Source: an uncultured Planctomycetales bacterium | Lineage (GTDB): Bacteria > Omnitrophota > Gorgyraeia > Zapsychrales > Zapsychraceae | Length of the DNA stretch: 64,000 nt | Assembly (NCBI GenBank): GCA_964535935.1 | Contig: CAZHWM010000025.1 | Coordinates: 6,159 to 70,158 of the forward strand | Direction: 5' to 3' | Translations under genes and position numbers: made by a program | The notes under the pieces: generated by a model | What the model was told of the DNA's origin: nothing | The model's input: only the letters and a program-made list of their open reading frames with translations | Database searches by the model: none | Shown here: piece after piece, positions 1-64,000 of the stretch | Position numbering within the stretch: the stretch's first letter is position 1 | Layout of the letters: the number at the start of each line of letters is the position of its first letter

Positions 1-1189
1 TTTTTTTAAATACTTCTCCAGCATAATGAAATATATTATAACATATTCGTAAGAATACCATAAGCCCAACTATACCTAATTCTGCTGTCATCTGAAGATA
101 ACAATTATGAGGATATCCTCCCCATGATATCTTATATTTAGGCGCAACCATCGAATATGTGTTAAGTCCTGTTCCTAATATAGGATAATGCTTTATAATT
201 CGTATTGCCTCTTGCCAATATATCTTTCTATCCTGCCCCCCAAAATATTGCAACTGTGATATAATCGTAGATGCAATATGAATCATCCTTTGAAGACCTT
301 TCTCCTTAGAATATTTATTTTCTTGTATCTTTAAAGATTTCACATCATCAGTAAAAAAGGAAACATTTCTATTATGTTCCATTAAAGGGGGGAATATGGA
401 AAAAAATAATATTCCTATAAGAAGGATAAATACCCCCTGAATATTCGTCTTTCTATAACGAAATAATAAAAATAAAGAAAAACAAAACCCCAACCACACT
501 CCTCTAGAAAAAGTAAAAGCCAAACACATAATAGACAAAATCATAGATATAAATAAAATTATTTTTAATATATTATTTTTAAAAAAAGATAGTGATGAGA
601 AAATTTTTCTTTGTCTAAGAGCTAATAGGCATAAATTAATCAAAACAGGAACTCCTATCAAAAGATACCCCCCAAAATCGTTAGCATGCCTGAACGATGA
701 TGTTACTCTCCCATCTATTATTAAATGATGATGTATAAATTCATATTTAAAAAAATACTGAGAAATACCACTTAAAGATATTAATGAAAAAGAGGCGAGA
801 TATATAATAAAAAAATTCCTAAATCTAACAACCGAATTAATGCACTCTACAAATAATAAACAGGTAAAGACATCTTGCAGTAATTTAAAAATAAAGGCTT
901 TAAGGCTAAGGTATGGATAATGGCTATAAAAAATCGACATAAAACAAATAAATACATATAAGCCTATGGATTTGTTGAGATTTGTATTAACAGGTTTAAA
1001 CACTTGAAGAAACTTTTGCCATACCTTCCATATTTCTCCTTTGTTATGTCTATTTATATCCTCTATAGACTGATAAAATAGCCTTTCTCTCTTAAATATA
1101 TAAGAAAAAATAATTATACCAAAAAGCGTTTCTATAATAGCCGTAGATATTGGGAGGAAGAAAATCGTTGCATAAAAACAAACTACCAT
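1..1189 (-). CDS. O-antigen ligase/polymerase family (Wzy_C/WaaL-like) polytopic membrane protein, 3' end cut by window edge
   Basis: Not in the ORF track because no stop lies in the window. Manual minus-strand translation from ATG at 1189 is open to position 1. It reads MVVCFYATIFFLPIST...FSRGVWLGFCF...ILGTGLNTYS...GGYPHNCYLQMTAELGIVGLMVF. The FSRG.WLG, GxG.NT and HN.YLQ...E.GI.G motifs match the O-antigen ligase family and the paralog at 3342-4703. Confidence 0.7.
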   Translation of the reverse strand, partial: MVVCFYATIFFLPISTAIIETLFGIIIFSYIFKRERLFYQSIEDINRHNKGEIWKVWQKFLQVFKPVNTNLNKSIGLYVFICFMSIFYSHYPYLSLKAFIFKLLQDVFTCLLFVECINSVVRFRNFFIIYLASFSLISLSGISQYFFKYEFIHHHLIIDGRVTSSFRHANDFGGYLLIGVPVLINLCLLALRQRKIFSSLSFFKNNILKIILFISMILSIMCLAFTFSRGVWLGFCFSLFLLFRYRKTNIQGVFILLIGILFFSIFPPLMEHNRNVSFFTDDVKSLKIQENKYSKEKGLQRMIHIASTIISQLQYFGGQDRKIYWQEAIRIIKHYPILGTGLNTYSMVAPKYKISWGGYPHNCYLQMTAELGIVGLMVFLRICYNIFHYAGEVFKK

Positions 1190-1287
1190 TACCTTGTCAC
1201 ATCGTTGTATGATTTTATCATTACAATTCAATTTATGATCCTTTCTATATATAAATTTCAGCTACACCTGATATAATAATTTTTTAT

Positions 1288-2259
<972 letters not shown>

Positions 2260-2300
2260 TTATTAGCTAGTTAAAAATATTTCGTTAAACAAACAGTTAC

Positions 2301-3317
2301 TTATTTCCTCCCTTTAGTCCCGTAAAGCTGACGCTCTACCAATTTCATATCAGATTCTACCATCATACGCACTAATTGTTTAAAAGTAACCTTTGGCCTC
2401 CACTTTAATATCCTTTTTGCCTTAGAACTGTCTCCCAAAAGGTAATCTACATCCGTTGGTCTAAAATATCGTTTATCTATCTCGACATATTTTCTCCAAT
2501 CAAGCCCAACAATACTAAAGGCCTCTTCAAGGAATTCTCTAACAGAATGCGTCTTTCCTGTGGCAATAACATAATCATCTGGCTTATCTTGCTGAAGCAT
2601 AAGCCACATAGCCTCAACATAATCTCCTGCAAAACCCCAATCTCTTTTGGCATCAAGGTTACCTAAATATAACTTTTTCTGTACCCCATGTTTAATACGC
2701 GCCAATGCCATTGTAATCTTTCTTGTTACAAAGGTTTCTCCTCTACGAGGAGATTCATGGTTGAATAAAATTCCATTGCATGCAAAAATATTATATGCCT
2801 CACGGTAATTAACAGTCATCCAATATGCATATACCTTTGCCGCAGCATAAGGGCTTCTTGGATAAAATGGGGTCTTTTCGTTTTGTTTACCCCTAACAGA
2901 ATTACCAAACATCTCAGAACTCGATGCCTGATAAAATTTTGTTTTAATTCCGGAATCACGTATGGCCTCAAGCAATCTTGTCGTCCCCAATGCTGCTATC
3001 TCAGCAGTATACTCTGGGATATCGAAGCTCACCCTTACATGACTCTGGGCACCAAGATTATATATTTCATCCGGCTTAATAGTTTTTACGATACGATTTA
3101 ATGAACTTGCATCATTTAAATCACCGTATATTAATCTAACCCTTACATTTTTCTCATGTGGATCCTGATAGAGATGATCTATCCTGCCAGTATTAAAAGA
3201 ACTAGACCTACGTATTAAACCATAAACCTCATATCCCTTGTCTAATAAAAATTCTGTTAAATAAGAACCATCCTGTCCAGTAATTCCGGTAATTAAAGCC
3301 CGCTTTCTTCTACCCAT
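2301..3317 (-). CDS. gmd: GDP-mannose 4,6-dehydratase
   Basis: 338 aa. [65 protein letters not shown] and [10 protein letters not shown] are hallmark Gmd motifs. Confidence 0.95.
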
Positions 3318-3341
3318 TTTACTACCCTCTCCTTTTAATTA

Positions 3342-4703
3342 TTATTTATTTTTATCTTCATTGATACATAAAAAATTGCTGCTTACCACTACAAATCCAG
3401 CGAGAACCCAGAAATAAACAGATAGCTGCAAACAGTACATATGATTATCGAAAAAACTATGTACCAAAAATGCTGCAAGTCCAGCTGTCAAGCCAATAGA
3501 AATAACCTTCATTTCTTCATTATTACAATATTTATATTTTATTTTATCTATGACTGAACGAAACAAGCTCCATAAAACATATAAAAAAGTCAATAATCCT
3601 GCTATACCTGTTTCTACTAACAACTGAAGATAACTATTATGAGCATAAGTAGGATCGCATCCCTTATCTCTTCTGTATGCCTCAAATTCACGCATAAATG
3701 TATTTATACCACGGCCAAATAAAGGTCTCTCTTTTACCATCTTCAAACTATCTTCCCATACTCCCAGCCGCCATTGGATAGTATTTCTCCTATTGTTAAT
3801 AAAATTAGGATTATTAATCCCCAAAAATACTAGGAAAAATAAACCACTGAGCAACACCCCCCAAGAAACAACTGCCTTTTTCATTGAATATGTAAATAAA
3901 AGGGATAAAACTAAAATACCTACTAATATCCCAAGCCATGCACCTCTAGAAAAAGTAAGATATAATGCACAAATCATAATTATAAGCGTAGCTATATTTA
4001 ATATTCTATATCTGGCTCTCTTCCCCTTTAACACAACTAAAGACATTGTTATTGGGATTGCCACTGCAAGATATGCACCAAGACCATTGGGAGTCTTAAA
4101 TCCTGCTGTCGCCCTGTTTCCAAAAGCAAGACCACGGCCAAAAAATATGTCTTTATGAAGAACCAAAAACTGCAACAACGCATCTATTGCAGTCGCAAGT
4201 GAGGTAAAAACAAATATCCCTATTGCTATATACACCTGTCTTTTGGCCTTCAACAATGCCCTTGAATTATTTTTATATTTTGTAGAATATAGAAATATAT
4301 TATTCCCAAAGGCCTCAATTATAAGAAAATATACAATAAACCATTCACATATCTTTGTAAAAAATCCATGAAAAGATTGAATAAAATAATTGCTTCTAAA
4401 TATTGATACAATACAAAAAAATAGGAACAAGGCCACGGGAATATTAATCGGACTGGGAACAGGTTGAAATTTCCTAACGAAACAAATCAACCTATCTTTT
4501 ATAATATTCATACATTTACTTTCTTTTGCATTCTTAAACATAAAATATCTTTTAAATGTCCATAAAACTATACAAAATACTACACATGTCTCAACAACTG
4601 CAGGACTATACGGCAACCAAAAAATCAACACATAGATAAAAAATCTAATAGCCGAATCTATATCAGTATTCATGGCATGCCATTGGCTTATATTTTTTTT
4701 CAA
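3342..4703 (-). CDS. O-antigen ligase/polymerase family membrane protein
   Basis: 453 aa, polytopic. Carries LTFSRGAWLGILVG, FGRGINTF and AHNSYLQLLVETGIAGL (Wzy_C-type motifs). Confidence 0.75.
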   Translation of the reverse strand: MKKNISQWHAMNTDIDSAIRFFIYVLIFWLPYSPAVVETCVVFCIVLWTFKRYFMFKNAKESKCMNIIKDRLICFVRKFQPVPSPINIPVALFLFFCIVSIFRSNYFIQSFHGFFTKICEWFIVYFLIIEAFGNNIFLYSTKYKNNSRALLKAKRQVYIAIGIFVFTSLATAIDALLQFLVLHKDIFFGRGLAFGNRATAGFKTPNGLGAYLAVAIPITMSLVVLKGKRARYRILNIATLIIMICALYLTFSRGAWLGILVGILVLSLLFTYSMKKAVVSWGVLLSGLFFLVFLGINNPNFINNRRNTIQWRLGVWEDSLKMVKERPLFGRGINTFMREFEAYRRDKGCDPTYAHNSYLQLLVETGIAGLLTFLYVLWSLFRSVIDKIKYKYCNNEEMKVISIGLTAGLAAFLVHSFFDNHMYCLQLSVYFWVLAGFVVVSSNFLCINEDKNK

Positions 4704-6142
4704 TACGCACCTCTCCCCTTTATAACTGCAGGTATCGTTTGAAATAATATATTAATATCCAGCCAGAAAGACCAATTGTTGATATACCATATATCCCATC
4801 TTACCAGTCTAGAAAAAGATATATCGCTTCTACCTCTTATCTGCCATAGACCTGTAATTCCAGGTCTTACCTCAAGTCTTTTTAACTGTCGTAAATCTTC
4901 TTTATGTATTTGTTCAATGGGCAGCGGTCTTGGGCCTACAAGACTCATATCCCCTTTTATAACATTAAATAACTGCGGTAACTCGTCCAAACTATATTTT
5001 CTTAGAACACGTCCTATCTTTGTAACACGTGGGTCATTTTTTATTTTAAATATAGGGCCATCAGCCTCATTTTGATCCAGGTATTGTTCAAGGACTTTAT
5101 CCGCATCTTTAACCATGCTTCTAAATTTATACATATAAAATTTCCTGCCGCCACGGCCATATCTACGTGACAAATAAAAAACAGGACCCGCGCTTGTTGT
5201 CTTTATAACAACAGCTATCACAATAAACAACGGTGACAAAATAATTAATAAAATTAATGCAACAATAAAATCAAATACACGTTTGCCTGCCTGTTTCTGA
5301 AACTCCTGTGCCTGAGAATATTCTAATATAGGAATAACTCCTATATTATATTTAAAAAAATCACCTGATATTAACTCAAATCCATGAGGCACAACCCTAA
5401 CTGCTATTCCAAGTCTCTTGGCTATCTCAAGAAGTTTTAAAAAATCAATGTGAGTATTATAGGTTGTAATAAATACCTTATTAATAAACTCCCGTCTTGC
5501 TAGCCTTACAAAATCAGAACTCTTTCCAAGTATTGGTGGCATATCTTTTAATTCAGTAATATCTTTAAAATCATCTAGGAAACCAACTACATTTATACCT
5601 AAGCCTGGTCTTTTCTTTATCTCATTATATAATGCTGTTCCTACCTTACCTGCACCAATAATAAGTACATTGAAATTGTTGTATCCATGACGCACCAAAT
5701 ATTCAACAAACCAACGTTTTAAAACACGCCATACGGAAAGTAAAAATAATATTAAAACAGAACCTATAAACAAAATGGTACGAGGAAAGCCATGGACCTT
5801 AAACCCGTATAAAGCAACAATGACTACAACTGACGACAAGGCTACTGCTTTAAACAACATTCCAAGCTCGAAACTTTCCATGACTTCTCTGCGGGTATAA
5901 TATAACGACCGTGTATTTAAAAACAAAATAGTTGTAACCAGCCAAAAAATAAATATAAATCTAAAAGGATTACTCTCTCCCCAAAAAACATTGTAAACTG
6001 TTATATCAAAAGGCAATGTTGTATGTCGTATTTTACACGTAAGTGTTAATGCCGCTATAATAGAGACAAAATCAATACATATGTATGTTAACCGTATAAA
6101 AAAATTTCTATAATAAACCTTCATCTCAATCACCTTTAACAA
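4700..6142 (-). CDS. Polyprenyl-phosphate hexose-1-phosphate transferase (WbaP/exopolysaccharide initiating sugar transferase family)
   Basis: 480 aa. N-terminal TM helices and a central Rossmann-like region (VLIIGAGKVG). C-terminal bacterial sugar transferase domain: KRVFDFIVALILL...GPVFY...GRGGRKFYMYKFRSM...DPRVTKIGRVLRKYSLDELPQLFNVIKGDMSLVGPRP. An alternative ATG at 6124 avoids the overlap with the upstream gene. Confidence 0.9.
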   Translation of the reverse strand: MLKVIEMKVYYRNFFIRLTYICIDFVSIIAALTLTCKIRHTTLPFDITVYNVFWGESNPFRFIFIFWLVTTILFLNTRSLYYTRREVMESFELGMLFKAVALSSVVVIVALYGFKVHGFPRTILFIGSVLILFLLSVWRVLKRWFVEYLVRHGYNNFNVLIIGAGKVGTALYNEIKKRPGLGINVVGFLDDFKDITELKDMPPILGKSSDFVRLARREFINKVFITTYNTHIDFLKLLEIAKRLGIAVRVVPHGFELISGDFFKYNIGVIPILEYSQAQEFQKQAGKRVFDFIVALILLIILSPLFIVIAVVIKTTSAGPVFYLSRRYGRGGRKFYMYKFRSMVKDADKVLEQYLDQNEADGPIFKIKNDPRVTKIGRVLRKYSLDELPQLFNVIKGDMSLVGPRPLPIEQIHKEDLRQLKRLEVRPGITGLWQIRGRSDISFSRLVRWDIWYINNWSFWLDINILFQTIPAVIKGRGAY

Positions 6143-6929
6143 CTTTTATCTCATTCCAATTACGTAGCAACAGATATATAAACAATGTGTTACCTATAAT
6201 ATATCTCCTCCATAACCTCCTCGGTTCACTGCATAATCTAAAAAACCATTCAAGTCCTACCTGTCTCATCCATACAGGGGCCTGAGGTTTTATGCCAGCA
6301 ATAAAATCAAATGCCGCTCCTACCCCTATCATTATGGGCACATCCAGACGACTGCGATGATTATACATCCAAAAATCCTGCTTTGGAGAACCTAAGCCTA
6401 CCCAAAGGATATCAGGAGAAGATAAATTTATTTGGTTAAGCACTTCTTTAGTTTCAATAGTATTATTATTCATAATAGATGGAGCGAAACAACCTGCTAT
6501 TTTTATTCGGGGGAATCTTCTCTTTAGATTAGAAATGAGTTTTTTATTTCCTAATTCTGTCCCACCATAAAAAAAATGACGATAACCTAAGCCCTCTCCT
6601 TGCTGACAAAGAGACAACATCAAATCAGGTCCATACGTTCTACCTATAATACTTGATCCTTTCAACCGACCAATCCATACCACTGGCATACCATCCGGTG
6701 TAGTCATAGCAGCAGAATTAATAATATTTAAATAAACTGGATCACGGAAACAATCAGTTAAAGTTGCCACAGGTGCAAGACATACATATGTCTTCCGCCT
6801 ATCTTCTACCCATCTACAAATGATATCGCATGCTATCTTTAAGTTAACAGCCGCAATCTTAACCCCCATAATATCCACATATTCCATAACTGAGTCTTTA
6901 GCAAAGCTCATTTTTATACCTCGAATCAT
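6126..6929 (-). CDS. WecB/TagA/CpsF family glycosyltransferase (GT26)
   Basis: 267 aa. Motifs PDGMPVVW, GPDLM, FFYGG, LWVGLGSPKQDFWM, IGVGAAFDFIAG, GLEWFFRL and EPRRLWRRY. The true start may be ATG 6911 (GAGG 7 nt upstream) or ATG 6887. Confidence 0.88.
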   Translation of the reverse strand: MIRGIKMSFAKDSVMEYVDIMGVKIAAVNLKIACDIICRWVEDRRKTYVCLAPVATLTDCFRDPVYLNIINSAAMTTPDGMPVVWIGRLKGSSIIGRTYGPDLMLSLCQQGEGLGYRHFFYGGTELGNKKLISNLKRRFPRIKIAGCFAPSIMNNNTIETKEVLNQINLSSPDILWVGLGSPKQDFWMYNHRSRLDVPIMIGVGAAFDFIAGIKPQAPVWMRQVGLEWFFRLCSEPRRLWRRYIIGNTLFIYLLLRNWNEIKVVKGD

Positions 6930-7629
6930 CTATTATCCCGAATTTTATTATCAGGAATATAGCCTTAATACCGTCAATCCATGAGATTTTCTTCCCTTCC
7001 TCATACGTCCTACCATTATAACCTATTCCCACCTCATAAATCCTACATTTCCTACGCGATATCTTTGCAGTAATCTCGGGTTCAAATCCGAACCGATTAC
7101 ACCTCAATGGGATAGATTTAAGGATATCTGAACGAAAGGCCTTATAACATGTTTCCATATCCGTAAGATTTAAATTAGTAAACATATTGCTAAGCAGGGT
7201 CAAAAATTTATTCCCCACATAATGCCAGAAAAAAAGTACCCGTTTTGACTGAGAACCACTAAAACGGGAACCATAAACACAATCAGCCCTGCCATCTACA
7301 ATAGGTTCTAACATTACGGAATAATCCTTTGGATCATACTCAAGATCCGCATCTTGAATAATACATATATCTCCTGACATTTGTTTTATAGCAGTCTTTA
7401 ATGCTGCTCCCTTCCCTGCATTCTTTTCATGAAAAAATGCCTTTATCTTACCCTCATAACGTTGGCATAATGCCTCTATCTTTTCTCTCGTCCCGTCCGT
7501 AGATGCATCATCTACAATAACCAATTCCATCTCATTGATACCCTCCACTTTCTGGGTCAATACCCTTGAGACAATCTCTTCGATATAATTTTCCTCATTA
7601 AATGTAGGCATCAAAACACTGAGTTTCAT
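6898..7629 (-). CDS. Family 2 glycosyltransferase (Dpm1/GtrB-like polyprenyl-phosphate sugar synthase type)
   Basis: 243 aa. KLSVLMPTFNEENYI, VIVDDASTDGT and QDADLEYDP (DxD region) are typical of short GT2 enzymes. Confidence 0.88.
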   Translation of the reverse strand: MKLSVLMPTFNEENYIEEIVSRVLTQKVEGINEMELVIVDDASTDGTREKIEALCQRYEGKIKAFFHEKNAGKGAALKTAIKQMSGDICIIQDADLEYDPKDYSVMLEPIVDGRADCVYGSRFSGSQSKRVLFFWHYVGNKFLTLLSNMFTNLNLTDMETCYKAFRSDILKSIPLRCNRFGFEPEITAKISRRKCRIYEVGIGYNGRTYEEGKKISWIDGIKAIFLIIKFGIIDDSRYKNELC

Positions 7630-8340
7630 AACAATCCTCTTTTCTGATTTTACTAAAAATTGTATCCTTTATCCATAGTCGCTACAAACTCCTACTAACA
7701 ATCTCATAGGGCCTTGCAAACGCGACATCAGAATATACGATAATAGTCGATTCGCCCTCTTCTTTATTATTGTTTAAATATTTATTAATTCAATTTCAAT
7801 AACCGTATATCTTTATCTCGTAATAAGGTATGGCATAATAGAGGCAAAAATCATCCTTATGAGCACGCCATATGGATAACGCATTTATGCAAAGAGCAAA
7901 AACAAGCATACTATAAGCACAGCTCAGATATTAACTCAATAGGCTAAAAACATAAATAAATATCATTATAAGCAGGATATAAAAAAATCTTGCCTGCTAG
8001 GATCCCAACCACCTTAATAACCAATAAATGATAATAAAAAAAGACACTACTGTAAACGCTTTTCTTTTAAGATCTAAGAAAAACATCCATAAAAATGGCC
8101 CAATACAAAGCAAATACGGCAAACCTAATGAATAATCATATTGGTTATTATTAAACACCCTTATCTGGAACTGCAGCCAACCATAAATGCCTTTAAAAAT
8201 CTATCAATGTCCTCCCGTCTCCATAATCATCCTTTGCTTTAAGATGAATAGCTGCTGTAATTATTGAATCTGTCTTTGTCATATTATATTTTTTAAGCTT
8301 AATAAGCTATTAATTGTAAGTTCTTCCACCTTAAATTAAA

Positions 8341-9792
8341 CTATGTATGTATATTCTTTTTGAACATCCTATCAAAGAAAAATGCAATTATAATGATATA
8401 AAGTGGTGCGATAGGCAAGGCAAACCGTGCCAATATAGAATACATGGAGTATAGAAGTGTAAATGGAATTATTATCACTAAAATAAAAAACACTATTATT
8501 ATGGCATTATTGCTATCATTACTACAACTAAGCGCATACCTATTCCTATAAAGACATATAAACGCATAGATAATGGCGATATAAGTTATCAATGATACAA
8601 TCATACGAATCATATTCTTAAATATCATATTATCAAACAAACGTTTTAATAGATCAGGATAAGCCACGAAACCTATTTGTGTGGATTCCCAAAATGCCAT
8701 TTTCATTGCCTCAAGCCCGGTTAAGAAAAAATACTGCAATGGATTCTCCATTATCTTACAAAAAGAAAGATATATAATTTTAGAAGAATCCTCAGGGGTT
8801 GGATGATGTCCAAGTAATCCTGGCAATAATCTTGACCAATAAATATCAGCATAATGAAATTCAGGGTATCTACATGTATCTTCGTCAAAAAATTTTCTAC
8901 ATACACCCCCACCAGGAACAGATAAAATATGCGCTATAAATAATTTTTTGTTCAATTTATCTACACGTTTTGCAGCATTGCCGAATAATAAAACATCATA
9001 TCGATTTGTAAAATCAAACCTGCCGTTATATATCTTATTAACAAATCGATAAGACAACACAATGGCCAAAAATAATGTCGAACAAACAAGGGGATATATT
9101 ATGCCAGATAAAATTATATCTTTTTTTTTCTTTTGATATGCATTAAAAATAAGACATATAAAAAGGATAATAAACATTACAAAAACATATTGAAATATAG
9201 CTTTCACAAATGATGCACAGGCAAATGCAAATCCTGTCAATAATGACAACATAATAATGCGACCTATTTGACTCCCTTTAACAAGAGCATCCCAAGAATA
9301 AAATGCACACAAAATTATCATCAAAACAAATGGGAATGAAGCTATCTCCGAATATAGACTGAATGCAGAATTAACAATAGCAGGGGAGAATCCCATATAT
9401 AATACAGCTAAAGATTGGACAAATCTACTTACTCCAATTTTCTGAAGTATAAAGGCAACTATTATTTGAGATATAAATAATATAAATATCTGCAACAGCT
9501 TCTGTAGCTGTTGATAGTTGATTGAAAAATAATCTGCTATTCTCATAGAAGACGCCACCATCAAAGGATACAATGGTTCCCTATTAGGACCTGTCATAAA
9601 AAACTCTTTCATACCATGCTCTCTAATCATTGTGCCTAACTTATAGTAACAGAGTGCGTCGTGTTTAATTAACATATGTGAAGAAAAAAATAAATACATC
9701 CAATATACAAAACATATAACAAACGCAGATATAAGTCCTAAATGAAGCCGTAGTGGAAATGCATACCTTTTTTTATTTTTATCTATTGACAT
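8341..9792 (-). CDS. GT-C fold membrane glycosyltransferase (ArnT/PMT-like, tentative)
   Basis: 483 aa with about 10 or more hydrophobic helices. The first loop (HDALCYYKLGTMIREHG...GPNREPLYPLM) resembles the ArnT/PMT_2 first periplasmic loop. The neighbouring GT2 polyprenyl-P sugar synthase fits this call. Confidence 0.55.
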   Translation of the reverse strand: MSIDKNKKRYAFPLRLHLGLISAFVICFVYWMYLFFSSHMLIKHDALCYYKLGTMIREHGMKEFFMTGPNREPLYPLMVASSMRIADYFSINYQQLQKLLQIFILFISQIIVAFILQKIGVSRFVQSLAVLYMGFSPAIVNSAFSLYSEIASFPFVLMIILCAFYSWDALVKGSQIGRIIMLSLLTGFAFACASFVKAIFQYVFVMFIILFICLIFNAYQKKKKDIILSGIIYPLVCSTLFLAIVLSYRFVNKIYNGRFDFTNRYDVLLFGNAAKRVDKLNKKLFIAHILSVPGGGVCRKFFDEDTCRYPEFHYADIYWSRLLPGLLGHHPTPEDSSKIIYLSFCKIMENPLQYFFLTGLEAMKMAFWESTQIGFVAYPDLLKRLFDNMIFKNMIRMIVSLITYIAIIYAFICLYRNRYALSCSNDSNNAIIIVFFILVIIIPFTLLYSMYSILARFALPIAPLYIIIIAFFFDRMFKKNIHT

Positions 9793-9807
9793 ATCGTTTA
9801 CTATTTT

Positions 9808-10992
9808 TTACTTTTTAGCATACCAATTTGATATTGTCTGACTATATATATCCATCAATCTATTATAATTCTCTTCTTCTGTATAATGTTGTCCATATAC
9901 CTTACGGGCATTATTCCCCATCGTCTGTACTAAATCTCTTTGCTCAAACAGTATAGATATCCTCTCTGCAAGCTGATTGCTATTGTCACGTTCAAATATA
10001 TATCCTGTCTTACCCGGCACAACAAGCTCCTCTAATGCACCACCAGCGGAAACGACAACAGGTACTCCTAACGCATATGCCTCTATTACTGTCCTGCCAA
10101 AAGTCTCATAACAAGACGATGCTGAAATAAGACATATCGCCTTTGAAAGATATTCCATAACTTCATTAAAACTCACATGAGCTATATACTCTACATTTTC
10201 CATAAAAGTAGCCTCATATTTTACATAATCCGCAAGAGGACCATTTCCTATTATTCTAAGTTTATATCTATTACATATCTTGAATGCATCAATCACTGTC
10301 CTGATACCTTTATAATCCGCCAACCGCCCAACAACAACAGCATAATCTTCTATCTGATCCCTACAGAGGCACTTATCATGCACAACGTAATTAGGTTTTA
10401 TATATAACTTTCTGGAAGGAATACCTGCATTGATAAACTTCACCATAGAAAACCTACTAAGAACAATAAAACTAGATATCTTCCTAAAAACATTCCTCTT
10501 CTTGTAAGAGCGTAATATCCCTGCTGCAACACAGCTTGATAAAAATGAATTACGCCAACATCTATTTATAACCGACTGCTTGATACCATATCTCAAACAC
10601 TCTTCACAAGGACTGCTCCCACGAAAAAATAGACCATTAATACAAAAAAATCTATAATTATGCAGGGTCTGAACAACAGGGACCCCTGCATCATAACAGG
10701 CATCATATACCGAAGGCGTAATCATAAAAAAGATATTATGAACATGTACTATATTAGGAGACTCTCTCTCTATTTGCTTACGTAACTCATAATATATCCT
10801 ACTTCTCCAATATATATCTTTTAAAAGAAATCTAAATTTTGCTAAAGGTGGCATCCTTATAAACTCTTCATTAGAGCAACTATAAAATAAAACATCATGT
10901 CCATGCCTTTTAAGCATGTTTATCTCCATGCGGACTACCTCATCCTCTCCTCCTGATTCAATATATTTATTATGTACTATTAATATCTTCAT
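9808..10992 (-). CDS. Family 4 (GT-B) glycosyltransferase
   Basis: 394 aa. MKILIVHNKY..GGED at the N-terminus. C-terminal ETFGRTVIEAYALGVPVVVSAGGALEELVVPGKTGYIF is an EX7E-type Glycos_transf_1 motif. Confidence 0.88.
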   Translation of the reverse strand: MKILIVHNKYIESGGEDEVVRMEINMLKRHGHDVLFYSCSNEEFIRMPPLAKFRFLLKDIYWRSRIYYELRKQIERESPNIVHVHNIFFMITPSVYDACYDAGVPVVQTLHNYRFFCINGLFFRGSSPCEECLRYGIKQSVINRCWRNSFLSSCVAAGILRSYKKRNVFRKISSFIVLSRFSMVKFINAGIPSRKLYIKPNYVVHDKCLCRDQIEDYAVVVGRLADYKGIRTVIDAFKICNRYKLRIIGNGPLADYVKYEATFMENVEYIAHVSFNEVMEYLSKAICLISASSCYETFGRTVIEAYALGVPVVVSAGGALEELVVPGKTGYIFERDNSNQLAERISILFEQRDLVQTMGNNARKVYGQHYTEEENYNRLMDIYSQTISNWYAKK

Positions 10993-11041
10993 TGATATGG
11001 CATGAAAATAAAAAAAGATAAAATATAACTATAACCTGATA

Positions 11042-13201
11042 CTATTCTTTGCTATCGTTTACTTTACAATAAGCAAGTGTCACCCCATATAATGACCAAA
11101 TTGGAATTGCTGTATATGGCATCTCAAATATCAGTAAAAAATTGGCTGCAACAAACCATACAACAAATATGGTGCACAATAATATGCCAATATATGAATG
11201 TATCATAACAAAACGTCTAACCATCTTAAAAAACGATATAATAATAAACAAAATAAATCCAACACCTACAATACCCGCCCTATATATCATATTAAGATAA
11301 GAATTATGGACAGCTATCCAACCGTCTCTACTCCATTCCCCTTCTGCCCAATGCAGCGCTTCCAAACTAGGAGATATAAACGGTTTTCCAAAATCTTCTC
11401 CCCATAATATCTTTATTCCCATATGCTTCATATTTTCAATGACATCATGCCATATAAAGAGTCTAAACAAAATATTACCTATCTTATATTTATCTACTTT
11501 TGCCCTTTTCAAATGAGAAACGACATAAGAGTCATGCTTACCAACCTTTTCCTTCATAAAATGGTCTTTTTTCTTAGTAATTTTTTTTATATTTTTTTCA
11601 GACAAATTGGATTTTAAAGAATTATTATTAAGATAAAATTTTACTGATTTCCCCTCCTTACTAATTTTTATCTCTTTATACCTAGAAATAGAGTTGGTAC
11701 TATCCCTATTATTGTCTGCTTTATTTACGATGGAAATATCCCGATAGCTACTAACTGCTGTTTTCCTAACGGTTTTATTAAATTTTTTTTTGTTTGCTAA
11801 TTTAATAAGCTTTCCATTCTTATCTTTCGTTTCTCTTTTTCCTTTTATTTTACGTTTCCCATTAACGCAATTATCACTTCTATAAACAATTTTAACATCA
11901 TTCTGAGCGGGTTTTATTTCTCCCCTCATTCTATGCTCCGTGGATCTCATCTTTTTATTATGCTGTGAGCTTGTAATTATCTTTGACCTTTTCATCCCAG
12001 CATTTGAATGATATATTTTGATATTTTTATTTTTCGTTTTATTAAAAGCTCCCTTCATGGCTGACTTACGCGAAACATTTGGAGTCTCTTCTACATAATG
12101 CACATAATGTTTCTTAGTTTCGTATCTATCTGATTGTTTTAAATTAAATACATATTTATCTCTCAAAAGACTTATGTCCTTTATATATCTCTTATATTCA
12201 GACTCACATCTTAATAAATTCCTCTTAAAAAAAACACAGAATGCATCCCAAAGTTTAGTAATCAACAATGGTGAATGCCTATTTAAAATAACTATATCTG
12301 TCGTTGTCGTAGTGGGATTAAATATATGCACCTTCCTTTTAATATCTACTCTAAATTGAGTATGATTATTAATACGTTCATTTACTACCGACATATTCTC
12401 CTTAAAACCTGTATATATGGCAGAAATATTAAATATAGATTGTAGTCTTGCTCTATTTGGAGTTAAGCTATAACATATAATGGAAATCACTATTACAAAC
12501 AAACAAATAATAACCTTATTCTTAAAACCTATCTTAGACATAAACAACAGACATAACATAAAAAAAACAATAGCCGCCAAATTACCGAGTATAATCATGC
12601 GTGCTGTAGAGAAAAAACTGACATAAGGAGTGGAGATAAAAAGAAGTGATAATATAAAGTATCGTAATATCCTTGAACCAATCGAAACCGCAAGAATAAT
12701 CCCCAATAAAAAAAGAGAAGACCCCCAATGGCTGACATAGTTTAACTTATTCAATGTTATAATAATAAACATGACAAGAAATACGCGTAAATACCATGGG
12801 AGGAATTCCTTCCGAAAGAATATATAACCAAAAAAGATAAAGATAGGGTAGTAAAACATAGCTGCATGGCGCAATGCTAAGGGACCCCATTCTAAATATC
12901 CCAATAAAGCCTTTAATAAAATAAAAGAGGTATAACTTATAACAAAATACCTGTATCTCTTTAATGGCAAAAAATATTTCTTCTCCTTTTTGGCAAAAAC
13001 AAGGCACAAGCAAAAAAATAGTAATATCTCCCCTATAAAAATAGGAAAATTAAGAAAAGATAAGTCAATATGTATTTCGGCAAATATATCTCTGAAAAAA
13101 ACATATAAAAGCGATGTAAGCCCTATGCTGACAAATCCTAAAAAATCAATGAAAATTTCTTTATCTATCTTTCTCATTGTTTTTCCACGCAACATATACA
13201 C
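11042..13201 (-). CDS. O-antigen ligase/polymerase family membrane protein carrying a ~300-aa lysine-rich insertion
   Basis: 719 aa. The N-terminal polytopic part contains FSTARMIILG (counterpart of FSRGAWLG). The C-terminal part has FRLFIWHDVIENMK...WGEDFG...AVHNSYLNMIYRAGIVGVG, collinear with the paralog at 3342-4703. Residues ~250-575 are hydrophilic and K/N/S-rich. Confidence 0.65.
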   Translation of the reverse strand: MYMLRGKTMRKIDKEIFIDFLGFVSIGLTSLLYVFFRDIFAEIHIDLSFLNFPIFIGEILLFFCLCLVFAKKEKKYFLPLKRYRYFVISYTSFILLKALLGYLEWGPLALRHAAMFYYPIFIFFGYIFFRKEFLPWYLRVFLVMFIIITLNKLNYVSHWGSSLFLLGIILAVSIGSRILRYFILSLLFISTPYVSFFSTARMIILGNLAAIVFFMLCLLFMSKIGFKNKVIICLFVIVISIICYSLTPNRARLQSIFNISAIYTGFKENMSVVNERINNHTQFRVDIKRKVHIFNPTTTTTDIVILNRHSPLLITKLWDAFCVFFKRNLLRCESEYKRYIKDISLLRDKYVFNLKQSDRYETKKHYVHYVEETPNVSRKSAMKGAFNKTKNKNIKIYHSNAGMKRSKIITSSQHNKKMRSTEHRMRGEIKPAQNDVKIVYRSDNCVNGKRKIKGKRETKDKNGKLIKLANKKKFNKTVRKTAVSSYRDISIVNKADNNRDSTNSISRYKEIKISKEGKSVKFYLNNNSLKSNLSEKNIKKITKKKDHFMKEKVGKHDSYVVSHLKRAKVDKYKIGNILFRLFIWHDVIENMKHMGIKILWGEDFGKPFISPSLEALHWAEGEWSRDGWIAVHNSYLNMIYRAGIVGVGFILFIIISFFKMVRRFVMIHSYIGILLCTIFVVWFVAANFLLIFEMPYTAIPIWSLYGVTLAYCKVNDSKE

Positions 13202-13218
13202 TTATTATATTAATATAT

Positions 13219-14370
13219 TTAAAAAAATATCCCTCTCTCCAAGTCAAACAAAAACTGTCTACACTCTGCTGATAACTTCCTTCGTGCATTTAATTTTTGG
13301 GAAAAATAATAAATAGACGGCAATTTAATAAGAATATTTTTTCCCATCATACATATTGCATAAATAGATGAAAAAATACTCTTCTTACCGAAAAGGCCTA
13401 TGCAAAAAGAACATAACTCTTTGACCTGATGGATATTTCCTTCTTGAATAAAATAATATATTCTTTTAAGAGATATGGTTCTAAGTTGACGCATATACCA
13501 ATTATGAACAAGGGGGACATCTAACTTAAATTCATTTCGTATATTATCATATATCACATATAATATCTCTACAGCCCTTTTAAATTCATCATCACTTAAT
13601 GAAGAGGCATGATAATTAGCCCTACATAATATAGAAATCTCTTCAGTAGAAATGTCTGCAGAGGATAAATATTTGACATTATCATAAATAATATCTGTCC
13701 ATTCAGAAATATAAGCACCTTCACCAGAAGAAATGCTACTAGAAGCAGAATGCACCCTTATAGCAACCAAAATATCAGATAAAGACACAATCCTTTCTTC
13801 CTTCCTTAAAAGATCAGACCATAATTTATAATCAGCAATTATCTTATACCGTTCGTCATACCCCCCACACGAAACAATAACCTTCTTATGCATTATAGAA
13901 CCAACGTGATTTATAGGAGAATCTAGTAAAGCGCGTAACAGGATATCCTGTCTTGAAGCAGGAGGGATATAGGTTCTAGTCACCTTACCATTTTCATCTA
14001 TCACAACAGCCCCAGCACTTACAACAGCATATTCACAATGATTAGAAACAAAATCCATTTGTTTTTTAAGCCAATCAGGGAAGGCTATATCATCTGCATC
14101 TATACGGGCAATATATTCAGCCGATGCCAATTTAATTCCTATATTCAAAGAAGTTGTCTGGCCCAAATTTTTTTTATTATGATGCAAAACAATTCTTTCA
14201 TCACGAAATGAATTTATTACATCAACAGAATTATCCGTACTACAATCATTAATAATGAGAAGTTCAAAATCACTAAATCTCTGATTCAAGACACTTTCAA
14301 TAGAGGCAGATAAATATTTACCTCCATTATAGACTGTCATTAATACAGTTATCTTCGGGTTATTCTTCAT
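13219..14370 (-). CDS. Family 2 glycosyltransferase
   Basis: 383 aa. KITVLMTVYNGGKYLSASIESVLNQRFSDFELLIINDCSTDNS and RIDADD (DxD). Confidence 0.88.
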   Translation of the reverse strand: MKNNPKITVLMTVYNGGKYLSASIESVLNQRFSDFELLIINDCSTDNSVDVINSFRDERIVLHHNKKNLGQTTSLNIGIKLASAEYIARIDADDIAFPDWLKKQMDFVSNHCEYAVVSAGAVVIDENGKVTRTYIPPASRQDILLRALLDSPINHVGSIMHKKVIVSCGGYDERYKIIADYKLWSDLLRKEERIVSLSDILVAIRVHSASSSISSGEGAYISEWTDIIYDNVKYLSSADISTEEISILCRANYHASSLSDDEFKRAVEILYVIYDNIRNEFKLDVPLVHNWYMRQLRTISLKRIYYFIQEGNIHQVKELCSFCIGLFGKKSIFSSIYAICMMGKNILIKLPSIYYFSQKLNARRKLSAECRQFLFDLERGIFF

Positions 14371-14443
14371 TGCTAAAAATTATAAATAACAATTATTAAC
14401 TATCTCGACATGATAATACTCTCTGGATAAAATAGGTCAATTC

Positions 14444-15385
14444 TTATGTATGCATGATATTTATACCAAGACTCTCCAAAAGACTAATGGTAGCCTCAAT
14501 CTCCATATTAAGGCGAGACTCTCTTGTCAATGTAGCTATGTGAGGAGTAAGAACCACATTATCTAATTCGCATAACGGTCCTCTATACGGCTCATCTAAA
14601 AACACATCCAAACCAGCACCACCAAGCTTTCCTTCTTTCAATGCCTCATAAATAGCGTTCTCATCAAGAAAACACCCACGTGAGGTATTTATTATAACAC
14701 ATCCTTCCTTCATCAGAGCTATCTGTTTTCTACCTAAAACAAACCTATTTCCTCCTGTATATGAAAGATGAATACTGAGTATATCAGATTCCCTTAGAAG
14801 TTCTTCTATGGAAACTATTCTTACATTATGTTCCTTTGCCCAAAAAACATCTGGACAGATATCTGAAGCTATAACCTCACAACCTATTGAATTTAAAATA
14901 CTTGCTACCCTCTTGCCTATCCTTCCCAGGCCTAATATTCCGACCTTTTTACCATAAAGTAATCCTCCTGCCGACTTATGCCATTTACCAGAACGAAGAG
15001 ATACCGTATGAAAAATAAGCCTTCTGAGAAGACAAAAAATCATAGCAATGGTAAGTTCAGCAACCGGCTGAATTACAACATCAGGCGTATTTCTTATAAC
15101 TATACCCTTAGCCCTTGCCGTTTCATAATCAATGTTATCTATTCCAACCCCACATCGACTTATGCACTCCAACTCTGTCAATGCATCTAACACATCCTTA
15201 TCATAAGGCTCAACACCTGCAATAATTCCATGACAACCACTGGCCATCTGAATAAGCTCTTCCTTAACAAGCCGCCTACCAAGATTATTAATAGTATATT
15301 CCACATTCTCTGATGTAAGCATATCCAGTGGCTCACTGCCATATTGGGCAAATGTTGATAATGCAACAAAAACCTTCTTTTTCAT
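14444..15385 (-). CDS. D-isomer-specific 2-hydroxyacid dehydrogenase (phosphoglycerate dehydrogenase-like)
   Basis: GKKVGILGLGRIGKRVA NAD motif, plus INTSRG and LTPHIA. The track ORF starts at GTG 15406 inside a repeat copy. ATG at 15385 (MKKKVFVAL) is the more plausible start. Confidence 0.86.
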   Translation of the reverse strand: MKKKVFVALSTFAQYGSEPLDMLTSENVEYTINNLGRRLVKEELIQMASGCHGIIAGVEPYDKDVLDALTELECISRCGVGIDNIDYETARAKGIVIRNTPDVVIQPVAELTIAMIFCLLRRLIFHTVSLRSGKWHKSAGGLLYGKKVGILGLGRIGKRVASILNSIGCEVIASDICPDVFWAKEHNVRIVSIEELLRESDILSIHLSYTGGNRFVLGRKQIALMKEGCVIINTSRGCFLDENAIYEALKEGKLGGAGLDVFLDEPYRGPLCELDNVVLTPHIATLTRESRLNMEIEATISLLESLGINIMHT

Positions 15386-15397
15386 ATCCAAAAACTC

Positions 15398-15464
15398 ATT
15401 CTGCACAATTTAACCTTGTTGATTTGTGCATTTTTCACTATTTAACAAGGTTAAATTGTGAAAT
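15398..15464. repeat. Palindromic intergenic repeat, copy R1 (right end degraded)
   Basis: attctgcacaatttaaccttgttgatttgtgcatttttcactatttaacaaggttaaattgtg-aaat. Same family as the copies at 17844, 35164, 39503, 43689, 50909 and 60066. Confidence 0.9.
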
Positions 15465-16239
15465 AAGAATTAAGTATCTGTTCATATAATTGTTTTTGTT
15501 TTACATTTTTTTTCAAAATACCTTCAATAATTTCTATATCATCCGGTCTATCAACACCTGCTGTATACTCCTTTGTAATTACAGCTGAAATAGTAAAACC
15601 ATGCTCTAATATCCTCAAAAAATCTATAGATTCTGCCTGCTCCAAAGGAGTAGGAGATAGGCTTGCAAATTTATGCAGAAAGTCTTTTCTAAATGCAGAA
15701 ATCCCTGTCTGACGATAAAACTGACATTTACCTTTAACACGCTGATATGGAATAGCAGCTCTTGAAAAATATAATATATGTTGTTTATTGTCTATAATAG
15801 TTTTTATAATATCAATATCATTAAGATCTGCCTCATTATGAATAACCGAAAGTAGGTTGGCACAATTAATACTATCGTCTTTTAACAAAGGAGCGACCAA
15901 TTCATCGATTATCTCTGGAAAAAATAACGGCTCATCTCCTTGCAGGATCACTATAATATCCGCATCCATCCCACATGCAGCTTCCTCCACTCTATCAGTA
16001 CACCTCTCATGTGTATCAGAAGTCATAACCGCTCTTCCGCCATAAGAAGAAACTGTCTCTATAATAACATTATCACAGCTGGCAACAATTACGTCATCAA
16101 CACAAGAACACAACATAGCTCGTCGCCTAACATGCTCTATCATAGGCAAATCAAGGATCTTCTCCAAGGGTTTACCCGGGAACCTGGAAGATCCCATTCG
16201 AGCAGGTATGACAGCTACTATTTTCTTATTTCTATTCAT
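15451..16239 (-). CDS. CMP-ulosonic acid synthase family cytidylyltransferase (KdsB-like)
   Basis: KIVAVIPARMGSSRFPGKPL..I...PMIEHV, VIVILQGDEP and FYRQTGISAF are KdsB/CTP_transf_3 signatures. ATG 16239 forms an ATGA overlap with the stop of the upstream SDR. The last codons and the stop lie in repeat R1. Confidence 0.85.
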   Translation of the reverse strand: MNRNKKIVAVIPARMGSSRFPGKPLEKILDLPMIEHVRRRAMLCSCVDDVIVASCDNVIIETVSSYGGRAVMTSDTHERCTDRVEEAACGMDADIIVILQGDEPLFFPEIIDELVAPLLKDDSINCANLLSVIHNEADLNDIDIIKTIIDNKQHILYFSRAAIPYQRVKGKCQFYRQTGISAFRKDFLHKFASLSPTPLEQAESIDFLRILEHGFTISAVITKEYTAGVDRPDDIEIIEGILKKNVKQKQLYEQILNSYFTI

Positions 16240-17003
16240 TGTGGTAAGACTCCGCAATCAACATTTATAGATTGACCTGTTATAGCAGAGGCCTTCTCAG
16301 AAGATAAAAACAGACAAACCTCAGCCACCTCTTCAGCAAGTGGAAGCCTCTGTAATGCAGACTGGCTTTTTGCAAACTTCTTCAAATATTTCATAACATC
16401 CATACCTGCTGCAGGTGATACCTTTTCTTTTAAGGCAGCAATAACCCCTTTGGTTTCCACATACACAGGACACACTGCATTGACACGAATCCCGTCATGA
16501 CCTAACTCCTTTGCCAATGCCTGTGTTAAACCAACTATACCAAATTTCGAGGCACAATATACAGAATTATTAGCACTTCCTCTTTTCCCTGCCAAACTAG
16601 AAATATTTATTATACATCCGCCTCTTTTTAAGTATCTTGCGGCTATCTTACATCCCCAAAAAGTTCCCTTGAGGTTCGTGTCTATCATCTCATCCCAAAA
16701 AGAGTCTGTCACATCTACTATAGGCATCCATTTTGAAAACCCTGCACAATTTACATAAATATCCAGCCGTCCTGTTTGCTTCAATGCACGTTCCGCCAAA
16801 CGGATATGCCCTGACTCACGGCGTACATCCATCTTTACAAAATACACTCCCTTACCTAATTCATTAGCTAAACCACTATCATTTCTAGAGCCAACAAAAA
16901 CATTCATATCGTTGTCATAAAATTTTTTTGCTATAGCAGCACCTATACCTTTAGTGCCACCAGTTATAACTACTGTTTTTTTACTTTCATTCACAACAAC
17001 CAC
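16236..17003 (-). CDS. Short-chain dehydrogenase/reductase (FabG-like)
   Basis: 255 aa. Has TGGTKGIG and a YCASK catalytic Y-x3-K. Confidence 0.88.
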   Translation of the reverse strand: MVVVNESKKTVVITGGTKGIGAAIAKKFYDNDMNVFVGSRNDSGLANELGKGVYFVKMDVRRESGHIRLAERALKQTGRLDIYVNCAGFSKWMPIVDVTDSFWDEMIDTNLKGTFWGCKIAARYLKRGGCIINISSLAGKRGSANNSVYCASKFGIVGLTQALAKELGHDGIRVNAVCPVYVETKGVIAALKEKVSPAAGMDVMKYLKKFAKSQSALQRLPLAEEVAEVCLFLSSEKASAITGQSINVDCGVLPQ

Positions 17004-17046
17004 CTCTTATTCTAAAAATTATATTATTTATTTTTAAGGCTCCACT

Positions 17047-17829
17047 CTATATCGTCATACATGAAAAACCCCCATCTACTGTTATCTCAGCTCCAGTAAC
17101 AAAACTAGCCGCATCTGAACAAAGCCATATAACCGCACCTATAAGCTCTTCTGGCCTACCATACCTTCTCATAGCAGTATGAGATAAAATTGCATCCTGT
17201 CTAGGTTTATCAATAAAATGCTTCATACTCCATTTTGTAGGGAAAAATCCTGGCCTTAAGGCATTAACCCGCACATTAAAAGGTGCCCATTCCCGTGCAA
17301 GATTCTGAGTCAAATTTTTAACCCCTGCCTTGGCAACAGAATAGCTGAATGCCTTAGACAAGGGAGGGCCTGCAGACGCAGATGACATATTAATAATAGC
17401 ACCTCTTTTTCTCTTTAACATATGAGAGCCAAAAACCTGACAACCTAACAAAGTAGCTGTTACATGAGAATCGATTATTGCATGCCATTCATCCAGAGTA
17501 ATATCTAACACAGGAGTAGGGGCATTAATCCCAGCACCATTTATCAAAATATCCACCCGATTAAAACATGACAATGTTTCTTTCAAAGCCTTCTCATGAT
17601 CACCTTTTTTAGTCGCATCTGCAACAACACTTAATACCTCTGCCCCCAAACGATGTATCTTCTTTTCCATCCGCTTTAACCCCTCCTTATTCTTATCCAT
17701 CAAAACCACACGTGCCCCTGCCTTTGCCAGTCCGACTGCCATATGCCCACACAAATAACCAGCAGAACCTACTACCACAGCAACCTTTTTCTCAACACTA
17801 AATAATTTAGACAAATAATCTCCTACCAT
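17047..17829 (-). CDS. Short-chain dehydrogenase/reductase
   Basis: 260 aa. SDR fold with NGAG, SSAS and YSVAK (Y-x3-K) motifs. Confidence 0.86.
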   Translation of the reverse strand: MVGDYLSKLFSVEKKVAVVVGSAGYLCGHMAVGLAKAGARVVLMDKNKEGLKRMEKKIHRLGAEVLSVVADATKKGDHEKALKETLSCFNRVDILINGAGINAPTPVLDITLDEWHAIIDSHVTATLLGCQVFGSHMLKRKRGAIINMSSASAGPPLSKAFSYSVAKAGVKNLTQNLAREWAPFNVRVNALRPGFFPTKWSMKHFIDKPRQDAILSHTAMRRYGRPEELIGAVIWLCSDAASFVTGAEITVDGGFSCMTI

Positions 17830-17843
17830 CTAATCCCCCTTCT

Positions 17844-17912
17844 ATTCTGCACTATTTAACCTTGTTGATTTGTGCATTTTTCACTATTTAACAAGGTTGA
17901 ATTGTGCAGAAT
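17844..17912. repeat. Palindromic intergenic repeat, copy R2
   Basis: 69 bp: attctgcactatttaaccttgttgatttgtgcatttttcactatttaacaaggttgaattgtgcagaat. TA dinucleotides sit at both junctions. Confidence 0.95.
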
Positions 17913-18536
17913 AAAACTTTTTATCTCAAAAAAGTCTCTAAAAATTGAGAAATCAACTATTCCAAAATCCTTGCCACTAAAACGACCCATAAAGTGGACT
18001 CCTGTCTGCATTGCTGATTTATAATCCTCAGGGCTATCTCCAATAAACACTGCCTGATCACTCCCTATACCCTCTCTTTTTAATATATCTCTTATTGCAT
18101 CTGGCTTCTTCCATGGAACTGGATACACATCTTTAAAGTATCCACTTAAGCCTCTTTCTTTTATAATTTTATCCAATTCATCTTTAGGATTTACAGAAAC
18201 CACATAAATAGGAACCCTTTTATAAAAATAATCAAGAAACTCTACACTGCCAGCCACAGAAGGACAATTAATAATATCATCCACAACTAACTGGGAATAC
18301 CTTTCACTTAAATCTTGTTCTATTTCTTCCGTGTAGTCAATACCTAATATATTCTCAAATATATATTTAAACTTCTCAAATCTGATTACTGCATTATGTG
18401 AGAGATGGTACTGCATAATTTCTTCTACATGCTCTGGATAGTCAGAAAAAATCTCCTTAAATGCCCTATCCTTAATACCTACTGATTCCACTAACACTCC
18501 ATCAAAATCTAATATAATTGTGCCAATACCCTTCAT
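17856..18536 (-). CDS. HAD-superfamily phosphatase
   Basis: 226 aa. TIILDFDGVLVES is HAD motif I (DxDGV) and FIGDSPEDY is motif IV. The last ~19 codons (LHNSTLLNSEKCTNQQG) and the stop are encoded by repeat R2. Confidence 0.8.
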   Translation of the reverse strand: MKGIGTIILDFDGVLVESVGIKDRAFKEIFSDYPEHVEEIMQYHLSHNAVIRFEKFKYIFENILGIDYTEEIEQDLSERYSQLVVDDIINCPSVAGSVEFLDYFYKRVPIYVVSVNPKDELDKIIKERGLSGYFKDVYPVPWKKPDAIRDILKREGIGSDQAVFIGDSPEDYKSAMQTGVHFMGRFSGKDFGIVDFSIFRDFFEIKSFILHNSTLLNSEKCTNQQG

Positions 18537-19333
18537 ACACCCCTCTCTCTCTTCCGTTTATGTATTAAATCATCCATAGCCTCTGACCATTTCCATAATA
18601 TAAATATATCTGAGGCAAGTACTACAAAATTAAACCCCTGATTGAATGCATTATCTATACTCTTACTATCAGGGACGACTATCTGCGTCCCACAAGATAC
18701 CTTTTTCTGAAGGCATATATCAAGAACATACCTACATGCATCTATAACCTTACTGTGGTTCAATTGTCCAGGGATGCCTAACGAACCTGAAAGATCATAT
18801 GGGCCAATCATAATCCCATCGACATTAGGACTTGAGACAATCTTTTCAATATTATCTACTGCATCTATGGTCTCAATCTGTGCGATAAGTATACACACTT
18901 TATTCCACTGCTGGGTATATTCCTCGAAATCAAATCCATACCCATGTGCCCTTGCAACACCATAACTACGGCTGCCTTCAGGAGGATATTTCATCCATGA
19001 AGAAATCTCATCAATCTGTTCTCTAGAAGAAATCATAGGGACAATCAACCCATCCGCTCCTGAATCTAATAACCTCTTTACTATCTCCATATCATGAGTA
19101 GGTATCCTTGGCAGACATAATCTACCCATTGCCTGAGCAGCAGCTATAATCCTCTGAGATTGTTCCTGATTTATAGTGCTGTGTTCTATATCAATACCTA
19201 TAAAATCGAAAGAGGCCTTGCAAAAAATCTCTGTTATGGAAGGATGGTAAAGGGATGTCCAAGCGGCAAATATGTCTTCCTTGTTTAAAAATCTCCTTTT
19301 CAGCAAGGCACGGCTCTTTAACAATTCCTTCAT
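18533..19333 (-). CDS. HpcH/HpaI family class II pyruvate aldolase
   Basis: 266 aa. FIGIDIEHS, LDSGADGLIVPMISS, YPPEGSRSYG, AQIETIDAV and MIGPYDLSGSLG are collinear with HpaI/HpcH aldolases. Confidence 0.82.
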   Translation of the reverse strand: MKELLKSRALLKRRFLNKEDIFAAWTSLYHPSITEIFCKASFDFIGIDIEHSTINQEQSQRIIAAAQAMGRLCLPRIPTHDMEIVKRLLDSGADGLIVPMISSREQIDEISSWMKYPPEGSRSYGVARAHGYGFDFEEYTQQWNKVCILIAQIETIDAVDNIEKIVSSPNVDGIMIGPYDLSGSLGIPGQLNHSKVIDACRYVLDICLQKKVSCGTQIVVPDSKSIDNAFNQGFNFVVLASDIFILWKWSEAMDDLIHKRKRERGV

Positions 19334-20016
19334 GAGGCACTCTCTCCCTTGGCTGCATCATCCAAAAACATCTTAACAGTCTCTTTAGAATAAGGGTGAA
19401 CTATCATCAACTCTATAAATTTAGGGACAACGGTCACAATATGGGCCCCTGCATTTAACCATTCAACAACATTCAAAACCTCCCGTGTTGATCCAACAAT
19501 AATCTTTGCCTTTAAATCGAATTCATCCAGTAGAGCTCTTATCTTCATAATCTCATCAACTGCATTATATCCCATATTATTAACCCTGCCGCCAAATATC
19601 GAGACATAACTTGCCCCTGCGAGTGCAGCAAGCAGACATTGTTGGGCACTCATCATTGCAGTAACATTGACACGAACATCATGCTTGGTCTCTAATTCAT
19701 GAACGACTTCTAAATTATGTAGTTCTCCTTGGGGACCATGTATGGTAATCTTAACATTGATGTTATCTGCCCAGCTTGCCATCTCTCTTGCCTGCTTTAA
19801 CATCTGTTGTTTTTCATTAGTCGTAACCTCCACTGATAATGGAAGCGGACTAATAAGCTTGGCAATCTCTATGGTAGATTTCTTTATCTCTTTCATGCCT
19901 CCCTTGATACCTGATTTGAGCAAAATAGTAGGATTAGTAGTCACCCCTCGTATAATCCCCATATGCAGATATTTTCTAACTTCTTCAATATCACCTGTAT
20001 CTAAAAAAATAGCCAT
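19330..20016 (-). CDS. Transaldolase family protein, fructose-6-phosphate aldolase/TalC subtype
   Basis: 228 aa. MAIFLDTGDIEEV....GVTTNPTIL, the NVKIT Schiff-base Lys context, and VSIFGGRV. Confidence 0.88.
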   Translation of the reverse strand: MAIFLDTGDIEEVRKYLHMGIIRGVTTNPTILLKSGIKGGMKEIKKSTIEIAKLISPLPLSVEVTTNEKQQMLKQAREMASWADNINVKITIHGPQGELHNLEVVHELETKHDVRVNVTAMMSAQQCLLAALAGASYVSIFGGRVNNMGYNAVDEIMKIRALLDEFDLKAKIIVGSTREVLNVVEWLNAGAHIVTVVPKFIELMIVHPYSKETVKMFLDDAAKGESAS

Positions 20017-20104
20017 CTCTTCCTCCTGAATTTATGCTATAAATTATATTGTTAACTAAGTCTAACTACCTGCTGAACAATAGCAAAACATTCTACCTCA
20101 ATAT

Positions 20105-20716
20105 TTACTCACTACCATCTTCAGAAACAGACTCCCATTTATTCTTCATCTGCATAATCCTAAAATCAGATATTATCAGATGCCAGATAACTGCCTGAAA
20201 AGACTCTGCATGCGGAGTAATAGTATCATCTGCCACAGTAGGGACTATTACACATGCATCTGCAACCTTTGCTGTATATCCTCCATCTCTACCTACTATT
20301 CCCAAAATCCTTGCTCTCTGCTGTTTTGCATACTCAAGAGCATATACGAGATTAGCACTAATATTCTTCTCTTTATTACCCCCCCCTACAGAAAAGATAA
20401 ACACCCCGTCTCTATCACACAGTTTAGACTGCTTTAGCCACTCAACAAATACCGTATGCCATCCCTCATCATTTGTACGTGCAGTGAGTTCTGCCACATT
20501 ATCCACTGGAGTATATGCCTCAAATCCTCCTATCTTACGAAAATCATTAACAGCATGAGAACAATTGGCTGCACTTCCTCCAACACCTAAGAAAAAGATC
20601 CTTCCACCTTCATTTCGAACATCTATCAGCAAATAAATCATCTTCTCTATCTGAGATTTATCTATTTTTTCTATAATACTTACCGTTTCTTTCAAATAAC
20701 GCTCAACATAAGACAT
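20105..20716 (-). CDS. SIS-domain sugar-phosphate isomerase (GmhA/phosphoheptose isomerase-like)
   Basis: 203 aa. GGRIFFLGVGGSAANCSHAVNDF, and size and architecture like GmhA. Confidence 0.78.
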   Translation of the reverse strand: MSYVERYLKETVSIIEKIDKSQIEKMIYLLIDVRNEGGRIFFLGVGGSAANCSHAVNDFRKIGGFEAYTPVDNVAELTARTNDEGWHTVFVEWLKQSKLCDRDGVFIFSVGGGNKEKNISANLVYALEYAKQQRARILGIVGRDGGYTAKVADACVIVPTVADDTITPHAESFQAVIWHLIISDFRIMQMKNKWESVSEDGSE

Positions 20717-20726
20717 ATAAGGCTCC

Positions 20727-21740
20727 TTATCTTTTTCTTAATAAAATCCTTCCATAGGAACTTAGTAGATTCGTCTGTAAGAACTCCTGAAATGCATCTC
20801 TTACATTTCTATCTTTAGACTCTATAATACTTCTTATAAACCTTGATATCTTGATATCAGGATTATGCTGAATAGCATTTAAAACAATATCTACATCCAA
20901 AATCCCTGGAGTACTAAACTCCAGACAATCAAAATTAAACCTATCTGCAATTATCTTGATTGCCTCCATTGAAAATACATTTAGCCTATCTGGTGGATAC
21001 AGATTTTCCGCATGTTCCCAAAGCTCCAATATATCAAAACCTGATGACAAAATAGCAGTAATAAAACAAAGCCCATCTTGTTTTAACATACGAGTTATCT
21101 TTGCAAAAAAAGCATCAATATCCGAGACATGCCCCAACACATCAAACAGACTGACAACATCTACCTCATTATCAATCTGACCATTAGCAAGATCTTTATC
21201 AAATAAAACAAAAATGTTATCTTTCTCAAATGAAGATTGCCTTACATACGGAGAAAAAAGGGTCTTTCTTGCAAATAAATCTGTCTTTGCTATCTCATCA
21301 ATATACCCATAATGACTGGTATTAACATCTACCCAATGCCTTGCTCCTGGCAAATATTCTATAGTAGAATCGATTACCCAATCAACCCTTGGCTTTATAA
21401 TCTTTTCTTTACGCTTTTTATCTGTTGAAGTGGATAATTTCTCCTGCCAAAACTTCCGGGCTGAGGAATTAAGATAATAATCATTCAATACTGAATCATC
21501 AGGCCTAGGAGATATATAAAGTGTCTTACAATGCATACATTCTTTATACTGCATCCCGAATCGTGAAAAGGCGAATTGTGTCAATTGCGAATTACATGCA
21601 GGACAAGGGATATCCCGCAACTCATTGTTCGCCAAAAATTTACCAATATCCTTTCTAGTAAGGCTTATATATTCCTCTAATAAATCAGCAGGTTTAAAAT
21701 CCAGCTCATTAAACTCGTCAAAAACAACAATGTTTTTCAT
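20727..21740 (-). CDS. Methyltransferase-like protein with N-terminal Cys4 zinc ribbon (tentative)
   Basis: 337 aa. Has CPACNS...CMHCKT. VDVVSLFDVLGHVSDIDAFFAKITRMLKQDGLCFIT resembles class I MTase motifs II-III. The GxGxG SAM motif is not obvious. Confidence 0.5.
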   Translation of the reverse strand: MKNIVVFDEFNELDFKPADLLEEYISLTRKDIGKFLANNELRDIPCPACNSQLTQFAFSRFGMQYKECMHCKTLYISPRPDDSVLNDYYLNSSARKFWQEKLSTSTDKKRKEKIIKPRVDWVIDSTIEYLPGARHWVDVNTSHYGYIDEIAKTDLFARKTLFSPYVRQSSFEKDNIFVLFDKDLANGQIDNEVDVVSLFDVLGHVSDIDAFFAKITRMLKQDGLCFITAILSSGFDILELWEHAENLYPPDRLNVFSMEAIKIIADRFNFDCLEFSTPGILDVDIVLNAIQHNPDIKISRFIRSIIESKDRNVRDAFQEFLQTNLLSSYGRILLRKR

Positions 21741-22767
21741 CTCCCACCTCTTCTGTTATCCCTCCTTCTGCATCATTATATGCCTGTTCGATAATCTCCA
21801 TTACCCTTAAGGCATCAAAAGAACTGCTCATAGTAACAGGCTTATCCTCTCTTATACATCTTACAAACTCCGACACCTCTAACTCCCAAGACCTGTCTTT
21901 ATCAAAGTATGTAATCTGCTCTGATGGATTTCCTAGTGCCTCTGCCTCATCTTCAAACTGCCGTTTGCCTACCACCAGCCTTTCTCTTCCATAACTGCCT
22001 GTCTTAGAAAGCAACCCCTCTATAACCATATAGCCTTCTTCCAAAATAATATCCAAACGAAATGTATGCTTCCATAATGTAGCTGACGAATGCAGGCTTG
22101 CCATTTGGCCATCACTATTGCGTAGTATTACAAATGCATTATCTTCTATATCAAATTTCCAAAATAAATTATTTTTAAAACACTTAACATCCTGAAAATC
22201 ACTGCAAAAGTACCTGAATAAATCAAGCATATGCACCCCTTGATCAAGGAGTATCCCCCCACCTGAAACCTCTTTTTTGTTTCTCCATGATTTATGGAAG
22301 CCAGAACCACCTGATTTTCCATAAACTCCTCGCAAAGCAATAATCTTTCCTAGACGGCCACTGTCAACTATAAGTTTTGCCTTAATTATCCCGGGATGAT
22401 AACGATGGTTAAAACCAAACATCAATTTAACACCGTCTTTTTCATGCTGGCGCATATATTTTATATCATCCACGTTTCTACCAGGGGGCTTCTCGCAAAA
22501 TACATGTTTACCTGCATCCATTGCCTTAACAGATATCTCAGGTGAAAAACAATTTGGAGTGCATACAAATACTATGTCGATATCCTTATCCAGCATATCT
22601 TCAAAACAAGAAAATACCTCAACATCCTGTAATCTATCACGAACACTCTTATCTATATCACATACTCCCACCAAGCGCAATCCTTCAACAGAGTCTACAA
22701 TCCGTTTACGGATCTCTCCCATATATCCAAAACCAACTATACCGCAATTTAATATTTTATCCATCAA
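21718..22767 (-). CDS. Gfo/Idh/MocA family NAD(P)-dependent sugar oxidoreductase
   Basis: 349 aa. LNCGIVGFGYMG, VFVCTPN, CEKP and FGFNHRYHP. Confidence 0.86.
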   Translation of the reverse strand: MMDKILNCGIVGFGYMGEIRKRIVDSVEGLRLVGVCDIDKSVRDRLQDVEVFSCFEDMLDKDIDIVFVCTPNCFSPEISVKAMDAGKHVFCEKPPGRNVDDIKYMRQHEKDGVKLMFGFNHRYHPGIIKAKLIVDSGRLGKIIALRGVYGKSGGSGFHKSWRNKKEVSGGGILLDQGVHMLDLFRYFCSDFQDVKCFKNNLFWKFDIEDNAFVILRNSDGQMASLHSSATLWKHTFRLDIILEEGYMVIEGLLSKTGSYGRERLVVGKRQFEDEAEALGNPSEQITYFDKDRSWELEVSEFVRCIREDKPVTMSSSFDALRVMEIIEQAYNDAEGGITEEVGDEKHCCF

Positions 22768-24081
22768 TCACTCCAATGCCCATTGATAAAAAGGTACAAT
22801 ATCTATCATAAATCCTTCTTCATCAATCGTTTTGCTATCTCCCTCGGCAACAACAATCATAGCCTCTTTAAGCCCAAAATACCTCATAGCCTCCATCAGA
22901 GAAGATACCTCTCTTAAAAACGTCTGTTTTTCTGTTATATTATAACAAACATTTATCAATTGTCTTATTTTATGTCCTTCTTTTATAACGAAATCTACCT
23001 CTTTCCTTTCGTGAAAATAATAAATCTCTCTTTTCTGTCTTCTCAAATGATGAAACACTGCGTTCTCTAACAGTTTTCCTTTATCATTTGAAAATTTAAA
23101 CGCTATAGCATTATGCATACCATTATCTATAAAATATAGCTTACGATCCGTCCGCATCTGATCTTTAAGTGAATATGAAAACCGCACAAGAAAATCAATC
23201 AAAAAGGCATCGGACAGATAATGGGAAAATCTATGAACAGTATCCAAAGACAAAGAAAAATCTACCACTTTTTTCACTTTATTAAAAGTATATTTAGATG
23301 TAAAATTTGTTCCATAAAATAATGCCAAATCCTGCAATTTCCCCGACTCTTTTATTTTATATCTATTAACAATATCTTTAGTTAAGATATCATTGAAATA
23401 CTGCGACAATAATTCCTTACGCAATAATTCATCCTGTGTAAGGACAACCTTGGGAAACCCCCCTATTTGAAGATATTTTACAGCAAACTCCTCCAATATA
23501 TGTCTATTCTTCACCATCCAAAACCTGTCAGAGGATATCTCCATGCCATTAAAAATCAAAAATTCCCTAAACGAAAGAGGGCTAATAAATACCTCCAAAT
23601 GCCTGCCGGTAAGCACAGATGCAAACTCCGATCCTAAGAGTCCGGCATTTGAACCTGTTACAAATATCTTTACAGCCTCTTTTCTATCATATTTCGCCCT
23701 TACCCAATGCTCCCATCCTGATATCTTCTGTACCTCATCCAATACCAAATACACCTTACCCTTAGGCTGCAAATAATCAAGATAAGCATTCCATATATTA
23801 TCCAATAATTCTATATTCAAAGAGCTATAAAACTTAGGATCTTCAAAATTAACATAAATAGTATTAACCTTTGGTACTCCCTGCCTAATTAACTCAGACA
23901 AAACCTGCAAGGATATCGTACTCTTACCCGAACGCCTAACACCTGTTAATGCTACAATCTCATCTGTCTTGAGATACCGTTGTATACAATCTAAATAATC
24001 ATGGCGTAGAATACCTGTATCTATACTACGCTCCCAAAAATTCCATAAAAGAAGGGTTGCTATGATCTCATCTTTTTGCAT
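22768..24081 (-). CDS. AAA-family ATPase with DUF4143-type C-terminal domain
   Basis: LTGVRRSGKSTISLQ is Walker A and YLVLDEVQ is Walker B. The C-terminal region is typical of AAA_14/DUF4143 proteins. The track start is GTG 24090. ATG 24081 is preceded by GGTGGA. Confidence 0.84.
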   Translation of the reverse strand: MQKDEIIATLLLWNFWERSIDTGILRHDYLDCIQRYLKTDEIVALTGVRRSGKSTISLQVLSELIRQGVPKVNTIYVNFEDPKFYSSLNIELLDNIWNAYLDYLQPKGKVYLVLDEVQKISGWEHWVRAKYDRKEAVKIFVTGSNAGLLGSEFASVLTGRHLEVFISPLSFREFLIFNGMEISSDRFWMVKNRHILEEFAVKYLQIGGFPKVVLTQDELLRKELLSQYFNDILTKDIVNRYKIKESGKLQDLALFYGTNFTSKYTFNKVKKVVDFSLSLDTVHRFSHYLSDAFLIDFLVRFSYSLKDQMRTDRKLYFIDNGMHNAIAFKFSNDKGKLLENAVFHHLRRQKREIYYFHERKEVDFVIKEGHKIRQLINVCYNITEKQTFLREVSSLMEAMRYFGLKEAMIVVAEGDSKTIDEEGFMIDIVPFYQWALE

Positions 24082-24090
24082 TTTATCCAC

Positions 24091-24149
24091 CTATTATTAT
24101 CCGATACATCGGACAATAATAGCCTATATTATCCGATACACTTTGTCAA
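24091..24149 (-). promoter_or_regulatory. Putative promoter/operator of the ATPase gene: TTGACA hexamer, a 14-bp direct repeat and a 32-bp inverted repeat
   Basis: Minus strand reads TTGACA (24149-24144), then TGTATCGGATAATA (24140-24127), and the same 14-mer again at 24108-24095. 24091-24122 is a near-perfect inverted repeat (ctattattatccgata/c/atcggacaataatag). Confidence 0.35.
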
Positions 24150-24195
24150 CAAAAACCATATAAATTATACAAATAAATACTTTTAATTTACTTTA

Positions 24196-26013
24196 CTAAA
24201 ACAGAGACAATGTTTCGTCATTAACAGGATAAAAATACCTGCGTATATACTGTTTGGCCTTTTGCTGTTGATATATAAAGTCTTTATCTTCAATACGATA
24301 AATCTCTTTAATAACATTATCAAGGTCATCATAGGCAGTCACGCTCCATTTCAAATAACTGCATTCAAACAATGGGTCATAACTCAATATAGAACCAATA
24401 TCATAATGTATTACAGGCCTTCCCATACTTAAGGACTCAATAACAACAGTGCTCCCCCAGTAGATAACAACATCCGCCCATTTTATATCTTCTTTCAAAG
24501 ACCTTTTCTCCGAAAGAATAAAATTAGAAATATTGTCTATATTTATATTATAATGACGACTAAAGTATTCCCAACCAAGCACAGGGTGCGTGCGTATCAT
24601 AACCTCATAGCTATCCTTACCTGCCAGCTGTGATATAACATATTTTACCATCGCACCTGCAGCAGGTACCCCCTCTAATGCTACTAATATCTTCCCCTCT
24701 TTCTTTCTTGATAAAGATAAATTTATTTTAAAAAGATACTCATGCCTAAGAGCACATGCAACCTTAATCATACCTTTATGATAACTACCATATCTTTCCA
24801 TTATCTGTTTTGGAATCTCACCAACAGTAAATATCCTGTCCGGCATAGGAGAAAGCTCTCTCTCTCTACTATCCGGGAACATATTCAACGAGGCCTGTGG
24901 GACTACGGTATGCTGAAACCCTATAATATCTGTAGCAGAACTACTCTCTTTAACTGAAGAAACACACATCCTCTCCCATGGATTATTCTCATAAGTATAT
25001 AAAAAAGTCTTTGCCTGCACACAGGCAAACAGCCTTTTTACTGCACAGTAATGAAGCAATTGATATAACTGTACACCATTAAAGGTCCTTTTCAGTTCAT
25101 TATTTATAATATCAAATACATCCTTTCCATAAAATAATATATCTTTCGGTAGCTTTATTTTAAAAAATAATATCTGTTTTACTGCGGTCAATATATCAAA
25201 AAAAGATATAAAACAATCTATCGGTATAATAAAATAAGTACTGTTCCTTATCTTATGGATACAGTGACGATAACCTCCCAGTATGTTAGCTAGGATAATC
25301 ACATCATCCCGGGCATTCAAAAAATCCACAAGTCTGCCAAAAAATATATCATAATAACTGTTATTCTCACCAAAAGAATGATTATAAATAAAACTCTTAA
25401 CTATATAATAGGGCTTATCAGTAACAAGCCTTTTATGAATAATCCTACCCAATCGCAGCCTTGCATAAACCGAACGTATATAAATAACTCCTGCATGATA
25501 AAATAGACCGAGTATCTTTTTTATTCTGGCAAAGACAATCCTAAAATTATTTACAAAATCTCTGCTGATAAATTCACACTTAACACCATAAAATGAAATC
25601 GCTTTATTTAATGATTGCAATATAAGATAAGAAGGGCTGAAAATAACGAGGTTGTCTATATCATCCTGCCTTAGCATATACAAAATAGTAATAAACTGAT
25701 GAATTAACGACGGAAGAGTTGAAGTAAATCTATTCTTTGATGCAATATCTGTTGCCCACCATAGACGGCTATTATTTTCCTTTGATAATGAGCCAATAAG
25801 AGTTATATATTCAGCTAAAAATCTTTCCCTTTGTTCTGAAGATGGCCTTGCAGGGCAGATCAAATCCATATTATAATCTCTAATCAATCTCTGTAGTTGT
25901 TCAGATATATCTGTAAATGCAAGAAATTTATTCCTGCAAGAAGTATTAAGCAATCCTCTTTTAAACAGGCCTACCATCTCCCGTGTATTATAAACGACAT
26001 AAATTGCTTTCAT
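24196..26013 (-). CDS. Uncharacterised large protein, possible GT-B-like surface-carbohydrate biosynthesis enzyme
   Basis: 605 aa. The long intact ORF is tightly packed in the operon. The C-terminal WADVVIYWGSTVVIESLSMGRPVIHYD resembles the nucleotide-sugar-binding end of GT-B, capsule (KpsS/KpsC) or TagF-type enzymes. No firm family assignment. Confidence 0.4.
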   Translation of the reverse strand: MKAIYVVYNTREMVGLFKRGLLNTSCRNKFLAFTDISEQLQRLIRDYNMDLICPARPSSEQRERFLAEYITLIGSLSKENNSRLWWATDIASKNRFTSTLPSLIHQFITILYMLRQDDIDNLVIFSPSYLILQSLNKAISFYGVKCEFISRDFVNNFRIVFARIKKILGLFYHAGVIYIRSVYARLRLGRIIHKRLVTDKPYYIVKSFIYNHSFGENNSYYDIFFGRLVDFLNARDDVIILANILGGYRHCIHKIRNSTYFIIPIDCFISFFDILTAVKQILFFKIKLPKDILFYGKDVFDIINNELKRTFNGVQLYQLLHYCAVKRLFACVQAKTFLYTYENNPWERMCVSSVKESSSATDIIGFQHTVVPQASLNMFPDSRERELSPMPDRIFTVGEIPKQIMERYGSYHKGMIKVACALRHEYLFKINLSLSRKKEGKILVALEGVPAAGAMVKYVISQLAGKDSYEVMIRTHPVLGWEYFSRHYNINIDNISNFILSEKRSLKEDIKWADVVIYWGSTVVIESLSMGRPVIHYDIGSILSYDPLFECSYLKWSVTAYDDLDNVIKEIYRIEDKDFIYQQQKAKQYIRRYFYPVNDETLSLF

Positions 26014-26016
26014 AGA

Positions 26017-26712
26017 TTATAATAATCCCTCTTCTGCAAAACTAAAATAATCATTATCTGCAATGATTATATGGTCAAGAACATTTATATGCAGAATCTT
26101 ACCTGCAACGGTCAAATCTTTCGTAAATTTTTTATCTTCTGCACTAGGCAATTTGACTGCACTTGGATGATTATGGGCACATATAATCGATACAGCATAC
26201 CTCTGAAGCGCTGAATGCATTATCTCTCTTATTATCGGCGTGGCAAAATTAACTGTACCTGTGGCTGCATCAGCAATATCAATAATCTTATTATCACTAT
26301 CAAGAAAAACGACCTTAAAAACCTCTTTCTTTAAATCGCGCATCTGGGGCATTAATATCTCCACAACATCTCTAACAGATTTTATTTTATATCTATTCTC
26401 GCGAAGCTCATCCTCCCTAAACCTTCTGCCTATCTCCAAAGCAGCCTTTATCTGAGCAACCTTGGCCTTACCAAGCCCTTTAAACTCATCCCAATCCCTT
26501 AAATCTGTTTGCATCATATTTCTAAATGTCTTGAACTTAACAAGTATACTCCTGGCTAGATCTATAGCACTACAACCACAGGCGCCTGTCCGTAACAAAA
26601 TAGCTAACAATTCAGAATTACTAAGGGTATCTGCCCCTCTTTTCAATAACTTCTCTCTTGGTCTATCTTCAACAGGCCAAGACTTGATTGCGGATGTATA
26701 TTTACTTTTCAT
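26017..26712 (-). CDS. radC: RadC-like JAB/JAMM domain protein (UPF0758)
   Basis: 231 aa. IKSWPVEDRPREKLLKRGADTLSNSELLAILLRTG (HhH region) and an intact JAMM motif, HNHPSAVKLPSAED (HxHx7SxxD). Confidence 0.88.
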   Translation of the reverse strand: MKSKYTSAIKSWPVEDRPREKLLKRGADTLSNSELLAILLRTGACGCSAIDLARSILVKFKTFRNMMQTDLRDWDEFKGLGKAKVAQIKAALEIGRRFREDELRENRYKIKSVRDVVEILMPQMRDLKKEVFKVVFLDSDNKIIDIADAATGTVNFATPIIREIMHSALQRYAVSIICAHNHPSAVKLPSAEDKKFTKDLTVAGKILHINVLDHIIIADNDYFSFAEEGLL

Positions 26713-26718
26713 AATCTA

Positions 26719-28827
26719 TTAATCTATATTTGTTAATTCAAAAATCTTATCCTTCCCCCATTTTTCAGAATAACATTGGGCAGCATCTGCTAAAACCTTA
26801 TCTTTTGGCAATCCTTTCTTAAGGCCTTCTATAATCCAAAAAAGATATGTCCCCATTCTCTCTGCTGCCTTACCATCACGGAACGGATCAAGTTCATCTA
26901 TTAATTCAGACCAATCGCCAAACCCCTTGATACTCCCAGGCTGTCTCCAATGTTGCTGGCATGCCTCCCATAAACTATCCCAATCATGAAATACCACCCT
27001 TCCCTTACCCAACCTGTTCAATATCCCTCTAGGCCATCCTTCTCTGTCTAATAAAAGCGTAGGAGTTCCAGTAAGTGCTGACTCAACTCCTGCACTCCCA
27101 CTGCATAAATGCCCGTGTACAGCAATATCAGAAGCCAATGCTGCAACAGATGGAGGATATACCCCCTGTATAGTCCCTCCTGAAAACATATAACAACGTC
27201 CTGTAGTGATGGCCTTATCAAGCAACTCAGCAACACCTCCCAACCTATCACGCAATGTCCTTGGAACCTTTGGTTTTAATATAAGACCAAAGTCCTTATC
27301 ATCAATAACCTTCTGCAAAAGGAAAGCATAATTATGCCTCATAAACTCATGGCCTGTATGCCAGCGAGGATCAGGCATAGAATTCTCATCAAAAAAAGAA
27401 ATAATCCTTGTGGCCCCGTTTTCCAATAACTGCTGACGCAGCTTATCCGCGATATGTTTAACAAACCTAAACCTAAAATCACCTATATAACCTGTTATCA
27501 CATAATAATTAACAAAAGAACCTGATGCAATCTCTGCATCCATACTTATTTTTGAGAAACCAAAAGCCAAATCACAACCAAGAGTAAGTTCAGGTGAAGG
27601 AAATTCCTCAAATGAACGCTGATAAATAACAGAAACGCCTCCTACCTGTCTTAACGCCTCTGAGATAACACAATGACGACTCCCACAATTAAACCAGGAA
27701 ACAAACACTCGTGTATTTGTCTTTAAAAAAAATTCTCTCCAATAATCAACATCCCTATAAAAAGTTACGATCTGTTTACGTAGCCATCTTGAATTGTTAC
27801 CATATTTTGTATATTCATCATACTCTTCCCGTAGATTCTTATTCCCCATGTAAATAAAAACAGGGACCTCTCTTACCTTTGACGCCTTAGGATTAAGCAC
27901 TACAACAGGTATCTTATGTCTCTTTAATTCATCCAACCCCTCCAAATCTAACGGTGAGGCAGGCAGGTTAAAAGACACAATAACATCCCTATTACAAAGA
28001 CGTGAATTTTGTAAAAAAAACAGGTCTGAAAAGAATTCAGGTCTATCTAAATTAAGATGACCATAGTATTCTGCCATAACCTTAGGACTACTTTTATCTC
28101 CAAAACAAATAGAGGTAAATCTGCTCTCCTTTACACGGCAATACTGAGACACCAACCCTTTTATTCCATACAACAGATAAATATAATACCATGCACGTAG
28201 CCTATGTTCCCCTACTAAAGATGCAACAAAATTTCTGATATTGACTCTATGGAAAAAAGAAAAGATAACCCTTACATCATACTTTGCAGCATATGAAACA
28301 AGCTCCTTTCTCCACAACCTTTTATCTGCAAAAAATATCTTCTCTGCAGTTTTTCCAAAAACCTTCTTTTCCGCCCAACATGCTACATGAACAAGAAATA
28401 TCATCCTCCAAACAGTACCAGCACTATCCCACGTGAACGCCACAGCCTGCTTTTTTAAATATATCTTCAAAAAAGGATTGTCAACAGCTATAGCTTGTAA
28501 CAACGGCTTAAACTCAGACCTATCCAAAATATCTTCCTGCACTTCAATTAAATCCTCTCCTGCAATTCGCAGCCTTATCAATCTACCAACATCATCACGA
28601 ATATCCACCAACCTAAATGAAAGCAATCTTATTTCAAGGTTTATAAGGCTTCCCATAACACGAGTAAAAAAAAGGCCAATAGATGTGGTATCAATATAAT
28701 AGAGGACATCTTTTCTAAAAAAACCAGCTTTAAATTTTAAGATTAAAATATGAGGGAAAATACAGGATATCCATATAGGGAAGGTCAAACGTTCTACAAA
28801 AAATAAAAAAGGCTTCTTGTCTCCCAT
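26719..28827 (-). CDS. Uncharacterised large protein, possible GT-B-like polysaccharide biosynthesis enzyme
   Basis: 702 aa. The C-terminal DIAVHGHLCSGSAGVESALTGTPTLLLD resembles GT-B or capsule-synthesis C-terminal motifs. Otherwise no recognisable family. Confidence 0.4.
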   Translation of the reverse strand: MGDKKPFLFFVERLTFPIWISCIFPHILILKFKAGFFRKDVLYYIDTTSIGLFFTRVMGSLINLEIRLLSFRLVDIRDDVGRLIRLRIAGEDLIEVQEDILDRSEFKPLLQAIAVDNPFLKIYLKKQAVAFTWDSAGTVWRMIFLVHVACWAEKKVFGKTAEKIFFADKRLWRKELVSYAAKYDVRVIFSFFHRVNIRNFVASLVGEHRLRAWYYIYLLYGIKGLVSQYCRVKESRFTSICFGDKSSPKVMAEYYGHLNLDRPEFFSDLFFLQNSRLCNRDVIVSFNLPASPLDLEGLDELKRHKIPVVVLNPKASKVREVPVFIYMGNKNLREEYDEYTKYGNNSRWLRKQIVTFYRDVDYWREFFLKTNTRVFVSWFNCGSRHCVISEALRQVGGVSVIYQRSFEEFPSPELTLGCDLAFGFSKISMDAEIASGSFVNYYVITGYIGDFRFRFVKHIADKLRQQLLENGATRIISFFDENSMPDPRWHTGHEFMRHNYAFLLQKVIDDKDFGLILKPKVPRTLRDRLGGVAELLDKAITTGRCYMFSGGTIQGVYPPSVAALASDIAVHGHLCSGSAGVESALTGTPTLLLDREGWPRGILNRLGKGRVVFHDWDSLWEACQQHWRQPGSIKGFGDWSELIDELDPFRDGKAAERMGTYLFWIIEGLKKGLPKDKVLADAAQCYSEKWGKDKIFELTNID

Positions 28828-28856
28828 CTTACTACTTTCATTGCAAAAAATAAATC

Positions 28857-29612
28857 CTATTCTGTACTCAACCGTGCCAATGCACCACCATCTGCTATAA
28901 GAACCTGCCCTGTAACAAACGAAGAACTGTCATTATCTGCCAAAAAATATATTACCTTAGCTATCTCTTCTGGGGTCCCCACTCTTCCAATAATATGTTT
29001 TTTACCTATACTTACCAACTGTTCAGATATACTATCCCCACATATACCAGTCCGCCTTAATCCCTCCTCAAGCATTGGTGTATTTACCGCACCTGGAACA
29101 ACTGCATTAACTCGCACCCCTACAGTGCCGAACTCAATAGCCATATTCCTTGTCAATGCTATCAAACCAGCCTTGCTGGCAGCATAAGAAGATATATCTT
29201 TAGATGATGCATATGCATGGACAGAAGATACATTGACAATACTTCCCTTAGCCCGTGCCAAAAGCCTAAATAAGCCCTTGGCAAGCAGAAACGGTGCCTC
29301 AAGGTTTACAGCAAATACAGACCGCCATTCTTCTAACTCCATATCCAACAAGGACTTACATACCTGATAAGCTGCATTGTTAACCAATATATCAAGTCTC
29401 TGATGAGAAGAGGAAATTGTAGAAATCAAATCTTCTATCTCTTCTCTCTTAGAAAGGTCTACTGAATAATATGCAGACATACATTCAGGAGCAGTCATCT
29501 TTCTTCGCCCAACGCCAATTACCTTCCACCCATTCCTAAAAAAGACATCGCATGTCTTATATCCTATCCCACTTGAAGCACCTGTTATAATAACAACTCT
29601 CTCAGTACTCAT
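28857..29612 (-). CDS. Short-chain dehydrogenase/reductase
   Basis: 251 aa. ITGASSGIG, NNAA and YAASK (Y-x3-K). Confidence 0.88.
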   Translation of the reverse strand: MSTERVVIITGASSGIGYKTCDVFFRNGWKVIGVGRRKMTAPECMSAYYSVDLSKREEIEDLISTISSSHQRLDILVNNAAYQVCKSLLDMELEEWRSVFAVNLEAPFLLAKGLFRLLARAKGSIVNVSSVHAYASSKDISSYAASKAGLIALTRNMAIEFGTVGVRVNAVVPGAVNTPMLEEGLRRTGICGDSISEQLVSIGKKHIIGRVGTPEEIAKVIYFLADNDSSSFVTGQVLIADGGALARLSTE

Positions 29613-30544
29613 TTTCCCAATCCCTCCAAAAGGTTTTTAACAGTATTCTCATGTACCCTCTCCCATGCGGACGGACTACTATTGGAATTATGCGGAGCAA
29701 GAAGCACATTATCCATCTTCAACAAAGGACTGTCTGAAGGCAACGGCTCTCGTTCAAACACATCCAGACCTACGCCTGCGACTATACCCTGATTAAGTGC
29801 TTCAACAAGATCCATTTCCTTTACTATAGCCCCCCTTGCAGTATTTATAATAAAAGGCCTCTTTTTCATCTGCTTTAAAGCGACCTTATCAATAAGATGA
29901 AAGCTATACTCATTCAAATCACAATTAAGACTAATAAAATCAGACTCTTTATAAAGATATTCCTTCTCAACCATCTCTACACCATAATAGGAAACGAAAC
30001 CTTTATCTATTTCTTTTATATCATTACCCAACAGACGCATACCAAAGGCTGATGCCTTTCTTGCCACTGCTTTACCAATATTCCCCATTCCTATAATACC
30101 TAATGTTGCCTCTTTCAAAGATATCCCTGGGATCTTCTCCCATACACCTGACTTCATTGCCTTGTCCATCCATGGAATCTTGCGGGCAAAACATAATATA
30201 TAACACATCACTGAATCAGAGACTGGTTCGGTAAAAGCATTAGGTGTGTTTTTTACATCGATATTAAATCTGGCACACGCATCTCTATCAATAGAATCTA
30301 TCCCCGTGCCCCATTTAGATATAACCTTAAGTCTCTTAGCTACAGCTAATACTTTTTCTGTAAAACGATCATCCCCACATATCACCCCATCTATATCAGA
30401 TATAACATCTAATAACTCTTTCTCACTAAGACGTTCATTCACGTCAGCAACAACCACCTCAATATCATTCTCCTCAAAAATCTCCCTATACCTATCCACT
30501 ACAGGGATAAAATAAGGCGCTGATATTAATACCTTTTTTTTCAT
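29609..30544 (-). CDS. D-isomer-specific 2-hydroxyacid dehydrogenase (phosphoglycerate dehydrogenase-like)
   Basis: 311 aa. LGIIGMGNIGKAVA, INTARG and LAPHNS. Paralogous in type to 14444-15385. Confidence 0.86.
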   Translation of the reverse strand: MKKKVLISAPYFIPVVDRYREIFEENDIEVVVADVNERLSEKELLDVISDIDGVICGDDRFTEKVLAVAKRLKVISKWGTGIDSIDRDACARFNIDVKNTPNAFTEPVSDSVMCYILCFARKIPWMDKAMKSGVWEKIPGISLKEATLGIIGMGNIGKAVARKASAFGMRLLGNDIKEIDKGFVSYYGVEMVEKEYLYKESDFISLNCDLNEYSFHLIDKVALKQMKKRPFIINTARGAIVKEMDLVEALNQGIVAGVGLDVFEREPLPSDSPLLKMDNVLLAPHNSNSSPSAWERVHENTVKNLLEGLGK

Positions 30545-31248
30545 TCTGTCCTTCCTGTTTCCTCTTTATGGTTAAAATAATATTTTGCCATAGATTCTGC
30601 TATACAAAAGTCCTCTTCATCATCAATATCTACTGCCTCGCACTTAGGTATTTCAAACATCATAGGATTATTACCTATACGATTCTTCTTACGACTAATA
30701 ACATCCTTTGTAAATATATAAATATTCGAATTCTCTTCAAATATAGGCGGCAGATCCTGTGTCTGCTCAAGCCTGTCCGGGTTATGGTTTATAGGCCTTA
30801 AATTACCATCCCATAATCTGCTCTGAATACGTGTTACACTAAACAAAGAATCATACTTATCCGAAGACAAAAATAACTCTATTGCCCTCTCAATAGTTTC
30901 TTTTTTCAACAATGGATTTGTACAATGTGTCTGAAGATAATAATCGGCGTCAACCTCTGAGATATCATGCAAAAGAATATCATTCATAGGGACCCTATCA
31001 CCCAAAAGATGTTGAGGTCTATCTATAATACGAATGCTATCACCAAACCTATGCAATGCCTTCTCTTTAATAATGGAAGAATCCGTATCAATATACACAG
31101 AATTAATAGAAGGGCATTGTAAGAGGGTCTCGATAATCCAAAAAAATAACGGCTTACCATTAAAGTTACGATAATTTTTCCCCGACACCCTTTGACTATG
31201 ACCTTTCATAGGGACCAATGCAACAATATTAACATATGGCTTCTTCAT
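30541..31248 (-). CDS. Acylneuraminate (NeuA)-type cytidylyltransferase
   Basis: 235 aa. IVALVPMKGHSQRVSGKNYRNFNGKPLFFWIIETLL, LQTHCTNPL and VDIDDEEDF are CTP_transf_3 features. Confidence 0.84.
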   Translation of the reverse strand: MKKPYVNIVALVPMKGHSQRVSGKNYRNFNGKPLFFWIIETLLQCPSINSVYIDTDSSIIKEKALHRFGDSIRIIDRPQHLLGDRVPMNDILLHDISEVDADYYLQTHCTNPLLKKETIERAIELFLSSDKYDSLFSVTRIQSRLWDGNLRPINHNPDRLEQTQDLPPIFEENSNIYIFTKDVISRKKNRIGNNPMMFEIPKCEAVDIDDEEDFCIAESMAKYYFNHKEETGRTE

Positions 31249-32663
31249 AACTGTTCCGCCGCCCTTCTTTTTGCATAAATATATCCTAACACCATTCTCT
31301 TAATCTTAACAAGCTGTCCCCATATATGTAAACGTGTAAGCAAAGCCTTTATAAACATCTTCAAACGAACAACAATATCATACCTATATATTAACTTCTC
31401 CCAATTTTGTCTGTAATATATTAACCGTTGTTTATATTCTGCAGGATAGTTTAAAACACTAGATCTCCTCTCATTAGAAAAATCATAATAAAGTTTCTCA
31501 TTAACAAGTCCCTTCTCAAAACAATAATCTCCTAATTTAGTGCCTCTATAGGGATAAAAAATATTTACTCCACTTGAAGTAGGTCTTATCTTCCTGTTCA
31601 ATCTTATTGTATCCCATATCATATCCTCTGTCTCTCCTGGGGTGCCAATAATATTCAGGGCATTCGTCTGCAATCCATATTTATGTAAAAGAGCAAAGGC
31701 TCTTATTATCTGCTCAGTCCTCATACGCCGATTCATTATTGTATTTCTCACATAATCGTTACCAGATTCCACCCCCATAGAAACCCTATAACAACCAGCC
31801 TCCCTTAACATTGCAACAAACTCCTCATCAATAACATTAGCCCTTAAAAGGCAAAAAAATCTTATCTTAATCCTTTTTTTATATTTCTCACAAAACTCCC
31901 TACGCCATTTTTTGTTAATCCCGAATATATCATCCACAATAGCTATCTTACTTATAGGATACTTTTCAATAACCTCCTCTATCTCACGTATACTTGCCTC
32001 TGGGCTGCGATAACGCGGTCTGTTGCATGGTAACCCATACGCCTTTGCTATAGCATGATTGCTGCAATAAGTACAGAGATATGGGCATCCGCGCGAAAAG
32101 AAAAAAGGCGCATACCCTACACTATTCAAAGTATGCTCAAAAAGAGATATACTTCTATCTGGTGGAGGCAATATGTCTAAATTCGTAATAAGAGGCTTAA
32201 GTCTATTTTTTATAACCTTGCCAGATTTAGAAACATAAGCGATATTATCAATATGCTTATATGAACGCCCCTTTTCCACAGCCTCAAGAAATTCTACAAA
32301 AGACTGCTCAGATTCTCCTACAAAGACAGCATCTATTGCCTTTGTTTCTGCAACACAACCCGGATTAATAGTGGTATGAACCCCGCCACATACAATAATC
32401 TTATTCGGGAAATCTCTTTTTATTAACGCAGCAATCTCCTTAACAAAATGGAACTGTGAGGAAACACTGGTAAATCCGATTACCCTTGGATTAAACCTCC
32501 GTACAGTATCAAGAACTAATTTATATTCCTCTTTTGTTTTAACAAGCACAACATCTGCTTCATGTCCACTCCTTTTAGTTACACTTATAATATATGCTAA
32601 ACCAAAAGGAAATGTATCTTCATGAAATCCATTAATATTGGTATATATAAATAATACTCTCAT
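31245..32663 (-). CDS. B12-binding-domain radical SAM enzyme (class B)
   Basis: 472 aa. The N-terminal cobalamin-binding-like Rossmann region is MRVLFIYTN...GLAYI. The CxxxCxxC cluster motif is FFSRGCPYLCTYCS. GVESGN is also present. Confidence 0.88.
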   Translation of the reverse strand: MRVLFIYTNINGFHEDTFPFGLAYIISVTKRSGHEADVVLVKTKEEYKLVLDTVRRFNPRVIGFTSVSSQFHFVKEIAALIKRDFPNKIIVCGGVHTTINPGCVAETKAIDAVFVGESEQSFVEFLEAVEKGRSYKHIDNIAYVSKSGKVIKNRLKPLITNLDILPPPDRSISLFEHTLNSVGYAPFFFSRGCPYLCTYCSNHAIAKAYGLPCNRPRYRSPEASIREIEEVIEKYPISKIAIVDDIFGINKKWRREFCEKYKKRIKIRFFCLLRANVIDEEFVAMLREAGCYRVSMGVESGNDYVRNTIMNRRMRTEQIIRAFALLHKYGLQTNALNIIGTPGETEDMIWDTIRLNRKIRPTSSGVNIFYPYRGTKLGDYCFEKGLVNEKLYYDFSNERRSSVLNYPAEYKQRLIYYRQNWEKLIYRYDIVVRLKMFIKALLTRLHIWGQLVKIKRMVLGYIYAKRRAAEQL

Positions 32664-33301
32664 TGAGTAAATAATATAGCCCGTGTAAGAGAGGCCTCTA
32701 TACCGTTAAATTTTATTGGAAGGCATACCAATTTATACCAACCTTGCTCCACTGAAGACAAATCAAGCGTCTCTAAAACAACCACCTCGGCCCCAAGAAG
32801 TATATCATGCACCCTATCCTGACCTGTGAAGCGTTGTATGGAAAGATAATCAATACCTACAAGCCGTATACCATTATCAACAATCCACTGAGCAGCATCC
32901 TCTGTCAAGGCAACAAAATCCTCATAAAAAGAATTATCTCCATCCTTCCATAGAGAAGAATTATCCGTCTTAAACAAAAGTCGTTTTGCTCCTGAAAATA
33001 AATGTGCATTGTTTTGCAAGATCTCTGCTGAAATTTCTTTTACCTTAGGCAGATACAAAACATATACTTCCCCTATCAAAATATCAAGGTCAAGGGCTTC
33101 TACTGATTTTCCACCCTTAATATAATGAGACGGAGCATCAATATGCGTACCAGTATGAACACTTCCACTAAAAAGCGTATCATTGACTCCCTCACCTGCA
33201 TCCATATCTTTTATAGCAGAAAACCTTACAGATGGAGACTCTGGCCACACTACAAGAGACTCATCTATTCCAACAGATATATCAATAATTCTTTTAGCCA
33301 T
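32660..33301 (-). CDS. Cyclase family protein (PF04199-type; kynurenine formamidase-like fold)
   Basis: 213 aa. Exact HxGTHxDxPxH motif: HTGTHIDAPSH. Confidence 0.85.
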   Translation of the reverse strand: MAKRIIDISVGIDESLVVWPESPSVRFSAIKDMDAGEGVNDTLFSGSVHTGTHIDAPSHYIKGGKSVEALDLDILIGEVYVLYLPKVKEISAEILQNNAHLFSGAKRLLFKTDNSSLWKDGDNSFYEDFVALTEDAAQWIVDNGIRLVGIDYLSIQRFTGQDRVHDILLGAEVVVLETLDLSSVEQGWYKLVCLPIKFNGIEASLTRAILFTQ

Positions 33302-34272
33302 TACTTATCTGTTTTATGAATTATCTCAGAATACCTGATTTTCAACCTATCAGAATCAGTAGCAGATTTATGATTATTTGACTTCTCAGACGGATAGTAA
33401 AAACGATCTTTTAAGAGATTCATTTCAATATTTCCACTCCTAAATCCTCTATAAGTCCCTAGAAACTGTAAAAGTCTGAACATTATAATATCCTTAATAT
33501 TCCGGCAAAACTTTTTTTCTTTTAAGGCAGCCACTGAATCAGAATAAATATTAGATATCAGGAGTCTCACAAATTCTTTACGGCTAAAGCGTTCCTCAGG
33601 ATATATACGCTTAAGTGCCATAGCCTCACGGTAATACCGATGAAAAATCTGCGAATAACTCTCATTATGGACATGTATGACTTCTGCCTTTGACTCATAT
33701 ACAATCTTATATCCTTTCTGTGTTATATTCTTTGCCCATTCTAAATCCTCTAACCCTGTAAGCTCCTCATTATATTTTATCTCTTCCCATATTCTACGTC
33801 TTATTGCTGCATTAGCATTATTACAAAAAGGATGCTTCTGCCCATTCTGAGAGACCTCAGGAAACCATTTCATAAGCAGTCGCCGTTCAGAATAAAAAGA
33901 AGAGTCACTTCCCCGTTGTTTGCCATAAACTAACCCAACCTTTTCATCATCAAAAGGCTTAAGCAGCTGCTCTGCCCAATCCTTATAAACAGGATAAACA
34001 TGCCCACTAGCTATTATCAGAAACTGCGAAGTAGCTGTCTCACATCCTATATTAAGAGATCTGCCAAAAGAAAATTCTTCCTTACTTATTTTTAAAACCT
34101 TAACAGGAAAATGAGATACAATAGATAGGGTAGCATCTGTGGAACCAGAATCAACAACAATAATCTCTTTTGGTCTTAAAGTCTGCTCCAATATGCCACT
34201 TAACAATCTGGCAATATGTTTCTCCTCATTAAAACATCTAATAATAACAGAATATTCTTTCTGCTTTCCCAT
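33301..34272 (-). CDS. Family 2 glycosyltransferase
   Basis: 323 aa. YSVIIRCFNEEKHI, IIVVDSGSTDAT and LEDLEW. Confidence 0.85.
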   Translation of the reverse strand: MGKQKEYSVIIRCFNEEKHIARLLSGILEQTLRPKEIIVVDSGSTDATLSIVSHFPVKVLKISKEEFSFGRSLNIGCETATSQFLIIASGHVYPVYKDWAEQLLKPFDDEKVGLVYGKQRGSDSSFYSERRLLMKWFPEVSQNGQKHPFCNNANAAIRRRIWEEIKYNEELTGLEDLEWAKNITQKGYKIVYESKAEVIHVHNESYSQIFHRYYREAMALKRIYPEERFSRKEFVRLLISNIYSDSVAALKEKKFCRNIKDIIMFRLLQFLGTYRGFRSGNIEMNLLKDRFYYPSEKSNNHKSATDSDRLKIRYSEIIHKTDK

Positions 34273-34346
34273 AAAGGACAGTCATCCTTATAATTATAAC
34301 TTATTATTTACAGCTCTCAAACAACATCCACAACGATAATCTTCAT

Positions 34347-35144
34347 TTAAACTATAGCAACCGCCCTACACCATCCTGCACCTGCCTCTCTCACACGTAC
34401 AGGGAAACAACTTACTGTAAAACCATACGGTTTAGGTATAGCACCTAAATTCCCCATTCTTTCCATATGGCAAAATTCCCGTCTCCTACCTAAAAAATGA
34501 ACCGGCCATAAAAGGCTCTTATCCTTTGTCTTAAGAAACTCCTCAAACATTTTAAAACACGGAGCATCCAACCCCATAGTATCAATTCCAATCATCTTAA
34601 CTCCACAATCCAATATATATTCAACTGCCTTAGGAGTCATCCCCACATATTCAGTAACATATTCTGGCCTGCCAAGTAATTTATCCCCACCTGTATTAAT
34701 AAGAACAATATCCATTGGTTTTATCTCATAATCTATACGCTTAACTTCGTTAACTATATCCTGTTTATCTATCAAATCAGGATATCTTTTATGCGTAAAA
34801 TCAAGAACAACTCCTGGAGCATAACACCATTCGAGAGGAATCTCCTCAATACGTTTAGACGGTTTTCCCTCTGAATGGCTCCCATAATGAAATGGTGCAT
34901 CCACATGCGTCCCCATATGCACAGATGAATGAACAATCTCTAAAGAAAGCAATTCTCCATCAGGAACATCCTCAGGAGAAATAATTCGTTCCCCTTTATT
35001 AAACCTTTCCTCGCCACCTTCTTCCCCACGCATAAGCACCCAGTTAAGATGCTCCACGCCCTCTGCATGAGAGATACGATCAATAGAAGCCGCATGTGTC
35101 TCTTTTAACGTATCATCTATAGGCAAACTCAAATCAATTAACAT
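34347..35144 (-). CDS. Cyclase family protein (PF04199-type)
   Basis: Exact HxGTHxDxPxH motif: HMGTHVDAPFH. The track ORF (to 35204) starts inside repeat R3 (MKNAQINKVKLCRI...). ATG 35144 (MLIDLSLPID) has GGAAGG 8 nt upstream. Confidence 0.85.
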   Translation of the reverse strand: MLIDLSLPIDDTLKETHAASIDRISHAEGVEHLNWVLMRGEEGGEERFNKGERIISPEDVPDGELLSLEIVHSSVHMGTHVDAPFHYGSHSEGKPSKRIEEIPLEWCYAPGVVLDFTHKRYPDLIDKQDIVNEVKRIDYEIKPMDIVLINTGGDKLLGRPEYVTEYVGMTPKAVEYILDCGVKMIGIDTMGLDAPCFKMFEEFLKTKDKSLLWPVHFLGRRREFCHMERMGNLGAIPKPYGFTVSCFPVRVREAGAGWCRAVAIV

Positions 35145-35163
35145 CAAAAAATCCTTCCTATCT

Positions 35164-35231
35164 ATCCTGCACAATTTAACCTTGTTGATTTGTGCATTTT
35201 TCACAAATCAACAAGGTTAAATTGTGCAGAA
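35164..35231. repeat. Palindromic intergenic repeat, copy R3 (perfect 28-bp stem)
   Basis: atcctgcacaatttaaccttgttgatttgtgcatttttcacaaatcaacaaggttaaattgtgcagaa. The left and right arms are exact reverse complements. Confidence 0.95.
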
Positions 35232-35243
35232 CGCAAAATAGGA

Positions 35244-35480
35244 CTAATTAGCTCCCTTTTCTTTCAAAATTTTGACAATTTCATTAAAAGAATGGGTCTT
35301 TTTTAATTCATTATCTTTTAAATCAATACCCAACTCTTTCTTAAGGCCAACAGATATTTCTACCATCTCAGTAGAATCAACATCAAAAAGGACATCAAGA
35401 CCTTTATCAGGTTCAATTTCTTCTGGTTTTACATCAATAACCTTATTTAATATCTCTTTCACTTTGTCTTCAACTGCCAC
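35244..35480 (-). CDS. Acyl carrier protein
   Basis: 78 aa, acidic. FDVDSTEMVEISVGLKKELG has the DS(L/T) phosphopantetheine attachment context (Ser36). Lies adjacent to the KS pair. Confidence 0.82.
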   Translation of the reverse strand: MAVEDKVKEILNKVIDVKPEEIEPDKGLDVLFDVDSTEMVEISVGLKKELGIDLKDNELKKTHSFNEIVKILKEKGAN

Positions 35481-35526
35481 TTTTCTCCCTCCTTTACAAA
35501 ACTTTAATACTTTATCTTAAAATTTC

Positions 35527-36762
35527 TTATTCATTTTTCTGCAAAATTAAAACACAATTAATCCCTCCCCGACCTCTATTAATAACCATTGCATTCTTTA
35601 TATCTTTATATTGAGCCTTATTAGGACAATAATCAAGATCACAGTCAGGATCTGAGTCAAAATAATTAATTGTAGGAGGGACCATCCCATGTTCCATGGC
35701 CAATACTGTAGTAATTACATCAACTGCTCCAGAGGCACCAAGCATATTACCAAAAACAGACTTTGGTGCAGAAACAGGAATTTTCTTAGCCCTATGCTCG
35801 AACACATTCTTTATTGCTTTTGTCTCTGTTACATCCCATATATCCTTTGCAGCACCGTCCGAACAAATATAATCAATGTCATCTGGTGCCAATCCTGCAT
35901 CATCTAAAGCCATCCTCATTGCCCTTGCAAGTTCAAAACCATCCTCTGCTGGATTAATCCGGTCCACTCCATCAGTTGTAGTACCAAATCCAATAATATC
36001 TGCATAAACCTTAACTCCCCTCTCCTCAACTCTATCTGGCGGCTCAAGTATTAATATCCCTGCACCTTCAGCAATGGCAAAACCATCACGATTTCTATCA
36101 AACGGACGATAAGCAGTTTCAGGGGTATCATTACGTCTGGTTAACATACCTGAAGTATTACAACACAACAAAGCATATGGAGTAACAGGGGCCTCCATGC
36201 CTCCAGCCAAAATAAAATCATTTTTGTCATGAACCAAATTCTTGGCTGCATATGCTATTGCCATTAACGAACTTGCTCTGTCCGCAACAAAGGTTTTACT
36301 ATAGCCTTTTATTCCATATCGTATAGATACCTGCCCTTGCGGCGCCGCAGGGAACCACGCAGAGGCCATAAATGGACTGACCCCCTCCCTACCTTCCAAA
36401 TAAAGGTCCCTTAACTCTGTCTCTGCATATAACCATCCCCCTATAGCATTGCCCATAAATATACCAACGCGATCAAGATTTCCTTTTGATAAATCTATTC
36501 CCGCATCTTCTATAGCCAATTCTGCTGCAACTAAAGCCATATGCGAAAAAAGATCTATCTTCTTCAATAAACGAGAAGAGACATTACTATAAGCCTCAAG
36601 TTCTTGTACATGCCCTGCTATATGCGAAGGATATTTAGATGCGTCAAAACGCTCTATCTTCTGAACAGCAGATCTACCTGCCTTAATATTTGACCAAAAC
36701 TTCCGTTTATCAATCCCACTTGGGCTAATTATCCCCATACCTGTAATAGATATTCTTTTCAT
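35527..36762 (-). CDS. Ketosynthase beta / chain-length-factor-like subunit (catalytic triad replaced)
   Basis: 411 aa with a KS fold. Aligned by eye to the adjacent KS-alpha, active-site Cys becomes Arg162 (VADRASS, codon 36277-36279), the first His becomes Asp (SDGAAKD), and the second His becomes Asn (KSVFGNMLGASG). PVSAPKS..G and NRGRGGINCVLIL resemble actinorhodin-type CLF. Confidence 0.85.
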   Translation of the reverse strand: MKRISITGMGIISPSGIDKRKFWSNIKAGRSAVQKIERFDASKYPSHIAGHVQELEAYSNVSSRLLKKIDLFSHMALVAAELAIEDAGIDLSKGNLDRVGIFMGNAIGGWLYAETELRDLYLEGREGVSPFMASAWFPAAPQGQVSIRYGIKGYSKTFVADRASSLMAIAYAAKNLVHDKNDFILAGGMEAPVTPYALLCCNTSGMLTRRNDTPETAYRPFDRNRDGFAIAEGAGILILEPPDRVEERGVKVYADIIGFGTTTDGVDRINPAEDGFELARAMRMALDDAGLAPDDIDYICSDGAAKDIWDVTETKAIKNVFEHRAKKIPVSAPKSVFGNMLGASGAVDVITTVLAMEHGMVPPTINYFDSDPDCDLDYCPNKAQYKDIKNAMVINRGRGGINCVLILQKNE

Positions 36763-36837
36763 ATTCTATTTACCTTTCAAATTATACTTTCTTTTCTTTA
36801 TATCAATATCCATATTCAAATTATTGAACAGATAAAA

Positions 36838-38100
36838 TCACTCGAATCGCTTCAAAACCATTGCAGAATGTATTCCTGAAAACCCACTACTGGTCTTTAA
36901 CATATAATTTACCCTCTTCTCCCTTGCCTTATTAGGGACATAATCTAAATCACATTCCGGGTCCGGGAATTCTTGATTAATCGTAGGAGGCAAAATATTC
37001 CTCTCAAAAATAAGCGCTCCAATTGCTAATTCAATACCATTCGCACCTGCTAATGGATGTCCTATCATAGATTTTAATGAACTTATAGGGATTTTATAAG
37101 CATAATTGCCGAAGACCATTTTATAAGCATTTGTTTCAAATACATCGTTTTGCCTTGTAGAAGATCCATGCGCATTAATATAATCTATACACTCCGGATT
37201 AATACCTGCATCTTCTAAAGCGAGCCTGACACATGCCGCCTTAGCCTCTCCTGACGGAGGCAAATCAGTCATATGATAAGCATTACATGTGGTTCCAAAC
37301 CCCACTATCTCACAATAGATACGTGCACCTCTCTTTAAAGCATGTTCCAGTTCCTCAACAACTAAGAGACCTGCACCTTCAGATATTACAAATCCATTCC
37401 TTTTTGCATCAAACGGCCTAGATGCCTTTTCAGGCTCATCATTGTGCGTTGACAATACATTTACAGTATCGAATGCACCGAATGTTATAGGTGTAAGAGG
37501 TGCCTCGCTTGCCCCAGTAATCATAACGTCTACCTCACCATCCTGAATTGCTTCATACGAAAATCCTACACAATCAGTACCGGCAGTACATCCTGTAGAT
37601 ATCGTATTACAAATCCCTTTCAATCCGTACTTAGCCGCTATCTCGCTTGAAGGGGTATTAAACATGGCAGCATCATATAAATCAGGCCTAACTATTGTAG
37701 GATCAATAGGATTTTTCCCACTATCTGTAACAAGCGCAAACTCCTCTTCCATATACTTTGTCCCGCAGATAGCATTTGCAAGAGATACTCCCATCCTCTG
37801 CTTATCTACCTTGTCAAGATCAAGCATAGAATCCTGCAGTGCCATGTCTGCGGTAACCATAGCAAACTGTACATAACGGTCCATACGTATGGCATCCTCT
37901 TTAGTTAACCCATATTTTAATGGATCAAAATCCATCACCTGTGCTGCTATCTTTGTATTAAACATCGACACATCAAAATCTGTAACCCTACGTACAGCAG
38001 AAATCCCATTAATCATGGAATTCCAACACGCCTCCTTACCAATACCATTCGGCGCAATAATCCCCACACCTGTTACAACAACTCGTCGTTTTTTCTCCAT
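36838..38100 (-). CDS. Type II polyketide synthase-like ketosynthase alpha
   Basis: 420 aa. RRVVVTGVGIIAPNG, active site ISTGCTAGTDCVG, TCNAYHMTDL, DYINAHGSSTRQND, SLKSMIGHPLGANG and PDPECDLDYVP. The HGS.TRQND and PECDLDYVP motifs match KS-alpha of aromatic PKS rather than FabF (HGTSTPxGD). Confidence 0.88.
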   Translation of the reverse strand: MEKKRRVVVTGVGIIAPNGIGKEACWNSMINGISAVRRVTDFDVSMFNTKIAAQVMDFDPLKYGLTKEDAIRMDRYVQFAMVTADMALQDSMLDLDKVDKQRMGVSLANAICGTKYMEEEFALVTDSGKNPIDPTIVRPDLYDAAMFNTPSSEIAAKYGLKGICNTISTGCTAGTDCVGFSYEAIQDGEVDVMITGASEAPLTPITFGAFDTVNVLSTHNDEPEKASRPFDAKRNGFVISEGAGLLVVEELEHALKRGARIYCEIVGFGTTCNAYHMTDLPPSGEAKAACVRLALEDAGINPECIDYINAHGSSTRQNDVFETNAYKMVFGNYAYKIPISSLKSMIGHPLAGANGIELAIGALIFERNILPPTINQEFPDPECDLDYVPNKAREKRVNYMLKTSSGFSGIHSAMVLKRFE

Positions 38101-38145
38101 ATTTCCTCCCGAATCTCTTGAAATATAACAATATTATACTAACAT

Positions 38146-39159
38146 TTATCTATTAACCGATATATCTCTTTTAAATGCCTCTTTTACTTCCTCAGGAGAA
38201 AAGAACCTACCAGTCTCCTCTACATGGTGAACCATATCAACCACCTTGCTATTTAATGGTGCTTGTTCTCGTATTTGTCTTGCCAGGCAGACAACCTCGC
38301 CATTTATAAAATCTATCTCACTTACCCTGCCACGCATTATGCTCTGCAAAATAGAACCATACAACGGCTCATTGCTAAGACCTGTTAAAGTCTTATTAAT
38401 AATCCCAGCAGCCTGATCAACAGGCATATTTACAAGCCCAAATATCCTTTCCTTTGGGAAATCAGGCAAAGAAACCACCTCAATCTTTGCCTTCTTAACA
38501 ATCTCAACACCCTCTCTTAAAAGAAAAATACTTAACCTGCAAAAATCCATATCTGAAAAGGTATCCTGCATAGACTTACCGATAAGGGCAGGTAGGCAGT
38601 TGTTAAAATTAATAAACAATTTCAACCACTTCATTCCTATAATATTCTCAGAAACAACAACATCAAATCCCTTTTTAAGAATACCTGCCACCTCATGCAC
38701 CTTAGGAGATACAGGCATAAAAGCACGTCCGATAATCCATTTCCCCTCAAAATTAAAAACTACCTCAGCCGGTCTAAGACAAGTAGCCCCAAACATCACA
38801 ATACTACTCAACACACTCTCTCTTTCAAAATGCCCTCCCAGAATATTATCCGCCTGCACGCCATTCTGTGAAGAAACCACCAAAGAATTATCAAGATACT
38901 TATTATTCTGCTCATATGCCTGTTCCAAATCCTGAGTCTTTACTGTAAAAATAGCAAGATCAGGCTCATAATCAAGCTGTGGCAATATCTCCACATTAAA
39001 TGTTTCCTGGCCACGAACACCAGACACCTTAAGCCCATTTTTCTTTATTGCCTCAACCTGCTCATTACGACCTATAAGAGTTATATCAACCCCTTCTTTA
39101 CTAAGGTATGCCGCAACTACCGAACCTATAGCGCCAGCGCCAATAACTGCTATTTTCAT
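38146..39159 (-). CDS. 2-dehydropantoate 2-reductase (ApbA/PanE) family oxidoreductase
   Basis: MKIAVIGAGAIGSVVAAYLSKEGVDITLIGR is the N-terminal Rossmann region, with an ApbA_C-like C-terminus. ATG 39159 has AGGAG 11 nt upstream. The track start, GTG 39168, is too close to that SD. Confidence 0.8.
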   Translation of the reverse strand: MKIAVIGAGAIGSVVAAYLSKEGVDITLIGRNEQVEAIKKNGLKVSGVRGQETFNVEILPQLDYEPDLAIFTVKTQDLEQAYEQNNKYLDNSLVVSSQNGVQADNILGGHFERESVLSSIVMFGATCLRPAEVVFNFEGKWIIGRAFMPVSPKVHEVAGILKKGFDVVVSENIIGMKWLKLFINFNNCLPALIGKSMQDTFSDMDFCRLSIFLLREGVEIVKKAKIEVVSLPDFPKERIFGLVNMPVDQAAGIINKTLTGLSNEPLYGSILQSIMRGRVSEIDFINGEVVCLARQIREQAPLNSKVVDMVHHVEETGRFFSPEEVKEAFKRDISVNR

Positions 39160-39174
39160 AACACACACTTCTCC

Positions 39175-39450
39175 TTACTCTTCTTCATATTTTTTATGGT
39201 CAAAACCAACATCATCCATAAGCCTTATCATAAGGCTATAAAAGGCCTTTGGGACCTCTGTCAAAAAGGCACGAACAACATCACATTCCTCGACAACAAA
39301 AGAACCCCTCTCCTTCGCATTTAACACTGCCTTCTCTGGCACAATCTGTTTAGTAATCTCTCTATGAAAAATTGGTATCTTATTAAGCATTTTATTATAT
39401 TTATTCAAACAGGCCTCATCCCATTTTAATCCTTCTACCATCTCCTGCAT
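39175..39450 (-). CDS. Small hypothetical protein (possible PCP_red-like domain)
   Basis: 91 aa. The pattern W.EA....L.KIPIF.R...........A...G...V....V..A is reminiscent of the PCP-reductase/protochlorophyllide-reductase C-terminal domain family. Weak, recalled from memory only. Confidence 0.35.
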   Translation of the reverse strand: MQEMVEGLKWDEACLNKYNKMLNKIPIFHREITKQIVPEKAVLNAKERGSFVVEECDVVRAFLTEVPKAFYSLMIRLMDDVGFDHKKYEEE

Positions 39451-39502
39451 AATCCCCTCCCATTAAAATTATATATAACTTCCTATCCCATTCTATCCTG
39501 CT

Positions 39503-39571
39503 ATTCTGCACAATTTAACCTTGTTAAATAGTGAAAAATGCACAAATCAACAAGGTTAAATCGTGCAGAAT
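39503..39571. repeat. Palindromic intergenic repeat, copy R4 (opposite orientation to R2)
   Basis: attctgcacaatttaaccttgttaaatagtgaaaaatgcacaaatcaacaaggttaaatcgtgcagaat. TA at both junctions. Confidence 0.95.
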
Positions 39572-39584
39572 AGAAAATTAAAGA

Positions 39585-41075
39585 CTAAAACCATGAACTA
39601 ACTAAAGCCATACCATCTAAAGAAGCATCCATACAAATATGCTTTGCCTGAGTATATTCCAAAAGCCCATCTCTTCCTAACTCCCTGCCAAAACCACTTC
39701 GCTTACATCCGCCAAAAGGGGCCTCATTGTAAAAACCACCGTAAGTATTTACCCACACCGTACCACATCTAAGTCTATCTGCAACTCGTTGGGCCTTATC
39801 GGTATCCTTACTCCATATACATGCAGCCAGGCCATATTCATTATCGTTAGCAATACTAACAGCCTCTTGTTCCGAAGAAAATTTTATAACAGATAATACA
39901 GGGCCAAATATCTCTTCTCTGGCAATAGTCATAGGATTTTTTACATCCGCAAATATTGTAGGTTCAAAATAAAATCCATTGGGATTAATCCCTTCTCCTT
40001 CTGGGACCTTCCCCCCACAGACAAGCCTTGCCCCTTCCTCTATTCCCTTCTCAACAACACTTAAAACATTATCCCTATGCCTTTTGCTTATAAGCGGACC
40101 GAATTCTGTTTCATAACTTGCAGCATCGCCTATCTTAAGCGATTGAGTCTTCTTAATAAGCAGATTTAAAAACTCATCATATATCTTATCTTCGAGAAGG
40201 AGCCTTGAGCCTGCAGTACACATTTGCCCCTGATTCATAAAAATAGCAGCCATCGTACCGCCAACAGCAGCATTTATATCACAATCTGCAAACACAATAT
40301 TAGGAGATTTTCCTCCTAATTCAAGGCATAATTTTTTTGTATTAATAGATGCCAGCTGCATTACCTTCCTACCTGTGTCTGTGCCCCCTGTAAAACTTAT
40401 CATATCCACATCACTACTTTTTATTAATTCAGCTCCAACTCCATGATCCGAACTGGGGATTATATTCAATACTCCCTCCGGCAGACCTACATCCTGAATA
40501 ATCTCAGCAAGCCGCATTATTGACACACTGGCAAAAGAAGACGGTTTAAAAACCACACTGTTGCCTACAATAAGCGCAGGGGCTGTCTTCCATCCAAACA
40601 TAATTAACGGATAATTCCAAGGTATAATACAGCCAACAACACCTATTGGTTCCCTAACAGTCTTACTCTTTACAGGCCAATTGGCAATGGTATTAACCTC
40701 ATCTTCAACCCATGATTCAACCCTACTACCAAAAAATTCAAACGTATCGGCCACTGTAGGCACATCAATAAATGTAGTCTGTTTTATAGTCTTACCTGTA
40801 TCAAGGGTCTCTAACTCTGCCAACTCATGTGCATTCTCCCTAATCAGATCTGCTATTTTTACTAAATACTGACCACGCTCCTTAATAGAGATCCTACTCC
40901 AACTCCCTCCATCAAATGCCTTACGCGCAGAAGATATTGCCTCCTGCATATCTTCTATCCTAGCATCCGCAACATAGGCAAATGGTTCCCCACAAGAAGG
41001 ATTTACACTTTCAAAATATCCTCCGCTAATAGATGCACATAACCTACCGTTCTTGAATAAATCATATCTTCTCAT
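39585..41075 (-). CDS. NAD(P)-dependent aldehyde dehydrogenase
   Basis: PWNYPL, FTGGTDTGRKV, LELGGKSP, the catalytic Cys context NQGQMCTAGSR, and EEIFGPV. ATG 41075 forms an ATGA overlap with the upstream aldolase stop. Confidence 0.9.
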   Translation of the reverse strand: MRRYDLFKNGRLCASISGGYFESVNPSCGEPFAYVADARIEDMQEAISSARKAFDGGSWSRISIKERGQYLVKIADLIRENAHELAELETLDTGKTIKQTTFIDVPTVADTFEFFGSRVESWVEDEVNTIANWPVKSKTVREPIGVVGCIIPWNYPLIMFGWKTAPALIVGNSVVFKPSSFASVSIMRLAEIIQDVGLPEGVLNIIPSSDHGVGAELIKSSDVDMISFTGGTDTGRKVMQLASINTKKLCLELGGKSPNIVFADCDINAAVGGTMAAIFMNQGQMCTAGSRLLLEDKIYDEFLNLLIKKTQSLKIGDAASYETEFGPLISKRHRDNVLSVVEKGIEEGARLVCGGKVPEGEGINPNGFYFEPTIFADVKNPMTIAREEIFGPVLSVIKFSSEQEAVSIANDNEYGLAACIWSKDTDKAQRVADRLRCGTVWVNTYGGFYNEAPFGGCKRSGFGRELGRDGLLEYTQAKHICMDASLDGMALVSSWF

Positions 41076-42079
41076 ATAATTTTCACATCCTGCCATAATT
41101 CAAAAAGCCTACTGCAAGGTGCATACCATCTTGATATCCTTGCAAAGTCACCTCGCAGGCTCATTTTCTTCTGTGTAGTTGCAACAAAGGGATCTATCTC
41201 TCTATTAAAAACCGCACGCCACACATTCTCATCCGCACTTATCAAAAATTCAACATCCTCATCATTACCTGTCTCAACAATCCTGCCATTTTCAAACTTA
41301 AAACTATAAAGCTTACCTGTTTCATTTAATTTAACTGCCAATGTCATAGTCATCTTTGTCTGAGCACCAAGCCGTGCCATCTTTTCATCATTATTAACCA
41401 AATCTACAATTGCATCTATCTGCTCTTGAGAAAACAATTCATACCTTTTATCCGACTGCTCTATTATCGCATCTTTCTCCCCATTATCTGACGAACATAT
41501 CTCTGTTTGCATCCTGTATAAATGACTTATAGCCTCTATTTTAGCTGCATCTTCTAGTGCCTGAATTAACAAAAAACAGTCAAACAACTCCCTACCTATA
41601 GCAACCACACCATGATTTCTTAATACTGTTATATTATTCTCTTTTAACAACTCAATTACAGGAGCTGTATCTGTAACCGACGGTGTCATCTGCTCAGCAG
41701 ATCTTACCCTGCCAAGATAAATCTTGGACTCAAATATACGCGGAGATAAATTTTCATGTTCTAAGAAAAATGCATTCGTATAAATTGTATGAGTATGAAT
41801 TATTGCCTGTATGTTCTCAAACTGTTTATACACATCCGTATGCAACAACCGCTCACTCGATGCCTCGCCGCCTTCCTTTACCGTTCCGTCAAGGGCCATC
41901 AACACTATATCCTCCTCCTTAAGCAGACCTAAACAAGTACTTCTTCCTGTTAATAAAATAGTGTCTTCACTAACCCTGCAACTTATATTACCATTAAGCC
42001 CTGATACCAATCCTTTATCCCACAATAACTTCCCAATTTCTATAATCTTTCTCCTTAGGCTCTCTTTGTCTTTTTTCAT
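41072..42079 (-). CDS. Class II aldolase/adducin-domain protein fused to an SCP2-like C-terminal domain
   Basis: 335 aa. N-terminal half: GLVSGLNGNISCRV, SSERLLHTDVY, IIHTHT and LRNHGVVAIG, the class II aldolase family that includes MtnB/FucA/Ald2. C-terminal ~110 aa: LAVKLNETGKLYSFKFENG...ISADENVWRAVFNREIDPFVATTQKKMSLRGDFARISRW, an SCP2-like pattern. Confidence 0.78.
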   Translation of the reverse strand: MKKDKESLRRKIIEIGKLLWDKGLVSGLNGNISCRVSEDTILLTGRSTCLGLLKEEDIVLMALDGTVKEGGEASSERLLHTDVYKQFENIQAIIHTHTIYTNAFFLEHENLSPRIFESKIYLGRVRSAEQMTPSVTDTAPVIELLKENNITVLRNHGVVAIGRELFDCFLLIQALEDAAKIEAISHLYRMQTEICSSDNGEKDAIIEQSDKRYELFSQEQIDAIVDLVNNDEKMARLGAQTKMTMTLAVKLNETGKLYSFKFENGRIVETGNDEDVEFLISADENVWRAVFNREIDPFVATTQKKMSLRGDFARISRWYAPCSRLFELWQDVKII

Positions 42080-42097
42080 TTATTCCTCCATAAAATA

Positions 42098-42604
42098 TCA
42101 AACAACATTTGTTACATACCTTAACGGTACAGCTTCCAAAAGAGGGACATATCCCCTAATCCCTCTAGGCGCAACCCTTATGCCATTAAAATTAAAAATC
42201 TCCTTTTCATCTGCAAACTGTCCACTTTTACTACTGGCGTACGATAAGAATACCGGCACATGATGTCTTTTTGCCAAAACAGATAAAATTAACCCACCTA
42301 CAAGACACACAGCCTCTTCACCATCTCTATCCTGATAAGAAAGCCATACCTCCTTGACCATATGCTTAAAAAAAAGGAATCCTGCCATATTATCAGATAT
42401 TATTACAGGACGTATCCCTAATTTAAGAAGATGCCTGCACGCATGCTTTAAAGACTTAAGGGTCGGTCTAGCTTCCAACACAAAGACCTTCTCAATTTGC
42501 TGTTTCTTCAACCTAACGAAAAACTCATCTTCAAAAAACCCATGAATGATAACAGAACCTTTATTGTCTATATCATCTTTATTATTTATAGTACTTGAAG
42601 ACAT
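42098..42604 (-). CDS. Short eIF-2B/MtnA-family paralog (C-terminal Rossmann-like domain only)
   Basis: 168 aa. VFVLEARPTLKSLKHACRHLLKLGIRPVIISDNMAGFLF...VPVFLSYASSK...VPLLEAVPLRYVTNVV is collinear with the C-terminal half of the adjacent full-length MtnA-like protein (ATETRPYMQGAKLT..EL...G..VTLVADNA...IPFYAL...PAFDVVPRKYLT). Confidence 0.5.
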   Translation of the reverse strand: MSSSTINNKDDIDNKGSVIIHGFFEDEFFVRLKKQQIEKVFVLEARPTLKSLKHACRHLLKLGIRPVIISDNMAGFLFFKHMVKEVWLSYQDRDGEEAVCLVGGLILSVLAKRHHVPVFLSYASSKSGQFADEKEIFNFNGIRVAPRGIRGYVPLLEAVPLRYVTNVV

Positions 42605-42658
42605 AATAATATTTATTTCTTAAATAAAAAACATAAAAAACAATAATTAGACAAACAC

Positions 42659-43660
42659 TCAACCCACCTCTATCTCTATGCTCCCTCCTGTCAGATACTT
42701 TCTAGGAACTACATCAAAAGCAGGATAAAAGGCATCAACATTACCTCTAACAATCTTTCTGCCTCCAAACCTCAACAACTCATCCGCAGGCCTTATCTCC
42801 ACAGGGATATCATTCCCTGACGGTATCCTATTAGAGGGCTGAATAAGCGCATAGAACGGGATAGAAAACTCCTTAGCAAGCACCGCAATCTGATAAGTAC
42901 CTATCTTGTTTGCAAAATCCCCATTAGCACATGAGCGGTCTGAGCCAACAATCACCTTATTAACCAACCCATCTGCCATCAAAGAACCTATAGCGTTATC
43001 CGCCACTAAAGTCACATCTGCTCCCATTTTTTTTAACTCCCAGCAGGTCAACTTCGCCCCTTGCATATAAGGCCGTGTCTCAGTTGCAAAATAATGCACA
43101 AGCTTACCCTGCTGACTACATAACCATGCAGCCATAGCCAACTCTCCGCTTACATTACAATGAGTCAAAACCTTATCCCCATCCTCAATTACATCCGCTA
43201 TCCTTCTAACCCTATCAAGTCGTCTTTGTCTGATAGCCTCCATATACCCTAAAATACGCATACTAACAAATTCTACAAAATCCTCATCCTGTTTTATGGC
43301 CTGCATACCCCAGCCCAAACACATAGAAGTAACTTCTTTAAAAGGAAAAGTAGGCCTACTGTTCTCAATTTTCTCTGCTATATCCTCTAACAGCGACAGT
43401 AACTGTTCTGATTGTTTATATTTGCTCCCAGCCTTATCCAATTCCAACAAAAAAGTATTCAGAACAACCAAAAACTGACCGAACGCCCTGGTCTTCATCT
43501 GCCTTATGGCCTTGACAGCTTCCTTCACATCCTTAGCCTTTATATAAACTGTCTTTGCAGGCAATGAAGTCTCATCAAGAATAATAACCGCATTCCTGCT
43601 TAATCTAACCGGCCAAAATAAAGGTGATTCTTTTATCTGATCCAATCTATCAACAGACAT
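42659..43660 (-). CDS. Methylthioribose-1-phosphate / 5-deoxyribose-1-phosphate isomerase family (eIF-2B alpha/beta/delta-like, MtnA-like)
   Basis: 333 aa. THCNVSG, ATETRPYMQGAKLTCWEL, VTLVADNA, VIVGSDRSCANGDFANKIGTYQIAVLAKEFSIPFYAL and YPAFDVVP. Confidence 0.85.
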   Translation of the reverse strand: MSVDRLDQIKESPLFWPVRLSRNAVIILDETSLPAKTVYIKAKDVKEAVKAIRQMKTRAFGQFLVVLNTFLLELDKAGSKYKQSEQLLSLLEDIAEKIENSRPTFPFKEVTSMCLGWGMQAIKQDEDFVEFVSMRILGYMEAIRQRRLDRVRRIADVIEDGDKVLTHCNVSGELAMAAWLCSQQGKLVHYFATETRPYMQGAKLTCWELKKMGADVTLVADNAIGSLMADGLVNKVIVGSDRSCANGDFANKIGTYQIAVLAKEFSIPFYALIQPSNRIPSGNDIPVEIRPADELLRFGGRKIVRGNVDAFYPAFDVVPRKYLTGGSIEIEVG

Positions 43661-43688
43661 TTTAGGGTCCTTAGGGGCTAATTCTGCT

Positions 43689-43757
43689 ATTCTGCACTAT
43701 TTAACCTTGTTAAATAGTGAAAAATGCACAAATCAACAAGGTTAAATAGTGCAGAAT
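43689..43757. repeat. Palindromic intergenic repeat, copy R5
   Basis: attctgcactatttaaccttgttaaatagtgaaaaatgcacaaatcaacaaggttaaatagtgcagaat. TA at both junctions. The 8 nt immediately upstream (attctgct) nearly duplicate the element terminus. Confidence 0.95.
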
Positions 43758-43760
43758 AGA

Positions 43761-44516
43761 TTAGTTAGATTGATTTAGCCCTTTTATAACATTAAAAGCA
43801 ATATTAATCATTGCAGTTTCTGCCATATAATAATTTGGGTTCATAAACCCCATCTCACCTGTAATAACATTATCACTAACTGCCAACATCACTGCAGCAG
43901 GTATATTATACGTTTGAGCAATCGTCAAAAATGCTGCAGTTACCATGTCAACTGCAATCGCACCATCATCAACCGCCCTGCCAACAAACTCACGCGTCTC
44001 TTTTAATATTGCATCTGTTGTCCAACAACTCCCAACATGCACCTTACACGAAGCATCCTCAGCTGCTTTAATAAACTCATCTGTCAAAGATTTATCTGCA
44101 GTAGGGACAAAATCCTTCTCAACATAATACTGAGTTACACCTTCTCCTCTTAGCGCTGTGCTGACCACTACTAAATCCCCGACCTGTATATCCTCACGCA
44201 ATGCACCGCAACTACCTATACGCAATAAATAGCCAACTTGCGCATTACACAATATTTCCGTGGTTATCGCTGTATCTGCTGAAAAACGACCACCATTAAT
44301 AGTAGTAACCTTTATTCCATCGAAAAAACCTGTATACATCGTATATTCCATAAATGAAAAATTTTTAACAGGTTGCTCAAGCTTCTTTACAACCGCCTCC
44401 ATCCTATCTTTGGGCCCAGGCACAATAGCATACCTGCCAACATCTTCGGCCCTAAGCTGGACCATCTCCATCAAATCTTTTCCTGTCATATGAACATCTT
44501 TTCGCATCTGAGACAT
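43761..44516 (-). CDS. Nucleoside phosphorylase, PNP_UDP_1 family (purine/uridine/MTA-type)
   Basis: 251 aa. GPKDRMEAV, TTINGGRFSADTAITTEIL, LLRIGSCGAL, VGDLVV and AVDMVTAA. Confidence 0.8.
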   Translation of the reverse strand: MSQMRKDVHMTGKDLMEMVQLRAEDVGRYAIVPGPKDRMEAVVKKLEQPVKNFSFMEYTMYTGFFDGIKVTTINGGRFSADTAITTEILCNAQVGYLLRIGSCGALREDIQVGDLVVVSTALRGEGVTQYYVEKDFVPTADKSLTDEFIKAAEDASCKVHVGSCWTTDAILKETREFVGRAVDDGAIAVDMVTAAFLTIAQTYNIPAAVMLAVSDNVITGEMGFMNPNYYMAETAMINIAFNVIKGLNQSN

Positions 44517-44571
44517 CTATTTCTCCTCTCTCACATCAATATTATTGATAAATATAAAATTAGGGATTCTC

Positions 44572-46128
44572 TCATCCCACACCTATACCCTTAGTTTCTT
44601 CTCTTTCCTTAAGAATGGCTTTATCAATCTTTCCTGTCCTATTTTTAGGAAGCATATCTACTATCTCAATCGACTGTGGAACCTTAAAATTTGCCAAGTG
44701 CTGGCGGACAAAATACCGCAACTCATCACCTTCCAAGACAGCCCACTCCTTCAACACCACAAATGCCTTGACTGCCTCCCCCTTCATTTTATCAGGTATG
44801 CCTATAACTGCAGCCTCTTTAACAGCCTCATGCTTATAAAGTGCATCCTCCACTTCTGGTGCATAAACAATCTGGCCTCCTACCTTAATCATCTCCTTCT
44901 TTCTGCCCACAATATAAAGAAAGCCATCCTTATCAAACCTACCAAGATCCCCTGTATGAAGCCATCCATCACGAAGAACCGCAGCAGTTGCCTCAGGATC
45001 CTTATAATAAGCATCCATAACCACCCATCCACCAATAATAACCTCTCCTATCTCTCCTACAGAAAGTTCATTATCTTCATCGTCAACTATCTTAATTTGA
45101 CAATGAGGAGCAGGTTTACCAACACTTGCTATATTATCACTGTCAAATGGAGTAACAGTATTTGGTGGACAGGTCTCTGTCATCCCCCAACCATTTAAAA
45201 GTTTGGCATTAGGACAATACCTGTTAAACCTTTTCATAATAACAGGTGAAGACGGCGCACCAAAGACCACTACCCAGCGAAGAGAGGACAAATCAAACCT
45301 ATCTATTTGCTTCAAGGTAAGTATGGCATTATACATCGGAGGCACAATATGAAAACATGTAACTTTATACTGCTGGACCTTCTCTAAAAATTCAAATGGA
45401 TGAAATCTCTCCATTAAGACAAGAGTGATACCAAACTTGATACAATTCTGGATATAAATAAACCCACCTATATGGCTTAAGGGGAGCGCACATAGTTTTA
45501 CATCCTTATCTGAAAGGTCAACAAAATATTCCATTGCTGCAGGAGAACCATCCAAATGCCTATAATTCAGCAATACCCCTTTAGGCCTACCTGTGGTACC
45601 TGAGGTATACATAATTAAGGCCGGTGCGTGATCTGAGATATCTATTTTATCAAGACATGGACAGTCCTCTTCCATCAGATTATCATACAATAATGAAACT
45701 ACCTGCCCTGTATCTGCCGAGTTGCCAACCAAAACCATATACTCTAACCCAACTGCCGCGACTGAAATATCTTTAAATTCAACACCTGTCTTTGGCCTAG
45801 CAATCAACAAACGTGCCTGCGAATGAGAAATGCAAGATATAAGTTCATCTGCCTTCAACATATAATCCAGAGGGACCCCAACCGCGCCAATACAAAAACA
45901 TGCCAAATATGAATAAATATACTCCGGGCAATTTGGCAAATAAATAGCAACCTTATCTGATTTATTAACTCCCCTTGCCTTCAACGCAGATGCCAAGCGC
46001 AACGTATTATCCCTCAACTGCCTAAATGATATCTCATTGCCCTTAAAAATAACCGCAGGCTTATCACCGAATCTATCTGCAACATTATCTAATACCTGTC
46101 TTATATCCATCCTATTTTCTCCAAACAC
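44572..46128 (-). CDS. AMP-dependent acyl-CoA/acyl-ACP synthetase (ANL superfamily)
   Basis: 518 aa. MYTSGTTGRPKGV (A3 motif), GWGMTE, TGDLGRFDKDGFLYIVGRKKEMIK and LPKNRTGKI. Confidence 0.9.
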   Translation of the reverse strand: MFGENRMDIRQVLDNVADRFGDKPAVIFKGNEISFRQLRDNTLRLASALKARGVNKSDKVAIYLPNCPEYIYSYLACFCIGAVGVPLDYMLKADELISCISHSQARLLIARPKTGVEFKDISVAAVGLEYMVLVGNSADTGQVVSLLYDNLMEEDCPCLDKIDISDHAPALIMYTSGTTGRPKGVLLNYRHLDGSPAAMEYFVDLSDKDVKLCALPLSHIGGFIYIQNCIKFGITLVLMERFHPFEFLEKVQQYKVTCFHIVPPMYNAILTLKQIDRFDLSSLRWVVVFGAPSSPVIMKRFNRYCPNAKLLNGWGMTETCPPNTVTPFDSDNIASVGKPAPHCQIKIVDDEDNELSVGEIGEVIIGGWVVMDAYYKDPEATAAVLRDGWLHTGDLGRFDKDGFLYIVGRKKEMIKVGGQIVYAPEVEDALYKHEAVKEAAVIGIPDKMKGEAVKAFVVLKEWAVLEGDELRYFVRQHLANFKVPQSIEIVDMLPKNRTGKIDKAILKEREETKGIGVG

Positions 46129-46264
46129 ATCTATAAATCAACTACAAATTCATTATATTTTTCAATCACACTAACTAAAAAGACATAAGCCAAAGACAAA
46201 TCTCTCCCATTTTTTATAACCGAAAAAATATCTCATACCACCTTCTTTAATCAACCTAATAACC

Positions 46265-46669
46265 CTACTCCATTTCCTCGATTATCTCAGCAACCTTACA
46301 TTCAAAATGACAAAAAAGAGGATAATACGTATGTTTAATTTCAGAATATATCCTAAATGCAAGTTGTTCATCATAAATATGGGCAGCCATATTCCTATCT
46401 TCAAGCATTGAAATCCATGTCTCACCATCAACCATTATCTCTTGTTTAAATGCCTCCTTAATAACCGAACGAGGACTACTCACCAATATTCCCCTATATT
46501 CTAAAATATCCTTCGCTAATCTCCATGACAGCTCAAATACAAATTCAAACCTCTGAATAGTAGCATCAATAATTGCATCCGTAAGAGATAAATCTTCCTC
46601 AATAACCGATGCCAATCTTTTTAACGCATGCTGAAAATCTAAAAACCGCTGCTCAACTCTCTTTGTCAT
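46265..46669 (-). CDS. hepT: HEPN-domain toxin HepT (HI0074-family nucleotidyltransferase substrate-binding protein)
   Basis: 134 aa. DATIQRFEFVFELSWRLAKDILEY and an Rx4H HEPN motif, EDRNMAAHIYD. Overlaps the upstream MNT gene by 17 nt. Confidence 0.88.
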   Translation of the reverse strand: MTKRVEQRFLDFQHALKRLASVIEEDLSLTDAIIDATIQRFEFVFELSWRLAKDILEYRGILVSSPRSVIKEAFKQEIMVDGETWISMLEDRNMAAHIYDEQLAFRIYSEIKHTYYPLFCHFECKVAEIIEEME

Positions 46670-46967
46670 ATATCACAATCCCATCTTTTACTATCTCATC
46701 TTTCAATGCCTGTTTTTCCAAATCATAAAAATGGACCACATCAAACTTCAATGGCGTCCTAACCTCCTCATCCAATGCATTCCTAACAAGATTTATATCT
46801 TTATATGTCCAATTACGACTAAATATAGCTATATCTATATCAGAACTGCGGCTAAAATCTCCTCTTGCCCTAGATCCAAAAATAACTATCTTGTCTACAT
46901 CTTTCTGAGACACAATAATGTTTACAATTTTATCTAATACCTTTTTATCTAAACCAACATTTAACAT
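46653..46967 (-). CDS. mntA: Minimal nucleotidyltransferase antitoxin MntA
   Basis: 104 aa. IFGSRARGDFSRSSDIDIAIF is the GSx10DxD polymerase-beta-type NTase motif. Confidence 0.88.
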   Translation of the reverse strand: MLNVGLDKKVLDKIVNIIVSQKDVDKIVIFGSRARGDFSRSSDIDIAIFSRNWTYKDINLVRNALDEEVRTPLKFDVVHFYDLEKQALKDEIVKDGIVIYDKES

Positions 46968-46977
46968 ATTATTAACA

Positions 46978-46999
46978 AACTAGTAAAATTTTACTAGTT
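46978..46999. promoter_or_regulatory. 22-bp perfect palindrome upstream of mntA (candidate autoregulatory operator)
   Basis: AACTAGTAAAATTTTACTAGTT equals its own reverse complement. It lies 11-32 nt upstream of the mntA start codon. Confidence 0.5.
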
Positions 47000-47049
47000 A
47001 GATTTTAATAAATATATAAGTATTGTCAAGGGATATTCATAAAGAAAAA

Positions 47050-47565
47050 CTAAAATAATATATCTGTTAATCTAGCTATAGATTTAATCTCTGCCTCGAC
47101 TAAATCAAGGTCATGATCAAGGATTATCTGAAGGTGTTTTTTGGAAGGAGCAATATTTTTCTTTAATGCCTCAATCTCTTTTTTTATACGTTTCAAAAAT
47201 ATCTGTCTTGCACGGAGTCTTCTTTTGGCAATATGTTTATCCACATACTGTAAAAAATAAAGAGACAAATCTATCTTAAAATATGGGCGTTCAATAGAAA
47301 GAAAACTCTCCGTAATAAGATGCTCAAATATCTCTTTTCCTTTAGGTGTAAGACTATAAATATATCTCTCCGGGAACCTGCCCTCACGGCCTACATCCTT
47401 TTTAATAAGGCCAAGATTCTCCATCCTTTTTAATGGATAATAAATCGACTTTATTTTAAGCCCGACAAAAGGAAAAAGCTCTTCTTCAATAAGACGCTTA
47501 ATCTCATAACCATGCTTAGGGCCATCCTTAAGCAAGCCTAAAAACAAAAGCTCATTTTCTATCAT
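47050..47565 (-). CDS. PadR family transcriptional regulator
   Basis: 171 aa. LLKDGPKHGYEIKRLIEE...SIYYPLKRMENLGLIK...YSLTPKGKE is a winged-helix PadR signature. Confidence 0.88.
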   Translation of the reverse strand: MIENELLFLGLLKDGPKHGYEIKRLIEEELFPFVGLKIKSIYYPLKRMENLGLIKKDVGREGRFPERYIYSLTPKGKEIFEHLITESFLSIERPYFKIDLSLYFLQYVDKHIAKRRLRARQIFLKRIKKEIEALKKNIAPSKKHLQIILDHDLDLVEAEIKSIARLTDILF

Positions 47566-47588
47566 AACAAAATACTAACAACCAAATA

Positions 47589-47615
47589 GCACAATTTAAC
47601 TCTGCTGACTTATAC
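47589..47615. repeat. Degenerate half-unit remnant of the palindromic repeat
   Basis: gcacaatttaac matches the repeat exactly. The following 15 nt match at about 9 of 15 positions. Confidence 0.3.
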
Positions 47616-47646
47616 AATTAAAACCCATTTAAACACCACCCAACTC

Positions 47647-48672
47647 CTAAAGCCTTAAATCACCACAACGTTCTGTATACTCTGCTATCTTACTCATCAT
47701 CTGAATACTCTCACATGGATATCTACCAACCGCGGTTTCTCCAGAAAGCATAACAAAATCAGTCCCGTCAAGAATTGCATTAGCTATATCAGATACCTCT
47801 GCACGAGAAGGCCTAGACTGGACAGTCATGCTCTCCAACATCTGAGTTGCGGTTATAACAAGTTTCTTTTTACGGTTGCATCTGCGTATGATATATTTCT
47901 GTATCATAGGTATCTTATAAATAGGCAAAGTTACACCTAAATCACCTCTAGCAATCATTATCCCATCACACGCATCAATTATACTATCTATATTACGTAC
48001 TCCCTCTTTATTCTCAATCTTTGCTATAATTTTACACGAAGGTAAATACGGACTAACAAGATTCTTTACATTCAATATATCCTTTTTATTTCGAACAAAT
48101 GACTGAGCGATATAATCCATATTATGTTTTATCCCAAATTCTATATCCTTTTTATCTTTATCCGTAATAATATCAGCATGCAATTTTAACTGAGGGATGT
48201 TAATTCCTTTTCTCTCTTTTAACAGCCCACCTACAACAACCTTTAATTTTAACCTTTTACCAACACGGGCTGTAACCTTTAAATGAATAGTCCCATCATC
48301 AATATAAAAATCATAACCTTTAGCTATAAGAGAGAGAGCTCCCTCATAATCAAAAGGAATATGATCTTCAGCCTCATTCTCCTCATCATTAGACATGTAA
48401 ACTATCTGCCCCTCAACAAGTTTCTTTGCCTTCTTAAAATGTCCTACTCGTATCCTGTAACCTTCCAAATCCTGTAATATCTTTATATTAAATCCGTTCT
48501 TCTTATTAACCTTTTTAATCCTATCTATCATCATACTATGCTGATGATAACTCCCATGAGAAAAATTTAACCTAGCAATATCCATACCACTTGAAGCCAT
48601 TCTAGTAAGCATTTCCTCTGAGGAGCTAGCAGGACCTAATGTACAAATAATCTTTGTATCTCTGTTTTTCAT
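47647..48672 (-). CDS. pyk: Pyruvate kinase, short form lacking the C-terminal (allosteric/tetramerisation) domain
   Basis: 341 aa. TKIICTLGPASSS..M...GMDIARLNFSHG, IAKIENKEGV, IMIARGDLGV and MLSGETA.G.YP. The protein ends ~20 aa after the A domain. Confidence 0.88.
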   Translation of the reverse strand: MKNRDTKIICTLGPASSSEEMLTRMASSGMDIARLNFSHGSYHQHSMMIDRIKKVNKKNGFNIKILQDLEGYRIRVGHFKKAKKLVEGQIVYMSNDEENEAEDHIPFDYEGALSLIAKGYDFYIDDGTIHLKVTARVGKRLKLKVVVGGLLKERKGINIPQLKLHADIITDKDKKDIEFGIKHNMDYIAQSFVRNKKDILNVKNLVSPYLPSCKIIAKIENKEGVRNIDSIIDACDGIMIARGDLGVTLPIYKIPMIQKYIIRRCNRKKKLVITATQMLESMTVQSRPSRAEVSDIANAILDGTDFVMLSGETAVGRYPCESIQMMSKIAEYTERCGDLRL

Positions 48673-48711
48673 AATATTATTCTCCTATTATAAAAGATTA
48701 ATAAAAACCGC

Positions 48712-49164
48712 TCACAATACCCGTTTAAATCTCATATCAAGCTCCTTAAATACCGAGTCTGCAACCTTCTCCTTAGCTATAGAACTTAAAGAAGAGACAT
48801 CTACTCTAATAGCATTCTTGCCAGATGGATAAAAAAAGATACCGACCTCTGTAGTATCTATATTACCCTTAACTCCCATAACCACAATACAAGCCCTTAT
48901 CCTATCTTTTAAAAAAACATCAAAAACCTTTCTCTTCGTATAAGGGACATACATAGACTCATTACGTCCCAAACTTAAAACAGCATCAAAACAATCGTCA
49001 AAACTACATATATAGCTTCTACTTAATGCATTAAGTCGTGCATTTTCTAACGCTCTTATAGAAGACCCCCACAAAGTCCTGGGCATATCAGCTAACCATG
49101 AACACCCCTGAGAAAAAAATAAAGAATAAAACAAAAATAATACAAAAAAAAATCTTTCTTTCAT
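48712..49164 (-). CDS. Hypothetical lipoprotein
   Basis: 150 aa. Hydrophobic signal peptide ending in a lipobox-like FSQGC. No recognisable domain. Confidence 0.45.
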   Translation of the reverse strand: MKERFFFVLFLFYSLFFSQGCSWLADMPRTLWGSSIRALENARLNALSRSYICSFDDCFDAVLSLGRNESMYVPYTKRKVFDVFLKDRIRACIVVMGVKGNIDTTEVGIFFYPSGKNAIRVDVSSLSSIAKEKVADSVFKELDMRFKRVL

Positions 49165-49227
49165 CTAAAAATCCCCTTATATCAAATTAGATAAGATTAA
49201 AAATTATCCCTCCCAAAAGCTATGTTA

Positions 49228-49884
49228 TCACCTACTTGTAGCCTCTAAGCGTATCTTAAACTCCTCACATATCTTCTCTAATCCAAGGGCCTTAGCCCTA
49301 CTTTTGGTGAGTTCATACTGCAAAAACCGATCCTTTTCCAACAACTGTGCATTATGTTCTTCTATTTTCTTAGAATTTATCATCAGCTGAGAGCGTTCCC
49401 TAAACAATTCATCTCTCTCCTTACTCAACGATTCCATCTGTCTATGTAAACGAGCATTCTCACTACTCAAGGTCTCAATTGCCTGTCTAGCCTCTGCCAA
49501 ACTCTTCTCCATTTGCCTTAATACCTCAGTTTTATCCTTATCCAAGCTTTTATCCCTTAAAGCTATCTCATTTTTTATCGCCTCCTTTAACTGCCTATTC
49601 TCCATCTCAAGCCCTGCCACCTTATGTTTATATTCACGGGACAACCGATTTATTTTCTGCCTTAAAGCTAAGACCTCTGCCTTTAAATCATCTGCAGAAT
49701 TTATATTTTCCCCCCCATTATATTTTTCTGAGACAACAGCTACCTTACTTTCTGGCCTTCTTATCTCGGTTATATCTGATATAGGAACCGCCTCTAACTC
49801 AACAGAGTCTGCAAATCTCTTCTTGAACAACCATACACCACCTATAAATATTGCTACAACTATAACGATAAAATAAAGCCACAT
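49228..49884 (-). CDS. Membrane-anchored coiled-coil protein, unknown function
   Basis: 218 aa. N-terminal TM helix (MWLYFIVIVVAIFIGGVWLF), then heptad-rich E/K/L/R sequence. Confidence 0.45.
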   Translation of the reverse strand: MWLYFIVIVVAIFIGGVWLFKKRFADSVELEAVPISDITEIRRPESKVAVVSEKYNGGENINSADDLKAEVLALRQKINRLSREYKHKVAGLEMENRQLKEAIKNEIALRDKSLDKDKTEVLRQMEKSLAEARQAIETLSSENARLHRQMESLSKERDELFRERSQLMINSKKIEEHNAQLLEKDRFLQYELTKSRAKALGLEKICEEFKIRLEATSR

Positions 49885-49908
49885 AATATCATTACCCTCC
49901 CTATACTC

Positions 49909-50901
49909 TCAAAAATATCTATGATCAGCTAAATATCCCACATAATCCCTAACTGCATCTTCTAGACCTGTAAACCCCTTAGAATAACCTGACGCCTGCA
50001 ACTTAGACATATCTGCTTGGGTAAAATACTGATAACGATCTTTTAATCCCTCTGGCATATCAATATACTCAATACAAGGTTCTATCCCTACAGCAGAAAA
50101 AAGCGCATAAGCCAGATCATTCCATGTTCGTGCCAGTCCTGTTCCAACATTAAAAATACCATTTGTCTGTGGATTATCAAGGAAAAACATAACCACATCT
50201 ACCGCATCCTTAACATAAATAAAATCACGTTTCTGTTCTCCATGCTTATACTCTTTCTTATAGGATTTGAAAAGTGCAATCTTGCCTTCATTCACCACCC
50301 TTCTATACGATTTAGCAACCACGCTCATCATATCCTTTTTATGATACTCATTCGGGCCGAAAACATTAAAAAACTTCAACCCTACCATCCTATCAATATA
50401 ACCATTATCCAGCACCCACTCATCAAACTTCTGCTTAGACCATCCATATAAATTCAACGGCCGACACCTACGTATAGTTTCCTCGTCATCCTTATACCCA
50501 ACACTACCATCCCCATAAGTAGCAGCAGAACTTGCATATATAAAACGAACATTTCTGTCTAACGCCCACTTAGCAAGATGCATAGTATATTCAAAATTAT
50601 TCTTATTAAAATATTGCTCATCCTGCAAAGTAGTTGAACTACACGCCCCCATATGAATAATACTATCCACCTCCGAAGACAACTTTCCAGATAAGAGATT
50701 CTGCAAAAATTCCTGCTTATCATAATATAATGCATATCTCTTACCTTCCAAATTCCTCTTCTTCATACCTTTTGTATCCAAATGATCAACCACAATAATA
50801 TCATCTCTACCCCTATCATTAAGAACACGAATAATACAACTCCCAATAAAACCAGCACCACCAGTTACTACTATCACAACTATCCCCCCTTCAACTTCCA
50901 T
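49909..50901 (-). CDS. hldD: ADP-L-glycero-D-manno-heptose 6-epimerase
   Basis: VVTGGAGFIGSCIIRVLNDRG..DIIVVD, GACSSTT, FIYASSAATYG, PLNLYGWSK, FFNVFGPNE, KRDFIYVKD, NVGTG and RYQYFTQADMSKL are collinear with E. coli RfaD/HldD. The track start (50949) lies inside repeat R6. Candidate starts are ATG 50901 or GTG 50877, the latter with AGGGGGG 6 nt upstream. Confidence 0.9.
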   Translation of the reverse strand: MEVEGGIVVIVVTGGAGFIGSCIIRVLNDRGRDDIIVVDHLDTKGMKKRNLEGKRYALYYDKQEFLQNLLSGKLSSEVDSIIHMGACSSTTLQDEQYFNKNNFEYTMHLAKWALDRNVRFIYASSAATYGDGSVGYKDDEETIRRCRPLNLYGWSKQKFDEWVLDNGYIDRMVGLKFFNVFGPNEYHKKDMMSVVAKSYRRVVNEGKIALFKSYKKEYKHGEQKRDFIYVKDAVDVVMFFLDNPQTNGIFNVGTGLARTWNDLAYALFSAVGIEPCIEYIDMPEGLKDRYQYFTQADMSKLQASGYSKGFTGLEDAVRDYVGYLADHRYF

Positions 50902-50908
50902 CTTCCCT

Positions 50909-50977
50909 ATTCTGCACGATTTAACCTTGTTGATTTGTGCATTTTGCACAAATCAACAAGGTTAAATCGTGCAGAAT
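50909..50977. repeat. Palindromic intergenic repeat, copy R6 (near-perfect hairpin)
   Basis: attctgcacgatttaaccttgttgatttgtgcattttgcacaaatcaacaaggttaaatcgtgcagaat. TA at both junctions. Confidence 0.95.
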
Positions 50978-50993
50978 AAAAATTACGACTATT

Positions 50994-52724
50994 TTAATGA
51001 CACAATTTCTGCATACGTCTCTTTTTCCCAAACTCTACACGTCTACTAAACTCCCCACCCGTAAGTGCATCTATCATCGCAGTAAGTTCTTCTATCCTAA
51101 GCTGCTTATCAAGCCTTGCTTTTGCATCCATAGACCTATTCGTTAACAATTCTATCTGTATTCTACGCCTTTCAAAATATAGACGAGTAACCTGATCAAG
51201 TATATCCTCCCTTAACTGCACCATTAACTTAGAACGCATATCAATAGATGTCTGTTCCTCATTCCAAATAACATTACTTAAATCCCATGAAAGAGACACA
51301 TCCCAGCCAAAATTATTGTGAAATGTCTTATCATCTGGTCCGACATAAGACTGCCCACCACTGGTATAACTTCCCCACACGCTATCTGAGACAGTCTTAT
51401 TTTTATCCCCATCTATCCCAACCGTAATTTTAGGTAACCATGCCTTTTTTCTTACCTTCCTACGCCATGCCTTTATCTTCTCAGGACTAACCTCAGCATA
51501 TTCTATAGCCAACTCCTGCACTTTATTTATATCAGGCTCATAACTAAAATAACTTCTTATATCCTCATATTTATTGTTATATAGAACCTCTTTTGCATTA
51601 GAACTGTTCTTAAATCTATTCTTTTTTTTATTCTCTTTTTTAAAAGAAAAAGAAACAGAATTTCTTAAACATATGGAAAAAATGCCAGAATCTGTGCCAA
51701 CATACGACTTATGTCCTTTTCCAAAAACAACACAGTTAACCTTATTAGTATCCAACCCCTTATAAAGAGGGACCCACCTATTCATATCATAGAGAAAAAC
51801 ACCATCTATAGTTGCCAACATAAATCTAAAATCATATATCTTACGCCTATCAAATTTGACCCTACACCAATCAACGGCAACCCCAGTCGCCTGTCTATAT
51901 GGAATACCCATTGAAGAAATCGACTTCCACTTATGACCATCATTTGGACTAAAATAAATACCCTTTGAAGTAACAATAAAAACATATCTACCTTTAACAG
52001 CAACTGATTTAATTAAAGAACACTCCTTCTCTGTTTCATTATTATCCTCTGTATCTGTATCATCTCCATCACCACCGCCCACTGAAAATACCGTGTCTAT
52101 CTTGCCATCCTTATCTATACGAAATAAGGAGTCTCTATCTGATACATAGACATAATCCTGATTTGAGGCAATATGATAAAGACTCTGTTTATAAATCTTT
52201 CTAATCTTAACTCTATGCCAAAGATTATCACTTATACTATCTCGGACAAAAAGACCTCCTGCAGTAGCTAAATAAATATTCTTCCCCAAACAAACAACGG
52301 ATAAACACCGAGCATCGTCTTCGACCGTTGAATAATAAATTCGTTTCCAGTGAATACCACTATCTCTACTCTCATATAACCCCGAGTCCGTAGCTGCCAA
52401 AATCTTCCCCTCATCAAAAGGAGATATATAAATTGCATTCACCCCTCTAAATTGTCCCTCTGGCTGTAAACTCCTATGGCATTCATCATCCTTCAATTTA
52501 TACAGTCCAACAGATGTCCCGATATAAATATCCCGGCCATTTAAAGAAACAGCAATACATCTTATATCCCTATCATACCCTCTACAAGCCAACCTCTGCC
52601 ATTCTAATTCCTCTGCAAGGCACAACCTGTCAATTCCTATAGACAAACACACAAACACCAAAAACTTAAAACACCAGCTATTCATAAAACAAAAATTAAA
52701 AAAACCGCAAACCATTAAATACAA
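50994..52724 (-). CDS. Secreted repeat protein: beta-propeller-like N-terminal region (BNR/Asp-box-like repeats) with a coiled C-terminal region
   Basis: 576 aa. Recurrent (G/A)T..G(L/I/V)(Y/F) blades (GTSVGLYKL, ATDSGLYESRDSGIHW, ATAGGLFVRD, TSKGIYFSPNDGHKW, ATIDGVFLYD, GTDSGIFSI). SRDSGIHW fits SxDxGxxW. The C-terminal ~170 aa weakly resembles a single TolC-type OEP repeat. Confidence 0.45.
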   Translation of the reverse strand: MYLMVCGFFNFCFMNSWCFKFLVFVCLSIGIDRLCLAEELEWQRLACRGYDRDIRCIAVSLNGRDIYIGTSVGLYKLKDDECHRSLQPEGQFRGVNAIYISPFDEGKILAATDSGLYESRDSGIHWKRIYYSTVEDDARCLSVVCLGKNIYLATAGGLFVRDSISDNLWHRVKIRKIYKQSLYHIASNQDYVYVSDRDSLFRIDKDGKIDTVFSVGGGDGDDTDTEDNNETEKECSLIKSVAVKGRYVFIVTSKGIYFSPNDGHKWKSISSMGIPYRQATGVAVDWCRVKFDRRKIYDFRFMLATIDGVFLYDMNRWVPLYKGLDTNKVNCVVFGKGHKSYVGTDSGIFSICLRNSVSFSFKKENKKKNRFKNSSNAKEVLYNNKYEDIRSYFSYEPDINKVQELAIEYAEVSPEKIKAWRRKVRKKAWLPKITVGIDGDKNKTVSDSVWGSYTSGGQSYVGPDDKTFHNNFGWDVSLSWDLSNVIWNEEQTSIDMRSKLMVQLREDILDQVTRLYFERRRIQIELLTNRSMDAKARLDKQLRIEELTAMIDALTGGEFSRRVEFGKKRRMQKLCH

Positions 52725-52783
52725 AAATATTGATTCTGGGATTAAAAAATGTTATTCTTTATAATCAATAATCTTTCATTTTA

Positions 52784-53152
52784 ATGACTTTAAACACTAT
52801 GAAAATACTCATATATTCTCCTAACAAAGACGTTCGAGAATCTATAAAGCTTCTACTTGCAAGACAATACGATCTAATCCTTACTGACTCTCCAGATCAA
52901 TGCAAGGAATGCATAAAAAATGCCACTATAAATCTAGTTATTGCAGAAATATCCAATCCAATATCCGAAAAAAATTGGCTGGAAGAAATTAAATCCCAAT
53001 CAAAAAATATACCTATAATACTCCTTATACCTCACAAATACGAAAAAGATAAACGAATAAAAGAATTTATCCAAATCGTGGATAAATATCTCTATATAAA
53101 ACCAATAAAAGAAGAAGCGCTACAAAACATATTAAAACAACTTAAAATATAA
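52784..53152 (+). CDS. Pseudo-receiver (REC-fold) protein lacking the phospho-acceptor Asp
   Basis: 122 aa and the only plus-strand gene. Collinear with the CheY-like protein at 54388-54750: ILIYSPNKDVRE vs LLIVDDEIDVRE, LVIAEISNP vs LVLLDIYMD, YLYIKP vs GYIHKP. The DD pocket becomes SP and the acceptor D becomes E. An alternative start is ATG 52799. Confidence 0.55.
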   Translation: MTLNTMKILIYSPNKDVRESIKLLLARQYDLILTDSPDQCKECIKNATINLVIAEISNPISEKNWLEEIKSQSKNIPIILLIPHKYEKDKRIKEFIQIVDKYLYIKPIKEEALQNILKQLKI

Positions 53153-54352
53153 CTACACAGCTCCCTTCCGATACAATTCCAAAATAGCCTGCACCACAAA
53201 CGGATGAAATTGAGTTCCTGAATGAGTCTCCAACTCTTTAATTGCCGTAGCCTTTGCCATAGCCTTACGATATGGCCGATCTGAGGTCATGGCATCAAAT
53301 GCATCCGCTACTGCTACAATAGCAGCAGATATTGGTATTTCACCAGGACCAAAAACTTTAGGATACCCTGAACCATCATAACCCACATGATGATACTTTA
53401 TACCTTCAATACATTCCTGTGATAATGAAAGAGGTTGAACCATTTCTGCACCACGTACCGGATGCTCCTTCATAATTTCATACTCTTCTTCTGTTAATTT
53501 ACCATGTTTATGTAATATGCTCTCTGGAATACCTATCTTTCCTATATCATGAAGCAAACTAGCTATATACAAACTATCAAAAAAAGTCTCAGGAAAATCC
53601 ATTGAATTATTTGCCACCATCTGCCTAGCAATATCCAAAGCAAGCCTTGTAACCCTCTCTGTATGTCCATGAGTATATACATCCTTCGCTTCTATGGCAG
53701 ATCCTAAAACAATAATCGTCTGAATGAATTGCTTACGATTCTTCTCTGATTCTCTTTTTAATCCCTCAAATAATTGCGCATTCCGTATTGCCATAGCTGC
53801 ATCTGAAGCAAGTGCAGCAAAAAAATTCAATTCCTCCTGTTCAAATCTACTTTCATCATGTTTCTCTCCCAACAACAATATCGCCATCAATTTATCTCGA
53901 TAATACGCGGGCACACAGGCAACCGTATTCAACATCTGCATCTGCTGTTCTACCTTATATAAAAATTCCTTAATTTCTCTCCCATTTCCATTACACATCA
54001 AACTTTCCCGCCAAACCAATTGATTAATATCATCAGATACAATAGCATTACGATTAACAGTAAATAACCTATAATTTCTATCCTTAAATAATTTAATTAT
54101 AGGACTATCCTCACTAAATCTAGTAAACCCTGATGGGACCTTAATACCAGTCATCCCCCTTGAAATACTCAAAACATAGGCATTAATAGAGGCATCAAAA
54201 AGAATCATAGCTGCATGCTTGATAGATAACTTCCTAACAATCATACGAACTATCAACTTTATCAAGAGCTTGGGATCATGAATCATGATCATGCTCTTGC
54301 TTGCAGCCTCTAGTTCCTTTTTAAAATCAATATTATTAGACGAAGGAGACAT
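53153..54352 (-). CDS. HD-GYP domain c-di-GMP phosphodiesterase with N-terminal GAF-like sensor
   Basis: 399 aa. HGHTERV, LLHDIGKIGIP, HHVGYDGSGYP and ADAFDAMTSDRPYR. Confidence 0.88.
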   Translation of the reverse strand: MSPSSNNIDFKKELEAASKSMIMIHDPKLLIKLIVRMIVRKLSIKHAAMILFDASINAYVLSISRGMTGIKVPSGFTRFSEDSPIIKLFKDRNYRLFTVNRNAIVSDDINQLVWRESLMCNGNGREIKEFLYKVEQQMQMLNTVACVPAYYRDKLMAILLLGEKHDESRFEQEELNFFAALASDAAMAIRNAQLFEGLKRESEKNRKQFIQTIIVLGSAIEAKDVYTHGHTERVTRLALDIARQMVANNSMDFPETFFDSLYIASLLHDIGKIGIPESILHKHGKLTEEEYEIMKEHPVRGAEMVQPLSLSQECIEGIKYHHVGYDGSGYPKVFGPGEIPISAAIVAVADAFDAMTSDRPYRKAMAKATAIKELETHSGTQFHPFVVQAILELYRKGAV

Positions 54353-54387
54353 TAGACAAAAAAATCGTTAAACAAACAATAAACTAC

Positions 54388-54750
54388 TTAATCTCTTTTT
54401 AACTCCGCCATAACAATCTTTTCTAACTCTTCTAGGATTAAAGGTTTATGTATATATCCTTTTATACCAAAACTATGCGCCTTTTTTACAATCTCCTCAT
54501 CCTCAACTCCACTTACCATAATAACATTCACATCAGAACCCGACTCCCTTATATTCTGAAGAACTTCTATTCCTGACATACCATCCATATAAATATCCAA
54601 CAGGACCAAATCAGGAGACTCTTCCAAAATCACCTTTACTGCCTCATAACCATCACCTATAGCAGAAACCTCAATACCTCGTTTTGCAAAAAACCTTTTA
54701 GCAAATTCCCTCACATCTATCTCATCATCCACTATTAATAACTTTGACAT
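54388..54750 (-). CDS. Single-domain response regulator (CheY-like)
   Basis: 120 aa. LLIVDDE, LVLLDIYMDGMSG, VIMVSG and IHKP. Confidence 0.92.
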   Translation of the reverse strand: MSKLLIVDDEIDVREFAKRFFAKRGIEVSAIGDGYEAVKVILEESPDLVLLDIYMDGMSGIEVLQNIRESGSDVNVIMVSGVEDEEIVKKAHSFGIKGYIHKPLILEELEKIVMAELKRD

Positions 54751-54798
54751 ATAACACCCCTATCTATTTTTCAAAAAAAAAAGTTTAATTCAACAATA

Positions 54799-56403
54799 TC
54801 ACCTAATCACAGACAACACAACTTCTACCTGAGACCCTTTACCATATTCTGAACGGAACAGAACTGTTCCCTTATGAATATCTTCTATTATTTTTTTTAT
54901 TATATATAAACCCAAACCTGTTCCTTTTCCTTGTTCAGCCTTAGTAGAATAAAAAGGATCAAATAATCTATGTATATCAGATTCTTTCACTCCTATTCCA
55001 TTATCCGTGATAACAATATGCCCCATTCCATCCTTTTCAAAAAAAGAAAATTCAACTCTACCCCTATAGTTCAAATCGTTGAATTCCCTATTTCGTTGAA
55101 CTATGGCCTCATATGAATTATCTATTATATTAAAAAACACCTCCTGAAGTTGAGTAAAATTGCCCTTCAATTTTGGGACATCGTTTCCAAATTTCCTTAT
55201 AAAATCCAAAATATTATCCATCATCTTAAACTGAGCCATCTCAATAGAAGCATCCAAAAGCCGGTTTAAATCAACAGCAGAAAAGCCATTTGAACCATTA
55301 CGAGAATATCCCAACAAACCAACAAGAACCTCTCCCCCTTGCCTAACATTTACCTGAATCCTATTCAAGGCATATTCTAATTCGCCATATAATTTATCCA
55401 TCATCATATTCATACTACCATCACCTCTTCTCCCCATTCTTATAGTATCTATGGCATCTCCTGCAATAAATCCAATAGAATGCAACCTATTATTTATCTG
55501 ATGAGAAACACCATCCGCAATAGTACCTAAAACCGCCATCTTTTCTGCCTTAAGTAAACGCTCTTGGATATTATGGATATCTTCCCTCAAGCTCACATTC
55601 TCAATAACCAATGCTGCGTGATTACAAAGCATAGAAAAAGCCATCAATTCATCACTACTAAACAGTTTTCCAGATCTTTTTTCTCCTAAGACAATAAATA
55701 TAGCAAGCCTACCATCTATAAAACCCGGTAATACCACCGATGCAGACATTCTATCCATTATCTCTACAATACCACCAATAACCCCATTACCAGCCCCCCC
55801 ATCAACCAAAGAAACAACCTCCTCATAAACCACAGGTCGCTGTATTCTCTGCATATACTCTACCAAAGAAGAATCTTCAAAGATGGAATTGGCAGCTTCA
55901 ACATTACCATCCCTACTCCCACCAGAAGCCTTCAATACATAACGCTGAGCCTTATCATGATAAACATAAATACTACAATGCTCTACCCTAACAGAACGAA
56001 TAATAACCCTTACAATAAGTCCCAATAAACGGGATAACTCTTTCACCTTAACCATACCCAAGGCAGCCTTCCATAACGCTAACTGATACTTCCTATGATC
56101 TTTCAAAAGCTGGGCTTGAGAAACATGGCGTGATCGTATATAGAAAAATACCCCCAAAACCATTACTCCTGTAGCAACTACAAGAGGCAGATCTTCAGGA
56201 CCAAACATCTCCTCATATCTATACTGGCTTATAAATACAAACAAAAACGGCATCGCTACAAAAACTACTCCCACTAAAAAAAGCCCGCTAATAGCCAAAA
56301 ATACACGCGATACCTTTTTAAGTTTAGGATAGCTTACAGCATAAGCTATCAATAAAAAAGAAAAAGCTAATATAGGATAAAAAAAAGAAAAGGAATATCT
56401 CAT
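54799..56403 (-). CDS. Sensor histidine kinase (TM region, GAF-like domain, HisKA, HATPase_c)
   Basis: 534 aa. H-box DGVSHQINNRL, N-box NIIDNSYEA, G-boxes DNGIGV and GTGLGLYI. Confidence 0.88.
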   Translation of the reverse strand: MRYSFSFFYPILAFSFLLIAYAVSYPKLKKVSRVFLAISGLFLVGVVFVAMPFLFVFISQYRYEEMFGPEDLPLVVATGVMVLGVFFYIRSRHVSQAQLLKDHRKYQLALWKAALGMVKVKELSRLLGLIVRVIIRSVRVEHCSIYVYHDKAQRYVLKASGGSRDGNVEAANSIFEDSSLVEYMQRIQRPVVYEEVVSLVDGGAGNGVIGGIVEIMDRMSASVVLPGFIDGRLAIFIVLGEKRSGKLFSSDELMAFSMLCNHAALVIENVSLREDIHNIQERLLKAEKMAVLGTIADGVSHQINNRLHSIGFIAGDAIDTIRMGRRGDGSMNMMMDKLYGELEYALNRIQVNVRQGGEVLVGLLGYSRNGSNGFSAVDLNRLLDASIEMAQFKMMDNILDFIRKFGNDVPKLKGNFTQLQEVFFNIIDNSYEAIVQRNREFNDLNYRGRVEFSFFEKDGMGHIVITDNGIGVKESDIHRLFDPFYSTKAEQGKGTGLGLYIIKKIIEDIHKGTVLFRSEYGKGSQVEVVLSVIR

Positions 56404-56446
56404 TAGGCTATCTAACTTAAGCCATTAATATTAATTTTTCTCTTAC

Positions 56447-56533
56447 CTACTTTTTCTTTTTCCATGGTCTACTTTTTCCATGAGTCCCACGCCATATTTT
56501 ACCACGTCTTGTTCTCCTGTCACCTTTTCCCAT
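56447..56533 (-). CDS. 30S ribosomal protein Thx (bTHX), 28 aa
   Basis: Manual translation gives [28 protein letters not shown]. This is near-identical in its first ~20 residues to Thermus thermophilus Thx as I recall it ([25 protein letters not shown]). GGGGGGAAG lies 4 nt upstream of the ATG. Missed by the ORF track because it is under 60 aa. Confidence 0.8.
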
Positions 56534-56608
56534 AGAGCTTCCCCCCGTTTATAATAGCCATAAAACAAAAAACGTTATCAAATAAAATAATAAATTATTA
56601 GCATCTTA

Positions 56609-57031
56609 TTAATCTAACGACAACGCAACATTAAGTAAATCATGTCTACCTACAACTCCAACCAACTTATCTCCATCAAATACTGGTAGAGTATGCACCT
56701 TCTTTCTCCTCATAATAGCTATAGCCTTAGCAACTGACACATCCTTCTGAAAAGTAATAACCTCTTTTCTTGAAACCTCTCCTACTTTCATCTCAGCAAA
56801 CTTTTTTAATTGAGCAGCCTTTTTTATCTTAGTAGAAAATGCCTCATCTATCAATCGTAATGCATCTGTTGTAGTAAAGACCCCAATCAATTCATCTTCA
56901 TTGTCCCTACTTACAATAAGCACACCATTTATCCTATATCTAAGAAGCAAATGAGCTGCACTACCTATAGACACATCTTCATTAACCTTTATAGGATGCT
57001 CACACATAATATCTTCCAACGTAGCAGTCAT
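56609..57031 (-). CDS. CBS-domain pair protein
   Basis: 140 aa. Two CBS repeats (HPIKVNEDVSIGSAAHLLLRYRINGVLIV; VITFQKDVSVAKAIAIMRRKKVHTLPVF). Confidence 0.86.
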   Translation of the reverse strand: MTATLEDIMCEHPIKVNEDVSIGSAAHLLLRYRINGVLIVSRDNEDELIGVFTTTDALRLIDEAFSTKIKKAAQLKKFAEMKVGEVSRKEVITFQKDVSVAKAIAIMRRKKVHTLPVFDGDKLVGVVGRHDLLNVALSLD

Positions 57032-57094
57032 TTTCTTCCCCCCTTATTTATAAAAATTAAAAATAACAAACAAAATAAATTTACACCGTATTTA

Positions 57095-57853
57095 CTATTT
57101 AATACGCAAACTTACCCTTGAGGTCAACTCACCTGTCCATGCCGAATCCAAGACAATCTTCCTCCACCGTGAAGACTTTACATCAGGACCAAACGTAGTC
57201 TTATTCATATTTTTATATATAAACGTCAACTCATAATCTCCTAACAAATTAAACACATCCCTCAAAATATCTTGCATCACAATAATTTCTTTTATTCCCT
57301 GATGAGCTAAATAAAATCCTCCTCGAATATTAAACATATCCCTTATATCCGCAATAGTCATCCACTGTTCAGCCTTTGGGGGGAAATCCCTTAATCCCAC
57401 CCAATCACCTTCTTTATCTGGTTGCAAATAACTTACGTGATCTATCATATTCAAAGGAATAGGTTCTTTTTTAGTAAAGATTACATTAAGACTCATTGTC
57501 TCTGAAGGAGCTAACTTACGGAAGTGTCTTCTCTCTGGAGTATAAATTATATCAGAGAAACTCGCAGGCCTTAAAACAACCTCTTCTCCATTCGGCTTTC
57601 GGACTTTACACTGCAACTCCCATAACGAAGACCAATTCTTATGAATATCATCAGGAACAAATAGAATGATATCTCTATTAGAAGTATTAATCCAACTTAA
57701 CTTTACTTGAATAGGTTCCCCCCATCGATAAACCGACTTTGACACTTTCGCTGAAAAGACCAGACCATCTGCTGCATATACATGACAACAAAGATAAATA
57801 AACCAAAACACCATCCATATATATACAAACACTCTCTTCATACCAAAATCCAC
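57095..57853 (-). CDS. Hypothetical secreted protein
   Basis: 252 aa. N-terminal signal-like helix (VFVYIWMVFWFIYLCCHVYA). No recognisable domain. Confidence 0.4.
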   Translation of the reverse strand: MDFGMKRVFVYIWMVFWFIYLCCHVYAADGLVFSAKVSKSVYRWGEPIQVKLSWINTSNRDIILFVPDDIHKNWSSLWELQCKVRKPNGEEVVLRPASFSDIIYTPERRHFRKLAPSETMSLNVIFTKKEPIPLNMIDHVSYLQPDKEGDWVGLRDFPPKAEQWMTIADIRDMFNIRGGFYLAHQGIKEIIVMQDILRDVFNLLGDYELTFIYKNMNKTTFGPDVKSSRWRKIVLDSAWTGELTSRVSLRIK

Positions 57854-57922
57854 CTATAATTTATTATTATATCATTATAGGGATAATTTTTCTAACAAAT
57901 TGCGAGGAAAATACCCATTATA

Positions 57923-60049
57923 TCAACGGCTATATCTTCTCCATATAAACACCCCCAGCAAACAGATACAAATTGGAATTAAAACCAAAATAATTGCAAC
58001 AACAGCCCTTTGCCTACTTGTTAACCGCAACCTCTCTATTTTTATCTTTCCACTATCTACCAACATATTATAATCGGTTTCTGACAACCATTTAATCACA
58101 TTAAGTCCCATCTCCGCATTACTATAATCACTAACAAACGCATTACTTAAAAAATCTGCATCTGTAAATACAACTATCCTAGTCGTAGATTTTTTACCCT
58201 TACACTTAGGTTCTGCTATCACATAAGCTATAGGTATTGGTCCTGGTTTATCAACTCCTTCATCAAATTTAACTTTAAGCATACGATTCGTTTCAGCCCA
58301 ACTATTCCTTGATGATGCAGTCAAAACCAAAGGTGCAACAAGTACAGACTTTCTCCTATTCTTTAAAAGAGAAATCGAACGAGGCCTTATATAAAAAGTA
58401 TAATCTAACCCCGACACAATAGCCTTATGCGGCATATAATTTCGTGTAGCAGGACATCCGACATCACTCCCAACATGGTTAGACAAATCTATAACTATAT
58501 CACTACCTATATTAATCCCCCAATAATTCAATATACCATTCAATGAAGGATTTTTTCTTTTTTCCTCTTCAGTAAGAGGCCGATCAGGAGTAGTGACGAC
58601 AGTATGTTCTATCAAAAATAAGGCATCCCCACCCTTCTTTAAATATGACTGTATAATATTCTCCTCTTCCTTTGATAAAAAGTCACTAGGACCAGCAATA
58701 ACCAACACATCACAATCATCTGGGATGTTTTTATTGATTCCTAACATAAGAGGCATAGCTACGAAGTTATTCTCCTCTAGAAGCTTAGCAAAGGTACTTA
58801 AACCACGCTTCGAACTATCATTAATACTATACTCTCCATGTCCTGTAAGAAAATACACCTTTACCTTTCTTCGTGTCACCTGAATAATTCCATGGTTTAA
58901 CTGTGCTTGAGAGAGAGGGGCATTACTAAAATCTATATCCTCCCGAAGTTTTCCTGACTGAACAATAACCTTATTCTCTTTGCCATTTATAACATTTCCA
59001 AACTGAGCGGCATAACCTATATCAACAAGAGGATCTATAATCTTATACGAAACCTTGCCTGCTGACAGCCTTACATACTCATTAAGCATATCCTCTAAAT
59101 ATTCTGGAGGTACCCCCACATAAAACACGGTCAACTTAACATCCTGCTTAAGTTCATGCAACAAAGACAATGTTTCCTTAGCTAACGTATGCTGCAGGAC
59201 CCTTGTCATATCCCAGCGAATATCATGCCTATAAATCAAATAATTTCCAAACACCAACAAACAAAATATCCCTATTATCTCACAAACAGTCAAAAAAAAC
59301 GCTATACACCTTCTCTTTACAAAAAATAAAACATTATCTCCCACATCTCGCAATTTATGAAGGCTAAAAATAGTAAAAAATAGACAAACCAATATACCAC
59401 TAATAAAATAAAAAACATCTGCCAACGTAATAAGTCCTGAAAACAGATCCTGAGAATGAGTTGTTATCCCTATATAATGAACCACATCCTTCATAAGACC
59501 GCCAACATAATTATTAAAAGCAACAGAAAAATACAAAAAGAAAATAAAAACATAAGAGCTAATTGCAGCTACAATCTGACTACGGCTCCAACTTGAACAC
59601 AACATACCAATAGCAATAAATAATGCCCCCTCAATCCATATACCAACATAACCCGACAAAACAGAAAGTCTATCAGGATTAGAAAAATACTCTATTACAG
59701 CATAATAAAAAACCGTCAATATGATAATCAAAGAATAAAAACACAATGCTCCCAGATACTTACCAAAAACAATAACTGAAATCCGGGTAGGAGTAGTCAA
59801 AAGCAATTCCATAGTACCAGAAGCCTTCTCCTCTGCAAAGACCTTCATAGTCAATATAGGAATAATAAAAACAAAGAGAAATTCCATAACCTTAAAAACA
59901 TCCCTAAGACTAGCCTCATGATTTTCATCCAATATCATAAAGAAAAAAACATTAAATACAGATATAGTTAATACTAACACTATATAAGCAATAGGCGATT
60001 TAAAATATGCCCCCAATTCCTTTTTAACTATAGATAAAACCTTTCTCAT
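57923..60049 (-). CDS. ABC-2 type permease fused to a GldG-like ABC-transporter auxiliary domain (GldF-GldG fusion type)
   Basis: N-terminal ~240 aa: KKELGAYFKSPIAYIVL...FAEEKASGTMELLLTTP, an ABC-2/GldF-like permease. The rest (VYFLTGHGE, VLVIAGP, a C-terminal TM anchor) resembles GldG/ABC_transp_aux. ATG 60049 is preferred over the track GTG 60061. Confidence 0.68.
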   Translation of the reverse strand: MRKVLSIVKKELGAYFKSPIAYIVLVLTISVFNVFFFMILDENHEASLRDVFKVMEFLFVFIIPILTMKVFAEEKASGTMELLLTTPTRISVIVFGKYLGALCFYSLIIILTVFYYAVIEYFSNPDRLSVLSGYVGIWIEGALFIAIGMLCSSWSRSQIVAAISSYVFIFFLYFSVAFNNYVGGLMKDVVHYIGITTHSQDLFSGLITLADVFYFISGILVCLFFTIFSLHKLRDVGDNVLFFVKRRCIAFFLTVCEIIGIFCLLVFGNYLIYRHDIRWDMTRVLQHTLAKETLSLLHELKQDVKLTVFYVGVPPEYLEDMLNEYVRLSAGKVSYKIIDPLVDIGYAAQFGNVINGKENKVIVQSGKLREDIDFSNAPLSQAQLNHGIIQVTRRKVKVYFLTGHGEYSINDSSKRGLSTFAKLLEENNFVAMPLMLGINKNIPDDCDVLVIAGPSDFLSKEEENIIQSYLKKGGDALFLIEHTVVTTPDRPLTEEEKRKNPSLNGILNYWGINIGSDIVIDLSNHVGSDVGCPATRNYMPHKAIVSGLDYTFYIRPRSISLLKNRRKSVLVAPLVLTASSRNSWAETNRMLKVKFDEGVDKPGPIPIAYVIAEPKCKGKKSTTRIVVFTDADFLSNAFVSDYSNAEMGLNVIKWLSETDYNMLVDSGKIKIERLRLTSRQRAVVAIILVLIPICICLLGVFIWRRYSR

Positions 60050-60065
60050 ATCAATTACCACTGGG

Positions 60066-60134
60066 ATTCTGCACTATTTAACCTTGTTGATTTGTGCATT
60101 TTTCACTATTTAACAAGGTTGATTTGTGCAGGAT
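60066..60134. repeat. Palindromic intergenic repeat, copy R7
   Basis: attctgcactatttaaccttgttgatttgtgcatttttcactatttaacaaggttgatttgtgcaggat. Confidence 0.95.
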
Positions 60135-60151
60135 AAGAATTAACGCTCAAA

Positions 60152-61081
60152 CTAAGACATCAAAGATAAAAATACTTGTTCCAATCCTTTACGTTTTCTT
60201 TTCACTTCAAATATCTGTGCCCCTATGCCTAATAATCTTGAAATCAAAACATTACAATCATTAACCTCTGGGCAAAAACACACATCCAGACAAAAACCAT
60301 CTATATCTTTATCTTTCTGTATATTATAACTCTGCAACACATTTAGAGACTGCAACAAATTATTAACCTTATCTACTTCTGCTTTAAGATAAATAATAAA
60401 ACTATTTCCACTATCTGATACCGTCACTAAATCTGATAGAAGGGCATCTTTTAATATCCTCCCTTGATCTATAATTATCACACGTTTACTAATCATCTCT
60501 ATCTCGGAAAGTATATGCGTACTTAATATAACAGTACGACTGCCTTCTAACCCCTTAATCAATTCTCTAACCTGCACCACCTGTAGAGGATCAAGGCCGG
60601 CAGTAGGTTCATCAAGAATAAGCACCTGCGGGTCATTAATAATAGCCTGGGCTATTCCAACCCGCTGTCTATATCCTTTTGACAATATGCCTATAGACTT
60701 TTCACTAACATCCAACAATCTACACTCCTCTAACACCCTATCTACCTGTCCCTTAAGTTTATGCTTGGCCACATCTTTCATCTGAGCAACAAAACTCAAA
60801 AAATCACGTACAGACATATTAACATATAAAGGAGGAATCTCTGGCAAATACCCTATACTTTTCTTTACAAATAAAGGATCCCTATTTACATCATATCCAC
60901 AGACAGAAACCTGCCCTGAGGTAGCTGGTATATAACCTGTAATAATTCTCATAAGGGTTGTCTTCCCAGCACCATTCCTGCCAAGAAATCCAACAATCTC
61001 GCCTTTACCTATAGAACAAGACACCCCATCCAATACTTTAAAATTCCTAAAATATTTTACAACACCTGTAATTTCTATCAT
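60152..61081 (-). CDS. ABC transporter ATP-binding protein (GldA-like)
   Basis: GFLGRNGAGKTT is Walker A, LSKGYRQRV the signature, and LILDEPTAGLD Walker B. ATG 61081 (MIEITGV) is preferred over the track TTG 61108. Confidence 0.92.
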   Translation of the reverse strand: MIEITGVVKYFRNFKVLDGVSCSIGKGEIVGFLGRNGAGKTTLMRIITGYIPATSGQVSVCGYDVNRDPLFVKKSIGYLPEIPPLYVNMSVRDFLSFVAQMKDVAKHKLKGQVDRVLEECRLLDVSEKSIGILSKGYRQRVGIAQAIINDPQVLILDEPTAGLDPLQVVQVRELIKGLEGSRTVILSTHILSEIEMISKRVIIIDQGRILKDALLSDLVTVSDSGNSFIIYLKAEVDKVNNLLQSLNVLQSYNIQKDKDIDGFCLDVCFCPEVNDCNVLISRLLGIGAQIFEVKRKRKGLEQVFLSLMS

Positions 61082-61199
61082 AATTTTTCCCGTAAAAAAC
61101 AAAGTCAAAAATACAATAAACCACGAAATAGCTCTTATCTTTTATACAACAATTTATTATCTATTATTTCAACAACAAAAATACCTCAAATTGATATAA

Positions 61200-61751
61200 T
61201 TATCCTGACGGGACCAAAACTTTGGTAATAAGAACTGTAGCTCTAACAATATCTGAATTTCTACGTTTAAGTTTAAGGGTAATTTTCTGTGCGCGCAAAA
61301 GTTGCTCTGAGGTATTAATATTATATAAAAAACGTATTATAGAAGCCATATTACCCTCAATTTCGGCTTCATAAGAATACTCATAAACTATACCTTTTTT
61401 ATTAGGGGGTTGAGGTTTAGTGTCAACAAGATCCACCGAAGCACTATTTGCAATATCAACTATAGCACCATGTAGCCTAGAAGCCTCCTCTTCATCTGAA
61501 CCAGAACGTCTAATATGTAAAATCGTCTTACTATATACTTTTTTAACATTATCCCGCTGAGATAAAGTACGCAAATTGACCTCTAAGGCCTTCTCATTTA
61601 TACGTATATTATTATCTATCTCCTCCAACTTATTATTAATAGGAACAACAATTCCACTATAAACAAAAGAAATCGTCATTAACCCCCCACCTATAATAAG
61701 ACCTACCTTTTCCCTAGAGGATAATTTATTAAAAAAAGATAATATTCCCAT
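61200..61751 (-). CDS. PilO/GspM-like bitopic pilus-assembly protein (tentative)
   Basis: 183 aa. Short cytoplasmic N-terminus, one TM helix (VGLIIGGGLMTISFVY), a coiled segment, then a ferredoxin-like C-terminal region. Directly downstream of PilMN. Confidence 0.5.
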   Translation of the reverse strand: MGILSFFNKLSSREKVGLIIGGGLMTISFVYSGIVVPINNKLEEIDNNIRINEKALEVNLRTLSQRDNVKKVYSKTILHIRRSGSDEEEASRLHGAIVDIANSASVDLVDTKPQPPNKKGIVYEYSYEAEIEGNMASIIRFLYNINTSEQLLRAQKITLKLKRRNSDIVRATVLITKVLVPSG

Positions 61752-61798
61752 AAATTTCCTACTTATACTCCTATATCTTAATCTAAATTTAATAAAAA

Positions 61799-63253
61799 TT
61801 ACACCTTATTCTCATACATACAAACAACAGCAAAATCCGTATATTCCCCCTCTCTCGACTTTTTTGTTTTGGAATAGAGCGTCTTTACCTTTTCAAAATA
61901 AGGCGAAGACTCTAATATATCTACAAACCTTACCACACTTTGCATAGTAGTAGCTCTTCCCTTTAACTCTACAGAGTTTCTTTCCTGAATAGTGACATTA
62001 GTAAGATAAATATCATCAGGGATATTTTTATATATCTCAATAAGCAACTCAAGTGAACTCCCTCTGGCATCCTTCCTTTGTCTCAATAAAGCTATTCTCT
62101 TACGCATTAATTCAACATCTGCTGTTCCAGGCTCAGTTGCAGCTACGGCCTCCTTCAATTTTGCAGCATAACTATTTTTATTATATAAATATACAATAAC
62201 AATTAAAGACAAAACCATCATTATAGCTGCAAATAATACACCTATTATTGTAACCTGCTTTCTTCTCTCTTCCATACGACGCCTCAACTTTACTTCATCA
62301 GGCGTTAAATCCAAATCAATATTTTTATATCCTGCTGCAGCACCTAGAAGAGAACAGATTGAAACAAATCTAAAATCCCCACTCGATAAATATCCATCAT
62401 CCTTTATACGAATATTCCTATAAGGGTCGACAACCCCTACACCTATACCACATTTTTTCCTTAACAGATCATCCAATCCCTTAATATTAATTGCTGTTCC
62501 TGCTAAAATAATACGACCGATCTCTGTCATATCCTTCATCTCATTACGATACACCTCCATAGAACGTATAACGGCATCAATAAACTTATCCTGCCATTTA
62601 TCAGTCTCATCCATAAGATGATTGGCACCTATAAAAATATTACGAGTAAAAGATAATCTATCATTTCTAAGCACAATAATATCAGAATAATTAGAATCTA
62701 TATCTATTAACATAACATCCTGCATTTTAGACCAGTCTACAAGATCCTTACAGGCAAGATTAAACCAATTAAACACCCCCTCTGTACTCATTACAACCTT
62801 ATTTACTTCAATACCCGCACCAGCCATAGCATCTAAACGCTCCATAATAAGACTTCTACGTGCGATAACCAACATAACCTTAGTATACCCTTCCCTTTCT
62901 GAACCTATACGGGTATACGCAGACACTATGCCCTCTTTTGAATAAGGGGTTTGTTTACCAACCTGAAGACTAACCATATTATCTATCTCGACAGGATTTA
63001 TAGAAGGGAACTCAAGAATTCGAACAGTAACAAGATGGCGGGGTATATAAGTTATAACATCCTGTTTGCTAACCTTTAAATCCTTAAATATCTCCTCAAT
63101 GGCTGTAGAAACAGATCCACTTATCTGCGCAAGTTTCACCAATCTAATTTTTGTTATAACCCTTCCTGTCCGAGAAGGGCTATTTTCAGCCACCTTCAGC
63201 CAATCATTACCTATCTCGACAATAACAACAGACCTTTTAGGTTTACAAAACAT
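61799..63253 (-). CDS. Type IV pilus assembly PilM-PilN fusion protein
   Basis: 484 aa. The N-terminal ~310 aa is actin-like ATPase-fold PilM (VVIVEIGNDWLKVAE..., MLIDIDSNYSDIIV, ILAGTA). Then a TM helix (VTIIGVLFAAIMMVLSLIVIVYL) and a PilN-like periplasmic region (VELKGRATTMQSVVRFVDILESSPYF). Confidence 0.68.
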   Translation of the reverse strand: MFCKPKRSVVIVEIGNDWLKVAENSPSRTGRVITKIRLVKLAQISGSVSTAIEEIFKDLKVSKQDVITYIPRHLVTVRILEFPSINPVEIDNMVSLQVGKQTPYSKEGIVSAYTRIGSEREGYTKVMLVIARRSLIMERLDAMAGAGIEVNKVVMSTEGVFNWFNLACKDLVDWSKMQDVMLIDIDSNYSDIIVLRNDRLSFTRNIFIGANHLMDETDKWQDKFIDAVIRSMEVYRNEMKDMTEIGRIILAGTAINIKGLDDLLRKKCGIGVGVVDPYRNIRIKDDGYLSSGDFRFVSICSLLGAAAGYKNIDLDLTPDEVKLRRRMEERRKQVTIIGVLFAAIMMVLSLIVIVYLYNKNSYAAKLKEAVAATEPGTADVELMRKRIALLRQRKDARGSSLELLIEIYKNIPDDIYLTNVTIQERNSVELKGRATTMQSVVRFVDILESSPYFEKVKTLYSKTKKSREGEYTDFAVVCMYENKV

Positions 63254-63278
63254 ACTATTTTAAGACTCCATCACAATT

Positions 63279-63315
63279 ATCCTGCACAAATCAACCTGGT
63301 TGATTTGTGCAGGAT
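63279..63315. repeat. Solo half-unit of the palindromic repeat (37-bp perfect palindrome)
   Basis: atcctgcacaaatcaacc-t-ggttgatttgtgcaggat. The 18-bp arms are exact reverse complements and share cacaaatcaac/gttgatttgtg with the 69-bp copies. Confidence 0.85.
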
Positions 63316-63354
63316 AGATATCAGGATGAAAAATTTATTCAACAAAAACCACTA

Positions 63355-64000
63355 TTATTTGTCTGTATTAACAGTCTCTGGTGCCCATAAACTCTTCATC
63401 GCTTCATACTTATGCCACTTATTAGTGACATCCTTTTGGGCTAACTCCAGCAACATCTTAGCTCTCTCCGGCTTAGATTTAGTTAACATCTTAAACCGTG
63501 TTTCATGATAAGCAAACTCTTCAAATGATATACTTGGTGGCTTTGAATCCAATGAAAAAGGATTCTCTCCTTTTTCAATCAATGCAGGATTAAACCTAAA
63601 TAACGGCCAGTGACCAGATGCAACCGCCCGTTTTTGTTCATCCATAGCTGTTTCCATATTAATACCATGGGCAATACAATGACTATAAGCAAGAATAAGA
63701 GAAGCTCCCTCATAGGCCTCAGCCTCAATTATAGCCTTAACTGCATGTGCATCATTTGCCCCTATAGCTATTGCCGCCACATAAATGCTTCCATAACTCA
63801 TTGCAATCATAGCCAAATCCTTTTTAGCAAGAGGCTTACCATCTGCAGCAAATTTAGCAACAGCAGCCCTTGGTGTAGATTTTGAGGCCTGTCCTCCTGT
63901 ATTAGAATATACCTCTGTGTCTAAAACCAACACATTAACGTTCCTCCCAGATGCTAACACATGATCAAGTCCTCCATATCCTATATCATACGCCCAACCA
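63355..64000 (-). CDS. nifJ: Pyruvate:ferredoxin (flavodoxin) oxidoreductase, C-terminal TPP-binding part; 5' end beyond window
   Basis: The frame stays open upstream of the track start: ...GWAYDIGYGGLDHVLASGRNVNVLVLDTEVYSNTGGQASKSTP...AYSHCIAHG, the classic PFOR domain VI. Confidence 0.92.
   Translation of the reverse strand, partial: GWAYDIGYGGLDHVLASGRNVNVLVLDTEVYSNTGGQASKSTPRAAVAKFAADGKPLAKKDLAMIAMSYGSIYVAAIAIGANDAHAVKAIIEAEAYEGASLILAYSHCIAHGINMETAMDEQKRAVASGHWPLFRFNPALIEKGENPFSLDSKPPSISFEEFAYHETRFKMLTKSKPERAKMLLELAQKDVTNKWHKYEAMKSLWAPETVNTDK

Follow-up and report, generated by a model that had tools for sequence, protein, structure and literature searches.

The window (the whole 64,000-nt stretch of DNA analysed here) contains seven doublets (73–75 nt) of a palindromic repeat, one solo palindrome (39 nt), and one decayed fragment. 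A repeat search of the window returned a seven-copy family with starts in register at 15386, 17832, 35152, 39491, 43677, 50897, and 60054, and also recovered the half-unit (63284) and the decayed copy (47589); every copy listed in the initial annotation was found where it had been placed. The core AACCTTGTT/AACAAGGTT occurs 14 times in the window (0.55 expected), with a maximum of 3 in 100 shuffles. The elements, to which no strand is assigned, are as follows.

15396–15468, R1, doublet (REPIN) with a degenerate foot (GTGAAATAAGAAT) on its high-coordinate side
17842–17914, R2, doublet ending 12 nt ahead of the start of an SDR gene
35162–35234, R3, doublet separating the ACP gene from the cyclase gene; its 28-bp stem is perfect
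39501–39573, R4, doublet in the opposite orientation (repeat search and comparison with the relative L027)
43687–43759, R5, oppositely oriented doublet separating the PNP-family gene from the MtnA gene
47589–47619, decayed unit upstream of a PadR-family gene, also decayed in the relative L027
50907–50979, R6, doublet forming a perfect palindrome with a 34-bp stem (repeat search and folding)
60064–60136, R7, doublet with a core identical to the RAYT-flanking master sequence (contig L018/L033)
63278–63316, R8, solo "double-foot" REP, a perfect palindrome with an 18–19-bp stem and the core CCTGG/CCAGG

As initially described, the copies occupy short spacers between co-directional genes, all of which are on the minus strand, and R1 and R2 overlap the ends of the upstream ORFs. 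R1 covers the final codons and the stop codon of the ORF at 15451–16257 (cytidylyltransferase; Pfam), and R2, which is also found in the 99.9%-identical contig L040, covers ~20 terminal codons and the stop codon of the HAD-hydrolase ORF at 17856–18536. An additional 8-nt foot copy adjoins R4 at 39491–39500, and another foot copy lies near R5 at 43678–43686.

Position-wise conservation in 30 non-redundant doublets gave the consensus (C)TATTCTG-CAC...GTG-CAGAATA(G); the repeat is as first annotated, except that at 73–75 nt it extends slightly beyond the 68–69 bp given there. The basic unit is an imperfect palindrome of ~39–41 nt that consists of the foot CTATTCTG, the arms CAC-N8-AAC and GTT-N8-GTG, and a 3-nt loop, and the canonical 5' GT[AG]G tag of REPs is absent. 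The majority of the copies are 73–75-nt doublets, in which two units with inverted loops and feet are able to form one long hairpin; in the solos, both feet are present and the internal sequence is absent. The two orientations reported earlier were observed, R4 and R5 being opposite to R1, R2, R3, R6, and R7. R3 forms the perfect 28-bp stem ascribed to it, whereas the perfect stem of R6, to which 28 bp had also been ascribed, measures 34 bp. As single-stranded DNA, the elements fold with −13 to −40 kcal/mol (z-score = −5 to −15) and are thus much more stable than shuffles, and their RNA folds range from −21 to −58 kcal/mol. Covariation analysis indicates a stem constraint (83% of cells pair), with a score of 0.381 versus 0.178 for shuffles, 0 of 500 of which reached the observed value, and 0.06–0.12 for slid controls. 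In the master copy, the arm polarity is common to both units (beta...alpha' twice) and inversion is limited to the loops and feet. Because both units have the same arm polarity, the long hairpin of the master variant is weak (−13 kcal/mol as DNA).

A metagenome scan located ~30 further distinct sites on ~15 other contigs that carry the same element, which is therefore dispersed. An exact-pattern scan (24 metagenome loci) and nhmmer and regex searches (30 non-redundant doublets and ~7 solos) likewise show copies of the annotated element spread over many contigs. There are 16 sequence variants, and a single master variant accounts for 7 of the 30 doublets. Of the 32 resolved sites, 29 are flanked by co-directional genes whose stop or start codon is 0–35 nt away, and the orientation on the coding strand is biased 21:7 (binomial two-sided p ~0.013). 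Since the elements lie inside operons, they are expected to be transcribed as stable RNA hairpins, and any effect of these hairpins on the mRNA may be secondary.

Domain searches detected no transposase domain in the window ORFs of at least 80 aa, and tblastn of the window with the RAYT described below gave no match, in line with the absence of a transposase stated in the initial annotation. The RAYT-type Y1 gene flanked by the same termini that had been envisaged lies on another contig (L018), bracketed by doublets. This ORF (9411–10388), the sole match to E. coli RayT in all of the sequence searched, is tightly enclosed by master-sequence doublets at 9347–9423 and 10361–10436, and a third doublet follows at 10528–10603. 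The product is an HUH/Y1 transposase of 306–325 aa with a C-terminal HTH. It scores 36 bits with Pfam Y1_Tnp (cut-off 23), and its top NCBIfam match is NF047646, REP-associated tyrosine transposase (70.8 bits, 3–146/146; curated equivalog cut-off 80). Among 40 homologues, there is no variation at H94, H96, Y153, or N157 and almost none at P158 (i.e., the HuH and class-2 Y---NP motifs), and W172-S173-S174 is near-invariant. The best PDB match of the AF2 model (pLDDT 81.8) is 4er8_A (E = 3e-6, TM = 0.74, RMSD = 2.0 Å), the E. coli RAYT in complex with a REP hairpin (PMC3479197).

Contig VAPK010783944.1, which shows 99.91% identity to window positions 18303–12801, belongs to the same assembly as the RAYT contig (GCA_006243085.1), and the core of R7 is the RAYT-flanking sequence. 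The RAYT gene was assigned to the genome of the window solely because the two occur together in a single metagenome assembly, have identical repeats, and are similar in G+C content, rather than from a closed genome. The RAYT ortholog of the sister lineage (84%) occupies the syntenic position, between solos that carry that lineage's own foot, AAATGTCAC. Two homologues from other Omnitrophota (48% and 54%) are flanked by their own unrelated 39–49-nt palindromes, which recur 5 and 8 times, respectively, in ~16.7 kb. In all, four lineages have the RAYT gene bracketed by palindromic repeats, and the palindrome differs from one lineage to the next. The different foot at the ortholog and the unrelated palindromes at the homologues suggest that enzyme and repeat co-evolve, which we counted in favour of the REP/REPIN reading.

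Ten sites were compared with the orthologous sites of one relative at ~81–89% nucleotide identity. Nine of them hold lineage-specific forms, and the tenth (R4) is empty in L027, where the spacer is 31 nt versus 134 nt; this pair differs by ~103 nt, of which just 73 are the element, and there is no clean empty/filled pair among the 10 sites. At the R3 site, L027 has a solo unit with the co-varied foot AAATGTCAC...GTGACATTT, and at the R6 site, a degenerate solo. The R5 junction is identical across three lineages, with compensated feet, and is occupied by a doublet, a solo, and a variant doublet. Insertion polymorphism, on which the mobility of the annotated element had been made to depend, thus exists with respect to the relative as presence/absence and solo/doublet differences. 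The elements are inherited at fixed junctions, while their form (solo, doublet, or absent) turns over.

The dispersal, the RAYT gene bracketed by the same termini, and the polymorphism bear out the initial reading of the repeats as REP doublets (REPINs), i.e., mobile DNA. With a probability of about 0.85, the repeats are a REP/REPIN population of non-autonomous single-stranded DNA elements that a single cognate HUH/Y1 RAYT elsewhere in the genome most likely maintains and spreads. The gene of this likely copying enzyme is bracketed by the same repeats, and the system is therefore of a known kind, now in a new phylum (Omnitrophota); its REPs are of a "double-foot" type without GTAG, and its RAYT bears an HTH. 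We conclude that it is a REP/REPIN-RAYT system (REPtron) rather than a terminator or a MITE that duplicates TA; the RAYT gene between master-sequence copies would represent the REPtron arrangement. Transposition of the elements is proposed on the model of E. coli TnpA-REP and IS608. At the replication fork, the enzyme would bind the hairpin folded in single-stranded DNA, cut at the foot, and re-ligate, by which the element would be copied or moved, and solos would derive from doublets through loss of the inner 32 nt.

The TA next to the repeats had been taken as a possible target-site duplication, in which case the element would be a MITE of a DDE transposon of the IS630/Tc1-mariner type, with TTCTGCAC...GTGCAGAA as terminal inverted repeats and the transposase elsewhere. 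The element is indeed short, AT-rich, non-coding, and bounded by inverted repeats, and most copies have TA next to each end (22–26 of 30 per position). However, TA is present at just 73–87% of the ends, and conservation fades stepwise through it (T 30/30, A 24/30, T 22/30, C 12/30) and runs on to C/G (12/30 and 20/30). The TA positions pair within the stem foot, and at the R5 site, they fall inside the CTAT junction conserved in three lineages. The main type of the relative, AAATGTCAC, has no flanking TA, and the solos retain both feet without internal sequence. Domain searches found no DDE transposase in the window ORFs, and the element brackets a Y1 transposase instead; no other bracketed ORF was seen in the loci, the DDE-domain scan having covered the ORFs of the window rather than those of the loci. 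This origin is very improbable, and even less probable is that the hairpins are intrinsic terminators or attenuators that stop or pause transcription between genes. They are stable as RNA, and in the R4 and R5 orientation, the coding strand has TTTTT after the first unit, but the stems are A+T-rich, and the coding strand has an A-run, not a T-run, in 21 of 28 copies. The terminator scan calls none of the elements: its 11 terminator-like sites at 34–52 kb all lie outside them, in a number not exceeding that in shuffles. Moreover, the operons around the elements are tightly packed, and the downstream genes need read-through.

Somewhat less remote, although still unlikely, is that the hairpins mainly act in cis within operons (as stabilisers of mRNA 3' ends, as sites of RNase processing, or as targets bound by a nucleoid or topology protein) and are kept by selection at fixed intergenic positions, with a Y1 protein that is incidental or no longer active on them. 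Their constant position within co-directional gene strings, tightly between a stop codon and the following ribosome-binding site, would fit, as would the very stable RNA hairpins, the 21:7 orientation bias, and the compensated feet at one identical site in three lineages; the retention of 9 of 10 orthologous sites at the divergence of the relative is a long persistence that fits selection. On the other hand, operons of unrelated function contain almost the same 57-nt core, in a spectrum of one master and its variants, both orientations are tolerated, and the relative has no element at one site. Such selection also does not predict a dedicated transposase gene bracketed in four lineages by a palindrome differing in each. 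This reading would accord with an exapted, secondary role of the hairpins, not with a different origin.

The REPIN-RAYT system assigned here resembles that of Pseudomonas fluorescens SBW25 and relatives, in which REPINs were defined (Bertels & Rainey 2011, PMC3116915): two REPs of inverted polarity form one hairpin, doublets outnumber singlets, which are explicable by inner deletion of a doublet, and the extragenic elements form a master-plus-variants population, are inherited vertically at fixed sites, and bracket the RAYT gene. In contrast to SBW25, the elements here have no GTAG tag, a very short unit spacer (5–7 nt), and A+T-rich stems, the RAYT is ~2 times longer with a C-terminal HTH, and the host belongs to an uncultured lineage of the Omnitrophota. 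E. coli TnpA-REP (RayT; PDB accession number 4ER8; Messing 2012, PMC3479197) shares the catalytic-core fold (TM = 0.74), the HuH and Y---NP motifs, the imperfect REP (BIME) stems with habitual mismatches, and the REPtron arrangement of gene and flanking repeats. The sequence identity is just ~18%, however, and E. coli has G+C-rich REPs of ~35 nt with GT[AG]G and a RayT of 165 aa without an HTH.

The IS200/IS605 elements (IS608 and ISDra2) and their PATE derivatives, the source of the mechanistic model, also have a transposase of the Y1 HuH type, by which subterminal hairpins on single-stranded DNA are recognised. They differ in that the gene here is not within a multi-copy IS, has an ortholog at a syntenic chromosomal position, encodes Y---NP instead of Y---Q, and scores only 16.6 bits with the IS200 NCBIfam model. 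Bacterial MITEs (Correia elements and IS630-derived) are likewise short, inverted-repeat bounded, intergenic, and co-transcribed, whereas here the whole element is a hairpin rather than two TIRs flanking unrelated DNA, TA is part of the palindrome and not a clean duplication, and the window ORFs include no DDE parent element. The TIRtrons/TIRYTs (Di Nocera 2013, PMC3733652) correspond to TnpAY1 subclass 2.1, especially 2.1.2, in the study that described the class-2 Y1 motif and REPtrons (Quentin 2018, PMC6006769). From domain architecture alone, not phylogeny, we judge that the RAYT belongs to subclass 2.1. As here, TIRYTs are long class-2 Y1 proteins with a C-terminal HTH_23/HTH_28-like domain, their genes are bracketed by inverted repeats that overlap the 3' end, and certain TIR families are self-complementary, dimer-forming, and moderately abundant. 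The GGGGWSAS motif of TIRs is absent here, and while REP-like sequences were not found near subclass 2.1 genes (PMC6006769), the repeats flanking the present gene are abundant REP/REPIN-like palindromes.

The palindromic elements and the transposase found with them show the defining features of a REP/REPIN-RAYT system, i.e., a REPtron composed of the gene for a REP-associated tyrosine transposase (RAYT, of the HUH/Y1 type) and its flanking REPs, except for the canonical GT[AG]G tag; no new kind of system is revealed. The initial annotation had read the repeats as REP doublets (REPINs), and this reading is supported and is extended by the discovery of a cognate RAYT. A repeat search recovered the family of seven doublets (R1 to R7) at the places originally assigned to it, and likewise the 37-nt solo at 63279 (R8) and the decayed unit at 47589. 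The 64-kb window contains eight copies of the element, and there are 14 matches to the 9-mer core AACCTTGTT or its complement, compared with 0.55 expected and a maximum of 3 after shuffling. Viewed along the transcribed strand, the spacers are short and largely taken up by the element, which starts 0 to 38 nt past the upstream stop codon or overlaps it and ends a few to approximately 35 nt ahead of the next Shine-Dalgarno sequence and start codon. Some copies extend into coding sequence: R1 (window 15451-15468) and R2 (window 17856-17914) supply the last codons and the stop of a cytidylyltransferase ORF and a HAD hydrolase ORF, respectively.

All credible gene ORFs of at least 80 aa in the window lie on the minus strand, and the same one-strand layout is seen in the loci of relatives. 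The G+C content of the window is 30 to 40%, and the GC skew is strongly negative throughout (-0.16 to -0.46). According to Pfam, the window carries ordinary bacterial genes, namely, a large polysaccharide/nonulosonic-acid/fatty-acyl cluster, methionine salvage, and pyruvate kinase, as well as a PadR regulator, an MNT/HEPN pair, two-component proteins, an ABC transporter, and PilM/N. A transposase domain was found in no window ORF of at least 80 aa, in agreement with the earlier statement that the window has no transposase gene. The window has no tRNA or tmRNA genes, and therefore no integration-site account applies. Rfam gave no match in the window at the curated gathering thresholds; at an E value of 1 or less, only sub-threshold look-alikes of eukaryotic miRNA precursors appeared, which were attributed to generic long hairpins and dismissed as meaningless. 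Besides the element, families D4 and D7 are the only direct repeats of notable size in the window, and they stem from two tandem paralogous beta-ketoacyl synthase genes (35527-36762 and 36838-38100; approximately 71% identity). A stretch of approximately 700 nt in the polysaccharide cluster (7630-8340) has no ORF of at least 60 aa on either strand and may be a decayed gene. At 42098-42604, a 168-aa ORF whose match to the IF-2B/MtnA family is confined to the C-terminal half of the latter comes after a full-length mtnA-like gene, and the layout is the same in L027, a relative's contig that is syntenic with part of the window.

The anatomy of the element was defined from an alignment of 30 non-redundant doublets, which came from the window and from related contigs. 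The conserved span begins with (C)TATTCTG, continues through CAC...GTG, and closes with CAGAATA(G), 73 to 75 nt in total, with background beyond, and conservation at the ends declines stepwise (T, 30/30; A, 24/30; T, 22/30; C, 12/30). Each unit consists of an 11-nt arm (CACNATTTAAC, alpha, or CACAAATCAAC, beta) and an arm complementary to one of these two sequences, separated by a 3-nt loop (CTT/AAG); the loops and the feet are inverted between the two units of a doublet, which are joined by A5/T5. The 30 cores comprise 16 variants, with the master variant accounting for seven. R6 forms a perfect 34-bp stem. In the master variant, the arms of both units share the same polarity, and the long hairpin is therefore weak. 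Solos carry both feet and equal a doublet minus its inner 32 nt, inner deletion being a route from doublet to singlet described by Bertels and Rainey (PMC3116915); they correspond to the "double-foot" REP type described by Quentin et al. (PMC6006769). The foot, (C)TATTCTG/CAGAATA(G), is neither GTAG nor GTGG, which excludes the element from the canonical GTAG REPs; among the REP types of PMC6006769, it is closer to "atypical" or "double-foot." Extra tandem copies of the 8-nt foot directly adjoin some doublets (window 39491-39508 and 43678-43694, and approximately 2190-2215 of L004, another element-bearing contig), in the forms TTCTATCCTG/CTATTCTG, CTAATTCTG/CTATTCTG, and CAGAATAAGCAGAATAAGTAGAATT, and these could have been left behind by cleavage, insertion, or excision recurring at the foot.

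Single-strand folds of the elements far surpass those of shuffled sequences, with energies of -13 to -40 kcal/mol as DNA (z = -5 to -15) and -21 to -58 kcal/mol as RNA (z = -5 to -16 over both). Among 17 solos from two lineages, the 19-bp stem has 83% of its cells paired and fourteen pairs changed on both sides, and its covariation score is 0.381, compared with 0.178 after shuffling (0/500 reach the observed value) and 0.06 to 0.12 in slid controls. Three internal positions of this stem are habitually mismatched, and the palindrome is therefore imperfect in a conserved way.

Exact-pattern scans of viral contigs and of a one-genome-per-species collection, in which the source species is not represented, returned single chance matches and no doublet; the element is not phage-borne. 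Among metagenome contigs, 24 loci matched, most of them from Ga0256914 and VAPK01, and these share with the window nothing but the element. A search with nhmmer and a unit regular expression gave approximately 37 non-redundant sites on approximately 15 contigs of the same metagenomes (30 doublets versus approximately seven solos). The density is high, at approximately one element per 2 to 8 kb in the stretches examined. Where the flanking genes were resolved, 29 of 32 sites lie between co-directional genes. Several contigs end at these repeats. In 28 copies viewed on the coding strand, the centre is an A-run in 21 and a T-run in 7 (two-sided binomial p of approximately 0.013), a bias compatible with lagging-strand targeting and equally with selection, inside operons, against copies that resemble terminators.

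When E. coli RayT (from NC_000913) was used as a query against all stop-to-stop ORFs of every sequence examined, the single notable match was an ORF of contig VAPK010939693.1 (L018, also L033), which sits exactly between two doublets. A RAYT with the same termini, for which the initial annotation had proposed a search, is thus present. No second RAYT locus or other Y1 gene was found by phmmer and tblastn in all loci examined.

Features of the RAYT locus on L018
9347-9423: doublet, master core
9350-9375: end of the response regulator ORF, "...CTNQPC*," read from element foot and arm
9411..10388: RAYT ORF
10361-10436: doublet, master core
10363-10388: end of the RAYT ORF, "...CTNQPC*," read from element foot and arm
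approximately 90 nt downstream of the bracket: third doublet, master core

The master core of all three flanking doublets is the core of R7. The encoded protein matches Pfam Y1_Tnp (PF01797) with 36 bits against a cut-off of 23, and its C terminus gives weak HTH_23/HTH_11 matches (HTH_23 E value of 7e-4, below its cut-off); precomputed matches of its homologues are to PF13384, PF13518, and PF02796. The best NCBIfam model is NF047646, "REP-associated tyrosine transposase," which aligns over the full length with 70.8 bits and does not reach the equivalog cut-off of 80; the IS200 model scores 16.6 bits. In 40 homologues, His94, His96, Tyr153, and Asn157 are invariant, Pro158 is nearly so, and Trp172-Ser173-Ser174 is nearly invariant; these residues are the HuH motif, the class-2 motif Y---NP, and the serine motif of PMC6006769. 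The AF2 model has a pLDDT of 81.8 and is helical at C-terminal residues 258 to 315. In a fold search with the RAYT, the top PDB match is 4er8_A, E. coli RAYT with a REP hairpin (E value = 3e-6, TM = 0.74, RMSD = 2.0 Å), which ranks above the IS608, IS200, and ISDra2 transposases; a sequence search of the PDB missed 4ER8, which was recovered by the fold search only.

The RAYT contig and the window are connected through a third sequence. The short-chain dehydrogenase/reductase (SDR) of the window is 100% identical on VAPK010783944.1, a contig that is 99.91% identical to window 18303-12801, including R1 and R2, and that belongs to the same assembly as the RAYT contig (GCA_006243085.1). The G+C content also agrees (34.6%), and the lineage pair has diverged similarly at both loci (81% nucleotide identity in the RAYT region and 83 to 89% in the window region). 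Taken together, these comparisons make strong circumstantial evidence that the RAYT and the window share a genome, short of closed-genome proof.

Orthologs and homologues of the RAYT are accompanied by palindromes of their own. An 84% ortholog (L034) occupies the syntenic position after a histidine-kinase/response-regulator pair and is flanked by the AAATGTCAC solos of its own lineage. All six spacers of the RAYT stretch are occupied in both lineages, with doublets in the window's lineage versus mostly solos in the relative. Two homologues from other Omnitrophota (48% and 54% identity; L036 5720-6637 and L038 5862-6773) lie inside an F-type ATP synthase operon and are bracketed by unrelated, perfect palindromes of 39 to 49 nt that recur 5 and 8 times in approximately 16.7 kb. 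The neighbours of the RAYT homologue are the epsilon-like and delta genes in one genome and the delta and c genes in the other. In all four lineages, the upstream palindrome ends 7 to 46 nt before the RAYT start codon and the downstream palindrome overlaps the RAYT stop codon. The RAYT-palindrome association appears to be general across Omnitrophota, with each of the four lineages having its own "double-foot" palindrome of approximately 40 nt in the same geometry.

The best named relatives of the MtnA next to R5 are Candidatus Omnitrophota, and a 90%-identical ortholog is found on L027 (GCA_054043285.1), which is syntenic with window 53.7-33.0 kb at 83 to 89% nucleotide identity.

Occupancy of orthologous sites in the window and in L027
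R5 site: doublet in the window; perfect solo in L027
R3 site: doublet in the window; solo with a different self-complementary foot (AAATGTCAC...GTGACATTT) in L027
R6 site: doublet in the window; degenerate solo in L027
R4 site: doublet in a 134-nt spacer in the window; empty 31-nt spacer in L027, indel not clean
47589 fragment: decayed unit in the window; decayed unit in L027

A third lineage (L030) has a doublet at the same R5 junction, both cores of which have changed together to CCTGG/CCAGG. In the three-way alignment at R5, the left junction AATTAAT-CTAT is identical, and the feet (TTCTG, TTTTG, and TCCTG) are each matched on the other arm. Solo/doublet differences were observed at eight orthologous sites. 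The sites are long kept, and the occupant is remodelled in each lineage as a solo, a doublet, or an element with a changed foot. The nearest homologue of the SDR beyond the window's own strain is only 72% identical, and the polysaccharide cluster is probably not conserved. The decayed unit (47589-47619) is directly upstream of the PadR-family gene and is retained in the relative with an identity close to that of the neighbouring genes; an old remnant is one possibility, and reuse within the control region of that gene is another.

A TA-duplicating MITE of the IS630/Tc1-mariner type would place an invariant TA at the element boundary, and TA is indeed frequent there; however, it is present at only 73 to 87% of ends, conservation decays gradually through it, it pairs as part of the stem, and at R5 it is inside the CTAT junction common to three lineages. 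These results and the association with a Y1 transposase contradict the MITE explanation, which fares poorly. In the window, no ORF of at least 80 aa has a DDE transposase domain. The filled/empty pair at R4 was considered as a possible case of TA duplication; its indel is not clean, and duplication was rejected on the grounds of conservation and pairing.

Intrinsic (rho-independent) terminators fare poorly as well, since a consensus scan calls none of the elements and in 21 of 28 copies the coding strand carries an A-run in place of a T-run. If the repeat were purely a host-selected motif, it would not be expected to bracket a dedicated transposase gene in each of four lineages, and this explanation likewise fares poorly. 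For the REPIN reading, a mechanism can be proposed by analogy with E. coli TnpA-REP and IS608 (PMC3479197 and PMC6006769): the RAYT would recognise the folded REP hairpin on single-stranded DNA at the fork, and its HuH/Tyr site would cut at the foot, followed by re-ligation. A putative exapted role as RNA is possible.

To our knowledge, nearly all characterised REP/REPIN-RAYT systems are from Proteobacteria, and a literature search for Omnitrophota and extragenic palindromes found no paper linking them. The REPtron arrangement described here occurs in a candidate phylum known from metagenomes only; its palindrome is A+T-rich and not of the GTAG type, and its transposase is longer and bears an HTH. 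By its architecture (long, with a C-terminal HTH_23/28, a class-2 core, and the serine motif), the RAYT resembles TnpAY1 subclass 2.1.2, or TIRYT. Quentin et al. found no REP-like sequences for subclass 2.1 Y1 proteins (PMC6006769), and Di Nocera et al. described the TIRs flanking TIRYTs as sometimes self-complementary and moderately abundant (PMC3733652). Here, in contrast to TIRYTs, the flanks are the REP/REPIN itself, the G-run and the GGGGWSAS motif are absent, and the repeats are abundant. Should the placement in subclass 2.1.2, judged by architecture, be correct, the present system would be a REP-rich member of that subclass; it offers a test of whether the published view of subclass 2.1-like Y1 proteins without REPs is too narrow.

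Three readings, namely, that HTH-bearing class-2 Y1 transposases (subclass 2.1/TIRYT-like) are here associated for the first time with an abundant REP/REPIN population, that the association is Omnitrophota-wide, and that the elements turn over in situ, are tentatively proposed together, with a joint probability of roughly one in three (0.35). If they are true, in-situ replacement or conversion at existing REP sites, over random insertion, would be the main evolutionary mode. The four lineages with their own palindromes, along with solos and doublets at identical junctions, form a compact natural series for studying target recognition by a RAYT and the in-place turnover of REPs. For work on metagenome-assembled genomes, the repeats matter in that they break assemblies and provide annotated genes with C-terminal tails and stop codons; they are also potential lineage markers.

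Further repeats were observed in the contigs carrying the RAYT homologues. Intergenic 8-nt tandem-repeat arrays, (GGTTAGCC/GGTGAGCC)n, are located at L036 13739-13825 and 9063-9504 and at L038 9600-9637, 14202-14335, and 15147-15200, and a perfect 26-nt inverted repeat lies on either side of a GIY-YIG gene (9148-9441) inside the atp operon of L036. On L010, a 1-kb element-bearing contig (1-1032), genes for an MNT nucleotidyltransferase (526..855, minus strand) and a HEPN protein (195..557, minus strand) are bracketed by two doublets, each with the same extra flank, TTTTTGTCAAATCACC, and the pair could be a REPIN-bracketed cassette. The TTTTTGTCAAATCACC flank is likewise found after the doublet that lies downstream of the RAYT gene, with approximately 70 nt shared.

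Follow-up and report, generated by a model that had tools for sequence, protein, structure and literature searches.

A surface-sugar locus of an uncultured Gram-negative bacterium contains ten tightly packed genes that form one copy of a widespread cassette. Predicted from the genes alone, the product is probably an unusual, Kdo-like acidic sugar, assembled by a pyruvate-type aldolase and then activated as its CMP derivative. We give roughly even weight, for and against, to the fuller proposal that these ten genes plus U605, a gene lying upstream, form a self-contained pathway for a CMP-activated, non-Kdo 2-ulosonic acid of a surface polysaccharide. We found no published description of this cassette in the literature.

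An ORF check of the window, by which we mean the whole 64,000-nucleotide stretch that was analysed, located all nine ORFs that a sequence-only reading had reported as co-directional. Each lies on the minus strand at the coordinates given below, and Pfam and NCBIfam searches match the nine to named families, as had been claimed. From the upstream end, they encode a Gfo/Idh/MocA oxidoreductase (GFO), a zinc-ribbon methyltransferase-like (MT-like) protein, a SIS isomerase, a transaldolase (TAL), an aldolase (HpcH), a phosphatase (HAD), two classical SDRs (SDR1 and SDR2) and a KdsB/KpsU-like cytidylyltransferase. The count of nine was too low, in that a D-isomer-specific 2-hydroxyacid dehydrogenase on the same strand (2HADH; 14444–15406; 2-Hacid_dh_C, 172 bits) brings the block to at least ten genes. 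Four of the junctions among cassette genes overlap, and the rest leave 10–88 nt. Two copies of a 63-nt REP-like palindromic repeat, 97% identical and without assigned strand, lie at the HAD/SDR1 (17844–17906) and cytidylyltransferase/2HADH (15398–15460) junctions, thereby bracketing the SDR1-SDR2-cytidylyltransferase sub-block; matches to the repeat core number 12 in the window, at about 8 sites, where none are expected.

Collinear copies of the block, with proteins 50–75% identical, occur in more than ten bacterial phyla and in one methanogen. Identities in relatives are 57–72% for GFO, 62–75% for SIS, 54–77% for SDR1 (including the short forms described below) and 50–68% for SDR2. HpcH, which has more than 3000 homologs, many near 60% identity, is the conserved centre of the cassette. 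Among 52 loci centred on HpcH and flanked on each side by 7 kb or more, the partners within 9 kb of the aldolase included a KdsB-like gene and SDR1 in 43 each, GFO in 40, SIS and the MT-like gene in 38 each, HAD in 37, and 2HADH and TAL in 34 each, with gene order mostly kept. This is far more clustering than chance would give, and it maintains the HpcH-transaldolase linkage whose loss in relatives would have counted against the earlier proposal. When the search was centred on the cytidylyltransferase, HpcH was present in 12 of the 14 fully flanked loci and 2HADH in 13.

These data bear on the possibility that we are looking at a chance neighbourhood of unrelated sugar genes in a large glycan island, rather than at one pathway. 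Glycan islands do mix many pathways, two unrelated genes (a RadC-like gene and an AAA_14 ATPase gene) lie inside this one, and gene content differs between versions of the cassette. We nonetheless consider chance very improbable, given that dozens of genomes, spread over more than ten phyla, share these ten genes in one order, that their junctions overlap, and that sub-blocks travel together when the order changes. The earlier view of one conserved pathway cassette within a polysaccharide locus is supported.

Two large proteins encoded upstream on the minus strand, U605 (24196–26013) and U702 (702 aa; 26719–28827), also belong with the cassette. Many loci have a U605 homolog immediately upstream of GFO, and in short forms one is found downstream of the cytidylyltransferase; U702 homologs (35–47% identity) occur upstream of either U605 or GFO in loci L016, L018, L043, L049, L057, L079, L082 and L087. 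Because U702 and U605 are adjacent in relatives such as L016 and L018, the RadC-like JAB-domain gene that separates them here (26017–26712, minus strand; Pfam RadC and UPF0758_N) is not part of the cassette. Nor is the AAA_14/DUF4143 ATPase gene (22768–24090, minus strand; Pfam AAA_14 and DUF4143), which directly adjoins the start of GFO, without intervening nucleotides, since U605 is directly upstream of GFO in relatives. Pfam and PDB sequence searches with U605 returned no match, and its predicted structure (pLDDT 91) comprises an N-terminal domain of ∼200 residues followed by a GT-B fold. Residues 198–605 align to many GT-B enzymes (Z 11–13), the match to the CMP-Kdo domain of WaaA (4bfc; Z 12.0) being not above those to other GT-B enzymes, and Q367-H368 and R474/H476-P477 are conserved. 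On this model, U605 is a candidate for a dedicated glycosyltransferase of the cassette sugar. U702 had no match in a Pfam search and no relation to U605 in a profile comparison, and its AlphaFold model was poor (pLDDT 61), with no assignment from a fold search; it is possibly a second transferase.

The cytidylyltransferase (15451–16257; CTP_transf_3, 148 bits) scores over the cut-offs of both PRK13368 (279 bits) and TIGR00466 kdsB (171 bits). Its closest PDB match is E. coli KpsU (1gq9, 164 bits), and it shares 35–41% identity with the genome's own KdsB. It retains the catalytic R, K, QGDEP and GVD. The EQLR motif, however, reads DFLR, and at the Kdo-contact positions His181 is replaced by Gln and Tyr185 by Ser, a loss common to all relatives of the enzyme examined; KpsU and the genome's canonical KdsB (contig C12) keep both residues. 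Tyr185 hydrogen-bonds the C5-OH of Kdo (PMC12199768). Given the loss of two Kdo-contact residues, the enzyme is probably not a second CMP-Kdo synthetase, and the altered positions set it apart from Kdo-specific enzymes, in support of the earlier proposal.

Were it nevertheless a second CMP-Kdo synthetase, serving a Kdo capsule and fed by the housekeeping KdsA, the remaining cassette genes would make or modify something else. Such a role would fit the scores above the KdsB cut-offs, the capsule enzyme KpsU as closest solved relative, and the Kdo available from the genome's full Kdo pathway, and spare kpsF/kpsU copies are indeed known from E. coli capsule loci. We find this improbable, as neither the His181 nor the Tyr185 equivalent is kept in any long-form copy examined, the enzyme is linked to HpcH across phyla, and some genomes with the cassette have no KdsA homolog at all. 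One archaeon and one CPR bacterium, both carrying the long form, have no DAHP_synth_1 homolog; NeuB is present in both.

In the genome studied here, a separate canonical rfaE-kdsB-kdsA-kdsD-kdsC operon on another contig contains the sole KdsA. Neither KdsA nor NeuB was found within the window, nor NeuB in the genome. Thus the claim that a KdsA/NeuB-type synthase is absent holds for the cassette and the window, but not for the genome. With this operon, a housekeeping GmhA and a housekeeping transaldolase (381 aa, contig C16) all present, the cassette genes are extra, diverged paralogs.

The aldolase gene (18533–19333; HpcH_HpaI, 107 bits) has PDB matches to 3qz6, GarL (1dxe), HpaI and YfaU. Residues H50, R75, E153 and D179 of GarL correspond to H51, R76, E154 and D180, which are invariant in 23 homologs, so that HpcH carries the full class II (metal-dependent) aldolase catalytic set. 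Its clade falls far under equivalog cut-offs (138 vs 369 bits) and is always found in glycan loci, adjoining a cytidylyltransferase. The HAD gene (17856–18536; HAD_2/Hydrolase) overlaps the HpcH stop by 4 nt, and the motifs DxDG and GDSxxD (GDSPED) mark its product as a predicted HAD-IA phosphatase, not one of KdsC type. HpcH and HAD remain adjacent in loci with shuffled gene orders, and in L155 an IMPase-family phosphatase replaces HAD; on these grounds the phosphatase step belongs to the pathway.

TAL (19330–20016; TAL_FSA, 133 bits) is a short-type transaldolase whose best PDB matches are the Thermoplasma (3s0c), Bacillus (3r8r) and Thermotoga (1vpx) enzymes at 104–112 bits, against only 46–69 bits for FSA. 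It conserves Asp6, Glu (svEv), Lys (nvKi) and Phe (siFggR). The Glu/Phe pair is that of true transaldolases, rather than the Gln/Tyr of FSA, which corrects the initial FSA/TalC-type description. The single-domain SIS (20105–20716; SIS_2, 32 bits) is only weakly GmhA-like, with 48 bits to gmhA TIGR00441 (cut-off 209) and C. jejuni GmhA (1tk9, 41 bits) as closest PDB match. GmhA-like genes elsewhere in the genome score higher, at 193 and 115 bits, making SIS a third, diverged member.

GFO (21718–22767; Pfam GFO_IDH_MocA and C-terminal domains) is predicted to be an NAD(P) oxidoreductase that oxidises a sugar hydroxyl or aldose C1, its best NCBIfam matches, all below cut-off, being inositol 2-dehydrogenase, levoglucosan dehydrogenase, UDP-GlcNAc 3-dehydrogenase and xylose 1-dehydrogenase. 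SDR1 (17047–17829; adh_short_C2, 177 bits) matches PRK08277 below its cut-off (236 bits) and is closest to mannonate, gluconate-5 and KduD-type sugar-acid dehydrogenases; SDR2 (16236–17003) matches adh_short_C2 at 190 bits. For 2HADH the best NCBIfam matches, below cut-off, are PGDH, glyoxylate reductase and GhrB (159 bits). It follows the cytidylyltransferase in most long-form loci and is the most constant partner of that enzyme family; a second module within the window (28857–31248) also pairs the two. The MT-like protein (20727–21740) had been described as a zinc-ribbon methyltransferase-like protein. The ribbon (CPAC...CMHC, of the form CxxC...CxxC, at residues 45–72) is kept in the orthologs displayed, and a class I methyltransferase fold is indicated by a Methyltransf_23 match confined to the C-terminal half (residues 171–273). 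The glycine-rich SAM motif I, however, is absent in every ortholog examined, the region reading VD(V/I)NT.Q.Y in those displayed.

From these assignments we infer the substrates, step order and product of the pathway. TAL would place a dihydroxyacetone (C3) unit on an aldose phosphate and, with the GmhA-like SIS, convert central sugar phosphates to an aldose phosphate of C7 or longer. HpcH, the only candidate for C3–C4 bond formation in this window's cassette, would join a 2-oxoacid donor (pyruvate, or possibly hydroxypyruvate supplied by 2HADH) to the aldehyde, forming the C3–C4 bond of a 2-ulosonate phosphate. The adjacent HAD would remove the phosphate, SDR1, SDR2, GFO and the MT-like protein would tailor the sugar, the KdsB-like enzyme would make the CMP-sugar, and U605 would transfer it.

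Variant loci leave the placing of HpcH in the KdsA slot only partly supported, and unsupported in its simple form: it fits a cassette without a synthase, yet elsewhere HpcH is retained beside a KdsA paralog or NeuB. In a short form, a diverged KdsA paralog (with CBS, sometimes KdsC) stands immediately upstream of HpcH-SDR1-SDR2-cytidylyltransferase, and GFO, MT, SIS, TAL, HAD and 2HADH are missing. The short form is derived from the long form. Two metagenome loci (L126 and L128) carry a complete NeuB/legionaminic-type pathway and HpcH-KdsB-like in one gene run. Because HpcH persists in these loci alongside a PEP-dependent synthase, it must do something that such a synthase does not, and it need not form the ulosonate anywhere, given the KdsA paralog of the short form and the NeuB pathway of the two loci. 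Since its chemistry is reversible, HpcH could re-make the C3–C4 bond of an ulosonate that a PEP-dependent synthase had formed, and thereby reset its stereochemistry at C4; we propose this as the reason for its retention in sister cassettes. That HpcH makes, and can re-make, this bond in a non-Kdo ulosonic acid seems to us an evenly balanced proposition. Pyruvate aldol condensation, as by NanA-type aldolases, is thermodynamically weaker than PEP-driven synthesis.

A counterpoint to the aldolase reading is that GFO and 2HADH together could form a 2-keto acid without an aldolase. TAL would add C3 to an aldose phosphate, SIS would turn ketose into aldose, GFO would oxidise C1 to an aldonic acid, 2HADH would oxidise the C2-OH to the 2-keto group and HAD would remove the phosphate, yielding a 3-hydroxy (Ko-like) 2-ulosonic acid. 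The part left to HpcH, SDR1 and SDR2 would be tailoring only, for example by epimerisation via retro-aldol/aldol and oxidation/reduction. This would explain why exactly the six genes missing from the short form are swapped for the KdsA paralog, the two gene sets being mutually exclusive (zero co-occurrence in 160 loci), and the short form is a single clade nested inside the long-form HpcH tree, although SH-aLRT at the nesting nodes is only 80–93. The constancy of 2HADH, even in cyclase-cytidylyltransferase-2HADH forms that lack HpcH and in the module at 28857–31248, points the same way, and its family includes 2-ketoaldonate reductases such as GhrB. However, thermodynamics disfavour oxidising a 2-hydroxy acid to the 2-keto acid, the partial matches of GFO include both C2/C3 dehydrogenases and a C1 dehydrogenase, compact versions (L165–L167) have HpcH, cytidylyltransferase, 2HADH and HAD without GFO or SIS, and the tight HpcH-HAD pairing suits an aldolase with a phosphate-ester product. 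We regard this oxidative route as rather unlikely.

On the aldolase reading, the cassette shares with the CMP-Kdo pathway (KdsD, KdsA, KdsC and KdsB; KpsF/KpsU in capsule loci) the logic of isomerase, C–C bond former, phosphatase and CTP_transf_3 enzyme, and both would end in a CMP-linked 2-ulosonic acid. It differs in having no PEP-dependent synthase, a single-domain GmhA-like SIS in place of SIS with two CBS domains, a HAD-IA phosphatase in place of the HAD-IIIA KdsC, and a cytidylyltransferase without the Kdo-contact His and Tyr, and in adding a transaldolase, a class II aldolase, four oxidoreductases and the MT-like protein. The lincosamide octose route consists of LmbR transaldolase, LmbN isomerase, LmbP kinase, LmbK phosphatase and LmbO guanylyltransferase, of which the transaldolase, isomerase and phosphatase build a higher-carbon aldose phosphate. 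The parallel drawn with it earlier is reasonable at the level of enzyme types, in that both routes combine a transaldolase with a GmhA-like isomerase and a HAD phosphatase, TAL and SIS here being extra diverged paralogs. The cassette, however, has an aldolase, lacks an anomeric kinase and an NDP-hexose-type nucleotidyltransferase, and relies for activation on a CMP enzyme of KdsB-like type, whose substrate must be a 2-keto acid.

HpcH has the fold and the His/Arg/Glu/Asp catalytic set of HpaI, GarL, YfaU/RhmA and hydroxyketoacid aldolase. Class II HpcH/HpaI aldolases condense pyruvate or hydroxypyruvate with aldehydes to give 4-hydroxy-2-oxoacids; known members are catabolic or biocatalytic, and we know of none in nucleotide-sugar biosynthesis. 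The nonulosonic acid pathways (NeuB/LegI/PseI with NeuA/LegF/PseF) likewise deliver a CMP-activated alpha-keto acid sugar to surface glycans. They use a NeuA-like cytidylyltransferase where the cassette has a KdsB-like one, and the window's cassette lacks NeuB, aminotransferase and acetyltransferase, but L126 and L128 join HpcH and the KdsB-like enzyme to a complete legionaminic-type gene set.

All nine open reading frames that the sequence-only reading had assigned to a higher-carbon sugar pathway match the families it named when assigned by Pfam and NCBIfam HMMs. They encode, in order, a Gfo/Idh/MocA oxidoreductase (GFO, 21718-22767), a zinc-ribbon methyltransferase-like protein (MT, 20727-21740), a SIS isomerase (20105-20716), a TAL_FSA family protein (TAL, 19330-20016), an HpcH/HpaI aldolase (HpcH, 18533-19333), a HAD-IA phosphatase (17856-18536), two classical SDRs (SDR1, 17047-17829; SDR2, 16236-17003) and a KdsB-like cytidylyltransferase (15451-16257), and every gene in the cassette region lies on the minus strand. 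Because the conserved gene order in relatives ends with a 2-hydroxyacid dehydrogenase, we count the 2HADH gene at 14444-15406 (minus strand) as the tenth member of the cassette. The surroundings form a large surface-polysaccharide locus, with GT2, GT1 and WecG transferases, a WbaP-like initiating transferase, Wzy_C proteins and a GDP-mannose dehydratase. A REP-like palindrome of ∼63 nt also recurs between genes across the window (12 core matches, with none expected by chance), with copies at 15398-15460 and 17844-17906 and near 35170-35226, 39509-39565, 43727-43751, 50915-50971, 60072-60096 and 63285-63309. The first two copies bracket SDR1, SDR2 and the KdsB-like gene, and extend into the HAD and KdsB-like reading frames at their ends; we rejected the idea that they are recombination scars of a mobile sub-block, as the element is scattered window-wide.

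A pattern search based on an HpcH alignment, taking one genome per species, gave 80 loci, to which the window proteins were then compared by tblastn. Relatives keep the ten-gene order from GFO to 2HADH at 50-75% identity, and this conservation excludes a chance juxtaposition. By the taxonomy labels deposited with the metagenome-assembled genomes, carriers include Omnitrophota, Planctomycetota, Thermodesulfobacteriota, Chloroflexota, Elusimicrobiota, Aminicenantota, Bdellovibrionota and Pseudomonadota, as well as a CPR Uhrbacteria bin and a Methanomicrobiaceae archaeon. For the suggested check of HpcH neighbourhoods for KdsB homologs, 52 loci offered at least 7 kb of sequence to either side of HpcH: a KdsB-like gene is linked in 43, as is SDR1, followed by GFO (40), SIS and MT (38 each), HAD (37), U605 (a 605-residue protein, 36), and 2HADH and TAL (34 each), these locus sets being biased by the query used and many of the contigs being short. 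The HpcH sequences of the marine bacteria Kiloniella laminariae (an alphaproteobacterium) and Halopseudomonas aestusnigri (a gammaproteobacterium) are near-identical in the tree, with branch lengths of 0.019 and 0, a sign that the cassette may have passed between them horizontally and very recently. A full-text literature search returned no description of an HpcH/HpaI plus cytidylyltransferase/KdsB ulosonic-acid pathway, nor of a 4-epilegionaminic aldolase pathway; a search for fused (Rosetta-stone) HpcH forms gave none of use, and the ESM Atlas gave generic HpcH clusters only.

The source genome bin (1.45 Mb in 30 contigs, 87% complete, with the window on contig C25) carries on contig C12 the operon rfaE(domain I)-kdsB-kdsA-kdsD-kdsC, in which each gene scores as a true equivalog. 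The host is a diderm already making Kdo and heptose for LPS, and the cassette is a pathway separate from that synthesis. The genome's only KdsA is the one on C12, beside the canonical KdsB in this separate operon, and tblastn with it detected no KdsA-like gene in the window. The cassette SIS, a single domain of 203 residues, is only weakly GmhA-like (48 bits against a GmhA cut-off of 209), while two other GmhA-like genes in the genome score better, at 193 and 115 bits; the housekeeping transaldolase is a protein of 381 residues. Since canonical equivalents sit elsewhere in the genome, the cassette's KdsB-like, SIS and TAL genes are extra, diverged paralogs. The HAD-IA protein is not an ortholog of KdsC, nor is HpcH one of KdsA.

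The assignment of a KdsB-like CMP-transferase held up well. The protein scores above NCBIfam cut-offs, has a CTP_transf_3 fold, and retains equivalents of Arg10, Lys19, Asp98 (QGDEP) and Asp225 (GVD), the motifs LQGDEP and GVDRP being conserved. It is predicted to be a competent CMP-ulosonate synthetase. Among solved structures it comes closest to KpsU, a capsule enzyme of E. coli (1gq9, alignment spanning residues 12-250), which raises the possibility of a KpsU-like role, serving CMP-Kdo for a capsule. The C5-OH of Kdo is hydrogen-bonded in E. coli KdsB by Gln98 and Tyr185, and the sugar site also contains His181 (PMC12199768). The cassette enzyme keeps the Gln98 equivalent, but has Gln for His181 and Ser for Tyr185: the motif reads YRQTGISAF, as against LKHVGIYAY in KpsU and FKHLGIYAY in the genome's own KdsB, and a second motif reads DFLR where both of these have EQLR. 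Both the His181 and Tyr185 equivalents are replaced in all examined copies from loci with the full ten-gene order (the long form), and the His-to-Gln change and loss of the Tyr extend to every more distant relative in our metagenome search. The substrate is probably not Kdo, and with these contacts lost we consider a KpsU-like role very improbable.

Residues H51, R76, E154 and D180 of HpcH align with H50, R75, E153 and D179 of GarL, and this catalytic His, pyruvate-binding Arg and Glu and Asp metal ligands are invariant in 23 homologs; the same set is common to GarL, HpaI and YfaU. Hydroxyketoacid aldolases exist in the HpcH family (6r62). TAL had been described as FSA/TalC-type, a label that we abandon. 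It carries Asp6, the Schiff-base Lys and, like the Thermoplasma transaldolase 3s0c, Glu (svEv) and Phe (siFggR), whereas FSA has Gln and Tyr where transaldolases and TAL have the catalytic Glu and Phe, and it scores 104-112 bits against solved transaldolases compared with 46-69 bits against FSA structures. We thus predict that TAL is a transaldolase and not an FSA-type aldolase. For SIS, we take the catalytic and zinc residues of E. coli GmhA to be H61, E65, Q172 and H180; in what is a weak match, the first His is kept and Asp stands at the Glu65 position, while the Gln/His region near the C-terminus looks plausible yet falls outside the alignment. The HAD protein is of type IA, with DxDG and GDSxxD motifs. 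MT keeps its N-terminal CxxC...CxxC zinc ribbon, but the glycine-rich SAM motif I is missing in every ortholog displayed. As VD(V/I)NT.Q.Y replaces the expected loop, methyl transfer by MT is uncertain, and it may not be a methyltransferase.

How, then, is the carbon skeleton made? With no synthase in the cassette, the genome's KdsA in the LPS operon, and long forms in two genomes that have no DAHP_synth_1 homolog (both have NeuB), we see about an even chance that HpcH is the C3-C4 bond-forming enzyme in the window's version, with TAL and SIS feeding it an aldose phosphate and HAD as the phosphatase. A longer aldose phosphate would come from TAL and SIS, HpcH would join a 2-oxoacid to this aldose (phosphate), and HAD, whose gene overlaps that of HpcH, would remove the phosphate; in a variant, 2HADH would supply hydroxypyruvate as the HpcH donor. 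It is important to note that we infer both the product, with its carbon number, and the donor, as well as the sequence in which the steps run.

Other versions of the cassette bear on this model. A search centred on the KdsB-like gene gave 80 metagenome loci (160 when combined with the HpcH-centred set). Ten of the 80 HpcH loci (L061, L062, L065, L067, L073, L078, L081, L085, L086 and L089), from Bacteroidota, Alphaproteobacteria and one genome labelled Deltaproteobacteria, have a short form that lacks GFO, MT, SIS, TAL, HAD and 2HADH. In place of these genes a 294-residue DAHP_synth_1 protein, a KdsA paralog, and a small CBS protein stand directly upstream of HpcH, SDR1, SDR2 and the KdsB-like gene, with a U605-like protein and sometimes KdsC downstream. 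The paralog lies ∼1.4 kb upstream of HpcH in most loci, further away in L081 and L067, and is in pieces in L086. It is 70-94% identical between Bacteroidota and Alphaproteobacteria, and scores ∼300-318 bits as against 357-386 for the hosts' housekeeping KdsA. An invariant KDCRS loop stands where KdsA has the arabinose-5-phosphate loop KANR(S/T), pointing to a PEP-dependent synthase that takes another aldose phosphate. None of the 160 loci has both front ends, and a quick maximum-likelihood tree (118 HpcH sequences, midpoint rooting) places the short form in a single clade (SH-aLRT 100) nested among long forms, the nesting nodes reaching only 80-93.

The KdsB-centred loci, none of which (0 of 80) has KdsA, include the same gene set in a different order and, besides a compact form without HpcH, two compact sets with it: HpcH, KdsB-like, 2HADH, an extended SDR and HAD; and HpcH, KdsB-like, an FkbM methyltransferase, GFO, an IMPase-family phosphatase, SIS and 2HADH. 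In L128 (271-6738) and L126, HpcH and the KdsB-like gene share one gene run with NeuB, a NeuC-like epimerase, an acetyltransferase, a DegT aminotransferase and a PglF-like dehydratase, predicted to constitute a complete legionaminic-type pathway; the run may lead to a C4-epimeric nonulosonic acid. A second, NeuA-like cytidylyltransferase is nearby. NeuB as a hidden supplier to the cassette was rejected, as the source genome has none and, of the 160 loci, just 11 have it within ∼10 kb of their anchor gene.

The aldolase-cytidylyltransferase pair is thus retained with or without a PEP-dependent synthase. The proposal that HpcH stands in place of KdsA is thus upheld only in part; the window has no KdsA-like gene and the genome's KdsA belongs to LPS synthesis, but HpcH is kept beside the KdsA paralog of the short form and beside NeuB in L126 and L128. 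We know of no chemistry for a class II aldolase on a 2-ulosonic acid other than breaking and re-forming the C3-C4 bond. In versions fed by a PEP synthase, HpcH would re-make this bond, changing the configuration at C4, and a single make/re-make model fits all cassette versions.

If one KdsA paralog can stand in for TAL, SIS, GFO, 2HADH and HAD as a set, these five front-end genes may also make the 2-keto acid themselves. In such an oxidative route, C3 addition by TAL, isomerisation by SIS, oxidation at C1 and then C2, and dephosphorylation would yield the acid, leaving only tailoring to HpcH and the SDRs. 2HADH is constantly paired with the KdsB-like family, even in forms without HpcH, a pairing that suits this route and equally the hydroxypyruvate-donor variant of the bond-forming model. 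We judge the oxidative route, the main rival, unlikely. A 6-phosphogluconolactonase gene beside the compact version L167 was dropped as support for it, being conserved in no other locus. The forms without HpcH run cyclase, KdsB-like, 2HADH, with no aldolase or synthase nearby, and the cytidylyltransferase and 2HADH may be a functional pair in their own right. The window has a second CMP-sugar module at 28857-34272 (GT2, a cyclase-family protein, a B12-radical SAM protein, a PseF-like cytidylyltransferase, a 2-hydroxyacid dehydrogenase and an SDR), whose dehydrogenase is 55-61% identical to those of these loci.

Returning to the make/re-make model, we tentatively extend it, though we think the extension rather doubtful: the cassette would yield a CMP-ulosonic acid of at least 10 carbons, with HpcH and the KdsB-like enzyme as a portable module making or re-making C3-C4 bonds. 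TAL and the GmhA-like SIS would provide a C7-C8 aldose phosphate to which HpcH adds three carbons, and the module could also give 4-epimers of Kdo- or legionaminic-type sugars from PEP-dependent synthases. Higher-carbon CMP-ulosonic acids do exist, since CMP-linked C10 alpha-keto acids have been reported in Magnetospirillum by mass spectrometry, with genes unassigned; these are diamino sugars, not tied to the cassette (preprint 10.64898/2026.04.20.719630).

In many relatives U605 (24196-26013 in the window) is directly upstream of GFO, and in several the 702-residue protein U702 (26719-28827) is upstream of U605. In the window, an AAA_14/DUF4143 ATPase gene (22768-24090) separates U605 from GFO and a RadC-like JAB gene (26017-26712) separates U702 from U605, pairs that are adjacent in relatives; both look like mobile or defence-associated genes that entered the sugar operon at a later stage. 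The U605 model (pLDDT 91) has a GT-B fold over residues 198-605, with Z of 11-13 against many GT-B structures. Its matches to WaaA (4bfc, Z 12.0; 2xci, Z 11.1) are tied with UDP-, GDP- and TDP-dependent enzymes, so that structure comparison did not set it apart as a CMP-sugar type among GT-B enzymes. Its invariant H476-P477 resembles what we take to be the sialyltransferase HP motif. For U702, the AlphaFold model (pLDDT 61) was of too low quality for interpretation and gave nothing reliable with Foldseek, and profile-profile comparison found no relation to U605.

Compared with the canonical CMP-Kdo pathway, the cassette has no KdsA (DAHP_synth_1, KANRS loop) in it or serving it; furthermore, KdsD (SIS plus two CBS domains) and KdsC (HAD-IIIA) are matched by a single-domain SIS and a HAD-IA protein, the true KdsD and KdsC being on C12. 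The parallel drawn with the lincosamide octose route extends to the transaldolase, the HAD phosphatase and the weakly GmhA-like SIS. It fails at the LmbP-like anomeric kinase and LmbO-like NDP-sugar nucleotidyltransferase, as no kinase or NTP_transferase family protein is found among the ten cassette genes or their direct neighbours. The cassette is open to direct testing, its carriers including Kiloniella laminariae and Halopseudomonas aestusnigri (both Pseudomonadota, with the long form) and, with the short form, Tabrizicola sp. TH137. Should our model be correct, it probably implies acidic surface sugars of a new family, along with a new specificity class of cytidylyltransferase and a new glycosyltransferase family, and both a C10+ product and a portable aldolase-cytidylyltransferase module would be new enzymology for envelope sugars. 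To our knowledge, every CMP-activated ulosonic acid described so far (Kdo, Kdn and the sialic, legionaminic and pseudaminic acids) comes from a PEP-dependent synthase of the KdsA/NeuB type; a metal-dependent 2-oxoacid aldolase route, in more than 10 phyla, CPR bacteria and a methanogen, would represent a new biosynthetic logic.

Follow-up and report, generated by a model that had tools for sequence, protein, structure and literature searches.

The block described here lies in the genome of an uncultured Omnitrophota bacterium and covers 17.3 kb (positions 28857-46128) of a 64-kb window, a term by which we denote the whole stretch of DNA analysed. All 18 ORFs that the first-pass annotation had placed there are present on the minus strand, are as tightly spaced as reported, neighbours being separated by 0-137 nt or overlapping by 1-25 nt, and belong to the Pfam or NCBIfam families originally named, the assignment being weaker for the PCP_red-like protein p91. 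Their common orientation is real, but it is a trait of the entire window, where essentially every gene-sized ORF lies on the minus strand and the GC skew stays strongly negative from end to end. The limits originally set to the block turned out to be arbitrary, as the operon begins upstream, at a PadR gene, and glycan genes run on downstream to about position 1288. The block consists of two independent gene sets placed end to end: Unit A (34347-46128, plus PadR at 47050-47565) and Unit B (28857-34272, with its downstream continuation). Comparison with the sister genome shows purifying selection on each of the 20 genes (dN/dS 0.04-0.26). In the direction of transcription, the features are:

47050-47565, minus: PadR-family regulator, conserved first gene of Unit A (Pfam PadR)
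46265-46967, minus: nucleotidyltransferase and NTase-substrate-binding (MNT/HEPN-like) pair (Pfam Polbeta/NTP_transf_2, NTase_sub_bind)
44572-46128, minus: FadD/4CL-type acyl-AMP ligase (Pfam AMP-binding and AMP-binding_C)
43761-44516, minus: nucleoside phosphorylase (PNP), DeoD/Udp hexameric type (Pfam PNP_UDP_1)
43681-43760, unstranded: REP-like palindrome, about 80 nt, in the PNP/MtnA spacer
42659-43660, minus: MtnA-like aldose-1-phosphate/ketose-1-phosphate isomerase (TIGR00524 score 194.7, cut-off 185.85)
42098-42604, minus: IF-2B half-protein, 168 aa (Pfam IF-2B, profile positions 131-271 only)
41072-42079, minus: class II (FucA/DrdA-like) aldolase with a fused SCP2 domain of lipid-binding type (Pfam Aldolase_II and SCP2)
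39585-41096, minus: NAD(P)-dependent aldehyde dehydrogenase, ALDH (Pfam Aldedh, 573 bits)
39451-39584, minus: ALDH/p91 spacer, containing only a palindrome copy; site of the rSAM gene in most relatives
39495-39574, unstranded: REP-like palindrome, about 80 nt, in the ALDH/p91 spacer
39175-39450, minus: p91, conserved helical 91-aa protein (DUF2621, weakly PCP_red-like)
38146-39168, minus: KPR-family NAD(P)H oxidoreductase (Pfam ApbA and ApbA_C; TIGR00745 score 161, cut-off 141)
36838-38100, minus: ketosynthase KS-alpha, Cys-His-His triad intact
35527-36762, minus: KS-beta, CLF-like, Cys replaced by an invariant Arg (D-R-A-S-S), both His lost
35244-35480, minus: dedicated acyl carrier protein, ACP (Pfam PP-binding; DST serine motif)
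35156-35235, unstranded: REP-like palindrome, about 80 nt, in the ACP/PF04199 spacer
34347-35144, minus: PF04199 'cyclase', final Unit A gene in the window (metal-hydrolase fold, HxGTHxDxPxH motif)
34273-34346, minus: A/B junction, with a promoter-like site at 34320-34293 (TTGAGA-16-TATAAT)
33301-34272, minus: GT2 glycosyltransferase (Pfam)
32660-33301, minus: second PF04199 protein, arylformamidase-like, 23% identical to the first
31245-32663, minus: B12-binding radical SAM enzyme, rSAM' (Pfam/NCBIfam)
30541-31248, minus: CTP_transf_3 cytidylyltransferase, CMP-sugar-acid type (Pfam/NCBIfam)
29609-30544, minus: D-2-hydroxyacid dehydrogenase (2-Hacid_dh)
28857-29612, minus: SDR (Pfam/NCBIfam)
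26719-28827, minus: p702, 702-aa protein with one N-terminal hydrophobic segment; continuation of Unit B, outside the range first annotated

The PadR protein of the window is 78% identical to that of locus L085, where its gene directly precedes the AMP-ligase; a PadR gene has the same position, upstream of the ligase, in L084. The MNT/HEPN-like pair lying between the two genes is a lineage-specific insert, present in the sister locus L083 and not found at this place in L084 and L085. The ligase, encoded upstream of PNP in L083-L085 as well as in the 8 genome loci with a long enough flank, scores 467 with NCBIfam PRK06187 (cut-off 476) and has FadD5, feruloyl-CoA ligase and 4-coumarate ligase as PDB neighbours; these comparisons describe a generic FadD/4CL-type enzyme, with no ACP-loading feature. 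The PDB entries nearest to the phosphorylase are DeoD-type PNP, uridine phosphorylase and the Sulfolobus MTA phosphorylase. Upon alignment to solved MTR-1-P isomerases, the MtnA-like protein retains both the cysteine of the THCN motif and the aspartate of G(A/S)DR, and the IF-2B half-protein, which corresponds to the C-terminal half of the same IF-2B/MtnA fold, is possibly a partner subunit. In the aldolase-SCP2 fusion, His95, His97, His156 and Glu76 are invariant among 37 sequences; its AF2 model features two domains (pLDDT 87), and Foldseek matches it with FucA and with the 5-deoxyribose-disposal aldolase of B. thuringiensis (6btd/6btg), with E-values of about 1e-12 to 1e-14. The first 25 nt of the ALDH gene lie within the aldolase gene.

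The label PCP_red-like, as applied to p91, is weakly founded: its orthologues match PCP_red with E = 0.006-0.16 and DUF2621 better, the cut-off of the latter being exceeded by one orthologue only. The second ketosynthase, labelled KS-beta, has lost all three residues of the catalytic triad (Cys to Arg, His to Asp, His to Asn) and is thus CLF-like. Both proteins called cyclases do belong to PF04199, but the name is a Pfam legacy, solved homologues being metal-dependent hydrolases. For the first of them, the GTG start originally listed (35204) enters a palindrome, while the ATG at 35144 gives a protein of 265 aa, the length found in a relative.

Searching all window proteins by tblastn against 80 Omnitrophota species loci located PNP, MtnA, the IF-2B half, aldolase, ALDH, p91, KPR, KS, CLF, ACP and PF04199 in one order and on one strand; de novo ORF clustering returned the same gene list, plus rSAM, SRPBCC, MFS, SDR and Amidohydro_2. 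The complete order, which at least 80 Omnitrophota species genomes share, runs PadR, AMP-ligase, nucleoside phosphorylase, MtnA-like, IF-2B half, aldolase-SCP2, ALDH, (B12-rSAM), p91, KPR, KS, CLF, ACP, PF04199, and then (SRPBCC, MFS, SDR, Amidohydro_2), brackets marking genes with no orthologues in the window. Most relatives thus carry, in addition, a B12-radical-SAM enzyme, an SRPBCC cyclase, an MFS exporter, an SDR and an Amidohydro_2 protein. Gene by gene, the counts are as follows: PNP is present in 37 of the 47 loci whose left flank spans the full 10 kb, the IF-2B half-protein in 46 of 47, ALDH in all 55 with enough flank, p91, which in relatives comes after the rSAM gene, in 55 of 62, KPR in 64 of 65, ACP in 76 of 81 (by tblastn) and PF04199 in 58 of 59. 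In 49 of 56 loci, ALDH and p91 have the B12-rSAM gene between them. Median identity is 81% for KS-alpha (81 loci), and CLF identities range from 73 to 81% (80 species genomes). The same gene set is found rearranged in MAGs labelled as Deltaproteobacteria, where orthologues are 30-66% identical, PNP, MtnA, the IF-2B half and aldolase-SCP2 have moved to the other flank of the PKS genes, and MMPL and DUF1329 genes flank the cluster. The linkage originally proposed holds for the first twelve genes, from the AMP ligase to the first PF04199, and the window's Unit A is a reduced copy of a phylum-wide, uncharacterised operon, in which a KS/CLF/ACP set is constantly coupled to acyl activation and to the cleavage of nucleosides and sugar phosphates.

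With its active KS, its CLF that has Arg in place of the Cys, its dedicated ACP and its PF04199 protein, the Unit A synthase is probably a type II PKS of the 'ancestral', anaerobe-type clade. The nearest CLF relatives outside the Omnitrophota also lack the Cys, most of them having Arg instead; one such relative is common to C. beijerinckii and C. puniceum, where the cluster reads KS, CLF, PF04199, SRPBCC, ..., Amidohydro_2, ACP, KSIII, ABC transporter, the PF04199 gene following KS-CLF. Proteins of this cluster are 47, 42, 48, 44 and 28% identical to the Omnitrophota ones, the first four figures referring to the KS, CLF, PF04199 and SRPBCC counterparts. Judging from the species names, this is probably the clostrubin cluster, ClrB of C. 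beijerinckii and C. puniceum being the clostrubin CLF (PMC7693217). Both KS proteins of Unit A score higher for FabF than for the actinorhodin KS/CLF, so that a fatty-acid-like, rather than aromatic, product is possible. In CLFs, a Gln normally gives the acetyl starter through decarboxylation. The Unit A CLF does not have this self-priming Gln, and a starter from outside is thus needed.

The synteny, the families of the enzymes and the conservation of their catalytic residues are observed; from these we infer the substrate, acid-to-ACP coupling and product of Unit A as follows. The phosphorylase would remove the base from a 5'-substituted nucleoside, a candidate being a SAM by-product of the 5'-deoxyadenosine or methylthioadenosine type, or an analogue of greater hydrophobicity. 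A ketose-1-phosphate would then be formed by the MtnA-like isomerase and split by aldolase-SCP2 into DHAP and an aldehyde, R-CH2-CHO, which ALDH would oxidize to R-CH2-COOH. The FadD-like ligase would adenylate this acid and load the ACP with it as a starter; that the branch forming the acid is functionally tied to the ACP is suggested by their synteny. KS and CLF would lengthen the chain by malonyl units, the KPR-type reductase may serve as ketoreductase, acting on a keto group, and cyclisation or release of the product would fall to the PF04199 protein. Two separate units, with the PKS of Unit A primed by an acid from a nucleoside branch resembling the DHAP shunt as defined in PMC10986504, make up the best model, which we hold to be moderately well supported.

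A less likely arrangement, worth keeping in mind, is that Unit A combines two co-regulated but unrelated functions with no shared metabolite: a DHAP shunt with ALDH and acyl-CoA ligase, turning 5'-deoxyadenosine or MTA from radical SAM enzymes into DHAP and acetyl-CoA, and a separate KS/CLF/ACP/rSAM pathway. Salvage of radical-SAM by-products through the DHAP shunt is well established (PMC10986504), the aldolase fold resembles that of the B. thuringiensis disposal enzyme, and most relatives carry a B12-radical SAM gene inside the operon. However, the window's lineage has lost that gene, yet maintains every shunt gene under purifying selection; a conserved SCP2 domain is unexpected on an aldolase producing acetaldehyde, and the ligase is FadD/4CL-like rather than an acetyl-CoA synthetase. 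Moreover, the two halves are still joined after rearrangement in another lineage, and a CLF without the self-priming Gln calls for a starter supply.

There is little to recommend the view that the KS pair is a specialised fatty-acid or lipid synthase, for example two paired FabF paralogues or a cluster of the antiSMASH 'ladderane-like' kind, building or modifying a membrane lipid rather than a polyketide, with handling of the lipid left to the SCP2 domain and, in relatives, to MMPL transporters. Both KS proteins have FabF structures as their closest PDB entries, KS1 passes the FabF subfamily model and scores 472.7 with the FabF equivalog model (cut-off 493.75), the aldolase does carry SCP2, MMPL and DUF1329 genes accompany the rearranged cluster, and antiSMASH 'ladderane' clusters have been reported from Omnitrophota MAGs (PMC9902471). 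Against this, the operon contains no dehydratase or enoyl-reductase genes, its constant partners PF04199, SRPBCC and Amidohydro_2 match the Clostridium type II PKS cluster, and both rSAMs fall far below the ladderane-rSAM cut-off (101 and 71 versus 360 bits).

Besides a PKS operon of the type favoured above, the model includes Unit B as a horizontally mobile cassette, which would likely make a CMP-activated, probably radical-SAM-modified sugar acid and attach it to a surface glycan. Unit B continues into p702, p605 and the remainder of a roughly 30-kb glycan locus; a trio distantly paralogous to the genes of the 28857-30544 region recurs at 14444-17829. Homologues of rSAM', 50-66% identical, are found in glycan loci of Omnitrophota, Elusimicrobia and Methanomicrobiales. 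The 83 loci analysed include cytidylyltransferases (22 and 13 loci), among them CTP_transf_3, HpcH aldolase (16), p605-like (16), GT2a-like (9 metagenome loci) and p702-like genes (8, situated 2.2-3.2 kb upstream of the rSAM' homologue); p702 itself has no Pfam or NCBIfam match. The possibility that rSAM' is the orthologue of the Unit A rSAM was rejected, identity being only 21-23%.

The three spacers said to contain a palindrome indeed do (35156-35235, 39495-39574 and 43681-43760), and each copy is predicted to form a stable hairpin (-43 to -55 kcal/mol, z = -10 to -14). Their proposed role as dividers of sub-operons is not borne out: matches to the palindrome arm number 11 in the window, where none is expected by chance, and are spread over 8 intergenic spacers, including those of ABC-transporter, pilus and glycan operons, while the three of the block are all inside Unit A and none is at the A/B boundary. 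The palindrome is a lineage-specific, dispersed REP-like hairpin.

That all 18 genes form one pathway, in which GT2 and its neighbours attach a KS/ACP acyl chain to a glycan or CMP-activated sugar, with repeats dividing sub-operons, could be argued from the adjacency of the units, on the same strand and 74 nt apart, from an arrangement kept in the sister genome under purifying selection, and from the cassette bringing another PF04199, B12-rSAM and SDR where the usual SRPBCC, MFS, SDR, Amidohydro_2 and rSAM are missing, but it is unlikely: the replacements are not orthologues (21-23% identity for rSAM, 23% for PF04199), a promoter-like site lies within the junction, and the repeats are scattered over unrelated operons. 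Nor is the block conserved as a whole: outside the sister genome, GT2, the second PF04199, B12-rSAM, CMP-transferase, 2-hydroxyacid dehydrogenase and SDR lack the proposed linkage to Unit A. By tblastn, none of the 80 other Omnitrophota KS loci has a counterpart of these six genes, of p702 or of any further glycan gene beside the KS module, and none of the 83 rSAM' loci has KS, ACP, ALDH, aldolase, MtnA or PNP. The A/B arrangement of the window recurs only in the sister genome (CLF 92% identical, L083), where the junction is 92% conserved; its TTGAGA-16-TATAAT site, recognised by match to the consensus alone, ranks in the top two of the sigma-70-like matches to the minus strand.

Unit B, then, most likely plays no part in Unit A, whose pathway may, with rSAM, SRPBCC, MFS, SDR and Amidohydro_2 missing, be altered or end differently in the window. 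Given their short spacing and shared direction, kept in two genomes, the two units may nonetheless be co-transcribed, or even linked by a functional hand-over, in this lineage.

All 18 genes lying between 28857 and 46128 were confirmed, by Pfam and NCBIfam, to belong to the families listed for them in the first-pass annotation. The same annotation had read them as one linked block of 17 kb, a hybrid polyketide/acyl-glycan supercluster, and only a part of this stands: genes 1-12 are linked, in an unusual set which keeps one order in 80 loci, while genes 13-18 are neighbours contributed by another system. We refer to the former, together with the PadR gene at 47050-47565, as Unit A (46128 down to 34347), and to the latter as Unit B (34272 down to 28857 and beyond). 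By synteny in relatives, the linkage test set beforehand, the two sub-blocks are found at unlinked loci. The GT2 of Unit B (GT2a), its cytidylyltransferase and 2-hydroxyacid dehydrogenase, the downstream protein p702 (702 aa, no family match) and the other glycan genes occur in none of the 80 KS loci; reciprocally, KS, ACP, ALDH, aldolase, MtnA, PNP and ligase genes are found in none of the 83 loci (33 of them of at least 9 kb) surveyed around homologues of rSAM', the B12-dependent radical SAM enzyme encoded by Unit B at 31245-32663. The arrangement of A followed by B, through p702, RadC and p605, recurs only in the sister genome (92% CLF identity). The 74-nt spacer between the units, 92% conserved in that genome, contains a promoter-like site matching the consensus at 11 of 12 positions, a consensus match only; total counts in promoter and terminator scans equal chance, and only the location of the two top promoter-like matches is suggestive. 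Since a single hybrid supercluster does not hold, the acyl-glycan lead can be dropped.

The three palindromic repeats within 28857-46128 were confirmed; their hairpins, of 28-33 bp, have z-scores of -10 to -14. Their supposed role in partitioning the cluster is not borne out, no copy being present at the A/B junction and the same arms recurring in other spacers of the window, where eleven arm matches were counted in 8 spacers versus 0 expected.

Further repeat arms, each in a spacer between co-directional genes
15401
17847
50912-50974
60069
63282

Like REP/MITE elements, the palindromes have arms of some 28-42 nt around a 7-nt loop, form hairpins of high stability and occur in many copies between co-directional genes; they differ in matching no Rfam family and in having a sequence specific to the window's lineage. 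A 20-mer of the repeat, searched in 168 fetched loci, was found only in the contig of the window and, once, in the sister genome, where shorter palindromes occupy two of the same spacers. They are a lineage-specific REP-like family, which does not define the cluster, and may affect mRNA stability. Riboswitches were also searched in the whole window with Rfam, and none was found.

The block sits inside a very large surface-glycan locus. The window has a G+C content of about 36%, a GC skew of about -0.2 to -0.45 along its full length and about 60 gene-sized ORFs, essentially all on the minus strand; the sole candidate plus-strand gene, an ORF of 122 aa at 52784-53152 which exactly fills a 428-nt gap, may be real. 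Downstream of the block come p702, RadC, a protein annotated as "surface carbohydrate biosynthesis" and the AAA_14/DUF4143 ATPase; farther on, past a second sugar-acid module, lie GT1, GT2, WecG, a priming Bac_transf, Wzy_C, a GDP-mannose dehydratase and an epimerase. Upstream of the Unit A ligase are an NTase/HEPN-like pair, PadR, a barrel-only pyruvate kinase and an epimerase.

Features flanking Units A and B
14444-22767, minus strand: second sugar-acid module, comprising GFO/IDH/MocA, methyltransferase, SIS, FSA/transaldolase, HpcH aldolase, HAD, two SDRs, CTP_transf_3, 2-Hacid_dh and GT2, followed by a multi-pass membrane protein of 719 aa without family match
18533-19333, minus strand: HpcH aldolase of this module
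22768-26712, minus strand: RadC and AAA_14/DUF4143 ATPase, surrounded by genes of the glycan locus
46265-46967, minus strand: NTase and NTase-substrate-binding pair (MNT/HEPN-type, toxin-antitoxin-like), between PadR and the AMP-ligase
47647-48672, minus strand: pyruvate kinase of 341 aa, barrel domain only, lacking the C-terminal domain, 60% identical to that of the related locus L085

The presence of RadC and the ATPase suggests a mobile or defence-type insertion. The NTase/HEPN-type pair is common to the window and the sister genome, and absent from this position in other Omnitrophota. The pyruvate kinase is syntenic with the one directly upstream of PadR in L085.

Homologues of rSAM', 50-66% identical, are found in Omnitrophota, Elusimicrobia and Methanomicrobiales, with glycan genes close by, mostly in the same orientation and at most a few kb away: in the 83 loci, CMP-transferase-like genes were found in 22 and 13, HpcH in 16, p605-like in 16, GT2a-like in 9 and p702-like genes in 8. 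In an Elusimicrobia locus (L086) and a Methanomicrobiaceae locus (L087) the homologue lies among HpcH aldolase, CTP_transf_3 and HAD genes, the former locus also having NeuB, a flippase and a GT2. The joint recurrence of rSAM', cytidylyltransferase, GT2, p702 and p605 in glycan loci of these three groups is similar to that of CMP-ulosonic/nonulosonic acid surface-glycan cassettes, in which CTP_transf_3 is accompanied by an HpcH or NeuB aldolase, a HAD phosphatase, a B12-rSAM and glycosyltransferases. Companions recurring across bacterial and archaeal phyla (L086, L087) are an HMGL-like protein, fused to an MptE-like one in L086, an LdpA-like Fe-S protein, HAD, HpcH aldolase and CTP_transf_3; the set suggests an uncharacterised cassette for the modification of sugar acids, spread by horizontal transfer.

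The cytidylyltransferase of Unit B matches PF02348 (90.6 bits) and remains below the equivalog cut-offs of both PseF (81.8, cut-off 205.7) and KdsB. No sugar-acid-forming aldolase or synthase of the NeuB, KdsA or HpcH type is encoded within 28857-34272. The second module looks like a Kdo-like pathway in which a pyruvate aldolase takes the place of KdsA/NeuB; counterparts of its SDR2, SDR3, HpcH and CMP-transferase, 38-61% identical, adjoin an rSAM' homologue in another related locus (L139). Unit B, like the repeats, is ordinary.

Unit A is a different matter. A CLF-like protein 73-81% identical to that of the window is encoded in no fewer than 80 species genomes of Omnitrophota, out of 355 matches, identity across these species being 81% for KS and 77% for CLF. 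Searching 80 Omnitrophota CLF loci by tblastn with all 59 window proteins, we found PNP, MtnA, the IF-2B half-protein, the aldolase-SCP2 fusion, ALDH, p91 (a small protein), the KPR-family reductase, KS, CLF, ACP and the first PF04199 protein in a single order and on a single strand. De novo clustering of the ORFs of the same loci defined the conserved gene set.

Conservation of genes in the 80 loci (denominators are loci with enough flank on that side)
ALDH: 55/55
Aldolase: 51/52
IF-2B proteins: 46/47
KPR: 64/65
PF04199 (Unit A): 58/59
B12-rSAM, between ALDH and p91: 49/56
SRPBCC: 46/50
MFS: 30/36
SDR: 27/30
Amidohydro_2: 18/24

Loci centred farther upstream place PadR and the AMP-ligase immediately before PNP and one of them features, ahead of PadR, an epimerase, two small proteins and a pyruvate kinase, as in the window. 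Unit A is an operon of about 17 genes, whose arrangement ranks with the best conserved ones encountered here in Omnitrophota. The window copy is reduced: orthologues of the conserved rSAM, SRPBCC, MFS, SDR and Amidohydro_2 were not found in the 64 kb, and rSAM' is merely 21-23% identical to the conserved rSAM of Unit A. Against the sister genome, each of the 20 genes compared has a dN/dS between 0.04 and 0.26, so that the reduced module is still under selection. A correction concerns the first PF04199 gene, whose GTG start, as predicted from the longest ORF (34347-35204), runs into a palindrome; the ATG at 35144 gives a product of 265 aa, the length of the orthologues, and leaves an ACP/PF04199 spacer of about 99 nt, not 39 nt.

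The KS (36838-38100) keeps an intact Cys-His-His triad (TGC(T)AG, AHGSST, IGHPL). In the CLF (35527-36762), 34% identical to it, these residues are replaced by Arg, Asp and Asn, invariantly in 22 sequences, the former active site reading an invariant D-R-A-S-S. In classical actinomycete CLFs an active-site Gln serves decarboxylative acetyl priming; here it is not present, Arg162 being invariant, and Arg is found in the Clostridium relative too. The adjoining ACP (35244-35480) has a PP-binding domain with the phosphopantetheine serine motif D-S-T. FabF models and structures outscore the actinorhodin KS/CLF for the window KS proteins. Both pass the broader PRK07314 subfamily model, and neither reaches the FabF equivalog cut-off (472.7 for KS1 and 403.8 for KS2, cut-off 493.75). 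The closest relatives outside Omnitrophota with known neighbourhoods lie in PKS-type clusters.

A search of representatives at 50% identity indicates that the CLF family is tight, with one full-length representative at 58%, from Deltaproteobacteria-labelled MAGs, and the next ones at 41-44%; all of these are devoid of the Cys, mostly having Arg instead. A wider family of Cys-less CLF-like ketosynthases, mostly with Arg (xDRxS) where classical CLFs have Gln, includes the relatives P0368, P0369, P0376, P0379 and P0381, and the CLF of C. beijerinckii/C. puniceum is a member. The locus of a third relative contains KS, CLF, PF04199, cupin-ACP and MacB-type transporter genes.

In C. beijerinckii/C. 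puniceum the CLF is found with KS, PF04199, SRPBCC, PPTases, Amidohydro_2, ACP, hydrolases, KSIII and an ABC transporter. An active KS and a Cys-less CLF, with Arg at the catalytic Cys position, followed by a PF04199 "cyclase", SRPBCC (TcmN-like), Amidohydro_2 and ACP, are common to the Clostridium and Omnitrophota clusters, with identities of 47% for KS, 42% for CLF, 48% for PF04199, 44% for SRPBCC and 28% for Amidohydro_2. In contrast, the Clostridium cluster has a FabH-like KSIII and two PPTases, and lacks PNP, MtnA, aldolase-SCP2, ALDH, AMP-ligase, KPR and B12-rSAM. The window copy, unlike the Clostridium cluster and 46 of 50 related loci, has no SRPBCC (TcmN-like) aromatase/cyclase within its 64 kb, and no Amidohydro_2. 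Both clostridia are producers of clostrubin, and their CLF (ClrB) falls in an "ancestral" type II PKS clade (PMC7693217); the locus described here is probably clr. Dendrubin (den) is a further example of this non-actinomycete clade of anaerobes. Judged by sequence, Unit A would be a type II PKS of the same clade, with an unprecedented branch similar to the DHAP shunt, the better scores of FabF speaking against a clean PKS label.

The operon was not found described in the literature searched, the only related items being a catalogue listing and "ladderane" calls. Candidatus Omnitrophica is among the phyla with KS-CLF pairs, within an unexplored non-actinobacterial clade, in a type II PKS catalogue (PMC10132072), and Omnitrophota MAGs contain expressed BGCs called "ladderane" by antiSMASH (PMC9902471). 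These pairs and calls are probably the same locus as the Unit A operon, of whose composition, phylum-wide synteny and nucleoside-cleaving branch the two surveys give no account. Both B12-rSAMs score well below the cut-off of 360 of the ladderane model TIGR04072 (lipid-biosynthesis B12/radical SAM; 101.5 for rSAM', 71.4 for the conserved Unit A enzyme), and their matches to BchE, HpnJ and PhpK are equally sub-threshold, so that NCBIfam assigns them no specific identity.

In the DHAP shunt, as defined in PMC10986504, 5'-deoxyadenosine and methylthioadenosine are processed by MtnP or MtnN/MtnK, MtnA and Ald2, a 5-deoxyribose variant using DrdK/DrdI/DrdA. Unit A has the same three reaction types, adjacent and in the same order: base removal to a pentose-1-phosphate, an MtnA-type isomerase and a class II Zn aldolase yielding DHAP and an aldehyde. 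It differs in having a DeoD/Udp-like phosphorylase rather than MtnP, in the additional IF-2B half-protein, in the fusion of the aldolase to SCP2, in the ALDH and acyl-AMP ligase which follow, and in being embedded in a PKS operon, the shunt being stand-alone. The PNP_UDP_1 protein is nearest to DeoD/Udp, all MTA-phosphorylase and nucleosidase models being below cut-off. The MtnA-like protein is above the cut-off of TIGR00524 (eIF-2B_rel/MtnA subfamily) and below that of the MtnA equivalog (211 versus 279); aligned with solved MTR-1-P isomerases, it keeps the THCN cysteine and the GSDR (GxDR) aspartate. In the aldolase three His and a Glu are invariant in 37 sequences, and the predicted two-domain model (pLDDT 87) has a fold matching FucA and the B. 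thuringiensis 5-deoxyribose disposal aldolase (6btd/6btg). The C-terminal SCP2 domain, conserved full-length and not part of the known Ald2/DrdA family, was assigned from a Pfam score of 24.1 bits (cut-off 21.3), from precomputed Pfam matches in about half of the homologues and from the two-domain model; it is not among the top 50 Foldseek matches, because aldolase matches dominate them. PNP, MtnA-like isomerase, aldolase and ALDH are predicted to form a phosphorylase-type DHAP shunt extended by aldehyde oxidation.

Other assignments were considered and rejected. A MtnB-type dehydratase in place of the aldolase is contradicted by MtnB models covering only the first 100 residues or so, while FucA-type models cover the whole domain. 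Hopanoid-like HpnG/HpnJ chemistry and a fluorometabolite-like pathway fail on the absence of HpnH and of fluorinase/DUF62 genes, respectively, with scores far below cut-offs.

The strongest evidence that the nucleoside branch may serve the PKS comes from the Deltaproteobacteria-labelled clusters. They read MMPL, DUF1329, rSAM, AFOR, KPR, a 196-aa protein, KS, CLF, ACP, PF04199, SRPBCC, MFS, AFOR, Amidohydro_2, DAO, PNP, MtnA, IF-2B half-protein and aldolase-SCP2, where the sequence covered ends, and their proteins are orthologous to the Omnitrophota set (30-66% identity). The nucleoside set lies on the opposite side of the PKS with respect to Omnitrophota; that the two are kept together through rearrangement, across lineages, argues for one function. 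In the two MAG contigs (L171 and L174) the cluster is flanked by an MMPL/sterol-sensing transporter and DUF1329; its aldehyde:ferredoxin oxidoreductases, two in number, are of the tungsten type, and it also encodes a DAO/amine oxidase. A hydrophobic substrate or product is hinted at by the fusion to SCP2 and by the MMPL neighbours.

Non-acetate priming of type II PKSs by an acyl-AMP ligase has precedents, such as the benzoate:ACP ligase EncN in enterocin. As in those systems, a stand-alone adenylate-forming enzyme is encoded with KS, CLF and ACP, and the CLF would be unable to self-prime; unlike them, Unit A would have four dedicated enzymes producing the proposed starter acid in situ out of a nucleoside, and the ligase-ACP pairing is putative. 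The Clostridium cluster has KSIII for priming, the Omnitrophota operon the acyl-AMP ligase instead; from this replacement, and from the Arg-type CLF without Gln, we infer that it is the ALDH which supplies the starter acid. Phosphorylase, MtnA-like isomerase, SCP2-fused aldolase and ALDH would act on a SAM-derived nucleoside, converting C4-C5 of the ribose and the 5' substituent into R-CH2-COOH, which the ligase would load onto the ACP. Our tentative reading, which we would sooner expect to fail than to hold, is thus of an ancient anaerobe-type type II PKS, kept across Omnitrophota and rearranged in the Deltaproteobacteria-labelled lineage, primed by a nucleoside-derived starter acid; within it, the tailoring and export half would have been lost or displaced in the window's lineage.

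Omnitrophota are mostly uncultured, often ultra-small bacteria, and the operon joins enzymes of the type which salvage SAM by-products to a type II PKS of a clade regarded as ancestral. The Arg-type CLF, common to the clostridial cluster, bears on the evolution of CLFs from FabF. Should the starter model be wrong, the operon would still be worth expressing, as an association which lacks an explanation and yet persists across lineages. If the nucleoside-starter model is right, it would represent a way of priming new to type II PKSs and a new route from SAM by-products into polyketide or lipid biosynthesis, and would give an entire uncultured phylum a signature metabolite; Omnitrophota would acquire a concrete biochemical handle, in the form of a product that is defined, an exporter and a regulon probably under PadR control.
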